A stretch of DNA of 64,000 nt from Octopus bimaculoides (GCF_001194135.2 NC_068981.1:156776935-156840934), one strand, 5' to 3'; shown: positions 1 to 64,000, counted from the first letter of the stretch. Notes: generated from the sequence alone by a model not told the origin. Program-made: numbers and translations.

Positions 1-49
1 GTCAAAATTGGTAACACAAACAGGACAGTGAACGTCATCTTAAACATAA

Positions 50-235
50 TATTCTGAAAGGCGATGCTACCATGAAGATAAGAACCATGACGCAAGTGGT
101 ATATCAGGCATGCCAAGATACTTTTGGTGTGAAGGAAAGCAAAAGTAACAAGCAGAACGACCCTAGTCAGATGGCAGGATTGAGGAAAGAGCTAAGGCAG
201 CTGTAGAAGTGGATAACGAAGCAAAGTGGCTTTAA
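50..235 (+). mobile_element. Possible decayed RLE-type non-LTR retrotransposon fragment (pre-RT region)
   Basis: Reads ILKGDATMKIRTMTQVVYQACQDTFGVKESK..GLRKELRQL*KW, which resembles the pre-RT linker of R2/NeSL/HERO-like elements. Short and degenerate. Confidence 0.3.
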
Positions 236-370
236 ACCAACTAACAATGAAGTTACGAAGAAACGTGCTCCGACGTCCCAGAAAAAAATGTAATAACTTA
301 TCAAACACTTATCTTAAGCAAAAGGCAACCACACAACCTAAAGAAACTATTAACAAAGTCAAAATTCAAC

Positions 371-612
371 ATGAGCAAACAGGATAAAACATTCACAGTA
401 TCCAAGTGTAATGATAATAGATGTGGAACGTGTCAATACATGCACACTGGTAGATCCATTAGAACAAAAAAATGAAGATTTTCGCAAATGCAAATATGAA
501 CTGCAAAAATAGAAATTTGATCTATTGCTTTAAATGCCCGAATTGCGAGGAACTACATACGGGCGAGACAAGGAATGCAGTATCAGAACACTCACGAGTC
601 CACAGACACCAT
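371..612 (+). mobile_element. Penelope-like element GIY-YIG endonuclease remnant
   Basis: FTVSKCNDNRCGTCQYM, then after a frameshift NMNCKNRNLIYCFKCPNCEELHTGETRNAVSEHSRVHR. This is the Cys-rich linker plus NLIY..C..C...(Y)IGET pattern of PLE GIY-YIG domains. Confidence 0.75.
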
Positions 613-889
613 ATATATATGTATATATATACATGTATTCAATAATAGGATAAAATCTTTTACAAGAATTTATCAAGTAGCTAGCGTGAAAAAAACCTCA
701 TAAGGGGAAAAAAACACCATCATTTATTCCCTAGGATATATTTATTTATATTTATATAAGGGCATTACTATAGAATAATGCCTCACGCTATGAGGGACTG
801 CTAAGGTCAAACTACCATAATAAACACATTTTTACCGAACGCGAGGAAATGCAACTCTCAAAAGTTTGCCTCTTAAAAACAGACTGAAT

Positions 890-952
890 TATATATCGAA
901 CGATTTCGAGGTTATTATAACAATATATAACTTCTGCTCGTCAGTATAGTAT
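890..952 (-). ncRNA. Degenerate hammerhead-like motif in a probable inverted PLE terminal repeat
   Basis: The minus strand reads CTGACGA (944-938), an AT-rich hairpin, then GAAA (907-904) TCGTTC. It lies 300 bp from the GIY-YIG remnant. Stem I pairing is poor. Confidence 0.35.
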
Positions 953-1099
953 GGTCAAGATACATAAAAATAAACAAAAGATTCAACATACCGAAACTAA
1001 CACCTCATGTATCCGGCATAATACATAGAAGATTGTTCATCTCAAGCCTCTTGATACGATCCTCTGGCATCAGTTTGCTAACTGACATCGTCAAGTGTA

Positions 1100-2054
1100 A
1101 TTGTACTGCCACGTGGTGCGTTTTTGTTTTGCAGTACTTCCCTCATGCTCGTCGATTTTTGTGATGGCTAAAACGAAGGAACAGCGTACTTTCGTGAAAT
1201 AGTGTTTTCTGTTTTCTTCAGACAGCTTACAAGGACGCTGCCATGAGCAAAACAGAAGTTTACGAGTGGTTTTCATGCTTTAGGGATGGTCACCTGAAGA
1301 CCAACCTCGTTCAGGGCGACCGTCGACCTCGCGAACCAATGAAAACATCACGGAAATTCATGAACTTGGAGGACCGTCGTCGAACAAGTGACGAACTTGA
1401 TGATATGACTGGTGCATTCTGGAGTCCTGCCAACGAATTTTGAGCAAGAAATTGCGAATGAAAAGAGTCGCAGTAAAATTTGTGCCTCACTTACTCACGG
1501 CAGATCAAAAGCAGTCATGACTGAATGCTTGTTGTGAACTGAAAGAACAGCTGGAAGTTGATCTGGACCTTTTTCTGAAGGCCAGCACTGGTGACGAAAA
1601 CTGGTGCTACGGCTACGACCCAGAAACGAAGCAGCAATCATGTCAGCGGAAGCATTCAATGTCACCACGCCACCCCAAAACGCGTCAAGTAAAGTCCAAT
1701 GTCAAAACGATGCTCATTTGCTTCATCGATGCGAGAGGAATTGTCCACACATAATTTGTTCTTCCTGGTCAAACTGCTAACCAGACATATCTTACTAAGC
1801 AGTTTCGAAGCGTTTACGAGACGCGATGAGACGAAAACATCCCGGCCTGTGGCAAAGTGAAGAGTGATGGTTTCATTAAGACAATGCGCCTGCGCACACC
1901 GACTTGAGTGTGAGACAGCTTTTGCCAAAAATGGCATGGTCCAGTTTACCTACCTTCCCCTATTCGCCAAATCTTGCTCCCTGCGACTTTTTTCTGTTCT
2001 CCGAATAGAAAAAGTATTTAAGTAAAACATTTTGCTGATGTGGTGAAGGTGAAA
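1100..2054 (+). mobile_element. Mariner transposase pseudogene, truncated by the assembly gap
   Basis: Frameshifted motifs MSKTEVYEWFSCFRDG, KFVPHLLT, TGDENWCYGYDPETKQQS, HxDNAPAH and YSPNLAPCDFFLF. Confidence 0.9.
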
Positions 2055-2896
2055 NNNNNNNNNNNNNNNNNNNNNNNNNNNNNNNNNNNNNNNNNNNNNN
2101 NNNNNNNNNNNNNNNNNNNNNNNNNNNNNNNNNNNNNNNNNNNNNNNNNNNNNNNNNNNNNNNNNNNNNNNNNNNNNNNNNNNNNNNNNNNNNNNNNNNN
2201 NNNNNNNNNNNNNNNNNNNNNNNNNNNNNNNNNNNNNNNNNNNNNNNNNNNNNNNNNNNNNNNNNNNNNNNNNNNNNNNNNNNNNNNNNNNNNNNNNNNN
2301 NNNNNNNNNNNNNNNNNNNNNNNNNNNNNNNNNNNNNNNNNNNNNNNNNNNNNNNNNNNNNNNNNNNNNNNNNNNNNNNNNNNNNNNNNNNNNNNNNNNN
2401 NNNNNNNNNNNNNNNNNNNNNNNNNNNNNNNNNNNNNNNNNNNNNNNNNNNNNNNNNNNNNNNNNNNNNNNNNNNNNNNNNNNNNNNNNNNNNNNNNNNN
2501 NNNNNNNNNNNNNNNNNNNNNNNNNNNNNNNNNNNNNNNNNNNNNNNNNNNNNNNNNNNNNNNNNNNNNNNNNNNNNNNNNNNNNNNNNNNNNNNNNNNN
2601 NNNNNNNNNNNNNNNNNNNNNNNNNNNNNNNNNNNNNNNNNNNNNNNNNNNNNNNNNNNNNNNNNNNNNNNNNNNNNNNNNNNNNNNNNNNNNNNNNNNN
2701 NNNNNNNNNNNNNNNNNNNNNNNNNNNNNNNNNNNNNNNNNNNNNNNNNNNNNNNNNNNNNNNNNNNNNNNNNNNNNNNNNNNNNNNNNNNNNNNNNNNN
2801 NNNNNNNNNNNNNNNNNNNNNNNNNNNNNNNNNNNNNNNNNNNNNNNNNNNNNNNNNNNNNNNNNNNNNNNNNNNNNNNNNNNNNNNNNNNNNNNN
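2055..2896. other. Assembly gap (N run); others at 7747-7756, 8281-8970, 10263-11106, 20944-21241, 50822-51657, 54472-54548 and 56065-56615
   Basis: Runs of N, most bordered on at least one side by a microsatellite. Confidence 0.99.
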
Positions 2897-2956
2897 ATAT
2901 ATATATATATATATATATAGGGAGAGAGAGAGAGAGAGAGAGAGAGAAACATATAT

Positions 2957-3855
2957 ATACATGAGGGGACTAAAAAAATATCCGCATTTTCACCAAAACT
3001 TTCTTTAGATTAGCCGCGCTGCTTTCGGCGCTCGCGTGCAGTGTTAAAAGATGGGACTTTCGTGGCTACACAACCGAAGATTTTATCTTGTTACAGAGAG
3101 ACATAGCCTCTCCGTTGGCAGTGTACCCTAAGGAAAAACAGGGATCAATGATTTGATTTCTCTGGTCTGAATGTATGTCAGGGGGTGAAATCTATCGCAG
3201 GTTTTCAGTACAATACCGTGATAGCTCTCTATCATGTAGAAGTGCGTATGAGTGGATCGAGAACGCCGACCAAGCGTAAAGCACGAAGAGGGAGTAGGAC
3301 GGCCATCAACCTCCACCGCACATGTGAAGGTTCAGCAAGCTCGGGAGATGGTTCTAGCGAGCCGACGAGTGGTCATCGATAAGGCGGCATGTTCTCTGCA
3401 AATTAGTCATGGTTTTGCTTATGAAATCATCAACGACAAGCTTTGCTTCTGTAAAATCTGTGCGAGATGGCTGCCAAGACAGCTTACCGAAGAGTTTGAG
3501 CGCAATGGTGTGGAGATTTGTCAACGCTTACTCAACCGCTACAGCGATGAAGGCGAAGCTTTCGTGGAGAGAATAATCAAAGGAGTTGCGACCTGAGTTC
3601 ATCAGCAGAACCCAAAAAGCAAAGTATGGAGTGGAAACACCTGGAATCGCCTGCGAAAAAGGAATTCAAGATTCAACCTTTCCGAGAAAAAATTGATGCA
3701 AAAGTACTTATACTTGAACATTACCTGATAAAGGGGTCTACAGTTACCAATGTAGGCTACATTGAAATTCTGACCAGCAAAGCGAAACAAGCAATTTGCA
3801 GCAAACGGCGAGGTTCATTACCAAACCAAGTGTTATTGTTGCACGATACTAAACA

Positions 3856-3860
<5 letters not shown>
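2957..3860 (+). mobile_element. Mariner transposase pseudogene (second family), 3' part replaced by (CA)n and a SINE
   Basis: KLCFCKICARWLPRQLT, EAFVERIIKG, MEWKHLESPAKKEFK and VLLLHD. Homologous by eye to 19660-20700. Confidence 0.85.
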
Positions 3861-3917
<57 letters not shown>

Positions 3918-3936
3918 CATACATATATTTATACAT

Positions 3937-4082
3937 GATGGCTTCTTTCAGTTTCCGTCTACCAAATACGTTGACAAGGCTTTGGTCAACCCCGGGTTTT
4001 ATAGAAGACAATTGCGTAACGTGCCACGCAGTGGTACAGAACTTGAACCATATGACTGGGTAACAAACATTTTACCACTCAG
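3937..4082 (-). mobile_element. SINE family B head next to (CA)n
   Basis: GCTTCTTTCAGTTTCCGTCTACCAAAT..; similar heads occur at 9079-9232 (-), 17540-17690 (-), 18570-18720 (-) and 55790-55950 (+). Confidence 0.8.
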
Positions 4083-4705
4083 TGGTGAAAGGTCATGTCA
4101 TGTAAAATTCTACACCTTTCACAGATCATTTTCAACTTGGTTATTACACGTATCAGGAAATTAGTATTTGACCTCATATATTTTATTGTAATGAAACTAA
4201 ATTATGTCCAGAAAATTGCTGCTTCAGTTACTGCTGCGATTATTTATATATATATATATATATATATCCTCTTCGACAACTTGAGTCTATCATTGTTATT
4301 TTCTATGCAGTACGAAGTTTTGATACCACTTTAAAGCGATATAGCTTACATTATTTTCCTAAGCATATAAAAATTTAAAATAATCTCCCCGTCTTCATAT
4401 TTTCTTCATATGAAAATCTCAGGTATTCGTTCTTTCATACAGTTAAAATTTTTTCCGTGTGCGCATCACACATATACCAATATATTGCTTCATATCAAAC
4501 ATATTTGGTCTTAAGCCACCATAGCCAGTTATTGAAAGGTAGTTGGCAATCTGATTTAGAAAATGTACAATATGAATAAACAATAAACATTATAAAAGAG
4601 ACAAAAAATACAACTTTAATCTTTTTAGTAAAAGATGACGTCAGAGAAAGAACAAGGAGATAAAATATAAGGCGAAGTGTCTATGTATATGTCTTCGTGT
4701 GCATG

Positions 4706-4738
<33 letters not shown>

Positions 4739-4824
4739 TTGTGTGTGTGTGTATGTGTGTGTGTGTGTGTGTTTATGTGTGTGTGTGTGTGTGTGTTTGT
4801 GTGTGTGTGTGCATTACGTGTAGC

Positions 4825-4830
4825 TTTATT
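4825..4830 (-). promoter_or_regulatory. Candidate polyadenylation signal AATAAA
   Basis: Plus-strand TTTATT 40 nt past the FReD stop codon, just before a (GT)n tract. Hexamer match only. Confidence 0.35.
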
Positions 4831-4869
4831 TAAACAGCATTCAATTTAGATATCCTATAAAGAATGTAA

Positions 4870-5501
4870 TTAATGATCTAAGGGTCTTATTTTCATTTCA
4901 GTTGCTTTTAGCTGTTCGTATTTCCAACTGTTCCAGGCTATGCCACGGAATTTGGCATATGATTTACGATGATATAATCCGTTAAGCATGGCCCGCCAAC
5001 AATTTGTAAACCACCATCCGCCGTCCCATTGTGATGCACAATTGACACGCGCGTGTTTATCATTATCTCTGTCCATTGTGCTGAAAAAGGCATAATTGTG
5101 CAAGTAGAAGCTGTTACGTGCAGTTCCGCTGAATGACGATACGTGCAATCTATATTTGTCTCGCTCTCCTTCGATTTTAAAACTTTGATACGTCGCATAG
5201 GCACGGTTTCCGCTGAAATCCCATAAATCAATTCGCAGTTCGTATGCTTTCTGATTGCTGAGAAGAAAAATGTTTTGGTTTCCTAACCAGAACTCGTTAC
5301 TAACATCACCAAAACCAGTTTTATAATCCAACCATTTGCGATTGAAATTTTCAGTGCCATCCGCTCGACGCTGGAATAACAACCACCCACCACCATCAGT
5401 ATCCATATCACACCAGACAGCCAAACTGCAAGTTAGGCCATCTGGTTGTATTTTATAAACTCCTGATGCTTTGTGGCCGGCTTTATAAATAGCTGAGCAA
5501 T
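4870..5501 (-). CDS. Terminal coding exon encoding a complete fibrinogen-related C-terminal domain (FReD)
   Basis: Acceptor TTTCTTTTATTTATTTCAG|AT (plus strand 5502-5520). The open frame reads (D)CSAIYKAGHKASGVYKIQPDG..VWCDMDTDGGGWLLFQRR..GFGD..EFWLGN..FSTMDRDND..NC..GGWWFTNC..LNG..EMKIRP, with a stop at 4870-4872. The exon starts with 2 nt, matching the phase-1 donor at 47828. Confidence 0.95.
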
Positions 5502-6147
5502 CTGAAATAAATAAAAGAAATAATCAAAATTAATCTTTCATGTTTTCATGAGACAATGCTATTGTATAAATATTTCACTTGTGTAACTAACTATTAAGTA
5601 TAGATTGTTTGCTAGATAAATCACTGGGTACAGGACTTCAGATATTTTATGTATAAATACTTATGGAGATCTCCATTTTGCTTATTGTAAGCCATGTGTG
5701 GATTTGATCTCTGCACATCAAGTTAACAAAACAGACAACTCTGTAGTCAATGAAGAAGTCTCAGCTTCAACACTCTATAGACTAGAAATTAGCGGTTAAA
5801 TCTTTCTCAAATCAATCTTTGATATACAAAACAAAACAAAAAAAAAACGAAATTGTCATGGATGGAACACCTTTCATCATAGGTCTACTCGATCAGGGCT
5901 AACCTGTTCTAAACAAAAATGTCTCAACCCATAGGTAGCCTACAAGTGAACCCTTATACAAGCACTCAATTTCCTACAAATAACAGGCAAAATATCGTTC
6001 ATATCCCACTCTACCATCTTGGCAAAAGGAAACAGTGAATAATGTAATCCTACATCCAGTATGTCGTACAAAAAGATGGTGTGTTTACAGTTTGAACACC
6101 TATTATCATAGGTTTTGTCAATCAGAGATAACTTGATGTTAAATAAC

Positions 6148-6493
6148 GGTTTCAAATTTTGGCACACGGGAAACAATTTTGCGGGGTGGGTACGTCTATT
6201 ACATCGACCGTAGCTCTAAACTAGTACCTATTTTATTGACCCGAAAAGATGAAAGGCAAGTCGACTTCGGAAGAATTTGAACTCAGAACGTGAAGCTGTA
6301 AGAAATGCCGCTAAGAAATACCGTTCGGTGGGCTAAGGATTCTGCCAGCTCGCCGCTGGGAAATAGCGTCGAAGTCCACTTTGCCTTTCATCCTTTTAGA
6401 GTCAATAAATAATTACCAGTTGAGCAATTGGGTTGATGTAGTCGACTTATACCTTCTCCCGAGATTGCTGGCCTTGTATCAAAAATTTGAAAC
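6148..6493. mobile_element. Two family A SINE copies, head to head (6148-6355 minus; 6366-6493 plus, 5'-truncated)
   Basis: Both match the 59252 copy. Confidence 0.75.
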
Positions 6494-6569
6494 CAATATT
6501 AATATTATTTTGCCTAAGTTCCATAGAATCTCAAACCCATATCATAAGATCAATAAATTAACACGTTAT

Positions 6570-7490
6570 TTCCCTTGGCTTCTGCACTGGCGTTGCTTGA
6601 AAGGTAGTAAAACTCTTCACAATATATTCAAACTTCCAGTTTCTTTGAGTGAAACATGTGTGTGCAATGTTCCACCAAATTCTGATCAAGGAAACACTCT
6701 TAGGCGAGTAAAAGTCTTCATTATTGACGAAGCTTCAATGACATCAGTTTGTTTTGAAAGCTATAGACAATTGTTTTAGAGATATTATGAATAGTAATAG
6801 AATATTTGGTGGGAAAATTATCGTACTGGGAGGAGATTTTAGATAAGTTCTTCCAGTTGTTCCCAGAGCTCCTCCTGCAGCTGTACTTGATGCCTGCCTC
6901 AAACGGTCTTCTATGTGGGATAATTTTCATCAAATGCAACTTACGCAAAATATGAGAACAAATGCAAATAAGCAAGAATTTTCGAGGTGGCTACTACAAC
7001 TTGGAAGTGGATTTCTTCAAAGCTCTCTTGATAATCTCGCAAAAGATACTATTGATATTCCTGAGGCATGCATATGTAAAAATTCTTCGGTATCTGATAT
7101 ATTTGACAATTGTACAGCAGAAGAAATGAAAAATAGAGATTTTTTATATCCTAAAAATAAGGACTGCTTAGTAGTAAATGAAGAAATTCTAAGTAGACTT
7201 CCCACTGAGACTAAGACATATTTAAGCACTGACTGATAAAGAAGAAGCCCAGAATTATCCCTTGGACTTTATAAACTCTCTTACACCTTATTATGCTTCT
7301 TAGGAACCTCTCTATAACACAAGGTCAATACAACGGAACTCGCATCGAAGCATCAATTATAAGTAGATCTCATTCTCACAGGAGAGAACTGATTCCAAGA
7401 ATCAAACTTATTCCAAGCGATGCAAACATTTCATTCGTTCTGCCTCGGACCCAGTTCCCGGTTCGTCTGTCCTATTCTATGCATTAGAAG
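6570..7490 (+). mobile_element. Helitron PIF1-like helicase remnant
   Basis: TLHNIFKLP, VFIIDEASM, FGGKIIVLGGDFR*VLPVV, LTQNMR, FSRWLLQLGSG, MLLRNL..NGTR and IPRIKLIPSD..QFPVRLSYSM, with frameshifts and stops. Confidence 0.9.
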
Positions 7491-7754
7491 AGTGTATCCT
7501 TCTTTTTAATGAAATGGTATTGAGAAATGGAAGCCAATAAGTTGAGAAGTTTTCTTGAGTTGTGAGTTTAATCTGTTTGGCTCTTATACCGCATAGCTGT
7601 TGTACGAAAGTTTGACCAATGTAATTAAGAATATTATGGTTTGATGGATTAGACGTGAATGGAAAACTTGAGAAAGCTTATAAAAATTAGATTACGAATA
7701 TATTTGCATAGACATGGACTTTTTATGTGTGTGTGTGTGTGTGTGTNNNNNNNN

Positions 7755-8280
7755 NNTGTCTGTGTCTGTGTCTGTGTTTGTCCCCCCACCATCGCTTGAC
7801 AACCGATGATGGTATGTTAACGTCCCTGTAAATTAGAATAAGTACTAAGCTTTCAAAGAAAGAGTCCTGGGGTCGATTTCTTCGACTAAAGGCTGTGCAC
7901 TAGCATGGGAGCAGTCAAATGACTGAAACAAATAAAAGAAAATAATAAAAGAATGTATACAACAGGCTTTCTTTCAGTATCCTTGTATCTATGTTTGTCT
8001 CCACCACCGCTTGACAACCGGTGGTGGTGTGTTTACATCCCAGTAACTTAGCTGTTCGGCAAAAGAAACCGACAAAATATCAGGGTAAAAAAATCCTGGG
8101 GTTGATTCGTTCGACTAAAAATTATATATATATATGTTACCTTTTGTTTCCATCATTAGACTACGACTGTGCTGGGGTACCGCCTTGAAGAATTTTTAGT
8201 CGAACGAATCAACCCCAGGATTTTTTTACCCTGATATTTTGTCGGTTTCTTTTGCCGAACAGCTAAGTTACTGGGATGTA
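7755..8280. mobile_element. Cluster of SINE family B tails (two plus, one minus)
   Basis: Tails at ~7775-7940 (+), 7990-8123 (+) and 8135-8280 (-). Confidence 0.75.
8034..8280. repeat. Perfect 90-bp inverted repeat (8034-8123 / 8191-8280)
   Basis: The arms are identical base for base, with a 67-bp spacer. The right arm ends exactly at the gap. Confidence 0.9.
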
Positions 8281-9044
8281 NNNNNNNNNNNNNNNNNNNN
8301 NNNNNNNNNNNNNNNNNNNNNNNNNNNNNNNNNNNNNNNNNNNNNNNNNNNNNNNNNNNNNNNNNNNNNNNNNNNNNNNNNNNNNNNNNNNNNNNNNNNN
8401 NNNNNNNNNNNNNNNNNNNNNNNNNNNNNNNNNNNNNNNNNNNNNNNNNNNNNNNNNNNNNNNNNNNNNNNNNNNNNNNNNNNNNNNNNNNNNNNNNNNN
8501 NNNNNNNNNNNNNNNNNNNNNNNNNNNNNNNNNNNNNNNNNNNNNNNNNNNNNNNNNNNNNNNNNNNNNNNNNNNNNNNNNNNNNNNNNNNNNNNNNNNN
8601 NNNNNNNNNNNNNNNNNNNNNNNNNNNNNNNNNNNNNNNNNNNNNNNNNNNNNNNNNNNNNNNNNNNNNNNNNNNNNNNNNNNNNNNNNNNNNNNNNNNN
8701 NNNNNNNNNNNNNNNNNNNNNNNNNNNNNNNNNNNNNNNNNNNNNNNNNNNNNNNNNNNNNNNNNNNNNNNNNNNNNNNNNNNNNNNNNNNNNNNNNNNN
8801 NNNNNNNNNNNNNNNNNNNNNNNNNNNNNNNNNNNNNNNNNNNNNNNNNNNNNNNNNNNNNNNNNNNNNNNNNNNNNNNNNNNNNNNNNNNNNNNNNNNN
8901 NNNNNNNNNNNNNNNNNNNNNNNNNNNNNNNNNNNNNNNNNNNNNNNNNNNNNNNNNNNNNNNNNNNNNNTGAGGGTAGGTGGGGTATGTGGGTAGGTAG
9001 AGGTGGATTATGTGGGAGAGGGTGTAGGGGTGGGGTGTAAGGGA

Positions 9045-9080
<36 letters not shown>

Positions 9081-9979
9081 GACGGGCTTCTTTCAGTTTC
9101 CATTTGCCAAATCCACTCACAAGAACTAGGTCATCCCGGGACTATAGCAGAAGACACTTGTTCAAGTTGCCACTTGGGGAGACTGAACCCGAAATCAAGT
9201 GGTTGGAAAGCAAGCTAACTAACATACACTCGCATCTACATAGAAATAATTTTAAGAGTTAACATGAGTTACAGCTTAGATTATATTTCGTAAATTTGAA
9301 TCTATAAGAGCCTCGGCAATCCTGAACACTGATAGCGCTGGTAGTGTTACAGATGATGACAACAATGATGCCGATGATGCCAATGATGAGACAACGTTGA
9401 CATCTACATTCTAGTAACAAATAAATACCAACAAATATGGTATAGTTTTCTCAGATAATGTATATAAAAGTGCCGAGGGAAGCTGGAAAGAATGGCAAAA
9501 GCTGACTTTGCAGGTTAGCGAAGTTATGTAGATGGCAACGGAAATTATTTGAACTCTGTCTGCTGCCTTATCTTGACTTGGCCTGGATTTAATGTCGAGA
9601 CATAAAATAAACTTAAACTAGTTGACATAGCAGAACGTCTGGTTTGGGAATAACGCTTGCAGCCGGTTTGTTACTCACACTCTCACGCTTCCCTCTACTG
9701 TTATTTGCTGTTGTCGTTTTGTTTTGTGTCTGTTTTTTCCTTTTAATTCCTGCTTCCATCATACCAACAAGTTTAACGACGAGAGCATTAGCAGCCACGA
9801 TATGACAGGCGATGAAATGAAAGAGAAAGGTAGAGAAAGACAAGAAACGGAGTATGATAGACAAGGAAAGTGTGGGATGGAAAAGGAGCAATTACAGTGA
9901 AAAAAGGAAGGAAAGGATAGGATATAAGGTCAAAAGAGTAACGAAAAATTAATGGAAGACAGACGCATGCAGATGAGGG

Positions 9980-9980
<1 letters not shown>

Positions 9981-10019
<39 letters not shown>

Positions 10020-10034
10020 TAGATAGATAGACAG

Positions 10035-10109
<75 letters not shown>
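9981..10109. repeat. (AGAC)n(AGAT)n microsatellite
   Basis: Seen directly. Confidence 0.95.
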
Positions 10110-11159
10110 TTGGACGAAGGTAGAAATAAAAGTATAAACTTAATCACAGATACACACAACACACATAAACACATAGACAGCCTGGTGCACATATTCACAA
10201 ACATATGTACATACATGTCCATATGTATATGCATATCTATCTATCTATCTGTCTGTATATATNNNNNNNNNNNNNNNNNNNNNNNNNNNNNNNNNNNNNN
10301 NNNNNNNNNNNNNNNNNNNNNNNNNNNNNNNNNNNNNNNNNNNNNNNNNNNNNNNNNNNNNNNNNNNNNNNNNNNNNNNNNNNNNNNNNNNNNNNNNNNN
10401 NNNNNNNNNNNNNNNNNNNNNNNNNNNNNNNNNNNNNNNNNNNNNNNNNNNNNNNNNNNNNNNNNNNNNNNNNNNNNNNNNNNNNNNNNNNNNNNNNNNN
10501 NNNNNNNNNNNNNNNNNNNNNNNNNNNNNNNNNNNNNNNNNNNNNNNNNNNNNNNNNNNNNNNNNNNNNNNNNNNNNNNNNNNNNNNNNNNNNNNNNNNN
10601 NNNNNNNNNNNNNNNNNNNNNNNNNNNNNNNNNNNNNNNNNNNNNNNNNNNNNNNNNNNNNNNNNNNNNNNNNNNNNNNNNNNNNNNNNNNNNNNNNNNN
10701 NNNNNNNNNNNNNNNNNNNNNNNNNNNNNNNNNNNNNNNNNNNNNNNNNNNNNNNNNNNNNNNNNNNNNNNNNNNNNNNNNNNNNNNNNNNNNNNNNNNN
10801 NNNNNNNNNNNNNNNNNNNNNNNNNNNNNNNNNNNNNNNNNNNNNNNNNNNNNNNNNNNNNNNNNNNNNNNNNNNNNNNNNNNNNNNNNNNNNNNNNNNN
10901 NNNNNNNNNNNNNNNNNNNNNNNNNNNNNNNNNNNNNNNNNNNNNNNNNNNNNNNNNNNNNNNNNNNNNNNNNNNNNNNNNNNNNNNNNNNNNNNNNNNN
11001 NNNNNNNNNNNNNNNNNNNNNNNNNNNNNNNNNNNNNNNNNNNNNNNNNNNNNNNNNNNNNNNNNNNNNNNNNNNNNNNNNNNNNNNNNNNNNNNNNNNN
11101 NNNNNNCACACACACACACACACACACATTCACACACGCACGCACGCAAGCACGCACAT

Positions 11160-11700
11160 ATTTGTGAAAGTTTTTGTGACAAGAAGCTTGCTTGCCAATC
11201 TTTTTGCTAATACCTTGGCTGAAAATTCCTTATTCCTGAGCAGTGTTACTACACCCCTGCTAACAGCACTAGAAATTCTTCCGTTCTGCTGCCAGTTACG
11301 GCAAACGTCTGCCAAAAGGCCGCCAAGCAAATCCGGCATGAACATATAGAATCCATAGGACAGACCACCCAAACTGGGCGTGTTGCGACTTGGGCAATCG
11401 TGCATCGTCTCCCGTATTTCAGGAACAGTTATCGGCTTTTCGCAGAACCTCGCGTTCGCTGCGGCAGGCCGTCTAGATACAAACTAAAATCTGCTACTGT
11501 CGTTGACCCACTGCTCTCCCCACACAGCCGAGCGAAGTACTGTTGGAAAGTTGCACACATCTGCTGGTAATCGTGACCTTGTTGCTGCATCGAGTCTCCA
11601 CTGCTCGGGCCCATCGGATGGTTTTAGTTCCTTCGTGTCAGAGTGCAGAGGTCTTATCTCTGACAACGCAGCCTTCTTGTTTCGTCTCAAAGAAATGGTC
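11160..11700 (-). mobile_element. L1/Tx1-like LINE ORF2 fragment (start of RT)
   Basis: TPSLGGLSYGFY..MPDLLGGLLADV..WQQNGRI..VSRGVVTLLR..AKVLAKRLA follows the SPGxDG..FY to KILAKRL pattern. Confidence 0.7.
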
Positions 11701-14140
11701 AAGGGCCAGAAATGGTCAAGGAAAAGAAATATAATGGGAGTGACAAAAGAAAATATCCATGGTGGAAAAGAAGAATCCAGGCAGGGTTAGATATGCACTA
11801 GAAGGAAATTTCTGTGTTAGACCGAAAAGAGAAAGGAGAGCTTAAAAGCGAACAAAAATACAGGGCACTGAAAAGGAAGTATAATATTAAAAGAAAGGGC
11901 CTGAAAGTGGTAATGGAGGAACTTAAACAGCGCCTCATTGCAAAGAAAGCAAAGATGGTAAGATACCAAAGAATGAAGGGTTACCACTAGAATATGTTAT
12001 TCAGAGTAGATTAGAAGAGATTCTATAAAGAAATAAATGGAGTGTGTACAGATGAAATGTTGATACCAGATAACATCGAAAGTCAAAGGTTTTGGAGTGA
12101 TATCTGGAGCAAAGACAAGGAGCACAAGAAAGATGCTGAATGGTTGCAAGAACTGAAACAAATAGTAGTCTGTCCAAAACTGGCAGAGCTAGTCATTTCA
12201 ATGAGGGAAGTGAAGGAAATCATAAAAAAAAGCAACTGGAAGGCCCCGGGACCAGATGGAGTTCAAGGCTACTGGATCAAAAGATTTGGGGAATGTCATA
12301 CACGAATAGCTATGCAATTTAACACCTTGTTAAATGCTGACCAAGTAACACCAGAGTGATTGACATTGAGTAAGACAGTGCTATGCCTGAAAAACATCGA
12401 AAAAGGCAATACGGTAGACAATTACAGGCCGATATCTTGTTTGCCACTTATGTGGAAGTTATTGACTGGAATACTCGCAGAGTCAATGTACGAACATCTG
12501 GGGAAAAAATGGAGTCCTGCCATATGAGCAGAAGGGTTGCAAGTGTAAGTGCAGAGGTACCAAGGATCAACTCCTGATAGACAAAACTGTACTTAGAGAT
12601 TGCAAGAGGAGGAAAAGTAACTTAGCCATGTCATGGATCGACTATCGTAAGGCGTACGATATGAGCCCACATTTTTGGATTATGGAGTGTATGAACCTAT
12701 TTGGTATTGCATCAAATGTTGAGCGATTGCTTGGAAAAAGTATGGCGAATTAGAGGACGGACTGGATAGCATACGGAAGAAGCTTAGGGACAGTAGGAAT
12801 TACGAGGGGCATCTTCCAAGGGACTGCCTGTCCCCACTGATCTTTGTACTGTGCTTGATACCACTAACATTGATTCTGTGGAAAGCTAAAGCCGGGTATG
12901 TATTCAAAAACCGCCAACAAAAAGTCAACCATTTGTTATTCATGGATGACCTCAAACTTTATGGTAAAGATGAAGCCCAAGTCAGTTCCCTCGTTGATAC
13001 GGTGTATACCTTCAGTGCTGATACCGGAATGGAGTTCGGACTGAGAAAGTGTGGTGTGTTAGTCTTGAAGAGAGGCAAAATCAAATGTATGGACAGGCAA
13101 ACGATACCGTCGGGGGAGGTTATGAAGCATACGGGCTATAAGTACTTGGGGATTTTGGAAATGGATAAATTGATGGAGAAAGAAAAATTTAAGGTGGAGT
13201 ACTTGCGCAGACAGAGACTGAGACGGGGACAGGTTGTTTCAAACGCGACAGAGAGGAGGAAGATGTCTCATTAGTGAAATGTGTGTGAAGTCTGAGAAAG
13301 ATAATCTGGCATGGTATGTAAAAAATTCAAAGGAGAGATTGGTGGCAAGAATAAGAAAGATAAAAGTCCTAAGCAGTGATGAAGCAAACGAAAAGGGAGA
13401 TTTTATACAAGACAGATAGAATGACACCTTGAATAGATGGGGGTAAAATGTATGGTCAATTCTTGCAGGAAATGTCCGAGACAATTGACAAAGATAAGAT
13501 CTAAGAATAGACTAGGAAAAGCGACTTGAAAGTTGAAACTGAGGCCCTAATCTTCGCAGCCCAAGAACAGACACTGAGAATGAACTATATCAAGTTCAAT
13601 ATAGACAAGTGACTTCATCACTTTGTAGGTTGTAGGTGAGAAATGTGAAACAATAAACCACATTATTAGTAAATGTAAGATGCTTGCACAGAAAGAGTAC
13701 AAGAGAAGGCACGACAATATTGCCAGATTGGTTCACTGGAAGCTGCGCCATAAGTATGACATGGGCAGAAGTGAGAAATTGTATGAGTACCAACTGGAAA
13801 GAGTTGCTGAAAACAAACAATATAAGATCAGTGGCTAGAAAATATGACGTTGTAGAAAAGAAGAACAAAGAAATTATTGTGGATATTGTTTCACTGTTGG
13901 ACGACAGGGTGAATGAGAAAGAAAATGAGTAAGTTGGGAAATACCATGAACCAAAGAGGGAAATCAAGAAACTATGGAGAATCGGGTACTTAGAAGTGGT
14001 GCCAATTGTGGTTGGGGCACTGGAAGTAGTTAGTAAAAGGTTGGGTGCATGGCTTGAGAAGCTAAGAATTACCATCAGGACGGCACTGTAGCAGAAACGG
14101 CAAGGATTCTAGGCAGAATGGAAGAATGTTGAAGGAGAAG
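11700..14140 (+). mobile_element. R4/Dong-like non-LTR retrotransposon pseudogene (RT, CCHC zinc knuckle, restriction-like endonuclease)
   Basis: [86 protein letters not shown] and VVPIVVGAL. Many stops and frameshifts. Confidence 0.88.
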
Positions 14141-14477
14141 AAATGAGTCAAAGGATCTTAGGCCATTTGATACGGCTTACCCTTTTGGTATAGTGTCGGT
14201 ATAACATCAGGCAGAGCAATAGCGTGACGGATGACAATGATAATAAGAATAATCTGACGTATAATAAAACACAACGTGTGTTTCGTCTGTTACGCTGGTA
14301 GAAGGAGACTAAAACAACAAACGGAGTAGGAGTGAGTGGTAATCAGAGGTGTTATATGCAAGTGAACTGTAGTAAAAGGTTTTTTTCTCTGAAGTCGCTG
14401 GTATTTTTAATCAAATTAAAACTGCAAATGTTTATTGTAAATTGTATTTGGTTTATCAGTTTCATACACATACACAT

Positions 14478-14610
14478 ATGAGGTGTGATCAATAAGTATC
14501 CAGACTGCTGCCATAGTAACGAAGCTAAAGCACGTTGAGTAAAGCTGCTTGACACAGATTGATCTTGAACTTTGCTGTGCATGTGCACTAAGCTTTAACG
14601 TTCTAGCTCA
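14478..14610 (+). mobile_element. 5' end fragment of a mariner related to the 52217-52782 element
   Basis: TATGAGGTGTGATCAATAAGTATCCAGACTG..GTAACGAAGCTAAAG..AAGCTGCTTGACACAGATTG matches the TIR and subterminal sequence of the 52782 end. Confidence 0.65.
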
Positions 14611-15085
14611 CTGAAAGGCATAGCCGAGGACAGCATTCGAACCCAGAACGTAAAAACGGACGAAATGGTATCTTAAGCTGAAAAATAACTTTAAGTGAAA
14701 TATGACTGCTTTCATACTCAATCCTGTGTCCTTACTTAATTTGCTTGAATAAGTTTTATGTTATTCACACAATTAAATTACGAAATATACTATTGAGTTC
14801 GTTTGACATGAGACTGTTGTAAACGTATTAGATTGCAACTTCAATTCTTACATGAAAGATCAAGGGAAGTTTAGCAGTGTCTAATTAAGACGAATATGCA
14901 TTCACTAAGAACATTATACGGCTACATTTCAGCCTAGGCTGCGCATGGGAATTCAGGTAATCAGTTAATATCTAATATTCATTCACACCCACCCACGCGC
15001 TCGCACACACGCACACACACACATACATACACACATACACACACACACGACATATGATATAATATGATATATGATATATGTGTGT

Positions 15086-15138
<53 letters not shown>

Positions 15139-15210
15139 TGTTTGTGAGTGTGTGTGTGTATGATTTTCATCATGTTGAACCGTTAATCCCTACACATTTT
15201 TCTCTCTCAA

Positions 15211-15249
15211 TCTTTTCTGTCGAAGAGCGTAGGCTCGAAACGTCAAAGA
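15211..15249 (+). ncRNA. Minimal type-I hammerhead ribozyme fold with core variant
   Basis: TCTTTT-CTGTCGA-A-GAGC-GTAG-GCTC-GAAA-CG-TC-AAAGA. Stem I is TCTTT/AAAGA and stem II is GAGC/GCTC. Stem III is palindromic ACGT with a GUC cleavage triplet. Core A6 is T. Confidence 0.6.
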
Positions 15250-15655
15250 CCTTTCCATTCTTCCCCGAACGTTAAACTAATACACCTACTTGCTGTTCTT
15301 TCACCTGTCTTCGTCTTTTGTTCTCTGTAAATTTGAACCATATATATGAAATATATATATACGTACTTTAACGTATTTGTAATGAATGATTATGTTTTGC
15401 AATGTTCCTGATGTGAAATCGTGTGCTGAAAGAAATATTGTTATATTTGGGGAATGGTAATTTTGTTTGTTGTCAATTAATCCTATGCACTATACACTTG
15501 TTGTTCACTTCAGCTTTATTATTATTATTATTTTAGTGTCCTTTGTCTGAAATCTTTCGTCATAAAAGCTGTGACCTCGTTAACGACTATCCATTCCACA
15601 TGTCTCTTCCTGTTCTGTTTAGTCCAGAGAATGTACTAAACATAACAGAAGGAGA

Positions 15656-15703
<48 letters not shown>

Positions 15704-15704
15704 T

Positions 15705-15735
<31 letters not shown>

Positions 15736-16147
15736 ATTATGTGCAAGCCTTATCATAGAAAAAAACATACATGTTTTGTTTAAAAGTCAGAAACTGCGGT
15801 TTTTCGTCGGGGTATATCCCTTTAAAGAAATATATAGTTGAAATGAAATCAGGGAAGCGGCAGATACCGTATTTCGCAATACATAATGCTTATCAATGCC
15901 GCATTTTCGTGTCACTTCTGAAACTAAATCGAAATCTCTATTCTGAAGTATATACAGATAGTGTATAAAATGTTTGCTGATTTCCAGTGGCGGCCCATAA
16001 GTAGAATAAATCCAAATTATACCATAGAAGCAGCTCTATATTGTAAACAAATGGTATAAGCATTACCCTAAGGTTGTAACCGAGGGAGAAAAAATATAAT
16101 AATACTTTAACAATTTCCAGTACATACAGACAGAACCATCAAAGTTA

Positions 16148-16460
16148 ATAAACCGGATAATGTTGTAAAAGATCAAATTAATAACAAAGTTTGTTTGTTT
16201 ATTGACATGAGTATCCCTTGTGATCATAATATTTCGACAAAAGAATTTGACAAGCTCAGAAAATATAAAGATTTTCTCACTGAAATCGAAAAAATGTGGC
16301 ATCTCAAGGCGGTTACAGTACCAGTGATTGTAGGAGCGCTAGGAATGACAAAAAGAGGAACTGAAAATTATTTGAGAATGATCTCTGGCTTACCGTCCCT
16401 ACAAGAAGTGCAAAAAGATTGCTTTAACTGGTACGTCATATGTATTAAGAACAGCATTGT
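16148..16460 (+). mobile_element. 3' fragment of a second R4-like element (RLE domain)
   Basis: NKPDNVVKD..CLFIDMSIPCDHNISTKEFDKLRKYKD..IEKMWHLKAVTVPVIVGALG carries the PD...D..K motif of the restriction-like endonuclease. Confidence 0.8.
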
Positions 16461-16555
16461 TGCTGCGAGAATGATTACTTTCGATGTAAGTAATGTATTC
16501 TTTACTGTATTTGATATTGTACATGAACAATCAGGTCTGTTTATCTTAATGGCCT

Positions 16556-16939
16556 GTGGAGGCGCAATAACCCAGTGGTTAGGGCAGCGGACTTGCGGTC
16601 ATAGGATCACAGTTTCGATTCCCAGACCGGGCATTGTGAGTGTTTATTGAGCGAAAACACCTAAAGCTCCACGAGGCTCCGGCAGGGGATGGTGGCGAAC
16701 CCCACTGTACTCTTCCACCACAACTTTCTCTTACTCTTTATTTCTGTTGTGCCTGTAATTCAAAGGGCCAGCCTTGTCACACTGTGTCACGCTGAATATC
16801 CCCGAGAACTACGTTAAGGGTACACGTGTCTGTGAAGTGCTCAGCCACTTGCACGTTAATTTCACGAGCAGGCTGTTCCGTTGATCGGATCAACTGAAAC
16901 CCTCGACGTCGTAAGCGACGGAGTGCCAAGAACAACAAC
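16556..16939 (+). mobile_element. tRNA-derived SINE family C, full length with TSD
   Basis: Head with A/B-box-like motifs (CAGTGGTTAGG; GTTTCGATTCC) and an (AAC)n tail. Flanked by ATCTTAATGG(CCT) at 16543 and 16940. Confidence 0.85.
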
Positions 16940-17049
16940 ATCTTAATGGCCTATCAATGTACACAGAGAGTTTCTTTGCCCTAGGTGTCGGAAGGCACAT
17001 TCGCAAGAAATGGAAACAAAATTGAAAGAAGAAAGATAATGAAAATAAT

Positions 17050-17260
17050 GGTCTCAAATTTTGGCACAAAACCAACAATTTTGAGGGTAGGGGGCAAGTT
17101 GATTACATCGGCCTAAGTGTTCAACTGGTACTTATTTTATCAACCCCGAAAGGATGAAAGGCAGAGGCGACCTCAGAGGAATTTGAACTCAGAATGTAAA
17201 CATGTATGAAATGCCGATAAGCATTTTGTCTGGAGTGTTTAACAATTCTGCCAGCTTGCA
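17050..17260 (-). mobile_element. SINE family A copy
   Basis: Reverse complement of the family A head, B-box and body. Confidence 0.8.
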
Positions 17261-17418
17261 GACCATTATTATCATTATTTTCCTTCTTTCAATTTTATTT
17301 TCATTTCATGCCAAGTACCTTCGTAACGTCTAGGGCAAAGAAACTCACTGTGTACATAGTTAGGCCATTAAAATAAATTTGTGGAGAGGGGTCTAGTTGA
17401 TTACACGGACCCCAATGC

Positions 17419-18756
17419 AAAAATATATCCGATGAAACTCGTACCTCTAGTCTTGAAGATTATTTTTATTTTTAGTAGAAAATGTTATGCCAAGGCGATA
17501 TATTTGCTCAAAATTTATTGTATTACATTTCTACTCGGGCTCCCACACGATTCCCACCTACCAAATTTATTCACAAGGCACTGTTCGGCCTGAGGCTATA
17601 GTAGAAGACAGTTGCCCAAAGTGACGCGCAATGGAACTGAACTCAGAGTCATGTGATTGCAAGCTAGCTTCTTAACCACACAGCCAAACCTGCGTTCGGA
17701 AAAAGAATGGGCTTCGTAGGGTTAACTGCTTAACTGGCGCTTATTTTATTGACCCAAAATAATAAAATGCAAAGTCGACTTCGACGGAATTTGGTCAGCA
17801 AGATTACTAATATTTTTCCAGCTGATTGAACTGGATCAATGAAATGAAGTGCCTTCCTCAAGAACTCAACGTATCGCCCTTTCCAGGAATGGAAACCACT
17901 GTTAGGATCATAAATGCGATACCCTAACCACTAAGCGTGCATCATAAAGGGGTAAGTGTTGCTTTCCCCAGCAAATTTAATTAAAGATATTTGAATTTTT
18001 TGTTTCTTTCTAGGCTTTTGTCACCGTTTTGTACGCTTTTTATGTATCGCCTTGTCCAGTCTCGGCGCTGTTATCAACACTTTGTCTTCAACGTGCTGTC
18101 AGAATTGTTAGTAATTAGCACAACGTGTTTTAAGGTATTTTTCCGAGTCTCTATCTTCCAAGTTCATTTCTACCTGGGGTCAAGTTTGCCTTCTATTCAT
18201 CCGGCGATGTTATAATAAAGAAAGCGCCAAGTGCTGGATCGATGGTCTTCATTAACTCTCCTCCCCTTATAATTGCTTGCCATATGCATTAAACCTGAAA
18301 GAAGTACGACTATTGTCAAGAAAAGCAAGGGAGGTTACTCATATCAATTTCAAGCAGAGTTGTCTGTAATTTCCCTTCAGTGTAATTCTTCAAAAATGAA
18401 ATACCCAGCATTATGATCCTTTCGCACATTGATAATAAAAATAGAAAAATATATATCCGATGAAGACTCGTACCTCTAGTCTTGGAGATATTTTAATTTT
18501 TATGAGAAAAAGTTATGACAAAGCGATATATTTGCTCAAAATTTATTGTATTACATTTCCACACGGGCTCCCACACGATTCCCACCTACCAAATTCATTC
18601 ACAAGTCACTGTTCGGCCTGAGGCTATAGTAGAAGACAGTTGCCCAAAGTGACGCGCAATGGAACTGAACTCAGAACCATGTGATTGCAAAGCTAGCTTC
18701 TTAGCCACACAGCCAAACCTGCGTTCGGAAAGAGAATGGGCTTCGTAGAGTTTAAC
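17419..18756. repeat. ~305-bp direct repeat pair (17419-17726 and 18447-18756)
   Basis: Both copies carry the same SINE B head and the same flanking sequence on both sides, with scattered substitutions. Confidence 0.9.
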
Positions 18757-19211
18757 AAACAGCAATGGTTAAAGAAACAAAAGCTAATGAAATTCAAACA
18801 CGCTTTAGATATTCTCACTTGTGGTGCCCAGTTAAAGCCTTGAAGCTTACAACTTACAACTGCGACCAAGAATTCAGGTTTATTTGCTCAGAAGTCGATA
18901 CAGCTTAGTGAAGGAAAAGTCTCTGTGGCTTCTGATAATAGAATAATCAGCAGAGCTCTTTGAACCGCTCCCCTGACTTCTCAGAAGTCCAGGAACTGTT
19001 GATGCCTAGAGAATTTTTAGAACTTGGCAAAACACGTCTGTTTCCATGTCTGAAAACAACCAATTTCTTCAGGAGGAAAATCCCTTTATCTCCAGCAATG
19101 GAGATATGTAAGTAATTTATCGACATTTGACTTAGATTACATTTAATCTCAGAAAATAACACAGCGCATTATACTCGACATTCTAACGATTCTGCAAACT
19201 CGCCATCTTTT

Positions 19212-19460
19212 ACATACATACATACATACATAATGCATACATACATACATACACACATACATACATACATACATACATACATACATGCATACATGTATGT
19301 ATGTATGTATGTAGGTAGGTAGGTAGGTAGGTAGGTAGGTAGGTTGGTAGGTATATGTAAGTATGTATATCTGTATGCATGCATGCATGTATGTATGTAT
19401 ATCTGTATGCATGCATGCATGTATGTATGTATGTATGTATGTATGTATGTATGTATGTAC
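19212..19460. repeat. Compound (TACA)n/(TAGG)n/(TATG)n microsatellite
   Basis: Seen directly. The repeat switches from TACA to its complement TATG/TGTA at ~19290. Confidence 0.95.
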
Positions 19461-19477
19461 ACACAGGCAAATACATA

Positions 19478-20772
19478 TACTGGGAGAATTAAAAAATTAC
19501 CAGTACTTCTCCCCAGAACTTTTTTGTGGGTTGTCTACATTACTTTCAGCCGCGCGTGCTAAAAGGTGGTACACTTGTTGTCACATAACTAAGGTTTGAC
19601 CTTGATCGCTCCAGTTTTTTTTTGTTTTTTTTGTTTTTTTCTTGTGTTACAGAGTTAAAATGGTTACTCCGCTGGCAGTGCACACTATCTAAGAACAAGG
19701 ATCAGTGATTCGATTTCTCTGGTCTGAAGGTGTGTCTAGGGCTGAAATTTATCTCAGGCTTTCAATACGAGCAGCGCTGAACTGTGCAGATGTATAAGTG
19801 GATCGAGAAGTTTAAAAATGGCCGAATAAGCGCAAAGCACAAAGAATGAGCAGTACAGCCACCAACTTCCACTACAGACATGAAAATTCAACAAGATCGA
19901 TAAATGGTTCTATCGAACCGACGAATGGCCGTCGATGAAGTGGCATGTTTTCTGCATATAAGTCACGCTTCCTTGAAATCTGTGCGAGATGGGTACCATG
20001 ACAGCTTGCTGAAGCGCATAAACTTAACCGTGTGGAGTTCTGTCAACGCTTTCTCAACCACTGCAGCGATAAAAGCGAAGCTTTCGTGGGGAGAATAATC
20101 AAAGGCTGTAAAATCTGTGTCCATCACTTTGAGCCAGAATTCAAAAGGCAGGAAATGAAGTGGAAACTCCCGAAATCGCCGTCGAAAAAGAAATTCAAGG
20201 CTCAATCTTCAGCAGAAAAAGTGATGCTAACTCTTTTGGGACACGCAAAGGAATCTATACTATAATACATTATCTGGAAAAGGGGTCTACAATTAACCAG
20301 TGTAGTCTGCAGTAAAATGCTAGCCAACAATCTGAAACCTGCAATTCGTACCAAACGCCTAAGTCGATTGTCAAAGCAAATATTATTGTTGCATGACAAT
20401 GCATGTCCTCGTACAACTGCCCACACCGTTGAAACTATTAAAAAATTGGATTTGTAGTTACTGGAACACCTTGCATATAGTCCAGATCTTGCCCCTTTCA
20501 ACTCTCACCTCTCCGGACTGCTCAAACATCCTTTACGATAAGTCATCGATTTGCTACAGACGAAGACGTGCAGTAAGCGGTGCATAAATGGGTGCGTAAC
20601 CTACTGAACACTTTCTTTTCCGATGGAATAAAGCAAACTTATGGACCGCTGGAAGAAATGCGTCGAAAGTCAAGGAGATTATGTCGAAAAATTATGTAAT
20701 TGTTCAATCCTTGTTTTTGTTTTAATAAATTACGGAAACAAGAATACGAATAACTTTTGACTTAGCCTCGTA
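19478..20772 (+). mobile_element. Near full-length decayed mariner element
   Basis: The transposase starts at ATG 19660 (MVTPLAVHT..VIRFLWSEG). It carries WIEKFKNGR, HHFEPEFKRQEMKWK, LLHDNACPRT and LAYSPDLAP, with many stops and frameshifts. It ends ...GCCTCGTA, a mariner-like terminus. Confidence 0.9.
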
Positions 20773-21375
20773 TATGTACATGTACCTATCTATATATACA
20801 TTCATATATACATATATATGTATATTTATACGTGTGTGTATGTGTGTATGTGTGCGCGCGTGCGTGTGTGTATGTGTGCGTCCGTGCGTGTATGCGTGCG
20901 TCCGTGCGTCCGTGTGTGGCGTGCGTGGCGTGCGTGTGTGTGTNNNNNNNNNNNNNNNNNNNNNNNNNNNNNNNNNNNNNNNNNNNNNNNNNNNNNNNNN
21001 NNNNNNNNNNNNNNNNNNNNNNNNNNNNNNNNNNNNNNNNNNNNNNNNNNNNNNNNNNNNNNNNNNNNNNNNNNNNNNNNNNNNNNNNNNNNNNNNNNNN
21101 NNNNNNNNNNNNNNNNNNNNNNNNNNNNNNNNNNNNNNNNNNNNNNNNNNNNNNNNNNNNNNNNNNNNNNNNNNNNNNNNNNNNNNNNNNNNNNNNNNNN
21201 NNNNNNNNNNNNNNNNNNNNNNNNNNNNNNNNNNNNNNNNNCGTACAAGGTTGTTTATTTTCTAAAGCTTCTTAAACGTCACCTACTGTAATGAAGGACT
21301 CGTCGCAGATTAAATGACGTAAAAATCGGTAACCTGACTGAGAGTGATTCTTTCTTCGGGGTAACTGTGATATTA

Positions 21376-21690
21376 GTCAGTTCACTACCACAACGAGGCA
21401 CCTTGGGCAAGTGTCTTCTACTAAAGCGTCGGGCCGACCAAAGCCTTGTGAGTGGATTTGGTAGACGGAAACTGAAAGAAGCCCGTCGTATATACATATA
21501 TATATATATATATACGGTGTTGGTGTGTTTACGTCCCCGTCACTTAGCGGTTTGGCAAAAGTCACCGATAGAATAAGTAGCAGGCTTAACAAAAAATAAA
21601 TAAGTACCGGGATCGATTCGTTCGACTAAAACAAACTGTTCGAAGCGGTGCACCAGCATGGCTGCAGTCAAATAACTGATACAAAAAAAA
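21376..21690 (+). mobile_element. Bipartite SINE family B (head - microsatellite - tail)
   Basis: Head GGCACCTTGGGCAAGTGTCTTCTACTA..TGAGTGGATTTGGTAGACGGAAACTGAAAGAAGCCCGTCG, then an internal (AT)n, then tail GGTGTGTTTACGTCCCCG..CGATAGAATAAGTA..CCAGCATGG. Confidence 0.85.
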
Positions 21691-22433
21691 AAGTTGTTTA
21701 AAAATGTTTCTAAGAATTGTCGAAAGCTTATGAGACACAATTAATTCCTCTGTGACTATTCATTTAGGAAAGTGAAAACATCTATTTAAAAAAAATCGCA
21801 CTAGAAGAAAGTTTCATTCTATGCTAAGTATAAAGAATACACCTGAGAGAGAGAGAGAGAGAGAGAGGCGAAGAGAGAGATAGGGAGAGAGAGAGAACGT
21901 ATGTGTGTGTGTGTACGCACGCGCGCGCCTGTGCATATATTACGAATAAAACAGATTCATTTGAAGCCACTACAAAAATGAAATCTTTGCTTTCTTTTTC
22001 GATGTTGAAATTCATTGGTCATTAATCAAGGATTGATAACGAAAATAAAGAATTTTTTAATGCAACGTCACATATTCGACAAAGTCGGCAAGGCGCGGGC
22101 ATAGCTATGTTGGTAAGATGCTCGTTTTGCAACCACGTGTTTCCGAGTCCGGTCCCACTGCATGGCACCTTGCGCATGTCTTCTATTTTAACCCCGGTAG
22201 GACCAATTTCTTGTGAATGAATTTGATTGACAGAAACTTTATGGGAGCACGTCGTGCATATATACATAAGCATATATGTGGGTCTATCTTTGTAGCTGTC
22301 TTTGCACCCCACTTCATTCCCACTGTTTGACGACAGGTTTTAGTTTGTTCATGTTCCTGTAACATAACGGTCTAGCAAGTGAGAACGATAGAATAGGTAG
22401 CAGACTTCAAAAAATAAGTACTGGGGTCGATTT

Positions 22434-22803
22434 CAGTTCTAAATTTAAGAGATGAGGAATTATGTACATTATTTACATTATTTATATTTGAGAGATATTT
22501 GTCCTCATCCGTTTGTTGTTAACACAACGTTTTTCGGCCGATATACCCTCCAGCCTTCATCAGATGTCTTGGGGAAATTTTGAACCTGGGTTCTCATTCC
22601 TAAGGTATTTTTTGATGTTGTTATCATTATTATTATTATTAAGGTCACTGCCTGGAATCGAACTAGGAATCTCGGGGTTAATAGCCTACGCTCTTAACCA
22701 CTACGCCATATGCCCGTGGGCATATGGCGAAACGTTGTGTTAACAACAAACAAGATGAGGACAAATATCCATCAAATATAAATAATGTAAATAATGTAAA
22801 TAA
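22434..22803 (-). mobile_element. tRNA-headed, hammerhead-containing SINE-like element with inverted partial copy (family D)
   Basis: 12-bp TSD TGGGGTCGATTT at 22422-22433 and 22804-22815. A-box TGGCGTAGTGG (22708-22698) and B-box GTTCGATTCC (22663-22654). (AAT)n spacer, then a hammerhead fold at 22568-22521. Inverted arms 22460-22532 and 22730-22803. Confidence 0.8.
22521..22568 (-). ncRNA. Minimal type-I hammerhead ribozyme fold (this copy has 2 extra A)
   Basis: GACAT-CTGATGA-A-GGCTG-GAGGGTATAT-CGGCC-GAAAAA-CG-TT-GTGTT. Stem I is GACAT/GTGTT and stem II is GGCTG/CGGCC. The inverted arm at 22729 preserves canonical GAAACGTTGTGTT. Confidence 0.7.
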
Positions 22804-23844
22804 TGGGGTCGATTTGTTCGACTGAAATCTTCCGAGGCGGTACCCCAGTATGGCCGCGATCCAATGACTGGATCAAGCAAAAGATAACAGAAGATGCTTG
22901 ATAGAATTAGATCTGAGGGTCGTAGTTTGCTTATTCCGCAATTTGAAATAAGGATCGAGTTGGCTAATGGATTAGTGTCCATTTTCGTTAAAGCTTGCTT
23001 TGCTATGTGAGGGTAATAAAGTCGACACACACACACACACACACACACACATGTTGGTATGTTTGCATGTGAGTGTATACACACACACATATATATGTAT
23101 TCATACACACATACAAACACACACGCGCATACACACATACTTTGTGTGTGTGTGTGTGTGCGCGTGTGTGTGGTGTATGTATATATGTGTATGTATGTAT
23201 GTATGTATGTATATATATTTTTTTTTGATTAATAAAAACAAGCTTAAGTTTTGGGCTACTATAAGTTTCATGCTCGGATAATACCGTAATCGGACGCGCT
23301 TCTACAGGTATCGTGTACTATCCTGCATTTTGGAACGTGATGCAAAAGATAGGTAGGTGCGCACAAGTGAATAAATATTTATGTATACATATATACAGCT
23401 AATTAGATATGTATATGTATCTGTAGATCTACCTATGATTAATAAGATATTACTTTCGATTTTGTATAAGTATTTTCTAGGAAGATTACAGTTCCCTTTT
23501 TCAAGTCCCTCCAGAGTGTAGGTTAGAGATAACTGAATGAATTTACGCTACAGATATGAGCTTGAAATGCATGCAGATTATTATTTCAAGTGAATATCTG
23601 GAAATATATATATTTTCTCGAGAAAAGCATTTTAGGAATTTAGAAAAAGAATTGAATAAAGTGTCTGAGCGGCCGGTAGAAACCATTGTGAATCGGTAAA
23701 ATCGATGAGAGAAGATAAGTGGATGCACCAAAAGCATAATGGGAAATTCTACTGCAGTTATCGAAGCAGCTGCATCAGTAAACCTTCAGTTACAGAATAT
23801 TAATGGGTGATGTTTAACATAACAGTCAAATTATTTTTATTTTG

Positions 23845-26700
23845 CTACACTTCAAGAAGTATATATGGGCTTGTCTTCTCTCACAGTCGGTAATTTTGAG
23901 AAAAAAGTAGAAAATAACAGATTTGATCTAAAATTTTGTTGATCGATTGAAAAATACAAAGAGTCCGGTAGACACATCCTGTCTACCGGACTCTTACCGA
24001 AGATTCCGTGGTCTGATCGGATCGAGGATTTATCCCATGCTATTGAGTGCACTGAGATTTTTGATAACCAGTTATCGCTAGTATTGAATGGTATAAGCGG
24101 AAGGGTATCCAGTGTATCTGACAGTGGAATCTGTAACAATGATAACTGAAAAGTGAAAAGGAACCAGTAAATGAAGAACAGACTCCCGTATAGAAGAACA
24201 GACGCCACTGTTGCCAGAAACAACCTCACTTTCAATTTCCTGCTAACTTTCAACTCCATACCTTTCTCAATTTATGGCGTGCACTCCAGGCAAGAGCTTT
24301 CTTTGCTACGATGTCTTTTTCAGTACTTTGTGTCCACGCACCAAAGTTATTGAAATTTTCAACTATCTGAGCAACTTACCGTTTCTCACTTTCGCTGACA
24401 CAGGCATTTCGTGGTAGAATACTTGCAGCTCTGTTTTGTTTGCATTACAGTACAATCCTGCTTTCCCTGATTCCTGCTCTAATCTGGTCAGCACCTCCTC
24501 TGCCTGATTTGTCCTCTCTGTTAGTAATGCCAGGTCATCGGCATAGTTTAGGTCAGTTACTGTTACTGCTTGATGCAGTCTACTTCTTTGCCAATGCAGT
24601 TTGAATCCCAGTTCTTCTTCCTTGCCCTCGTACGTTCTACACATTACATAGTCCAGAATGATGGCGAAGAGATAAGGTGCTAGCATGTCGCCTTGTAATA
24701 CACCGGCTTTGACTTCAAAGTATTCCGTCTCTCCATCAGGAGTGATCACTTTCGCTCTGGTGTTCTCATATAGCTTACTTATTGCTTTCAGAATTCTTGG
24801 TGGGATATCATATGCTTTAAGTCTCTTCATCATCATTCCTCCATGTACTGAATCAAAAGCTTTTTTGAAGTCTACATAGATAATGATAGCCTTCCTGCCA
24901 TGGCCCTTAACTCCCTCTATCAGTCTTCTAAGTGCAACAATGTGAGATGTTGACTGTCCTGATCTGAATTCATTTTGATTTGGTCGCAACTGTTTGTCTA
25001 TCTTAGGTTGTATTTGGTTAAGTATCATCTTGTTGACCATTTTTGCAACAATGGAAGACAGAATGATCCTTCTGTAGTTCCCAGTATCACTTAGGTCTCC
25101 AGTTTTGGGCAGTGGTAGCAAGTCTATCTCAGACCATTGTTCTGGCTTCACATTGTCATTTAGTACTTTGTTCGCATATTCAAGGATAATGTCTAAATCA
25201 CATCTTTTTAGTACTTCTGGTGGGATGTTGTCAGGACAAGTTTGTTTCCCTTTTATGTTACTTGTAGTCTTTCTATTTCTTATTTTGTGAAGTCTCCATC
25301 CTCGATTTGCGAACCGTCAAGTATCTTTGCTAATTCTTCATTTTCTGTTTCACTGTCAACTTCTGGATCTTTCCCAAGTAAGTTGTAGAAATGAGTGTAC
25401 CACTTCTTGATTCTCTCGTCCTTTGATTTCCCTTTTGATGATTCCCTGCTTTGCAGCTTTGCGACCAGTGATGGAGTTAATCATCCTCCAGCTTTCTCTG
25501 TGCTTACTCTTTGTGTCGGCATTTTCGACCTGGGAGATCCAGTTCTTCTTCTTGAAGCCTTTAGTACACCTGTTTTAGACCATCTTTCTTTCTTTGTAAA
25601 GTTTGTTTAGTATCGTTCTTGGCAGCTTTTGGATAGTTTCTGAATGACTCTTGTACTTCACTGCTTGCTTTTTCTACCCTAGGATCATCAGCTAACTTTC
25701 TCCGTTTCATCCCCTTCTTTATCGGTATCAATTTTGCTGCCGCTTCTTCATTTGATTGCACAGACTTGCCATATTGCTCTGTAACAGTATCCCTGTTGCT
25801 AGATAGTTGAGCAAATCTGTTACGCACTGTAACCGTATAAAGCTGTTGAAGTTCTGTATTTCGCAATGTAGACCAATCGTAGCATTTTTTTCCTTGCAGG
25901 AGTTTTGCTTGTACGTAGACTAAGACGTAGCCTAGCTGTCACTAAGTGATGGTCATCCGCTAAGCTGCTAAAGATGTTATATGCTTCTACATTGTGTACA
26001 GAATTCTTCCATTTCTTATTAATTAGTATGTAATCAATTTAGGATTTGCTACCATTCATGTCGGAGATAAATGTCCATTGTTTTCTTTTCTTTTTCTTGA
26101 ATAGAGTGTTAGTGATACGAAGATTACATTCCGCCGCATGATTCAGGAGAATCTGGCCATTCTTGTTGGTCTCCTTATGGAATGTTTAGCGGACTGCATC
26201 CTCACCCAAATGAGCATTAAAATCACTGCATTCTATGGTAGCATGGTGTTTTGGTACTTCATTGATGACATTTGTCAGCGTTTCGTAGTGCTCCTCTGCA
26301 TCCTTGCTTCCCTCTGTGGGTGCATAGTTAATAACTACTGTGGTGGATGGGTCTCCGTTGAACGTAACTGCGACTATTCTGTCATTTACTGGTATTACTT
26401 CAGCCAATGCTTTCTCAGCCAAACCGTTAATTACTAATCCTATCCTTCCTGTTGCAGCACCATTAATACTTATCCGTGCACTTGCTGTTATTAGTGTGCA
26501 GCCTTCAAGTCGTTCAATGAAAGTAGGGTCTTCTTCATGCACTATCTTGTGTTCAACTACTCCAAGGATGTTTAGTTTGCATTTGTTAAAGTTGTTAGCC
26601 ATCTCCAGACGTTTCTCTTTTTCCCTAAGTGTTCTTACATTGAGTATTCCAATTTTCAGGTACTTTTTACTGTTCATAAGTTTGATTCCTCTGTTCTCTC
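23845..26700 (-). mobile_element. RTE-clade LINE pseudogene (APE endonuclease plus RT)
   Basis: APE: LKIGILNVRTL..LGVVEH, NYAPTE..DFNAHLG (26186-26677). RT: PLPKTGDLSDTGNYR, VDFKKAFDSV, GVLQGDMLAPYLF, LNYADDLAL (24363-25151). Broken by stops and deletions. Confidence 0.92.
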
Positions 26701-26799
26701 CATCAGCTACTTCTCTACCAGTTATATTTAAAGAAGTACCTTCATCAGTCTTTATATATAATTTAAACGCAAATTAGATACAATACTTGAGGGAAGGTT

Positions 26800-26952
26800 T
26801 AAGTCGAGATATCATTGACGCCAGTACTTTGTTTTACCCTAATGGGAAGAAAGACAAAGTTGACCTTGGCAGAATTTGAACTCAGAAAGTAGAACCGGAA
26901 CAAATATCACAAAGTATTTTATTCGACACTGACGATTCTGCCTACTCGCCAC
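26800..26952 (-). mobile_element. SINE family A copy (diverged)
   Basis: GGCAGAATTTGAACTCAGAA and GATTCTGCCTACTCGCC. Confidence 0.7.
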
Positions 26953-28699
26953 TTTTATAATGATCGAAATGATGTTTCATCAAGTAGACCGATTCCTAAT
27001 TAATTGTATATAACAGGATAACTCAGCTGTATTTCTGCATGATAAGCGAAGTTGTGTGACTAAAAGCTATATAAACCTAGTGAGTCTCGCCGGTCAAAAA
27101 CGTTTTTGTAACCAACCATTTATACATTAACTTTAACAGCAGTAATGTGATACAGAAGCAAATGTCAAGATATTACGCTGAGTCAGGTGTCCTGTTGATG
27201 GAATATTGCATTTGTAACTGCTGATGCTGACACACACATTGCAAAAGACAGCGATACGAACGAAAGTGAATAAAATATAAGAAAGAAAGAAATGTTTTAA
27301 ATATATTCTAGTCATTTGCTGATGTAGCTTTGAATATGATTGAATTAATTGCTTTTGCTACAGGGAATAGTAAATTATAAATAGGAAAAATACTACATAA
27401 TAAACAATCCAATACAAATTTTTTTTAAAAAACTTCTGTCTAGATAAAAGAGAATTCCCAAACGTTATGAAGAATGTCTATGTATATATTTCTCATAGCA
27501 AGAATGTCTATGTATATATTTCTCGACGACAAACCTCCCGGTAGGTTTGTCGTTGACGTGATTTGAAAATTAGGAGTAAGAGCCTGCGAGAACTGCAAAG
27601 AAAATATGTTGAATATCTAAATGTATCTGAGAGCGATTATATGTCTATATGTATTTAACTCTTCATCTATGTTTGCATATATTTGTATATGTTTGTTTAT
27701 GAATGCAAAAAAATGAATGTGAGGTTAAATAATGTTATTAGAGTCGTGCTGAAAGACCTTTTGTAGAAACTATATTTTCTGCAGAATATTAACTATATAA
27801 TATAAACATATCTTTATGCTTGTTTCCCTTTGTACTTATATATAGCTATATATAACTTGTACAATAAACTGCAGCTCTCTGGATCGTTGGGACAAGAAAT
27901 GAGACTTCACCTTCAAGGACAAGTCAGCTAAACAAAGCTCATTCCTCGGAAGGCAGTTGCCAAATTGGCTCACAGCTAGTATATATATATATAACCAGCC
28001 CGCATTTGAAATACAACGTGCACAATGAAGATACAAATCTTGCATATGTGTCCAATAAAGAAACAGTTGTTTTTGTTGTTGGTGGTGGTGGTAGTGGTGT
28101 TGGTGTTGGTGGTGGTGGTGTTGGTGTTGGCGGTGGTGGTGGTGGTGTTGCCTCCACTGCTTGTGGAGTACAAATATCAAACTTCAATCGAATCATATTT
28201 TGAACGTTAGACCACAATGTCAAATTTATAGTACATTAGAAATGTTATCAGAAGATAATATTTATCATGTACATGTTGACATTAATTTACATGAATGTTG
28301 ATTAATTAACAATATCAAAAATATTAGTGAATTAATGTAATATTGTAGCATTTAAAACTTTGTTTTTACGTTCAGTTTAAAACAAAATTAGGATCTATTG
28401 AAGGAGAGTCCACCAATTTTAATTCTCCTTGAATTTAAATGGGTGCACCTTTCTTTTACAGATCCTGATGTCTATAATACTTAAGAACTTATGGCATTTT
28501 TCAGTTGGAAAGGTTCCACAGATAAAAGATAGTTAGCTTCAGCATTCATAAGAATGATGTCAACAGATTGTATGTCTCTAGCATATCGATAATGTTAGTG
28601 ATGACTTTCATTCCTTCATCCATCCATTCATCTTCACCACCCATTATTCCTGGGAGAGTCGTGGTGGTAGAGTCCTCAGGAACTTCCTCCAAAAGGGTT

Positions 28700-28930
28700 T
28701 TATCAAAAGTAACCGTCAGTACACTTTCCGATTGAATGCCCAACTGAGGTTTTGGATATTATCCAACCATCTCGTTCTTGATCTACCCATAGGTTTCCTG
28801 CTTGTTGACTCGGCTTGAAGACTCTATTTTGCGATTATTTCCCGCGACATTCTGTTGTACCGAAGATGTGATCTCTCAATACGAAGAAGTAGCTGCTCGT
28901 CATGAAGAGACTCCTTGATCTCCAAGTCAC
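28700..28930 (-). mobile_element. RTE-like LINE C-terminal fragment
   Basis: The minus strand gives LLLRIERSHLR..NRMSRE and RKPMGRSRTRWLDNIQNLSW, typical of the RTE ORF C-terminus. Confidence 0.6.
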
Positions 28931-29261
28931 TTACTTTGTCAAGTAATATTATTCCAGAGATCCTTTAGAAGAACCCCATCTCACCCCCTTGTATTCGTAA
29001 TCGTACTCTTTTGTTGGTTACTTGACCTCCGTAAATAAAGAGCATTCTACTTAGGATTTCCTATTGAAATTTGTCTTACATTTCCAAGTCAATAAACCAT
29101 AGGAGATTTATTTAGAATTTCATAACGGGAAGAATCCATAGAAGAAATATGAATATAATCTATCGTGTCTAAGCCGTAGTTTTCCAGAGTTAGTCGTGTA
29201 AATTTCTTAAAGTTGTCAGTTGGCTGGTGAATTGTCAAGCTTTATGTAAAATAATAAATAT

Positions 29262-29476
29262 TCTTTTCTACTCTAGGCACAAGGACCGAAATATTTGGGG
29301 AGTGGGCCAGTCGATTAGATCGTCCCCAGTACGCAACTGGTACTTAATTTATCAACCCCCGAAAGGATAAAAGGCAAAGTCGACCTCGGCGGAATTTGAA
29401 CTCGAAACGTAAAGACAGACGAAATACCGCTAAACATTTCTCCCGGAATGCTAACGTTTCTGCCAGCTCGCGCCTT
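29262..29476 (-). mobile_element. SINE family A copy, full length
   Basis: Reverse complement aligns end to end with 59252-59464. Confidence 0.85.
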
Positions 29477-30352
29477 AGTAAAAATAATAAATATTGAAAA
29501 CATTGTACTCATTACGATTACCCTCACCCACGTGTTAGCTGGTTTATATACAATGGCCTTCCAAATATGCAGCCGAACATATAAAAATTATTATGGTTCA
29601 AGTCAAGTTGAAGTGTCTGAACTGTTCATAACACCCACGAAACAATGTAATAAGTTCATAGTTATATGCCAGAATTAATTACTCGGATTTAATCTGCTGA
29701 TAAAACTAGCTTCTTTATTTTAAAGTCTTTTAAAGTTCTGCTCGTGAGCTAATATAATTTGCAAGTATAGTGATTGTAAACCTCTCTTTGCCTACTGTGG
29801 AATAGATTAGATGTTTTCACACGGTCTCTTGTTCCTATACCTAAAAAATTCTCTTGATACGATAAATGTAAAATTTATTGTGTTTGTAACTTAGACAGGC
29901 TAGGAGGCCATCTGGCCATCTGAGCAAGTAATTAAGTTGCATTTTCTAAAAGTGCACCGAATATTCTTCTTCTTCTTCTTCTTCTTCTTCTTCTTCTTCT
30001 TCTTCTTTCACTTTCACTTTTCAGATTTTTGATCCCAAAAACAGACTTTATTTTCTGCAATTCTTATGGGACACTACATTCTGAGATTGTACTTCATGAC
30101 ACGCTAAATCTTGCAACAGCTACCTTATAGCACAGCCTTGGCCTGTTACTGTACGTTACATATTTATTTACATATAGATATATATTTTTAAACGCACATT
30201 TCATTGAAACATTTTTCCATTGCAGATACCATCAAGGGATCTATTTTTTTCATTTGCAAAGTATTCATTTTTTAAACGACAGTAAAAAAAATCTGAAAAT
30301 CGGCCATAATAATGTAGCCTTCCAGTCTCATTGCTTTGAAGGGATGACGTTG

Positions 30353-30516
30353 TGGAGAAACAAAATGGAGAAACAAAATGGAGAAACAAAATGGAGAAAC
30401 AAAATGGAGAAACAAAATGGAGAAACAAAATGGAGAAACAAAATGGAGAAACAAAATGGAGAAACAAAATGGAGAAACAAAATGGAGAAACAAAATGGAG
30501 AAACAAAATGGAGAAA
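30353..30516. repeat. Perfect 13-bp minisatellite (TGGAGAAACAAAA) x12.6
   Basis: Twelve identical units plus 8 bp, with no mismatches seen. Confidence 0.97.
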
Positions 30517-30918
30517 AAAGTTACAGAGGTTTAAAAATCGAAAAAACTGTATATTTTTAGTCAATAACGAAACAGAAATTTTCTGCGTTTAGCGGAGCGG
30601 TGTCAACTTTAAGATTGTACCCTGTGGAATTTAGAGTTTAGAGTCTGACCTGTTCATTGTAGGTTTCTAAATAAACAGAAATACCTAATAAAATCAACAT
30701 GTGTCATCATACTGTTTCTTTTATCTCTTCATTGATTGTATGTTTTTATTATTTCTTAAATTTGTTATATTAATATATTTGTATGTGTTTACTTTATGCG
30801 TATTTCAGTATTATGTATACCTGTCATGTATTTCTGTACATCATTAATATATTATAGGTGCATGTGGATGTATGTATTCATATATAAGTTTATATGCACA
30901 TTTATGCATTCGTGTGTG

Positions 30919-30952
<34 letters not shown>

Positions 30953-32170
30953 GGGGATGTCTGTCTCCAAAACTACAAAGTTGAGTAACGTATTCAAGCT
31001 TGGATTTGTAAACTACTATAAGAATAACTCTTGTTCAAAGAAGAATTTGTCCCAAGGAAAATAATACCTGTATCTCATATGTTTTTGCATGCAGAATTCA
31101 AAAATAATGTCAAATTATCTGTATCACCCTCAATTTCTCTCTTCCACGATATCCCTCTCAGTTCCTGTTACGTGGGCTAAATTTCAGTTAAGCTGTTGAA
31201 ATGTGAAGCTAACAGTTTAAGAAATACTCCTAATTTAAATTTTTATGAATAGAATTAACCTAGTGAAATCATAAATCCAGCTAATTAGTCCTAAAATATA
31301 TATGAAATAAAAAATATGTAAACACAGAAAAAAACACAGAAAAATACTAACACTGAAGCACAGAAAAATATGTAATATACTAACACACAGAAAAATTAAA
31401 ACAAAACACGCGGGGGGAAAGAATCTTGTGGCGTGAAGAATTAAATGTGAAAAATCAACATAGACAACAGCGGCACAGACAACATTGAACCACAACACAG
31501 CGTGTGCTTGTCAATGAGGTAACAAGCTGTTAATACCACGCTGTCTGTTGATTGGCTAAAATTACCCAAATTTCCTAAAATTTAATGCCAAATAACATCA
31601 GATTCTTTAATTTACGAAATAAAGTAATTAGTTGATCGTAATCAAAATTCAGAGTCGCATCGATACACCAAAATTGAAAGCAATCTGAGCAAAATTAAGT
31701 AGGGGGTGCATTTTGCGAATGAGAAAGACTAGATCCCCACCAAGCCGCACATTGAAAAATAATGGACATCAGTATGCTATAGGAAGCAGCAATATCTCTG
31801 GTTGTGTGGTAAAATATTAAGTGAAAATAGTAAAGAACAACCCAGTCTGTGACATAAAAATATGGTAACAATATGTTGACGGTCATGGAAATGACGATGA
31901 TACTACAAGAGTTGAAGCTGGGAACATATGAACAACTAGAACTAGGTGTGGTAGAAGTCATGCAGCATTCATTCAATGCGAAAGAAGCTAAAACAACAAG
32001 TACTCTGATGATGCTGGTGAATGGCCAAATAACTTATTTGATTGCGATCGTCATTATTGGCGAGTCAAGGGAAATGTTGAATGCCAACATACTAATAGTG
32101 ACTTTTCTTCACTCATACTATTTGTATTAGAATGAAAAGACACGCGGATGCAGTTAGAAATTGTATTTCA

Positions 32171-34068
32171 TATATGCATACGTGGGTGTGTGCGGTGCAA
32201 ACGATGACTCGTATGTGTGTATTACATAAGCAAGGCTACATACAAAAGCACATGTACATGCATGCTCACATGTATACATACATCATATGTGTGTGGTGGA
32301 GTGTGTGTGTGTATGTGTGAGTGAGTGAGCGTGTGTGTGTGTGTGTGTTATAAATACCTCTTTCTTAGCCCTAAAACAAGCAACATACAGAAAAAAATTG
32401 ATTATGCCTTTCAGAAAGCAGAGGAAGCCGCTTCTGTTTCCTATACGATATTATGATCTCAGGATGTTCATCAAAGTTTAGGGAAGAGGCTTTTATGACT
32501 AAAAAAAGCAAGCTGTTGTTAAGTCAATATGAACGGTGTCATACATAAACAAGCATGAGTTTCACTGTTAATGCACAAAAACAAGTGAACGTGTTGATTC
32601 CCAACTTGTGAAATAAATGGAAATTCAACAAAATTATTGGTGCACTCTGCTTGAGAGAATAATTGAAGCTATCAGATTTTTAACAGACTGGAACTTTTCT
32701 TTGTGGTGATGAAACTGTTATTTCTCCTCAAATTGGAAATTACTTGGGCTTGTTAAAATTATTGATCCACTTCTGAACGAGCATATAAATATCCTTACAA
32801 ACAAATTTATGAAGCACATGTCATAATTATCTAACACAAAATGTGCGGGATTCATCAATTTGTTTGAATTCAACATACTGTATCATAATATCTGCGAAGT
32901 AAAGAAATATAAGAATTATTTGATTCCATTGGATTCTACTCCTGATATATCTAATACGGACTAGGTGACTTCGACTGTGTAGTCAGAACTAGCTGAAAGA
33001 TGATTTTTTATGTGGAAGTTCATAGTGCCAAATTTTACTTGCTTTATTAATGCGTAATTAAAGTAAAATTATTATAACTCATAATCATATGCCTGCTGAA
33101 CAGCGAGATTGAAAACGAAGATTTTCATATTTACTCTTAATACGTTCCAGCAGATTCGAATGCAAGTATTGCTAATCGCCGTTCTCTTTGTCACAGGAAA
33201 TAGCTTCCCCTTTATTTTTCGAATCTCACTGTTGATCGTGTATATGATGAGCAATTATCGGTTGGCAGATATCAGCACAGAACAAGCAAAGACTTTGTTC
33301 ACTGAAATCACAAACATGGCCTTCAGCCCTTGCTATATTCATTGACCAGGATACTTCAGGCTGATGAGATACAACAAGACGAAAAAACGGCATCCCAGAA
33401 TCCCTTGTACTAAAATTTATTGAGTGTGGTATGAACACATAGTCGTCATAAAGGAGGAGCTTTTCTTCTATAATAAACAGAACAATCTGTCGGAACGTAT
33501 TAAGAATAGATATGCAAGTCATCATAAAATAAAACTTGTGCTTTAATACATATGTATATATTTTTTTAAACTTAAGACTCCTTTGCAACATGTGCTGCCG
33601 GCCCACACAAAATCGATTGGGACCTGTTTTTGCACATTGTTTTCTGTCAGTCAATTAACTGAAAAATGTTACCTTTGAACCTGCATTCTTGAATGCAACT
33701 ATCAACTTCTTTTTTGATCATTTTAATACATTTGTACAAGGTTAAGTTCCGAACATAGATTAAATAAGCAGCAACAAAAATTATGTAGGTCAACATATGG
33801 CCAGTGTGTTTGCATATTATATGTACAAAAATATGAGCATGTATCATGTTATATATATATATATATGTATGTATGTATGTATGTATAAATACACACACAC
33901 ACACATATATATGTATACGTGGGTGTGTGCGGTGCAAACGATGACTCGTATGTGCGTATTACATAAGCAAGGCTACATAGAAAAGCATATGCACATGCAT
34001 ACTCACATGTATACATACATCATATGTGTGTGGTGGAGTGTATTTGTCAGTGTGTGTGTGTGTGTGTG

Positions 34069-34152
<84 letters not shown>

Positions 34153-34163
34153 AAATACCTCTT
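32171..34163. repeat. Direct repeat pair (32171-32362 and 33908-34163) flanking the hAT remnant
   Basis: Shared TACGTGGGTGTGTGCGGTGCAAACGATGACTCGTATG..GTGGTGGAGTG-(GT)n-TTATAAATACCTCTT. The copies differ mainly in (GT)n length. Confidence 0.9.
32380..33320 (+). mobile_element. Decayed hAT-family (ZMYM-like) transposase
   Basis: LLERIIEAIRFL, GNYLGLLKLL, DPLLNEHI and LDSTPDISNTD*VT (the catalytic D-x-T-P-D-I-S motif), spread over several frames. Confidence 0.7.
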
Positions 34164-35989
34164 GTTTTTGTGAGCTTATGTTTATCGACATTATACACCA
34201 TTAAATAAAAATACTAATTCGGCATAAAATATAATTATTACATCATGTAAGCTGCAAAAACTTATCATCGTTTAAATATCAGGAATCTAAACATTATTAT
34301 GAAGACTATATTTTTAAAATATTTCCTTGCCAAAAAGAGTGGATATATAATTATATAAGAAACAATTAGATTTATTATAATATAAATAGCAGAATCGTTT
34401 GAACTTTGGATAAAATACCTAACGGTGCATAGTTGTATCTCTATGTTTCAAGTTCAAATTTTGCTGAGGTCAACTTTGCCTACAACATTTTGAGTAGCAG
34501 TCAAGCACTGGTATTGATTCACATTCCTATAAGACATCCTAGAGGGGTGTAGAATTGTAACAGAAGACAAGGTGCAAGATGAAGCTCGTTACTTAACTCG
34601 CGAACGTTGAACCCTGAAAAGAATGCGTAAACATAAGCGGGACCTTTATATTTACTTGACATACTAGAAATAGCATCCCAATCGCACTATAACCATACCT
34701 TATTATGTTCCTAGTAATAAAAGGGTACACTGGATAATGTAACCAAGAGTACACAATGCATGAAAAAAGACGTAATGGTTATGACTTGAAGGAACCCCTT
34801 TGATTATAGATCTCTGCTTGATAATAACTGACCTAGGTTAGACAACGGCAACAACTATAGCAATTTTATTTCAGGAACAACACGTTCCAATCCATTCTCC
34901 CTCACTAAGAGAATCCTATTTGGGTTTTTTTTTTCTTCAGATTATCGGTAGAATTATTCGGTGAGCAATAGTGCCCTAGCTCAGAGCACTGCTAAGTAAA
35001 TACATTTGTAATAAATAACAATGATGCGTTTGTCAGAGGGTGTAGGTGGGAAAAGATTCGCAGATGTGACCCACCATCAAACAAAACAGGGATCCAGTCT
35101 GGCGAATAATGTCTCGAGAGGCTTCCCTATCAGTATAATGTTTTGACATATGCTCCAATAAACACAGATTTTCGATAGGCTCATTCGTTGTCTCTGATTT
35201 CATCCCACCGAAATAAGAACATAAAGAGGCATTATTTCACATGCAAAGATTTCAAACTCACTTATACACACACACAACCACTCACACATATATGCAACGT
35301 TCTCGAAGTTGAAAAACAAACATTTACATCATTGATCATTGTTGAGTTATTGTAGCGGTCAAAAACTATTGTTATTTCGTAATTACAATAAATAGTACAT
35401 ATTATTATCAAAGCTTTTTGCCGCACGCCAACGACTTGGTTTATAATATTATACTTGTACTCACAAAAAGTACAACTCAACAAAGACTAGAAAATACTTT
35501 ACAATCTATTTCAGAATATCTTTTAATATTCAGTGTTTTCTCCGTTAGTTGAATTTATCTATGTCATAAGAACGATTACTTAGTTTGGTTTGAAAATTTG
35601 CCTGGAAGAGCACAGTCAATTGACATAACCCGACCATATGATTAGTATTTTATGATTCGCGGGCGGATAAACATCAAATTACATATCGGAAAATGTTTAA
35701 CTTAAAATAAAGAGGAGTAGAAGCTAAATACAGGAAGGAATTCAGATGGTTGCCCCTATTCTTCAGACCCGCCCTTATACTAATGAAGATGATTTCTACT
35801 ATAGACATTTTGTGCGGAGAACAGTCACTTAAAATTGCTCTTCAATATTTCACAGGTACAAGATGAATAAAAAGCAAAGTCGACTCGATGAGATTTGAAC
35901 TCAGGACTTCAAATAAGGAGAACAGTTTGGGAAAGACATCTCACACGGCGTTGACTCTTAGCCAGTTACTCACTTTTTTGGTGTAATAT

Positions 35990-38190
35990 CGACAGGTGGT
36001 AAATGCTAAAGCGACCGCTGGAGTTGTCGCTTGGGTCTCTATGGATATGCATGTCCTGAAGACACCCGAAGACCGCAAAGTGATTCTGCTTTCTTGTTAT
36101 TGAAAGAAAAGCTTGGAGATTGGTGGTGCAAGATGGAAAGTCAGGATACTATCCATTTGCGAGTAAACATCGTTTAAGAGCCTTATGCCCAGAAGCTGAA
36201 AAGAAAGAACAACATTCGTATCGATAGCAGCAGATAAAGGGCTCGCCCTTCTCAGACAAAAGAAAGTATCAGATTGATTCTCACAATGAACTTGGCTGAC
36301 TGCCGTAATCTGTCCTGCACGTGACAACTATTCGACATAATTTCACAAGTTAGAAATGCTCGATACTGAATAAAGGAATCTCTGAAAAGTCTGGCTGACG
36401 ATATTCCTGACTGTAGAATTTATTCTGAACCACTTTTGCTCTCTGCAAGTATTATCGGGTTAAATATCTTAGAAGTTATCCATAATCTCCGAACAGAAAA
36501 TCCGCTGGAATTTGCTTTATAGTTTATCTTTGTTGATGCAGAGATCCTCCCTCGGAATGTTGTTCTAAACCTTATTAGTAATTCTCAATAAATGTGCAAG
36601 AGCTGATTTACCACCAACCGGATTGGTGGTATATATTCACCACCACTGCTCGTCCTTTTAGAAAGAACTTTCAGCAATTTTTGGATGGGAATGGCTTTAC
36701 TCATTATCATATTGCATTTCCTAGCTACCTGGCAGACTTCAAGTATCGTAACAAAATGCACTTTGGCTGCGAGCACGTTCTGAGTTGCATCTCAAATGTC
36801 GAATTATAAGCTCACCGAGTTGCTCTGACTGATGTGTGCTATCTCCCATTCATTCAAGGTGGTGATAACCGTCACCATTATGGTGACATCATCCACGTAG
36901 ACCAGTACAGCCTTCTTGCGTCCAGTTTCCAGTAGAGTGTCCTTTAGTACCGTTACCATCTGCAACAACAATTCAAGACCCATAACGTATAGGAGAGTTG
37001 AACAAGATCTCCCTGACAGGTCTCCATGTGATTTGAAACTGTCAATGGGTGGCCCTTTAGTACTGTCACCAAACACATAATCCAAAAGAATGGGTAATTC
37101 GGTCTTTAACGGAGTTCTAAAAAAGACTTTATTTATGTTTTGTTCTCATTCATGTGAAAAATATTCATTAAAAGTACTGTAGCTGTTCTTTCAAAGAAGT
37201 CTTCTTCCGCTCCTTTCTGAGTATCTTGTTATTTTTTTATAGAATCTGTCAATATGCTGTTGCTTTTTGAGACAACAGTTATGTTGAAGAATTATTCGTC
37301 AGATTACTTGTTCATATAATGTGTTTTTAACCTCTCGTCAATCAGAGTAATCACCGAAAACAGTTCCAGTCATGACCATCCCATCTTTTTTAATTTGAGG
37401 GACTGTATTTTCGACCTATTTTTACTTTTAAAGACGGTTGGATGTGATGTGAGGGAATATTTTATTGCTATTTTTGTTGTTACTAATTTGATTCTTATGA
37501 TGCTTGCGTGCTTTTGTTTTGATGTTGTTGTTACTGTTGCTATTGCAGTTGTTATTATTATGGAAGATAAAGGCAGCAAACTTGCAGAAAAATTCGGGTG
37601 TCGGAAGAAATACTTTGCTATGATTGTTCCAACACTTTTCGTCCAGAGATCAAATTTGACTCTCATCCATCCAGAGTCGATAAAATAAGATACCTGTCAA
37701 CAACTGGAGTTGATGGTATTAACTAACCTTCTTCCCTAAAAATTTCTGGATTTGGTTCTAAATTATAAACAATTATTATGGAGAGTAGTCGCTTTGTAGG
37801 TGCTTGTTTCTTTATCCTCTTCGGTGACTTTCGGTATGCTAACTTTTCGACTTTTGATAATCGATGACGTATTCTGGTAGTTTTCTTCTATTTGACACCG
37901 AATATCTTCTGCCCTCTGGACCCAGCATCGCCGCTTAAAAAGAAGTTGGTGAGAACTAAAACCGCTTCCATGTATGATATGTGTGCCTGTGTTGTCAGGA
38001 AGAGAAATTTCATCCAAGGATGCTAGTGCAGTTGGTTCCTTCTGTTTGTAGAGTTGTGGCTGCGACTACAGTTGTTGCTGCGGTTGTTAGCAGCAAGACA
38101 GTTACCTTCTTTTTGTTTTTCTTCAGAGTAAAAAAAAACAGCTTCATGATCATGTTATATTTGTAACACTGTGGTCTTCTCTCCTCCAGC
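35990..38190 (-). mobile_element. Heavily decayed L1/Tx1-like LINE
   Basis: RT motifs GRSCSTLLYVMGLELLL and LVYVDDVTIMV at 36804-37085. The flanking sequence reads as degraded ORF2. Boundaries are approximate. Confidence 0.55.
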
Positions 38191-40485
38191 ATAACCTGTA
38201 TTTGTCAAACAGTTTTTATGTCGAAGAAATCAAGAACTTTTGTTTCACATCATCGCCAGATAAGATTAATACTTAGAATTCTATCTATTTCACATTCTGT
38301 CGGAAGAAACGTTTAACACTTATCATTTCGACGTTTACCGCCATTGTTTCGCTTTATATACAGTCACCTTTAAATATCGATGTCTAGTTATGGAAATAGT
38401 ACAAATTTCTCATTTGCTCAAGGGATGGTGAGGAGTGTTTATTTATGTCATCTTCAGTAATTCATGCACCACTTACCTTTTTACACACTAGAGACACCCG
38501 CTCCATCATTGCACACATCTACCTGGCATTTTCGGCTTGCATCGAAATCGATACGGGCCGACTTTCCAGACAACAGAGTAATCTAATCGGTTCAATTTTT
38601 TTTTTGTGGACAATTTCACTGACGTCGTTAAAAGCACTAGGAAAGGTATGCATATAATAACTAAACGTTTCTTTACTGCATAATTAGAAGAAAGAAGAGC
38701 AATATTTCCCTTTTGTAATTTGTAACACATTGGGGAAATTCTGTGGATGGGTATATGCAAAACCAAAATATTACAAGTAGGTAATTTCTTGGTTCATTAC
38801 TTGTTATTAGGTACAAAATATTAATGGGGGCATATGCATTATCATATAAGCATATTTCTCAAGATCACAGTAAAACAACATCAAAATAGAATCGAGACTA
38901 TGCACCTGATTATACGGAACTCGCTAATTTAGGTATCTTCTTAAGAATAACAATAGCTGACAGCAAATAGGAATTTAACATGCAAGAAGGGAGTATGCTA
39001 TGCGCTTGCGATTTCACTGTTATTCCATTCACAGACAAATAAATTCGTTTATGTATGGCGTAATAATAATTTAGATCTGACTTCAAACATTTGTCTTTCA
39101 CTGTGCTTTGTTCATTAACGACTTCTCAAGTATATTCAAGTGAAATCTCGCGGGAATTCGAAAGCAGTAATTAAATATGGCTTTTGTAGTCGGATATGCA
39201 ATGAGCAGAGTTGTTATGTTTTGTAGACGCAATTGGGAGATGCAGTGCATAAGCCAGTAGAGAAGCATTAGTGATATAAGTAAATAATATCACCAATATC
39301 GCCAATATAGAAAACTATTAACATTATACAACTGGCGTGTTTTACGAATTTGAAGACCTGTATTCAAACTCACATGAAGCAAATAATTTTTTTGATAAAC
39401 GATGAAATGGTAGAAAAGTTAGAATATCGATGTTTTACGATATGCTCCTGCGTTTTGACTTTTTAGTTGAAATCGTACTGTAGCCTACTTACGAGAGAGA
39501 CTTAACCTGTGACCCAGTTTAACACAACCTTTTCTCTGAGTACATTTAGCGGACTCCGCTCTGCTACAAGAATTCAAAGCAGGTCTTTGTCGTAAGGATA
39601 CCTTCCCCCTTCCTTCTCACCAGCCTAGCAGGCCCTGGAGACAGTCATGTGTGCTATCCTTCCTCCTGACTAAGCAATAAAAATTAAAGATGGCCTTCAA
39701 GGTAAATCTCATCTGCGATAATAATCTAACTTCTTCACTGAATTGCATTCGTTTGTAGACAACTATGCTATGTTTTCGTAAGTCTGCTGAGCAAATGTTG
39801 AATAAACAATAAATTTCTCTTCCTAAACAGCTGCAATCTGTTGCATCTCCTTACTTTAATTTATGCAACCTCTTTAACGATATATTTGCAGAAAGTTCCA
39901 CAGCAAAGTTAGAATCGTTGTTAAAGTAGGTGTGGTGGTAAATTGTGCCTTCTAAATAAGAGAAAGAAAGACGTGTTAGACATGGGTACAAAAGGTTTCT
40001 AAGGAAACTTTTAGCTTCTCAATTTGTGTATTACAGCACATCAATATGTAATTGTACCTAAAACAGTTTTATTTTAAACACTTTACTTGACTCATAAGAA
40101 TCAAACATAGCCATTCCATGAGCCACTCAGTCAGACGTTTAATTTCAATCAATGCTGCTATTTTGTTTCTTTAATAAAGACATTAAACAATTATGATAGC
40201 AATCAATCACATAATTCTTATACATAAAACTAAGTTGGCTGGCTGCAGTACTAAAATCTGATAACTGAATATACAATTTGATTTTGCGTTTCTGTTTGGA
40301 AGTGTTTCACATCTTGTTCGTTAGTTGTCCCGAAATTAAAAGCACTATATCACTTCTCGATTCTATTTCGATACCACCTAAGAAACTATTATACTCAATG
40401 TAATGAATTCTAATTGTTTCAGTTTTACTACTAATAATATTGAGAAATGTATGAGTGACACTACATCTCCTTATCTAGAGGAGCT

Positions 40486-40705
40486 AAGGCGGCTACCAAG
40501 TTGAATCGCTAGAGCATTGGTGAAATTTCTTGCAGTATTTCTTTCGTATCTTAACGTTCTGATTTCAAATCCCGCCGAGACCAACTTTGTCGTTCATCTT
40601 TTTGTGGTCGATAAAATATAGTCCTACTCAAATACTTGGGTCGAAGATATCGATTAATCCTCTCCCACAATAATGTTGGCCTTGTGTCTAAATAGAAACA
40701 ATTAC
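40486..40705 (+). mobile_element. SINE family A copy (diverged)
   Basis: Head, ACGTTCTGATTTCAAATCCCGCCGAG and tail GGCCTTGTGTCT. Confidence 0.7.
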
Positions 40706-41052
40706 CTAGAGGAAGCCTGTATACGGCATAAAAAAATAACACTTACAAAACTAACCCAAACGTAATACCATATTTATCCTTTCAACCACTGATTTCAAAT
40801 TACACTTATACGATCATATCACACCGCCTCAAAACATACACAGCATCTGCTAACATCACGCTCATAACCTCCCACTATTTTTCAGACACAGCTGGACAGC
40901 AAACCTATCACTACATCAGTCACCGAGAAATATAGTTCTAAAATGATAGACAGTTACGAAATCTACTGCCTTCTTTCATACTACCAACACCAGTGAACAC
41001 CAGATACAACCAGCCATCACATTCAGAAATATAAACAAAACGTGCGCGCACG

Positions 41053-41143
<91 letters not shown>

Positions 41144-42850
41144 AGCAATTATACCAGCAGTTATAACACTTCTGCAACATTAACAGGACACATACCTTTC
41201 ATCAAGATTACACATATAAATTGCTAACATAATGAAATAAACATACAAAATTGTAGAACACCTTCAAATGCGCGAGGCACAGTTTGTTTCCACAGCAAGC
41301 TTTATCCTTCATACTCCAGGCAATCCAAATACTAACACATTATCACTAAACGTCCACTGAAAGAATTTCGCATACTCAGCCCTGAGAAACAAAAACATAT
41401 TCACACAGAAATAGCAACTGTAGCAATGTCCTCATTAGTTCCAAAACACTGCGCTGGGGTACACATCACCAATGTTTGTTACAAAGTAACAGTATTTGTT
41501 TTGTTCTGGCCAAATCCACCTTGTCCGCCTCCGCTGAGAGCACTACCTGAATCTATAGACTAACAGAAATAGACAGGATAGTGGAGAGTGTACAATATAT
41601 AAAGGCTGCAACACTGCATCTTATAGTATAATTCATGGCATATAGGGGAGTACAGTAACGTAGAACTGGAACAAAAGATAAGTGGCCTATTCGTTCGATT
41701 AATAATCTGCCTGTCATTGGTGACTCCCGGCTATATAACAATAACAAATTAAAAAGCTCTACGCAGTCTCTCGACCTGCTAGAAATAGCTGCCGAATTTC
41801 CCTGAAAGGATGGACAAATTGGACAATAAAGTGATAGGAATATAAAAACATTAGATTGACATTGCTTAAAGTCATTTGATTGTACTCTTGCTCAATTGGG
41901 ACAGATCTGGAGGTTTAGAAACGACAACGATATATCAAATGCAAGTTCTAAAATCAAAAGACATCAAACGAGATACAGCAAAACGCCAACTGGTGTTGCT
42001 TTTGCTTTATTGTCGTCGTCGTCGTCGTCGTTGTTGTTGTTGTTGTCGTCGTCGTCGGTGGTGGTGAGGTACTGGTACTGGTGCTGGTCGAGTGTCTTTC
42101 TTTTATAAGACAGTAACACATGATATGAAGGAATTCGTCCGCTATTCCTAACAAATTAAGCAAGCTTACATTTTTTTTTTTTTGTATTGTAATCAGTGAA
42201 AATCAGGCGAGCACAGAATCACAGGAAATAAGGTAACCGAAATTGGTATCCGTGAACTAAGTTTTTACTCTTGCTTTTAGCCATTAACGTCACAACTGTA
42301 ATTTCTAATTCTATTAAAATCTTATCCAAATGTTTATTTATTGAAGCCAACGACGAACTATTCTGGAAACTCAATGATATTTATATCTAGAAACCAGTGT
42401 TTTGTTGCTGTTTAGGTCCATGTTAGCTCTAAGTAGAGCTACAGTCAAACGTATACCAACCATAGCTATCCTGTCTTTTCTTTTCATAGGGTATAACTAA
42501 GATTACAATGTCCAATGTAGCATGTTTTTTAAGATGGTTGGGTGTGATTTGAGGGAACATTTTGTCTACTATTCCCATCAGATTTATCAATCGAGTTAAA
42601 GAAATGATGGAATGGAAAGAGTGTTAAATAGGAATGGAAATCCTTTTAGAACCAGGAGCGAATTACAAGTGTATAAGAACTGGATGCAGCGAACGAATCT
42701 TCTAATTTACAAATTCCAAGCTATGCAACATACAGGGCCTACAAAATTGTTTTTATCCATTCAATGACTTTTGCATCTATTACGTCTAATTAAATATGAT
42801 TTTCCCTTCTTTGCAGGTATATGTATGAATTTGATATCAATTGCAATGAG

Positions 42851-43285
42851 GAAGGCGGTGGGCTGACAGAATTGTTAGCACGCCGGGCAAAATGTTTAGC
42901 GGCATTTCGTCCGTCCTTACGTTCTGAGTTCAAATTGTACCAAGGTCGACTTTGCTTTTCATCTTTTCGAAGTCAATAGAATAAGTACCAGTTCAACACT
43001 AAGGTCGGTGTAATCGACTTACCCCTTCCCCAAATTATTGGCTTTATGCCAAAATGTGAGACCAATGTTAATTTAAATGAAGGCAGCGAGCAAGCAGAAC
43101 CGTTAGCACGCCAGAAAAAATGCTTAGTGGCATTTATTCTGTCTTTGCGTTCTGAGTCCAAATTCCATCGAAATCGACTTTACCTTTTACCCTTCCGAGG
43201 TCGATAAAATAAGTAACAGTTGAACACTGGAGTCAATGTAATCGACTTACCCTCTCCCTCGAAATTGCTGGCCTTGTGCAAAAAG
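42851..43285 (+). mobile_element. Tandem pair of family A SINEs
   Basis: Two complete copies at 42851-43062 and 43079-43285 in the same orientation. Confidence 0.8.
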
Positions 43286-43539
43286 TTGACACCACTATTA
43301 ATTGAATTCAATAAAATACAGCAATGAAAACTTGTAGAAATAAAGATATTGCTGAATCGGCACACAAACAAGTCATCAGTTGCTATCAATATGGGAAGTT
43401 TAATCGAGAAATTGCTCAAATTTTCTGTATTAATAATGAAAGTGTTATCCAAATTCAATAGATGAATTGAAGAAGGGTATTACTAAGTGAAGAAGGGATC
43501 TAGGAGGCCACAAATAGTTGAAGAAGGAGTGTTAAGAGG

Positions 43540-44280
43540 GAAGTTATAAAACATCGACTTGCAACTGTTCGCGAGGTTGAAAATTCTATGGATGAGTAGC
43601 AATATTGTATATGAACAGAATTGAAAGGCCTTGGATATGAACGAAGAGTGGCGAGAATGATTTCAAAAGCTACTTAAACTAAAAGGCGCAACTTGGCTAA
43701 AGTGTTCTACAGTAAGGAGAACGAGTTTTTGTCGCCAATAATATGATCTGACCAAAGCAAATCCCGCCAAATTTTCCATTTTAAGGCAAATAGATGTATG
43801 TCATAACAAAACTGAAATATGAGAACGAGATTGTTTATAAGGAAAAGTTAAACATAGAGGATTTAGAGTTATGGTACGAGGGGAAACAATGACTAGAGCT
43901 CGTATTTGTTTTTAAATGCTGCTAAATACTTGGAAAGAACACGTTACTCATCTAATCCAGTGTAGGAATTGATAAGAAAACCAATCTCTTTTCAATGAGA
44001 TTAAGCTTCCATGCTATGCAAGCAAGGCATCACAAACCTAGAAAAGAATTTACGAATAGGAGCTTTGAGCAATCCCTGAAGTGGATTACTCAAAGCCCCG
44101 ATCTTAATCCAATAGAATACTTATGGAAACATCTTTATAGAAGGATGCAAGCAATATTGTCGAAAAATACTTCAACAGAGCTGAAAAAGATATTGACTGA
44201 AGATTGGAGAAACGTGGTTTAGTATGTTACTAATAATATAATTAAACCCATGCCTAATCGAGTGCAAGCCGTGATATTAG
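43540..44280 (+). mobile_element. Tc1-like transposase remnant
   Basis: LKWITQSPDLNPIEYLWKHL..STELKKILTEDW..KPMPNRVQAV. Confidence 0.8.
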
Positions 44281-45359
44281 TACCAACTTCCATTTATTTT
44301 GGATAACTTTTCATGAAGATGTTTAACGTTAGATTAACGTTGCATTTTATTACAGGCCATTGTATATGAAATTACTTGGATCAAAAGACTTAAATCGTTT
44401 TTATGAGATTTTAGAGATTTATCAGGAGTCAGTTTCGAATTTGAAGGCGGGCGAAATTTTGTCAGCATGCAAGGCGCTCTCAACCTTTTATAGGCACTTT
44501 GTGTCAAGCTTGGTATTCCAATACTCTCGGTTCAAATTTTCTCTCCTACCTAGTCCGGATGTTTACTTTTTGCCTTTCCTGTGACGATAAAGTTCCAGTT
44601 TTCCTTTTTGTTGTTGTTTGGCTACAGGCCAGATGTGATAGAACAGATCTGTGATTAAAGACATTCGAGTCATGACCAACACTCGTGATTAAATACATTC
44701 GAGTCGTGACCAACACTCTTTATTCTGGTATCTAGAATGATGAGGATGATTTACTTGCTATTTCTAGCACGTCGGTCAACATCTTAGAAGCTCCCTCGTT
44801 GACTCATGTAAGTGTATTTACTCCACATATGTCCACTTATACATTCTACTGTTTATATATTATGAAAAACAATGTAATTGTTTATATCTTGCTAAAAACA
44901 ATGTATCACTGACAGAAATAATCTAGTTTCTGTGTGAAGTTGGGAAACTTCTAGATGAGTAGGAGTGGTATATCAGAATGTAAATGAATACCAAATATGA
45001 AAGCTGAGTAAAAGAAAATAATAGATTCTGTTTACTTTTACAAAAGCAAGTGACCTAAAATATATACAACAGCAGTCTTAAGCAACTGTACTCAAGTAAT
45101 AGTAAATAGGTACAGGGACTGAATTTAAAATTATAAGGACCCCTATTTCTTTATAAGGACATCAAACCAAATTGTTCTGCAGGTGAGAAGTGAGATTCGC
45201 CTCTTTTTCTGGAGAAGAGGAGATGTAAGGGAAGTGATTTGACTTCGTTGGGTACGTTCCTTCTCGTTAGGAGACATTCGTCCAACAATTAGACATAAAA
45301 AGTAAGAACAACGTAATTCCCCTGTCTAATACCGATGACAAAATCCTTTCTAAAAAGAT

Positions 45360-45590
45360 CATCTGCGTAGTCGCCTGGCTTGGTAGAAACAGCAGCCAAA
45401 CCCCGCTCAAATCGCAACTTATCGTCTTAAATGAAAACATACATTTGATAATGCAGTCCTAGATATCTCTAAAATGACAAGCTGAAAAGGTTTTGATCAC
45501 AGGAATGGCCTTTTCAAACTGGAATGGTCTGAAATAAATGGCCTATTCAGTCAAATCGGACTTGGAGATTAACAACAACAACAACGACAA
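45360..45590 (-). mobile_element. Repeat family E copy (AAC-ended interspersed repeat)
   Basis: Shared motifs CTAGAAACAGCAGCCAA..TCAAATC, TGTCTTAAA, TGATCA(T/C)AGG and AACAACAAC. Related copies at ~34660-34860 (-), 42400-42590 (+), 44610-44802 (+) and 46725-46915 (-). Confidence 0.6.
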
Positions 45591-47827
45591 TACTTAATTA
45601 CTGCACTAGTATTGTCTGAAAATTACACTATTGTCGCTGCTCGACTAACAAAATTCCTACTCAGTAAATTAGCATTTACATGACTGAGTATTCCACGAGC
45701 ATTTATACGCTTAATGCAATTCTCTGATTGAATCAGAGTGACTCAATATAACAAGACTAAACCTTTGAATTACAGGTATAATCCAGAGAGAAAGAAAAAA
45801 GATTTCATATTCCTTCCTCCCTCACTACTGGATAGTACTTAATTTGTAGACCTCCGAAAAAAATGAAAGAAAATCTGATCACCTAGAAGTTGACCTCAGA
45901 ACGTAGAGAGCCGGAACGAATAACACTTGGCTTTCTGTCTGTTATGTAAGACTCCCAGAAAAACTTTTAATAGATTTATTAAGGTAAATTACATTGGTCT
46001 CAAAGCAAAAGAATTCGCGTCGTAGAGTTTATGGACAGTTCTGTGCTTGTTTACAGGTAATACCTTACTTCATGGCCGCCTACAAGCTCCCTTTCTCCCT
46101 CTGGATCTCCGTGTGTAACCATGAGATTTACCCGAGAGTTTAATATTCATTAGATAACATTAATAACGCATAGTTCAAATTTAACAAGTGGTACAATATT
46201 AAACTATAAATAATAAAGAACGATTTTATGGTACAAATCGGTAACTTAATGCTGTTATCACACTATCCGATGCTCGAACGTCTCTATCGAGTCGCCGGTT
46301 CACACTTTTGGTTGGTAATGTTGTTTTAAATACACCTAAAATAGCATGATGGTTACGATTAGAACGCCTCTGATCATAGGTCATCTCGCTCGGGCTGACC
46401 TGCAGCTTAACAACAACTATTTAAAAGGAAGACAACAAAAGGCATCTGACTGAAACCGAATTAGTCAGAACTCCCTGTCATGTGACTGCTGTGTTAGTAA
46501 ATTTGAAGGAAGCTTCTTCAAATACACGTGTACTAGTAGACTATAATAGAATGAAGATATGGGATGTTGTGTTATTCTTGTATCTCCTACTGGATGTTAA
46601 TGACAGAATAAGTAATTCAATTCTAAACTGAAACCGTATCGTACTGATTCAAATGCTGAAAATTATCTGCAATGATTCTCTGCTTATTGCTTTAACTAGA
46701 TTAACCACAAATCAATGAAAGAATTCCGGCGTAGTTGCTCGGCGTTCTAGAAACAGCAGCCAAGTCTACCTCATATCGAAACCTACTGTCTTAAAGAAAG
46801 GATACATTGAACAGTATAGTGCCTTGTGTACATAAAAGACGGGGGGATGGTAACGGTTACAACGTCTTTAATCATAGGTATGTTTGGTGAGAGTTGACCG
46901 GGGTTAAACAACAAGCCCCCATCCCAACCAACTAGTTTATATAGGTACGTAATCTAAATAATATAGGAACTGGACTGCAGAATCGATGGAGCACCAAACA
47001 AAGTAGCTTGTATCATTTGGTTATTTCTTTTATGTTCTGTGTTCAAATCTTACCCGAGTCCACTTTACCTTTCAAGCATATAAACTCAATAAAATTTTGA
47101 TAAGTACTGTGTTGATACAACTGATTATACCGTAGAAGACGGTGCCCAAGTATGGCCACAGTCTAATGGCTGAAAGCAGTAAAGACAAAAACGAAAACAA
47201 AAATGAAAAGAAATATTGTAACGTTCGAGAAAAAGATGAGCAACTGAAGTAGTTTCAGCTAGGATCAGGACCGGAACAGTATCACGGACTCGACAACCTT
47301 CAATCTCGGAATAGTAATTTATTTCCTCTAAGCACAATGGTTTCTTTTTTGTAAGAATTTCGTGTATAATTGATTTATCTTCGACTCCAGAAAATTACTG
47401 GTACTGTCGACTTCAAATGCATGAAAGACAGTCTACCAAGGTGAAAACTGAACGCTGAAATGTGAGACACCAATTATGATGTCATAAAATACCTACTCAA
47501 GTGTTTATCGTTTGTGCCAGATCAATGTTTCAAACGAAAAATGAATGTATCGATAAACCTTTGAAATGGCCTTACACATTTCAGTGTTTAAAGTGACTAA
47601 AGTTAACGACTTTGAATTTATAAACGCTATACAATACGGGCAGTATACTATATTATTATTGTATTATAAATAGATTCCATTAAAGCTTCGTTGATATAAT
47701 ATAGCCTAGATTAGTTATATAGTAACAATACAACACTACTAATACAAGTTATGGAAACATTATCAATACATAAAGTTTGGATCACAAAACAAAGAAAGAT
47801 CAGTAAAAGTATTATACAAATTCTTAC

Positions 47828-48569
47828 CTGAATACGAGTGCTGTGCAGTTTCCACTAAGCTACATGGAGTTGCATATTTTGAAAGTATCTTTTTGCCAGA
47901 ACCATCCGTTAAATGAGAAATTGGTTTGGAAGGTCGTATTTGGAAATTCTTACTCACTTCATCCATATCAAGAACCACAGAAGAAAGTTTGTGATGCAGA
48001 TTATTGTTAATACGTTCCTGACGAAATACTTTCGTTTCCATGGAATGTAATGCTCTAATCAACTGGGTGAGATTAGTTTTTAAAGTGTTCAAACCAGTAT
48101 CGATGTGATCTATTTCCATATCATGTCCCTTTACATTACTTTCGTATAAATTTGCTCGTTCACGCTCCACTTTTTGCATTTCTTGAAGATATTGCAAGCG
48201 CTGGGTCAAGAACGCCAAACGTCTTCTGCAAACACCGCTGCTTTTGTCATTTGTCGTAGATGTCTCTGATGACGTAGCTTCAACATCGAAGAAATAATCC
48301 CCACTCTCCGGATTTATTCCTGGTTCGTTAAAAACTTCATCTTCATCATCTGTCCGTTTATCGGCAAAAGATTTGTTTACATTTGTTTTGTTACTGGGTG
48401 TCAAAATTGGACAAAGGGGTGCGCTGCGACGGTTCACAACGATGGTGTATGAACAGGACTCTGTTCTAATAGTTGTTTGTTTTGTGTAATTTTTAGCTTT
48501 TACTAAGCAGAGGCAGAAAACAAGAAGTGTGATTTGTAATTTCTGGTGAAATATATCTCCAAAAGTCAT
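47828..48569 (-). CDS. First coding exon of an angiopoietin-related (ANGPTL-like) secreted protein: signal peptide, CSYT motif, acidic linker, coiled coil
   Basis: ATG at 48569, with an in-frame TGA upstream at 48602-48600. MTFGDIFHQKLQITLLVFCLCLVKA is signal-peptide-like. ESCSYTIVV resembles the angiopoietin/ANGPTL N-terminal CxYTF motif. Heptad-rich segment LAFLTQRLQYLQEMQ...LHHKLSSV. The exon ends at the donor CAG|GTAAG (plus strand cttacctg, 47823-47830) in phase 1. Confidence 0.88.
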
Positions 48570-49468
48570 ACTTCTCAAATGGAAGGAACTGGCGATAGAT
48601 CAGGAATAAACAGCTTTGAATAAATCTTCGTGTGAAAAAAAAAGAAAAAGAAATTAATTTCAAGGATATTATGTGATGACTGAATTCGTAAATAAATATT
48701 TTTTTTACTTGAAGGTCAAAAATAAACAGAGCCTTAGGTATGGAAATATAGACACTGCAGAAAAATGAAAAACATGAAGGGCGGTGTAAATAATCCAGTA
48801 ATAACGTATGTTTTCAACAGTTGGTGCAAAACAAAATGTATAGAAAACCTCAAGCCAAAAAACGATGTCTAACAGATGTTAATTTTGTGAGAATGCTGCA
48901 TCAGGTTTTCTGGTTCGTTTCATTAATTTTAAGTTAAGCTGTTTACTAGCGCCGACTAATATAAAGCTGTGTTAGGCTAGCTTTTAGTCAGCTGGCCGCC
49001 CTTCAATTTAAATGGGATACACCCACTGTCAAGGTGTTTTGTTTATGTTGAAAAGGTATATCAACTTAAATCTAGATTATATAATTTATTAAACATCATA
49101 ATTACTGAATTCCCTGCATTAGTATCATCATCTCCACCCCCAACTACTAAAAACAACATCATCAGCAGAGGTAGCTGCAGACACTGCAGTAGAAGCAGTT
49201 TCTATTTTGATTGTCAACGCAATTTTTTGTTATTACTTAAAACAGTTATTTTAGAGATGATATTATCGTTTTTCCTGTTATCGCCATACTACTAAGATTA
49301 CAGTCTCACTGTCATCATCACCCTTACTATAATTCCCACTACCATTACTACGATTTCTAACCCCCATCGCCTCTTCCACAATAATAACGAACACAGCATA
49401 CTTTTACAACCTGCCAAATCAAAATCCGGGGTGTATAGTCTATTTAGATTGAAGCGCCTGTCATTTTA

Positions 49469-49480
49469 TTTCGCGCCAAA
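49469..49480. promoter_or_regulatory. E2F-type site TTTCGCGCCAAA
   Basis: Exact 12-mer containing overlapping E2F consensus sites, ~900 bp upstream of the ATG in CpG-poor DNA. Motif match only. Confidence 0.2.
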
Positions 49481-50569
49481 ATACAAGGAATGATACCGCT
49501 GTATCTTAAAAGAGAAGGAGGAAGGGCAAACTGTGTTGGTTAATAAATATGACGGGTAGTTTTCTCTTCAGCTCTCTCTCTCTGTTAGTAATTGTGCTAT
49601 AATAGTAAGGAAATTGCACGTTGCTATGCTATCGATAGTTGCGACTCCTATTTTAAAGCTATTTGACTTCAACTATGTAAACCATGATTGTCACAACGTC
49701 TTATTTACCATCTTAAAATATCGGATGTCACACCGAGGGACAAGCTTTAATACTTTAATGACTTATTGTTCTAAGCTCAAATGCCACTGGGAACAACTTT
49801 ACTTTTTATCCCTTCAAGCTCCCAAACTGACGATGCTATTCTGTTACACATGTAATGCCTTATGCCAGTGTGTTATGTCTTCATTGGTGTTCATTTTTTT
49901 GTTCTTGTTTTTGTTGTTTATTTGTTGTTAAGATTCTTTCCAGTATATTCATCAAAAGTAATTTTGATTAGTTTTACACTAACTAAAACTCTCTTTATTT
50001 TACTTTGATTTTATCTATTAAGATTATTTGTGTCTTTCCCTTTATTTTCTGCTGCTATTTGCCCTGAAAGCAAAGCATAGGAGTTATTTCCTCTTCCTTA
50101 ATAAAATTAAGCATTGGTTTCTGTGGAAAACCTCTTCGGGAAGAGGTATTTCTTAATTTTTTCATCCACCAAACATTATCAGACATGTAACTTAAACAAA
50201 ATGGACATCCACTGTATGGATGTCAATTTAATTTAATTGAGTTATAACTCAATCAAATTGGAATTTTCTTACAAAGTGAGAAATTTTTGTTAAGAACTTT
50301 TTACATGCATCATTCTGTACAATACTTCTTAACTTATCTAAATTCAAGTCATTCGACCATTTTAATTATTTGCCATATTCATTTAATTTTTTAAACTCTA
50401 AAACATGAACCTAATCGCTTTTCTTGTATTGTAGAGATTAATAAACATGAGTGTCTTCTAACAGTGCACAACAGTTGGCCTGGGGCTTTGGGAATTAAAT
50501 GCATTGGTGGTAAAAGTGCATAGGTCATAGATACAGCACAACGCTGGTCACAGTATACGACCTGCTTAC

Positions 50570-50656
50570 CCTCCTTTCGAGGCGTTTCTTTTTTCTAGTA
50601 TATTGACTTCGTCATCAGAAACTGACAAAGAGAAACGCTTGTCAGTTCTGTCTGTC
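50570..50656 (-). other. Candidate 87-nt upstream (5'UTR) exon of the ANGPTL-like gene
   Basis: On the minus strand, a long pyrimidine tract is followed by CTTCTTCAG|G, and the segment ends at GG|GTAAGC. Same strand as the gene and ~2 kb upstream of the ATG. No transcript evidence. Confidence 0.3.
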
Positions 50657-50757
50657 CTGAAGAAGTGATTAATATTTAGAAAAAAGAAAGAAAAGAGAGG
50701 AATAGAGAGAGAAAGGGAAAATTTTATGTACATACATACATACATACATACATACAT

Positions 50758-50821
<64 letters not shown>

Positions 50822-51657
50822 NNNNNNNNNNNNNNNNNNNNNNNNNNNNNNNNNNNNNNNNNNNNNNNNNNNNNNNNNNNNNNNNNNNNNNNNNNNNNNN
50901 NNNNNNNNNNNNNNNNNNNNNNNNNNNNNNNNNNNNNNNNNNNNNNNNNNNNNNNNNNNNNNNNNNNNNNNNNNNNNNNNNNNNNNNNNNNNNNNNNNNN
51001 NNNNNNNNNNNNNNNNNNNNNNNNNNNNNNNNNNNNNNNNNNNNNNNNNNNNNNNNNNNNNNNNNNNNNNNNNNNNNNNNNNNNNNNNNNNNNNNNNNNN
51101 NNNNNNNNNNNNNNNNNNNNNNNNNNNNNNNNNNNNNNNNNNNNNNNNNNNNNNNNNNNNNNNNNNNNNNNNNNNNNNNNNNNNNNNNNNNNNNNNNNNN
51201 NNNNNNNNNNNNNNNNNNNNNNNNNNNNNNNNNNNNNNNNNNNNNNNNNNNNNNNNNNNNNNNNNNNNNNNNNNNNNNNNNNNNNNNNNNNNNNNNNNNN
51301 NNNNNNNNNNNNNNNNNNNNNNNNNNNNNNNNNNNNNNNNNNNNNNNNNNNNNNNNNNNNNNNNNNNNNNNNNNNNNNNNNNNNNNNNNNNNNNNNNNNN
51401 NNNNNNNNNNNNNNNNNNNNNNNNNNNNNNNNNNNNNNNNNNNNNNNNNNNNNNNNNNNNNNNNNNNNNNNNNNNNNNNNNNNNNNNNNNNNNNNNNNNN
51501 NNNNNNNNNNNNNNNNNNNNNNNNNNNNNNNNNNNNNNNNNNNNNNNNNNNNNNNNNNNNNNNNNNNNNNNNNNNNNNNNNNNNNNNNNNNNNNNNNNNN
51601 NNNNNNNNNNNNNNNNNNNNNNNNNNNNNNNNNNNNNNNNNNNNNNNNNNNNNNNNN

Positions 51658-51976
51658 GTGAAATTAACGTGCAAGTGACTGAGCACTCCACAGATACGTG
51701 TACCGTTAACGTAGTTCTCGGGGATATTCAACGTGACACAGTGTGACAAGGCTGACCCTTTGAATTACAGGCACAACAGAAACAGGAAGAAAGAGTGAGA
51801 GAAAGTTGTGGTGAAAGAGTACAACCGGGTTCGCAACCATCCCCTGCCGGAACCTCATGGAGCATTAGGTGTTTTCGCTCAATAAACACTCATAACGCCC
51901 CGTCTGGGAATTGAAACCGCGACCCTATGACCGCGAATCCGCTGCCCTAACCACTGGGCCATTGCGCCTCCACAGG
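51658..51976 (-). mobile_element. SINE family C copy, 3' end lost in the gap
   Basis: Reverse complement aligns along its length with 16553-16865. Confidence 0.85.
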
Positions 51977-52216
51977 TCGCCGACAATGGACTTGGACTAA
52001 TAAGCATTTAGATCAATACAATATGCACTTGTCTATATCACATCTATGGTAAATCCACGTTGAGAAAAACATGAACACCACGCAATCTCGATCATTCAAC
52101 ACCACTATATAAAACTTATATATCACGAGTTATCGAAGCAGTCTCCATACTCTCCATGCCAAACTTACAGCCAAGTTTCCTTCGAATTTTACCCAACCGT
52201 CTCAAAATTGGATGAA

Positions 52217-52782
52217 TACAAAGTCTTATCAAAAAGTATCGGGACTGGTGCTATAAAAAGAAACTACAACACATATCAATTCGGCATTTAATATCTTTCG
52301 AAGGGGTCCCCTTCTGAAGCTACACACTTTATCCAGTGTCGTTTCCATTGATGGAAGCATTCCTGGAACTGCCTTTTTGAGGATAACGAGCCGCTGCCTC
52401 GTCGCGTTCTCTTGGATTCCATCTATGTCTTCAAATCTTCCTTTCAAGAGGGATTTGATTTTGGGAAAAAATCTTGACCATAATAACCTTCAATCCGTGT
52501 CTCTTTTCACGCACGCACTCAAACTCACACACACGCGCGCACGCATTCGCACGCACACTTACTTTCTTCGCCGTGATCACTGATGGAAACTCTGTGATGT
52601 AATGAGACGACTGCACTCGACGCACTTTACATCCAAGCACTGCTATAAACAATGAAATGAGGGAGAATTTTATAACTTTGTGTCCATACGCGACAGAGTT
52701 CAATCTGTGCCAAGCAGCTTCACTGCGTACTTTAGCTCCGTTACCATAGCCACAGTCCCGATACTTTTTGTCAGACTTCGTA
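52217..52782 (-). mobile_element. Internally deleted mariner derivative (MITE-like) with both TIRs
   Basis: Left end TACAAAGTCTTATCAAAAAGTATCGGGACTG is the inverse of right end CAGTCCCGATACTTTTTGTCAGACTTCGTA, with TA termini. The interior keeps the transposase C-terminus (KGRFEDIDGIQENATRQ). Confidence 0.85.
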
Positions 52783-53512
52783 TATCGAATAAATCAATCT
52801 TGAATGTAATATGCCAGAAAAAAAGATTGAGATGATCACAATTAAAATGGCGGTTGGACGATGGTTCGTCACAGAGAAATATAACTTTCATACATCAGTG
52901 TCATCAGAATACAGCAGAAGTCTCAGCATGAAACAAGTTCTAAAACTCTCATAAGAACTGCAACTGCCGTGCTCTCTCCGAGTACATCTTGTTTGCATTC
53001 GCTGTGGCCACCACCAGAATCTAAAGATGTACAGAAATGGACAGCATAGAAGAGAGACTGCAACACATCCACACTGTCGCTGCAATTCATAAGTGCATTT
53101 CGAAATGACATTATAGTGCTCAATGAGATAGAGATTTGATTAATTATAAAAACAGATTTGCAGTGCCGTGTCTAATCGTCTAATCGTCTAATAATCTTAA
53201 CGTTCAGTTTATTACCTGCGTACCATAGATTTCTTAAACAATATGTCCCCACTGTCACACTGCAGGGTCATATGATTCATCAGTTCATTTTGGATTGTAC
53301 AGTATGATCTTCAGTTAGCCAGAAGCAAGCATAGTGTGACTGAGACACGTTCTAAATGTTCCCTCTACTAACTACATATCATAGATCAAAGTTGACAACA
53401 TAAAATCTTACAAAGTGATGTAGTGTGACTCCTTTTTGTTCTCAGACAACCCATCTTACACACCTAATTTACATAATCGTTGTCACACCCTCTATTCATT
53501 TTCATTATTTGG

Positions 53513-53930
53513 AGCTTGAAAGTGGCAAGCTGCCAGGGTCGTTAGCACGCCGAGCAAAATGCTTAGCATCATTTGGTCTATTTTTACGTTCTGAGTTCTC
53601 ATTCCACCGAACCAACTTTGCCTCTAATCCTTTTGAGGTTGATAAAATAGGTACCAGTTAAGTACTGGTGTCGATGTAATCAGTTTACCCCTCCATCTAA
53701 ATTGCTGGCTTTGTGCCAAAATTTGAAACTAATATTACTAGGTACTTTGAGACGGCGAGCTAGTAGGATCGTTACTGCGCCGGACAAAATGCTTATCGGC
53801 ATTTCATTTGACTTTACGTTCTGAGTTCAAATTCCACGGGCGTCGACTTGGCCTTTTATCCTTTTAGGGTCGAGGAAGTAAGTAGTAGTTCTGCATTAGG
53901 ATCAGCTGGCCTTGTACCAAAACTTGAAAC
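53513..53930 (+). mobile_element. Tandem pair of family A SINEs (a third, diverged copy lies at ~54215-54395)
   Basis: Copies at 53513-53722 and 53748-53930. Confidence 0.75.
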
Positions 53931-54767
53931 CCGTGTTACTAGGTCCTTTGAAAGTGGCGTGAAAGTCCCTCCCAAAATATTCACACAACATTTTTTCTTT
54001 TTAGCTTTCACCAAAGAGAGAGAAAATTATTTAATCAGATATATCATAGATATAATAATTCAGTGACAGAGCGCCTTAGGGTAAAAGCAAAGCATATGGC
54101 GAACCTGTCTGAATTCTTATTTGTAACCATTTCACTTTAATTACTCTTCAGAACTTTTTCTTCTCTACAAATTAAAAGGCTTGTGCTTAGCGACCATTAT
54201 ATTACATCAAGAAATCCACTGAGGTGTCGGGAACGATAAATCGTTAGGTTTAAACGCCAGCAAAATTAATTACGTTCTAAGTTCAAATCACGCCGGTTCG
54301 ACTTCGCCCTTCATCACCTTGGGTGGTCGGTAAAATACGTACCGAACATATATTTGGGTCGATTCCATCGCCGATAAACTTCCCCTATTAATTAGTACCA
54401 AACTAAGGAATTCTTATTTTATATCAATTAAAAAGTTTTATTTCAGCACCAAATCTTATATATATACATATNNNNNNNNNNNNNNNNNNNNNNNNNNNNN
54501 NNNNNNNNNNNNNNNNNNNNNNNNNNNNNNNNNNNNNNNNNNNNNNNNTATATATATATAATTCTGTCTGCCTGTCTTTCTTTTCCATCTGCTTGTTTAT
54601 TTTATTTTATTTTACTTTATTTTACGTCATTTACTGCCATATTTTTCTTTCCTCTTTCATCTGTAAACATTTTAATAATGTCAGCCAACTGCCAACAGGT
54701 CTTGTCAGTGACAACGCCTTCTTCACTACATGTATTTGCGTCTACATGTGTATGCGAAAGTGGGGGA

Positions 54768-54816
<49 letters not shown>

Positions 54817-55309
54817 CGATCGCGTGTTTGTATAAGTTGTAGTTTATTAGCATCCATCTTTTTGTTGATACAAAAATGTAAATTTATATCGCAGAAAGTA
54901 GTTAAAAAAAATCAACAGTATTTTGTTATAACCAATGGGATGGTATGTAACAAGTATTACCTTGTACGAGATACATTGAGTATTTATTTATAACCAATGA
55001 GATAACATGAAAGTTATTTTCTCACTACCCTCTCGCTTGCTCTTTCTGTCTCTCCCTCCCCTTCTCCTTCTTCCTGTTACACACAGATATACACGTAGAC
55101 ACGCAGACACACACGCGCGCGCGCACAGTTCTGGTATTTCAGTTTAACCAATCGGAATCTAAGCAACAATCGTTTTCTGATTGTCAGCTGGATTTGAGAT
55201 TAGCATTCCAAATACGAAGATAAACATTCATAGTCAAAATTATAAACTGTCATAAGTTTGCATGTATTAAAGTCCTTATATGCAAATGTATGTTTATTGC
55301 ATGCAAGCT

Positions 55310-55599
55310 CACATACATACGCACGTACATACATACATACATACATACATACATACATACATACATAACACATATATATAGCATACATATATGCATACAT
55401 TCATACATATATTTAGGCCCATATATGCAAACGCATGCACATTACATGCATGCACACATACATACATACAGACAGACAGACAAACATACCTATATACCTA
55501 CATACATACATGCATGCATCCATAAATACATATATTAAGGCCCATATATGCAAATGTATGTTTATTACATGCATACATACATAACATAACATACATGTA

Positions 55600-55631
<32 letters not shown>

Positions 55632-55790
55632 CACATACATAACATACATACATGCATGCATGCATATATACATATATTAAAGCCCATGTCTGCAAATACA
55701 TGTTTATTACATGTATGAATACATACATGCATACATACATACATACATACATACAAAAATACATACATGCATACATACATACATACATAA
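55310..55790. repeat. Compound (TACA)n low-complexity tract with internal higher-order duplication
   Basis: The motif TATATT(T/A)A(G/A)GCCCAT(A)T(A)TGCAAA..ATG recurs at ~55410, 55532 and 55675. Confidence 0.85.
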
Positions 55791-55957
55791 GCGTGACAGT
55801 GTTGTAAGAAGTTTGCTTCCCAGTTTCATGGCTCTGAGCTTATTCGACGCACTGCATGGTACCTTGGACAAGTGTTTTCTACTATTGGTCCAGACTGACC
55901 AAAGCCTTGTGGATGGATTTGGTAGACGGAAACTGAAAGAAGCCCATCACGTAGATA

Positions 55958-55995
<38 letters not shown>

Positions 55996-56615
55996 TGTGT
56001 GCGTGTGTGTGTGTGTGTGTGTGTGCGTGTGTGCGTGTGTGCATGCGTGCGTGCGTGTGTGTGTNNNNNNNNNNNNNNNNNNNNNNNNNNNNNNNNNNNN
56101 NNNNNNNNNNNNNNNNNNNNNNNNNNNNNNNNNNNNNNNNNNNNNNNNNNNNNNNNNNNNNNNNNNNNNNNNNNNNNNNNNNNNNNNNNNNNNNNNNNNN
56201 NNNNNNNNNNNNNNNNNNNNNNNNNNNNNNNNNNNNNNNNNNNNNNNNNNNNNNNNNNNNNNNNNNNNNNNNNNNNNNNNNNNNNNNNNNNNNNNNNNNN
56301 NNNNNNNNNNNNNNNNNNNNNNNNNNNNNNNNNNNNNNNNNNNNNNNNNNNNNNNNNNNNNNNNNNNNNNNNNNNNNNNNNNNNNNNNNNNNNNNNNNNN
56401 NNNNNNNNNNNNNNNNNNNNNNNNNNNNNNNNNNNNNNNNNNNNNNNNNNNNNNNNNNNNNNNNNNNNNNNNNNNNNNNNNNNNNNNNNNNNNNNNNNNN
56501 NNNNNNNNNNNNNNNNNNNNNNNNNNNNNNNNNNNNNNNNNNNNNNNNNNNNNNNNNNNNNNNNNNNNNNNNNNNNNNNNNNNNNNNNNNNNNNNNNNNN
56601 NNNNNNNNNNNNNNN

Positions 56616-56657
<42 letters not shown>

Positions 56658-57332
56658 GTACAGTCAGGTATATATCAACGAAAATGAGCTCAGATAAATA
56701 ACATAGAGTGACAAGTTGCATGTATATAAACAATAAGCATAAATAAAAGTATATCAAGTCCCATACAAGATAAATTCATGGTTTATTGAAATTATCTTCT
56801 CTTCGATAAAATAGTGCCTTGTTAAGAGTCAAAAGACTGCAGTGAACTTATGTTTGTGCCTCCACAGGTACCATTACTACAGCAGTTGTCCTACTTTGAA
56901 TCTAACAGACGAGAGATTAATATCTCTTTAGTTGAACAACAACGAGAGATTAAATATCTCCTTAGTACTACATCCATGTCTATCTAATCCACATATGCAC
57001 TCTGTGGGGTACTTATATGTTGTTATCGAGTATATATGAAGTTAATTCATTTTGTACACCACCCAATGAGAGATATTGTTCTGGACGCAACATTCTCAAG
57101 CAGTTACATGTTAAAAGGTTACATCACGCATATTTCTTTTACATCGATGATCAGAATTTTCCTGTTTACCGTTTCTTTTTTAAACTGGTGTAACCCCCTC
57201 AGCCAAAAACAATTACATACTAAAATAATAAAGAAAGCATTCATAGCCTTCAGGTAAGTTGGATAATCTAAACGAAAATAGGCCCAGAGAAATAACTCGG
57301 AGTAGCCAGAGGCATGAATATAATAATCCCTT

Positions 57333-57510
57333 CTGTAATAGGCACAAAACCTGAAATTTGAGGAGAAGGGGCGAATCGATTACATAGACCCCAGTGCTTA
57401 ACTGGTATTTATTTTATCAACTCCGAAAGGGATGAAAGGCAAAGCCAATATCAGCGTAATTTGAACTCAGAACTTAAAGACCGAAAGTAATGCCGTTAAA
57501 CATTTTGTCC
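57333..57510 (-). mobile_element. SINE family A copy
   Basis: Reverse complement of the family A body and tail. Confidence 0.75.
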
Positions 57511-57789
57511 AGCAATTGCCACAAGGATTTCTTTATTCTTCTCTCGAAACGAAGAATTTATCTTGAATGGCATTTATTATATTTTCATCCAAGTTAATAA
57601 CACACACACACACACACACACACTAAGAGTTGGTCTATATTTGGCATCAGTCATAACTTTAATACGTCGAGGAATTGACTCGTACAGGCTCTGAACGGTT
57701 TCTAAGGGAATTTGGGGCTATTCTTCAAATAAAAGCTACCTTACTTCTTCAAACGACGATGGCAGAAGGAAACGGCTCGTCATTTACTG

Positions 57790-58460
57790 TTTCAAAATGC
57801 ATCATAAATGCTCGATTACATTGAAATCCAGTCATTGTGAGGACCAATCCAAGTGGTCTATTCCCTTTTGTGCCCTTCGTACCAATTTTTGAATAGCACT
57901 AGCTGTGTGAATCCTGCTAATTATCATCCACTGCGCATTATCTTCCTAGAAGATTGCACTTAGATCAGGGAACAATCTTTGTACCATAGGATGGACATGA
58001 TCATCTAAAAGACTCAGATAATCAATAGCGTTAACTTTGCCATGAAAAACAACTTAAAGGGCCAAGAAAATTCCACGATATGGTTGCCCAAATCATCGCA
58101 GACCCACCTCCATTTTTCACGATAGGAACCAAATAGTCAGGTCTGAAGGTTTCTTTTGAATGATCCCTAGACATAATCTTCCCCAGAAGCGAGGAAAAAG
58201 TGGTGAATGCTGATTCATCAGAAAAGATGACATTGTTGCATTGAACCATTGACCAGTTCTGATAATCTAGACACCAGTGTTTCTGTTTAGCAGTGCTGAT
58301 GGGAAACAGGAGAGGTTTAGCAATTGCAACTCTCCCACGGTATCTAGCTTTATGGAGCTCACAGCAAGCGGTTTTGGTTAACACAGCGTTAACATAGTAA
58401 TGGTTTAGCTCTGCTTGCAATTTTGCTGCCATAGTTCGATGGTTTTTAGACAAAATATGT
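57790..58460 (-). mobile_element. Tc1-like transposase remnant
   Basis: ELHKARYRGRVAIAKPLL, WC..W...NNVIFSDES and VKNGGGSAMIWATISW, followed by degenerate EDNA and DFNVIEHL. Confidence 0.85.
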
Positions 58461-58499
58461 TTCAGTATTCTGTGATCTCTGTGTGAGCTTTGCCTTCCA

Positions 58500-58557
58500 T
58501 CTACCTACCTACCAACCTACATATATACATGCATACATGCATACATATATACATACA

Positions 58558-58589
<32 letters not shown>

Positions 58590-58925
58590 AACATACAAAC
58601 AAACATACATACATACATACATACATATAAACATACAAACAAACATACATACATACATACATACATACATACATGCATACATACATACGTACATGATGAT
58701 GGCCGTCCACTCGTGACCGAGGAAGACCATTGCCAACCTTCAGGAACATTGTGCGCTCTAGGACTAACTTATATTTTGCATTTGCGGCTCCGTTGGTGGC
58801 TAATGAGCCCTGCTCTTGACAAGCATACATACGTACGTACATACATACATACATACATACATACATACATACATACATACATACATACATACATACATAC
58901 ATACATACATACATACGTATGTGTA
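58500..58925. repeat. (TACA)n microsatellite split by the RTE stub
   Basis: Seen directly. Confidence 0.9.
58693..58824 (-). mobile_element. 132-bp 5'-truncated RTE-like 3' end with target-site duplication, inside a (TACA)n tract
   Basis: The minus strand reads LSRAGLISHQRSRKCKI*, then a short 3'UTR and a (CAT)n tail. Flanked by ATACATACGTAC at 58681-58692 and 58825-58836. Confidence 0.7.
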
Positions 58926-59251
58926 TGTGTTAGTGTGCGACTATGCCTATGTGTTGGGAGATTTATATGAATATATAAATATGTATTACTGAATAATTTA
59001 TTAGATGTTACGACCAATTTTATTACTTCGCATAAGATTTTTACTCAACTTGTAGTATAATCTACTCAATTATAAGAATACTGGGTGCCTGGTAGTAAGA
59101 TTAGCCATGTAGCAAGAGTAGTACATCACACTACAAACCCAGCGTTTCAAGTGTTTGACGTCAAATGCTTTCAGGCTATCATTTTCTGCTTCAATGAACC
59201 TGAACATACTCTATTACTATAGTAGTGCCTTCTCAATATGTTTATGATTTT

Positions 59252-59464
59252 AAGGCGGCGAGCTTGCTGAAACGTTAGCACACCGGGCGAAATGCTTAGC
59301 GGTATTTCGTCTGTGTTTACGTTCTGAGTTCAAATCCCGCTGAGGTCGACTTTGGCTTTCATCTTTCGGGGTCGGTAAGTTAAGTACCAGTTGCGTACTG
59401 AGGTCGATCTAATCGACTGGGCTCCCTACAAATTTCAGGCTTTGTGCCTAGAGTAGAAAAGAAT
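59252..59464 (+). mobile_element. tRNA-like SINE family A, full copy (reference copy)
   Basis: GGCGGCGAGCTTGCTGAAACGTTAGC head, B-box GAGTTCAAATCCC, body GAGGTCGACTTT..TTTCATC..AAGTACCAGTT and tail GCCTAGAGTAGAAAAGAAT. About 20 related copies occur in the window. Confidence 0.85.
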
Positions 59465-61574
59465 ATATTTATGATTATTTTTTTTTATGAATGACTGCAT
59501 GTTTAAAGCTAATCCGATACTAGGAATATACCCATGATCCACAACACTTTAAATTTAAGAAAGTCGAATGACAATTTTAAACACCCAAATTTACTTCATT
59601 TTTATCGAATGCTATTAAGTAGACTTACTGTTCTCTTTTTCTATTTCGAAAGATTAAATTCGTCATACAATTATTGGGATTTATTTATTTTCTTCCGTAT
59701 TTATAAAATCAGTTGGGTGAGCTATTACTGTTTTTTATTGATATATCATAAAAACCGGAATGTTAACCATCACGTTAGGGGGTTTAAATAAGTAAGGGAT
59801 AGTTTATAATGCACTATTTTTGCCTAAAATTTATGCTGTTAAGCAAAGTTGCAGCGCGAATAACAAGTCTAAATTAATAGAATAACATTTTAAACATTAC
59901 ACTACAAAAACAAATTTACATTATGATAGGCTTGTGTAAGGCGTTGAACTGGCAGAATCATTAGCTCGCCGAACAAAATGCGACTTCTCGCTCGTAAAAA
60001 CTACTGGTGCAGTTTCAGAAATTTTCAACCATTGTATTAGGTTTGTGCATCAGGAGAAAATAGTTAGCTGGTGCATCTTCGTTGCTAAAGTAATCATACC
60101 ATATTTTAGCCAATTTGTGCAATATACCTTATAAGTTTTGCTTTTTTATGTTTTGTCTGAAGTTAAACGAGGAGGGGTCCACCATATGCGTATGGATCGG
60201 GGAAGCAGGAAAGCAACTGCCCTCTGAGGTTAGGACAAAAATAATGAGAATAATTCGAGCGAACCAAGAAGAAAAGATATTAGGCAAAGAAGACAAATTA
60301 GCAATGATATTAAAAATTAATTGCCTGCTAATGATTAGTTAAAATTATTGATAAACAATAAGTTTAAATTTGTCCTCATTCATCTTTTTCTGATTTCAGA
60401 TATAGAAGAATTAAACAAGTGTTCTTTCATTAAGTTAAACCTTTCTTGCATCTTAGTTTCCTTTTTATACATTAAAAACGTTTCCTGGGGTTTCCAATCT
60501 TTCTGCATTTAATCTCTTATGTAACAGTATTTGAATAACTTCTGAATATGGAAAGTCGAGAATGCTTTCTCCAAAATATATTTGTAGTAATGTCAATCAG
60601 TACTATGTGATTAGTTCCCCCAGTACATGTTCTGACCTTGACCGACAACGAATACAAATTATGTACAGCAAATCTCATTATGGAGAAAGACGCAAAGGAT
60701 TTCACGTCAACGCATCAAATGTGCAGAATGCGGCGAGCAAACAGACTCTGATTACAAAAGAAAATAAGTAGATATTGTCCATGCCAGCCAGACTGTGACT
60801 TTTACATTAGTGCGCGAACAGATACCGAGCTCCAGATAAAAAAGTGAACATTGGGCGCCAAAGAGTTCAGATAGGGAGAAAAGGACTGATAACACTGGGG
60901 AACATGGTTTTTGCTGTCTGATGTTGGAGACATATTTCCTAGTAATTTGTGGGTGCTGATTTCAAAAATGAAATCCATTTTGCTCTATCACGTCAAGATT
61001 TTTCACAAACTCAAATGTTCCTTTTTCAACATTTTCGGTATTGTCGCCATTTTTAAGGATAGGTTTGGCTTTATCAAATGTAGACCCATATATGGAGCTT
61101 GAAATAACTGTGAAAATATAGTTCCTCAATATCGTTTAAAATAAATGTAACTACAAAAATGAAAACAAAAGTCATGATTTAAGCATCTTCAGTAAATGAA
61201 AAACATCAAACTTTCACTATTTTCAATCTAACTAGTTTAAAATGTCATGACGATAGCAGAAATGTCCTTTATACAATTAGATAATAAACATCAAATTTCT
61301 GTTGTTCTTGACATCATACGTATCTCATACCTATGGAATTTGTCAGTTGATATGTCCACGCTATGCTTGATTTATTGAGACTATCATTGCAAACCAGATG
61401 AGATATACCTTATTGAACCTTTAACAATTTCTTATGAAAATTAGTATATTGAATGCGTATATCTATATGTTGTTGAATTCATCCCCTTTGTGCCCTGTTT
61501 ATTTGTTTACAAACGTTATAACTAGATGACTATGGGATTCATTATTATTTTATAATATTAGAAGAAATAACTCT

Positions 61575-61770
61575 TTCTATTATAGGCACGAGGCCTGGAA
61601 TTTTGTGGCGAGAGGCCTTGTCAAAATACATCGATTCCAATACTTCACTGGTACTTTATTTTATCGACCCAGAAAATTTGAAAGGCAAAGTCGACCTCGG
61701 CAGAATTCCTACTCAGAACTTCAAGTCGGACGAAATGCCACTAAGCATTTTGTCCAGCGTGCTAACAATT
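61575..61770 (-). mobile_element. SINE family A copy
   Basis: AAAGGCAAAGTCGACCTCGGCAGAATT..CTCAGAAC..GGACGAAATGCCACTAAGCATTTTGTCC. Confidence 0.8.
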
Positions 61771-62329
61771 TGAAAAAACACTGATTTGGGCTACAATATA
61801 AGAATATTTGTCGAATAATAGAGGTAACGTCATCCTTAGAAAGTCCTAAACTACAGAAACCTCTAGAATAACGCGTGGCAAAACTACGTAACATCACTTG
61901 CAACGTTCTTTTGGTTAACAAACTATTCTATCTGCAACGTCATGGTGAAGGTGCAGTAGCATAGCTCTGACTCAAGGAAGAAAATTGTCTGCCAGTAGAA
62001 AGGGAAAGGGTAAGGAGTGTACGAGAACAGAGTGGTGACATTTAGTAGAGATGACCCAGAAGTTGATCCTCTTCGATTGCAATCGCAAACAGCAGTAGCT
62101 TTCTTCAACTGCATACACGTCGCTGATTGGTTAAAATTAACCAAATACGACAACTTTAACACGAAATAACTTCTAAAATACAAAACTTTGTCCAAAATGT
62201 TCAAAGTAAACCGTGTTCTGCGTGAGAAATTACACCAGTATACGAAGTTTCAAACTGTTTAGTTAAAAACAAAATTAATTAAAAAATCTGTGAGCTAAAC
62301 TGAACAGATCCAGAATTTTCAGTATGGCT

Positions 62330-63190
62330 AGATCAACATAATCGTGAAGCATCGAGATAGTGGTCTGTTAGAGAACAAGAGTGGATGCAGCAGAAAGAGC
62401 GAATGTTAATCAAAGTGGTCAACATTGGTCCTATAATGCATCGATAAAAGCTAGTTTCACAGCTATCGGGGTTCATGCTTCAAAGTCAATGATTATTCGA
62501 ACTCTCAATAGATGTGGCTTGAAGATGTGCTTTCCCCAGAAGACGCCAGTTTTAAAGAAGAAACACTTAACTACTCATTTGAAGTTCGAAAGGTACTTTT
62601 TGAAGAAACCTGAACGATTTTGGCATTCTGTTTTGTGGTCTATCGAAGCCAAATTTGGGGTATTCGGTCACAAACGACAGAACTACCGCTTGGAGGAAAA
62701 GACGGGAAGCTTACAATCCATACAATCAAACACGGGGAAGGAAGCATAATGCTGTGAAGCTGTTTTTCTGCTAAAGGCATTGGAAAATTAATTCGAATTG
62801 GAGATACGATGAGAAAGGAAAATTATCTCGATGTTTTGAATGAAAACCTGAAGTCATTGAAACAACTGGGATTAGGTCACCTTTGGACCTTCATGCAGAG
62901 CAATGATCCCAAACATACCATACCTTTAATCCAAAATTGGTTGATAGGAAACAAAGTAGATGTACTCCCGTGGCCAGCTCAAAGTCCTGATTTAAACCCG
63001 ATAGAAAACTGATGGCGGGCGCTAAAGAAATGAGTGAAAGTAAGAAGGCTGTCTAATTTGAAGCAGCTAAAAGAATATGCGATTGAAGAGTGAGTTAAGA
63101 TCCCTTCTGATCTGCCCTAGGAGCTATTTGAAAACTACCCTCGCAATATGAATAAAGTTATTAAGCATAAAGGATACACTATTGATCGAA
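62330..63190 (+). mobile_element. Tc1-like transposase remnant
   Basis: FWHSVLWSIEAKFGVFG, HGEGSIML*SCFSAKGIG, FMQSNDPKHT, WPAQSPDLNPIEN and terminal KGYTID. Confidence 0.9.
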
Positions 63191-64000
63191 AGTCCTCATC
63201 GAAAGTTGTAGAGGTGCCACTTATTTTCTTTTTCTGTTTTGCTCCTTAAAATAAACTATTTAGGAAACTTAATTTTTGTACGGTGTTCTTTAAACAACAG
63301 TGCCTACATTTACCAAAAATTATTTATGTAGACACTGACTTTAGCAGAAAATTCAATAAAAAGTCATTTTTGACAAGGGGCTGGCCGCCCACACTTTTTT
63401 CTGCAAAATAGGGGTAGTTTACCCTGTTCATGCTATATTATTAGCATTATCCTGCGTTTGAGAATTTAAAATTACTTCTTTAACTTTCTAAGACATCTCA
63501 ACGCTTCTAAAAGCAAACTTCGTTTGTTTGTTTGTTGCCAAGCAAACATACGAACTTACTTCGTCCCGCTTCCTTCCAGTTCGTTGCTTCACAGCGTTCA
63601 ATGTACACATAATTTTTCACGTCTGGCTGTATAGCTTTTTCCGTTTGTTTTCCTGTCTTGTTTTCTGTCCGCCACTACATTCCTCCATGATACAATTTTA
63701 ATTTGTGGGTACAAATTTAATTTGGAGTCCGTGGGAAGAGCCATTTTAACGATGCGTCCTGCCCTAACTCTTCGAAACGCCTGTGTTAGAATGGTGGCAG
63801 CTGATGAAGGAAAATGTTTTCTATGTGGCCTGTGTGTTTTCTGTACTCTGGTTATTATTATTTTTTTGTCTACGTTTTGTTTGCAACGTCCTGTACCCAG
63901 ACATGCACCTATATATACAGGTAGATGTAGGTATGCACATACATGTACGTATATATGCATATACTCATTTATTATTTGTGTTATATATATATATATATAT

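What the first reader, a model, noticed from the sequence alone, without database searches (positions are those of the whole stretch)
4870..48569. Angiopoietin-like gene assembled from two exons 42.3 kb apart
Seen: the donor after ..QHSYS-G (47828) and the acceptor before AT-TGC (5501) are both phase 1. Splicing yields ..YS-D-CSAIY.., restoring the conserved Asp-Cys start of the FReD. The joined CDS is 742+632 = 1374 nt, or 457 aa. Established: signal peptide + CxYT motif + coiled coil + FReD is the architecture of angiopoietins and ANGPTL1/2/6. Inference: this is an invertebrate angiopoietin-type ligand rather than a FREP, ficolin or tenascin fragment. That would be notable if the host is a cephalopod, which has a closed circulation. 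The whole FReD sits in one exon, whereas vertebrate angiopoietins split it.
Basis: partly seen in the sequence, partly recalled or inferred. Interest (0 to 1): 0.7.

Follow-up and report, generated by a model that had tools for sequence, protein, structure and literature searches.

The report
Octopus coiled-coil fibrinogen-domain gene, two exons
The two distant exons do form one real octopus gene for a secreted stalk-plus-fibrinogen-head protein, but it is already annotated, belongs to a mollusc-wide family, and only faintly resembles angiopoietin.

Summary
Exon 1 (47828-48569, minus strand) and exon 2 (4870-5501) join across a 42,326-nt phase-1 GT-AG intron into a 457-aa protein. It is 100% identical to RefSeq XP_014773316.1, "fibrinogen-like protein 1", of Octopus bimaculoides. 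The four N gaps lie inside the intron. Gap-free orthologous loci in Argonauta and cuttlefish have the same two exons. Cuttlefish mRNA contigs splice exon 1 directly to exon 2 at the homologous codon.

The protein has a signal peptide, a Cys-x-Tyr-Thr motif, about 95 helical residues with heptad periodicity, and a whole fibrinogen-related domain (FReD) in one exon. It belongs to a strongly supported mollusc-wide clade. It is the faster-evolving, cephalopod-specific duplicate of a conserved gene 137 kb away.

Its N-terminal motif resembles that of angiopoietin-1/2 in a profile-profile comparison (91% probability, below the usual threshold). Against angiopoietin membership:
- It lacks the ANG-1 coiled-coil domain.
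- It lacks the angiopoietin Cys-x-Cys-x-Cys.
- It lacks part of the Tie2-contact loop.
- Its FReD joins angiopoietins first in only 7 of 150 bootstrap trees.

The gene structure matches vertebrate FGL2. Function is untested. This is an ordinary annotated gene with a modest evolutionary lead.

The parts
47828..48569 (-). Coding exon 1 (742 nt, Met1 to Ser247 plus the first base of the Asp248 codon)
   Evidence: It is 100% identical to XP_014773316.1 residues 1-247. It is conserved with Argonauta.
48495..48569 (-). Predicted signal peptide, residues 1-25 (MTFGDIFHQKLQITLLVFCLCLVKA|KN)
   Evidence: Read from the sequence. AlphaFold2 gives a helix at 3-25. The cleavage site is inferred; no signal-peptide program was run.
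48408..48455 (-). N-terminal Cys motif C39-S-Y-T-I-V-V-N-R-R-S-A-P-L-C53-P54
   Evidence: C39, Y41, C53 and P54 are invariant in the mollusc N-terminal alignment. The region aligns to the ANGPT1/2 motif C-x-Y-T-F-x-L-P-E-x-D-x-C by hhalign, probability 91%.
48234..48407 (-). Acidic, Ser/Thr-rich linker, residues 55-112, longer in the cephalopod-specific copy
   Evidence: pLDDT is below 50 and no secondary structure is predicted. It appears as an insertion relative to other molluscs in alignment A1. It holds NxS/T sites at 60 and 65.
47949..48233 (-). Long helix or coiled coil, residues 113-207, with Cys114 at its start
   Evidence: AlphaFold2 predicts one helix at 113-207, in a low-confidence model. 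Heptad score for residues ~140-212 is 0.88, against 0.40 +/- 0.09 in 200 shuffles, none reaching it.
5502..47827 (-). Single intron, phase 1, GT-AG, 42,326 nt as assembled (1,842 of them N)
   Evidence: It holds decayed PIF1/Helitron-like and reverse-transcriptase fragments. No block conserved with Argonauta other than a dispersed repeat.
4870..5501 (-). Coding exon 2 (632 nt): the rest of the Asp248 codon, the whole FReD to His457, and the TAA stop at 4870-4872
   Evidence: Pfam Fibrinogen_C scores 245 bits, E 9e-73, over residues 246-454.
4825..4830 (-). AATAAA, candidate polyadenylation signal 40 nt after the stop
   Evidence: Read. The 3' flank is conserved with Argonauta down to 4697. Use as a poly(A) site is not shown.
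48855..49027 (-). Upstream block conserved with Argonauta (candidate promoter or 5'UTR)
   Evidence: blastn gives 76% identity over 191 nt. A second block lies at 50727-50792.

Best explanation
This is a real, already annotated two-exon gene of Octopus bimaculoides. It encodes a secreted glycoprotein of 457 residues. The parts, in order, are a signal peptide, a two-cysteine CxYT motif, an acidic disordered linker, a heptad-repeat helix of about 95 residues, and one complete Ca2+-site-bearing FReD.

It belongs to a family found across molluscs. The family is defined by this N-terminal region and by a phase-1 intron placed exactly before the Asp-Cys of the FReD. Within that family it is the cephalopod-specific, faster-evolving duplicate of an ancestral gene that lies 137 kb away.

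Inferred mechanism:
- The helices assemble chains into a coiled-coil oligomer.
- The oligomer is stabilised by N-terminal and stalk cysteines. The mature chain has nine Cys, so at least one is unpaired within a chain.
- The oligomer presents several FReD heads that bind a target multivalently.
- The target is more likely an endogenous cell-surface or matrix partner, as for ANGPTL and FGL2, than an acetylated sugar as for ficolin. The His next to the second P-domain Cys is replaced by Trp, and the family is low-copy with conserved synteny.

It is not a member of the angiopoietin family proper. It may share an ancient N-terminal clustering motif with that family.
For: Shown:
- Gene model and identity to XP_014773316.1.
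- Orthologues in O. sinensis/vulgaris, Argonauta and cuttlefish with the same intron. A spliced cuttlefish mRNA joins the two exons.
- Pfam finds a FReD and no other domain.
- Helix and heptad periodicity.
- The mollusc clade has 99-100% bootstrap support. The cephalopod subclade has 100% and is sister to a pan-mollusc subclade that holds the O. bimaculoides paralogue.
- The N-terminal profile hits only molluscs among named proteins.
- The identical phase-1 G|AY split of the Asp codon occurs in Octopus, its paralogue, Argonauta and Pecten.
- The paralogue and the Pecten member are both nested antisense in a thioredoxin/PDI-like gene.
- Rates differ: 77% and 50% identity for this copy, against 87% and 79% for the paralogue over comparable splits.
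- The DxDND Ca2+ motif is kept, Trp416 replaces the His that follows the second P-domain Cys in the ficolin, FIBCD1, tenascin, FGL1, MFAP4 and FGG sequences aligned, and C-x-C-x-C is absent.

Inferred: oligomerisation, the disulfide roles, and the kind of target.
Against: - No expression, localisation or binding data exist for this protein or, as far as my searches went, for any member of the family.
- The AlphaFold2 model is of low confidence (mean pLDDT 53), so structure-based inference is weak.
- Many invertebrate FReD proteins are immune lectins. The faster evolution of this copy would fit an immune role.
- The role of the pocket His is taken from my knowledge of the ficolin, TL5A and FIBCD1 structures, not from a test here.
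- The trees are neighbour-joining on 208 columns. Deep nodes are unresolved.
Confidence: 0.75

Rival explanations
1. It is a true invertebrate angiopoietin. On this reading it is a vascular ligand that clusters a Tie-like receptor tyrosine kinase on cephalopod vessel or muscle cells. It would be homologous to ANGPT1/2/4 over the N-terminal superclustering motif, the coiled coil and the FReD.
For: - hhalign of the mollusc N-terminal profile against real ANGPT1/2 N-termini gives probability 91%, P 1e-6, over 76 colinear columns centred on C-x-Y-T-[FILV]-x-[VL]-[NP]-E-x-D..C. Reversed controls stay at or below 4%.
- The overall architecture is the same.
- Lys-Phe at the position of Ang2 Lys468-Phe469 is kept. 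Phe469 is named as a Tie2 contact in PMC8294587.
- A squid single-cell atlas reports a transcript annotated 'angiopoietin-1 receptor' in nkx2-5-positive muscle-like cells (PMC9839350).
Against: - PF25443 ANG-1 is absent.
- C-x-C-x-C is absent.
- About eight residues that include the position of Ang2 Ser480 are deleted. Ser480 is named as a Tie2 contact in PMC8294587.
- The FReD meets ANGPT1/2 first in 7 of 150 bootstrap trees.
- HMMER with the N-terminal profile finds no vertebrate protein.
- The family exists in bivalves and gastropods, which have open circulation.
- The window gene is the derived duplicate, not the conserved copy.
- The squid 'angiopoietin-1 receptor' label is an automatic name that I did not verify.
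Confidence: 0.07
2. It is a soluble pattern-recognition lectin or opsonin of the haemolymph, like ficolins, tachylectin-5 and many mollusc FReD proteins. The coiled coil would only provide multivalency for binding microbial glycans.
For: - FReD proteins with coiled coils in molluscs have been shown to bind microbial patterns, for example CfFREP of Chlamys farreri (PMC11741071).
- The Ca2+ motif DxDND is intact.
- This copy evolves about twice as fast as its paralogue.
- Automatic names include techylectin-5B.
Against: - CfFREP has a different architecture and is not a member of this family.
- The His next to the second P-domain Cys is present in the ficolin, FIBCD1, tenascin, FGL1, MFAP4 and FGG sequences aligned here. 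It is Trp here, and Gly in the cuttlefish orthologue.
- The family is low-copy. The N-terminal profile gives only 63 hits among 1.84 billion representatives. The ancestral copy keeps its nested position from scallop to octopus. Diversified immune FREP arrays look different.
Confidence: 0.3
3. It is the mollusc counterpart of vertebrate FGL2 (fibroleukin). On this reading it is a secreted or membrane-anchored coiled-coil FReD protein with immunoregulatory or procoagulant-like roles.
For: - Human FGL2 gives the highest phmmer score of all vertebrate references, 198 bits against 186 or less. The sequence was recalled, and it is 81% identical to database Jaculus fibroleukin.
- Fish fgl2a has the same two-exon structure, with the whole FReD in exon 2 and a phase-1 intron six codons from the mollusc position.
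- Human FGL2 has two exons (PMC11141035).
- Both share a one-residue-longer loop between DND and the Cys.
- NCBI names the Mya arenaria member 'FGL2-like'.
Against: - hhalign of the N-terminal profiles gives only 30% probability.
- The FReD meets FGL2 first in about 10 of 150 bootstrap trees.
- The boundary intron in phase 1 also occurs in ANGPTL1, so it may be ancestral to many FReD genes.
- FGL2 lacks the CxYT motif.
Confidence: 0.15

Closest known systems
Mollusc coiled-coil FReD proteins. Examples: O. bimaculoides 'techylectin-5B' (P0011), Biomphalaria 'sFReDn13' XP_055890492, Pecten maximus 'fibrinogen-like protein 1' (P0024), Mya arenaria 'FGL2-like' (P0022)
   Same: - The same N-terminal region: C-x-Y-T-x-V-V-N-E-x-D-x-S-x-C-P, then a coiled coil with L-D-V-V-E-V-N-N, then Cys236.
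- The same FReD peculiarities: an extra Cys before V-W-C-D-M-D, Trp after the second P-domain Cys, and a short C-terminal loop.
- The same two-exon structure with the phase-1 split of the Asp codon.
- One clade at 99-100% bootstrap.
   Different: - The window gene and its cephalopod orthologues form a separate, faster-evolving subclade.
- They have N-R-R in place of N-E-x-D, an acidic insert of about 50 residues, and an additional Cys114.
- They share only 38-39% identity with the other members.
Vertebrate FGL2 / fibroleukin
   Same: - Signal or anchor sequence, Cys-rich N-terminus, coiled coil and FReD.
- Two exons with the whole FReD in the second.
- A phase-1 boundary intron.
- A longer DND-Cys loop.
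- The best vertebrate phmmer score.
   Different: - No CxYT motif.
- N-terminal profile similarity is not significant.
- FGL2 has a longer C-terminal loop and Leu after the second Cys.
- No phylogenetic support for grouping.
Angiopoietins ANGPT1/2/4
   Same: - The order of parts.
- An N-terminal C-x-Y-T-hydrophobic...E-x-D..C motif at the same distance from the signal peptide, hhalign probability 91%.
- The Ca2+ motif.
- Lys-Phe-x-Gly-Ile-x-Trp in the P domain.
   Different: - No ANG-1 domain (PF25443).
- No C-x-C-x-C.
- The Tie2-contact loop is shortened.
- The coiled coil is about 95 residues, against about 200 in angiopoietins.
- The FReD sits in one exon.
- No phylogenetic affinity.
Angiopoietin-like proteins ANGPTL1/2/6
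   Same: - CxYT-type motif, coiled coil and FReD.
- hhalign probability 84% over 63 coiled-coil columns.
- A phase-1 intron four codons from the mollusc position in ANGPTL1.
- A nested-gene habit: ANGPTL1 lies antisense in a RasGEF/PH gene.
   Different: - The FReD of ANGPTL1 is split over three exons.
- ANGPTL1/2 have a Pro-rich linker before the FReD.
- Ala-His follows the second Cys.
- No tree support.
- The host gene of the nest differs.

Membership tests
Fibrinogen-related domain superfamily (Pfam PF00147) | Match to the Fibrinogen_C model above the gathering score | tested here: met
   245.1 bits against a cut-off of 22. Residues 246-454 cover model positions 2-220 of 221.
Mollusc coiled-coil FReD family (unnamed; includes Biomphalaria sFReDn13) | N-terminal region with C-x-Y-T...C-P, a coiled coil and Cys236, recognised by a family profile | tested here: met
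   A profile of 11 N-termini scores the window protein at 257 bits, E 4.5e-71. All named hits are molluscs.
Mollusc coiled-coil FReD family (unnamed; includes Biomphalaria sFReDn13) | FReD groups within the clade | tested here: met
   99% (200 replicates) and 150 of 150 bootstrap support for the clade.
Mollusc coiled-coil FReD family (unnamed; includes Biomphalaria sFReDn13) | Two coding exons, with a phase-1 intron splitting the Asp codon of Asp-Cys | tested here: met
   Exact junctions were mapped in the window gene, its paralogue, Argonauta and Pecten.
Angiopoietin (ANGPT1/2/4) | ANG-1-like coiled-coil domain (Pfam PF25443) | tested here: not met
   ANGPT1 and ANGPT2 score 118 and 120 bits. 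The octopus protein and two mollusc relatives (P0011, P0005) give no match at E<=10.
Angiopoietin (ANGPT1/2/4) | N-terminal superclustering motif C-x-Y-T-F-x-L-P-E-x-D-x-C | tested here: inconclusive
   hhalign probability 91%, P 1e-6; controls at or below 4%. This is below the usual 95% threshold, and the motif is short.
Angiopoietin (ANGPT1/2/4) | C-x-C-x-C after the Ca2+ motif of the P domain | tested here: not met
   ANGPT1 has DNDN-CMCKCA and ANGPT2 has DNDK-CICKCS. The octopus protein has DNDKHARVNCA, with one Cys.
Angiopoietin (ANGPT1/2/4) | Tie2-contact residues of the P domain | tested here: not met
   The position of Phe469 is kept. The loop holding Ser480 is deleted. Both are named as contacts in PMC8294587. 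The full list of 13 contact residues was not available to me.
Angiopoietin (ANGPT1/2/4) | FReD groups with ANGPT1/2 in a phylogeny | tested here: not met
   ANGPT1/2 are the first vertebrate group met in 7 of 150 bootstrap NJ trees. Deep nodes are below 50%.
Angiopoietin (ANGPT1/2/4) | Binds and clusters a Tie receptor | not testable with these tools
   Needs recombinant protein and a candidate receptor.
ANGPTL1/2/6 | N-terminal and coiled-coil homology with ANGPTL1/2 | tested here: inconclusive
   hhalign probability 84%, P 8e-6, over 63 columns of coiled coil. The ANGPT versus ANGPTL reference comparison gives 96.6%.
ANGPTL1/2/6 | FReD groups with the ANGPTL1/2/6 clade | tested here: not met
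   ANGPTL1/2/6 form a 100% clade that excludes the mollusc sequences.
FGL2 / fibroleukin | Two-exon gene with the whole FReD in exon 2 | tested here: met
   Fish fgl2a has exons covering residues 1-200 and 201-435, with a phase-1 intron six codons before Asp-Cys. Human FGL2 has two exons (PMC11141035).
FGL2 / fibroleukin | N-terminal homology and FReD grouping with FGL2 | tested here: not met
   hhalign probability 30%. FGL2 is met first in about 10 of 150 trees.
FREP, ficolin, tenascin | IgSF domains (FREP), collagen repeats (ficolin), or EGF and FN3 repeats (tenascin) upstream of the FReD | tested here: not met
   Pfam finds no such domain at E<=1. Nothing of the kind is encoded in the window near the exons.
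Acetyl-group-binding FReD lectins (ficolins, tachylectin-5A, FIBCD1) | His directly after the second P-domain Cys, as part of the acetyl pocket (from my knowledge of the published structures) | tested here: not met
   Trp416 occupies that position in the octopus protein. It is Trp in most molluscs and Gly in cuttlefish. It is His in FCN1, FCN2, FIBCD1, MFAP4, TNR, FGL1 and FGG.

The most novel reading that the evidence does not exclude
The mollusc family could be the protostome counterpart of the ANGPT plus ANGPTL1/2/6 lineage. The CxYT superclustering motif joined to a coiled coil and a FReD would then predate the split of protostomes and deuterostomes. On the same reading, cephalopods duplicated this gene, and the divergent copy in this window was recruited as a ligand in their closed vascular system, possibly through a Tie-like receptor kinase.
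Probability: 0.1. Interest if true: 0.7.

Novelty: new member of a known kind. Interest (0 to 1): 0.3.

Why it matters
As a gene model it adds nothing. RefSeq already holds the exact protein.

The modest value lies in three points that I did not find described in the papers I searched:
- Molluscs share a small, low-copy family of coiled-coil FReD proteins. Its N-terminal domain is otherwise undetected, and its exon structure is fixed.
- The N-terminal Cys motif of that family is the only part with a measurable, sub-threshold resemblance to the angiopoietin superclustering region. This makes the origin of angiopoietin-type architecture testable outside deuterostomes.
- Cephalopods carry an extra, rapidly diverging copy next to the ancestral gene. 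That copy is a reasonable candidate to look up in cephalopod vascular, haemocyte and developmental expression atlases.

Tried and rejected
- **AlphaFold2.** The model from a 17-sequence alignment had mean pLDDT 53. I therefore ran no fold search and used only the helix boundaries.
- **PDB sequence search.** It gave a flat ranking of FReD families at 180-188 bits. It cannot assign the domain.
- **HMMER N-terminal profile.** Searching 1.84 billion representatives found no vertebrate relative. Two of the 63 hits, of 2668 and 511 residues with several matched stretches each, I took to be generic coiled coils.
- **Cluster look-ups.** The weaker N-terminal hits with a C-x-Y-S variant returned no names. 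Their taxa remain unknown.
- **CfFREP of Chlamys farreri (PMC11741071).** I checked it as a possible characterised member. Its FReD sits at residues 104-322 between two coiled coils, so it is a different protein.
- **Biomphalaria FReD catalogue (PMC7588048).** It shows that automatic 'angiopoietin-like' names are scattered over many unrelated snail FREPs. Such names carry no weight.
- **Literature on a Tie receptor in molluscs.** The searches returned nothing usable apart from one automatic label in a squid atlas.
- **Recalled human reference sequences.** Their phmmer scores against the octopus protein reproduce those of the PDB chains for most references to within about 1.5 bits (ANGPT1 was 6.6 bits lower). 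The full-length ANGPT1/2 and ANGPTL1/2 are 93-99% identical to database orthologues. Profile comparisons used database sequences only for the ANGPT and ANGPTL sets; the FGL2 profile included the recalled human FGL2.
- **A hidden exon in the gaps.** Rejected on the comparative evidence.

Full report
**1. The observation**

On the minus strand, an ORF starts at the ATG at 48569 and runs to 47828, where ..TCA G is followed by GTAAGAAT. A second ORF follows TATTTATTTCAG at 5501 and ends at a TAA at 4870-4872.

A script confirmed the arithmetic: 742 + 632 = 1374 nt, one open frame, 457 residues. An exhaustive search for GT..AG pairs that reproduce the protein gave a single solution. The donor follows 47828 and the acceptor sits at 5501. 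The intron is phase 1 and 42,326 nt long.

The split codon G|AT encodes Asp248, which precedes Cys249. tblastn of either half against the whole window found no second copy.

**2. The gene is real and already annotated**

- The joined protein is 100% identical over 100% of its length to XP_014773316.1, 'fibrinogen-like protein 1 [Octopus bimaculoides]'.
- The window is identical to GCA_001194135.2 chromosome CM046601.1. The annotated gene range of 43,700 bp equals window 4870-48569.
- Orthologues exist in O. sinensis and O. vulgaris (95% identity), Argonauta hians (77%) and the cuttlefish Acanthosepion pharaonis (51%).

**3. The assembly gaps**

All four listed gaps lie inside the intron, three of the four flanked by simple repeats. 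They make the intron length an estimate and leave the coding sequence untouched.

Could a gap hide an exon? Comparison argues against it:
- The Argonauta and cuttlefish loci have no N. Each holds the same two coding exons, with introns of 22,600 nt and about 36,400 nt.
- The cuttlefish orthologue is indexed in 57 blocks of the collection, all on contigs of 2-5 kb; the four shown carry the complete uninterrupted CDS.
- One of these contigs aligns to the cuttlefish genome in two blocks. Its junction ..TATGAAG|ATTGTGG.. matches the genomic ..TATGAAG|GTAAGA...TTTCAG|ATTGTGG... That is a spliced mRNA at the homologous codon and phase.
- Between the octopus and Argonauta loci, blastn finds only exon 1 with two upstream blocks, exon 2 with its 3' flank, and a dispersed 92-bp repeat.
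- Protein alignments show no residue missing at the junction.

I found no spliced contig from an Octopus species. The two Octopus-like Logan ORFs are single-exon reads: an exon-1 ORF with intron read-through (P0004) and an exon-2-internal ORF (P0123).

**4. Anatomy of the product**

- Residues 1-25 form a hydrophobic signal sequence.
- Cys39-x-Tyr-Thr...Cys53-Pro54 is invariant in the family.
- Residues 55-112 are acidic, Ser/Thr-rich and predicted disordered.
- Residues 113-207 are predicted as one helix (low-confidence model).
- Residues ~140-212 show heptad periodicity well above shuffles: 0.88 against 0.40 +/- 0.09, with 0 of 200 shuffles reaching it.
- Pfam finds only Fibrinogen_C, at 245 bits over residues 246-454.
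- The mature chain has nine cysteines, so at least one cannot pair within the chain.

**5. Family**

Full-length homologues with 93-98% coverage occur in gastropods, bivalves and cephalopods.

A profile of the N-terminal region was searched with HMMER against 1.84 billion representatives. It gave only 63 hits:
- Many are ORFs of roughly 200-260 residues, and a good number of these end in ..Tyr/Phe-x-Gly-Lys/Arg. That is the read-through expected of the same phase-1 donor.
- Every named hit is a mollusc.
- The Biomphalaria member is catalogued as 'sFReDn13'.

A bootstrap neighbour-joining tree of 208 FReD columns and 56 sequences gave these results:
- The mollusc clade has 99-100% support.
- A cephalopod subclade containing the window gene has 100% support.
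- It is sister to a pan-mollusc subclade, also at 100%, that contains the O. bimaculoides paralogue 'techylectin-5B'.

The paralogue has these properties:
- It lies about 137 kb away on the opposite strand and has the same two-exon, phase-1 structure.
- It is nested antisense in a thioredoxin/PDI-like gene. The Pecten maximus member is nested in the same way.
- It is also more conserved. Octopus-Argonauta identity is 87% and identity to the third sequence in its clade, an unnamed Logan protein I take to be a cephalopod, is 79%. The window gene gives 77% and 50%.

I conclude that the window gene is a cephalopod-specific, faster-evolving duplicate.

**6. Is it an angiopoietin?**

Evidence in favour of a link:

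| N-terminal profile comparison | hhalign probability | Detail |
|---|---|---|
| Mollusc (56 sequences) vs ANGPT1/2 (30 database sequences) | 91% | P 1e-6, 76 colinear columns centred on the Cys motif, same distance from the N-terminus |
| Mollusc vs ANGPTL1/2 (82 sequences) | 84% | coiled-coil segment |
| Mollusc vs FGL2 | 30% | |
| Reversed-profile controls | 4% or less | |
| ANGPT vs ANGPTL (reference) | 96.6% | |

Evidence against membership:
- PF25443 (ANG-1 domain) matches ANGPT1/2 at 118-120 bits but nothing in the octopus protein, the two mollusc relatives scanned (P0011, P0005) or ANGPTL1/2.
- The angiopoietin C-x-C-x-C is absent.
- The C-terminal loop carrying Ang2 Ser480 is deleted. 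PMC8294587 names Ser480 as a Tie2 contact.
- PDB chains of tenascin-R, ANGPT1, ANGPT2, ficolin-1, TL5A, FIBCD1 and FGL1 all score 180-188 bits.
- Going rootwards in bootstrap trees, the mollusc clade first meets ANGPT1/2 in 7 of 150 replicates. It meets the ficolin/FIBCD1/MFAP4/tenascin group in about 74, and FGL2 in about 10.

The FReD is therefore unassigned among vertebrate families. Only the short N-terminal motif points to angiopoietins.

**7. Gene structure compared**

| Gene | Boundary intron | FReD exons | Source |
|---|---|---|---|
| Mollusc genes examined (Octopus, paralogue, Argonauta, Pecten) | phase 1, exactly before Asp-Cys | one | |
| Fish fgl2a | phase 1, six codons upstream | one (two-exon gene) | |
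| Human FGL2 | not mapped here | two-exon gene | PMC11141035, |
| Mammalian ANGPTL1 | phase 1, four codons upstream | three | |

Human FGL2 also gives the best vertebrate phmmer score, 198 bits. It shares the one-residue-longer DND-Cys loop.

For ANGPT1/2 I rely on my own knowledge. The one-exon FReD is a point of likeness to FGL2, not a novelty.

**8. Likely mechanism**

Shown: the protein is secreted-type, has a heptad helix, has an unpaired cysteine, keeps the Ca2+ motif and has a complete FReD.

Inferred: chains form a disulfide-stabilised coiled-coil oligomer that presents several FReD heads for multivalent binding.

Two observations make me lean towards an endogenous protein or cell-surface target rather than acetylated glycans. 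First, Trp replaces the His that follows the second P-domain Cys. The role of that His comes from my knowledge of the ficolin, TL5A and FIBCD1 structures. Second, the family is low-copy and syntenic. The lean is weak, and the lectin reading keeps about 0.3.

**9. Literature**

- I found no study of this family.
- A survey of ANGPTL evolution did not analyse protostome hits (PMC5237311).
- The Biomphalaria FReD catalogue shows that automatic 'angiopoietin-like' names are spread over unrelated FREPs (PMC7588048).
- A squid cell atlas mentions a transcript annotated 'angiopoietin-1 receptor' in nkx2-5-positive muscle-like cells (PMC9839350). This is a lead for the receptor question only.

**10. 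Verdict**

The gene is ordinary and already annotated. The claim 'angiopoietin-type ligand' fails most membership tests, apart from a suggestive N-terminal motif.

Noticed in passing
Outside the window: CM046601.1 156,962,947-156,996,270 (locus L007), about 137 kb from the window gene: A paralogue lies here ('techylectin-5B', 426 aa). It has the same two-exon, phase-1 structure and a 32-kb intron. It is nested antisense inside a thioredoxin/PDI-like gene. The Pecten maximus family member (L010, 73-kb intron) is nested in the same kind of host gene. This points to nested synteny conserved from bivalves to cephalopods.
   Followed up: partly
window 50587-50658 (-), next to the gap at 50822-51657: This stretch is 79% identical over 24 residues to part of an alternative 511-aa O. 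vulgaris model (CAI9716285). That model replaces the signal peptide. It would enter exon 1 at an internal ..CTGCTTAG|TA acceptor at codon 23. It is either an alternative 5' exon or an annotation artefact. The cuttlefish mRNA has its 5'UTR contiguous with exon 1.
   Followed up: partly
window 48855-49027 and 50727-50792: Two non-coding blocks upstream of exon 1 are conserved with Argonauta at 76-81% identity. They are adjacent in Argonauta but 1.7 kb apart in O. bimaculoides. They are candidate promoter or 5'UTR elements separated by an insertion.
   Followed up: no
window 21394-21490, 9078-9173, 55857-55947, 3940-4030: A dispersed repeat of about 92 bp, present in several copies and orientations. 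It is also found four times in the Argonauta intron at 75-92% identity. It looks SINE-like and was not classified.
   Followed up: no
window 6381-7236 (+), 12042-13274 (+), 24363-25151 (-), 26186-26677 (-): Decayed transposon ORFs inside the intron. They comprise PIF1-helicase (Helitron-like) fragments, two reverse-transcriptase fragments (RVT_1 at 105 bits for 24363-25151), and an adjacent ORF with no Pfam match that looks like a LINE endonuclease.
   Followed up: partly
window 58031-58453 (-), 62381-62749 (+), 3252-4063 (+): Transposase-like ORFs flank the gene. One has a weak Tc3-type HTH match, so they may be Tc1/mariner-type remnants.
   Followed up: no
L005 2001-2102 (Acanthosepion pharaonis locus): The deposited cuttlefish model CAE1236812 begins with a 34-residue exon 8.6 kb upstream. 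The mRNA contigs instead start translation at 10587 and run contiguously with the genome for 1.85 kb upstream. That first exon is probably mis-annotated.
   Followed up: partly
Representative hits P0159, P0160, P0162, P0165, P0184, P0187, P0189: These N-terminal-only ORFs carry a C-x-Y-S-[FIL]-[VI]-V-N-E variant of the motif. They sit on unnamed ENA or Logan contigs, some close to 1 Mb. Their taxa are unknown, so the family may extend beyond the molluscs that carry names.
   Followed up: partly
L009 and L011 (fish fgl2a and mammalian ANGPTL1 loci): Both vertebrate relatives are also nested antisense inside larger genes. The host is a CFAP58-type coiled-coil gene for fgl2a and a RasGEF/PH gene for ANGPTL1. 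Nesting is thus recurrent for coiled-coil FReD genes, although the hosts differ.
   Followed up: no
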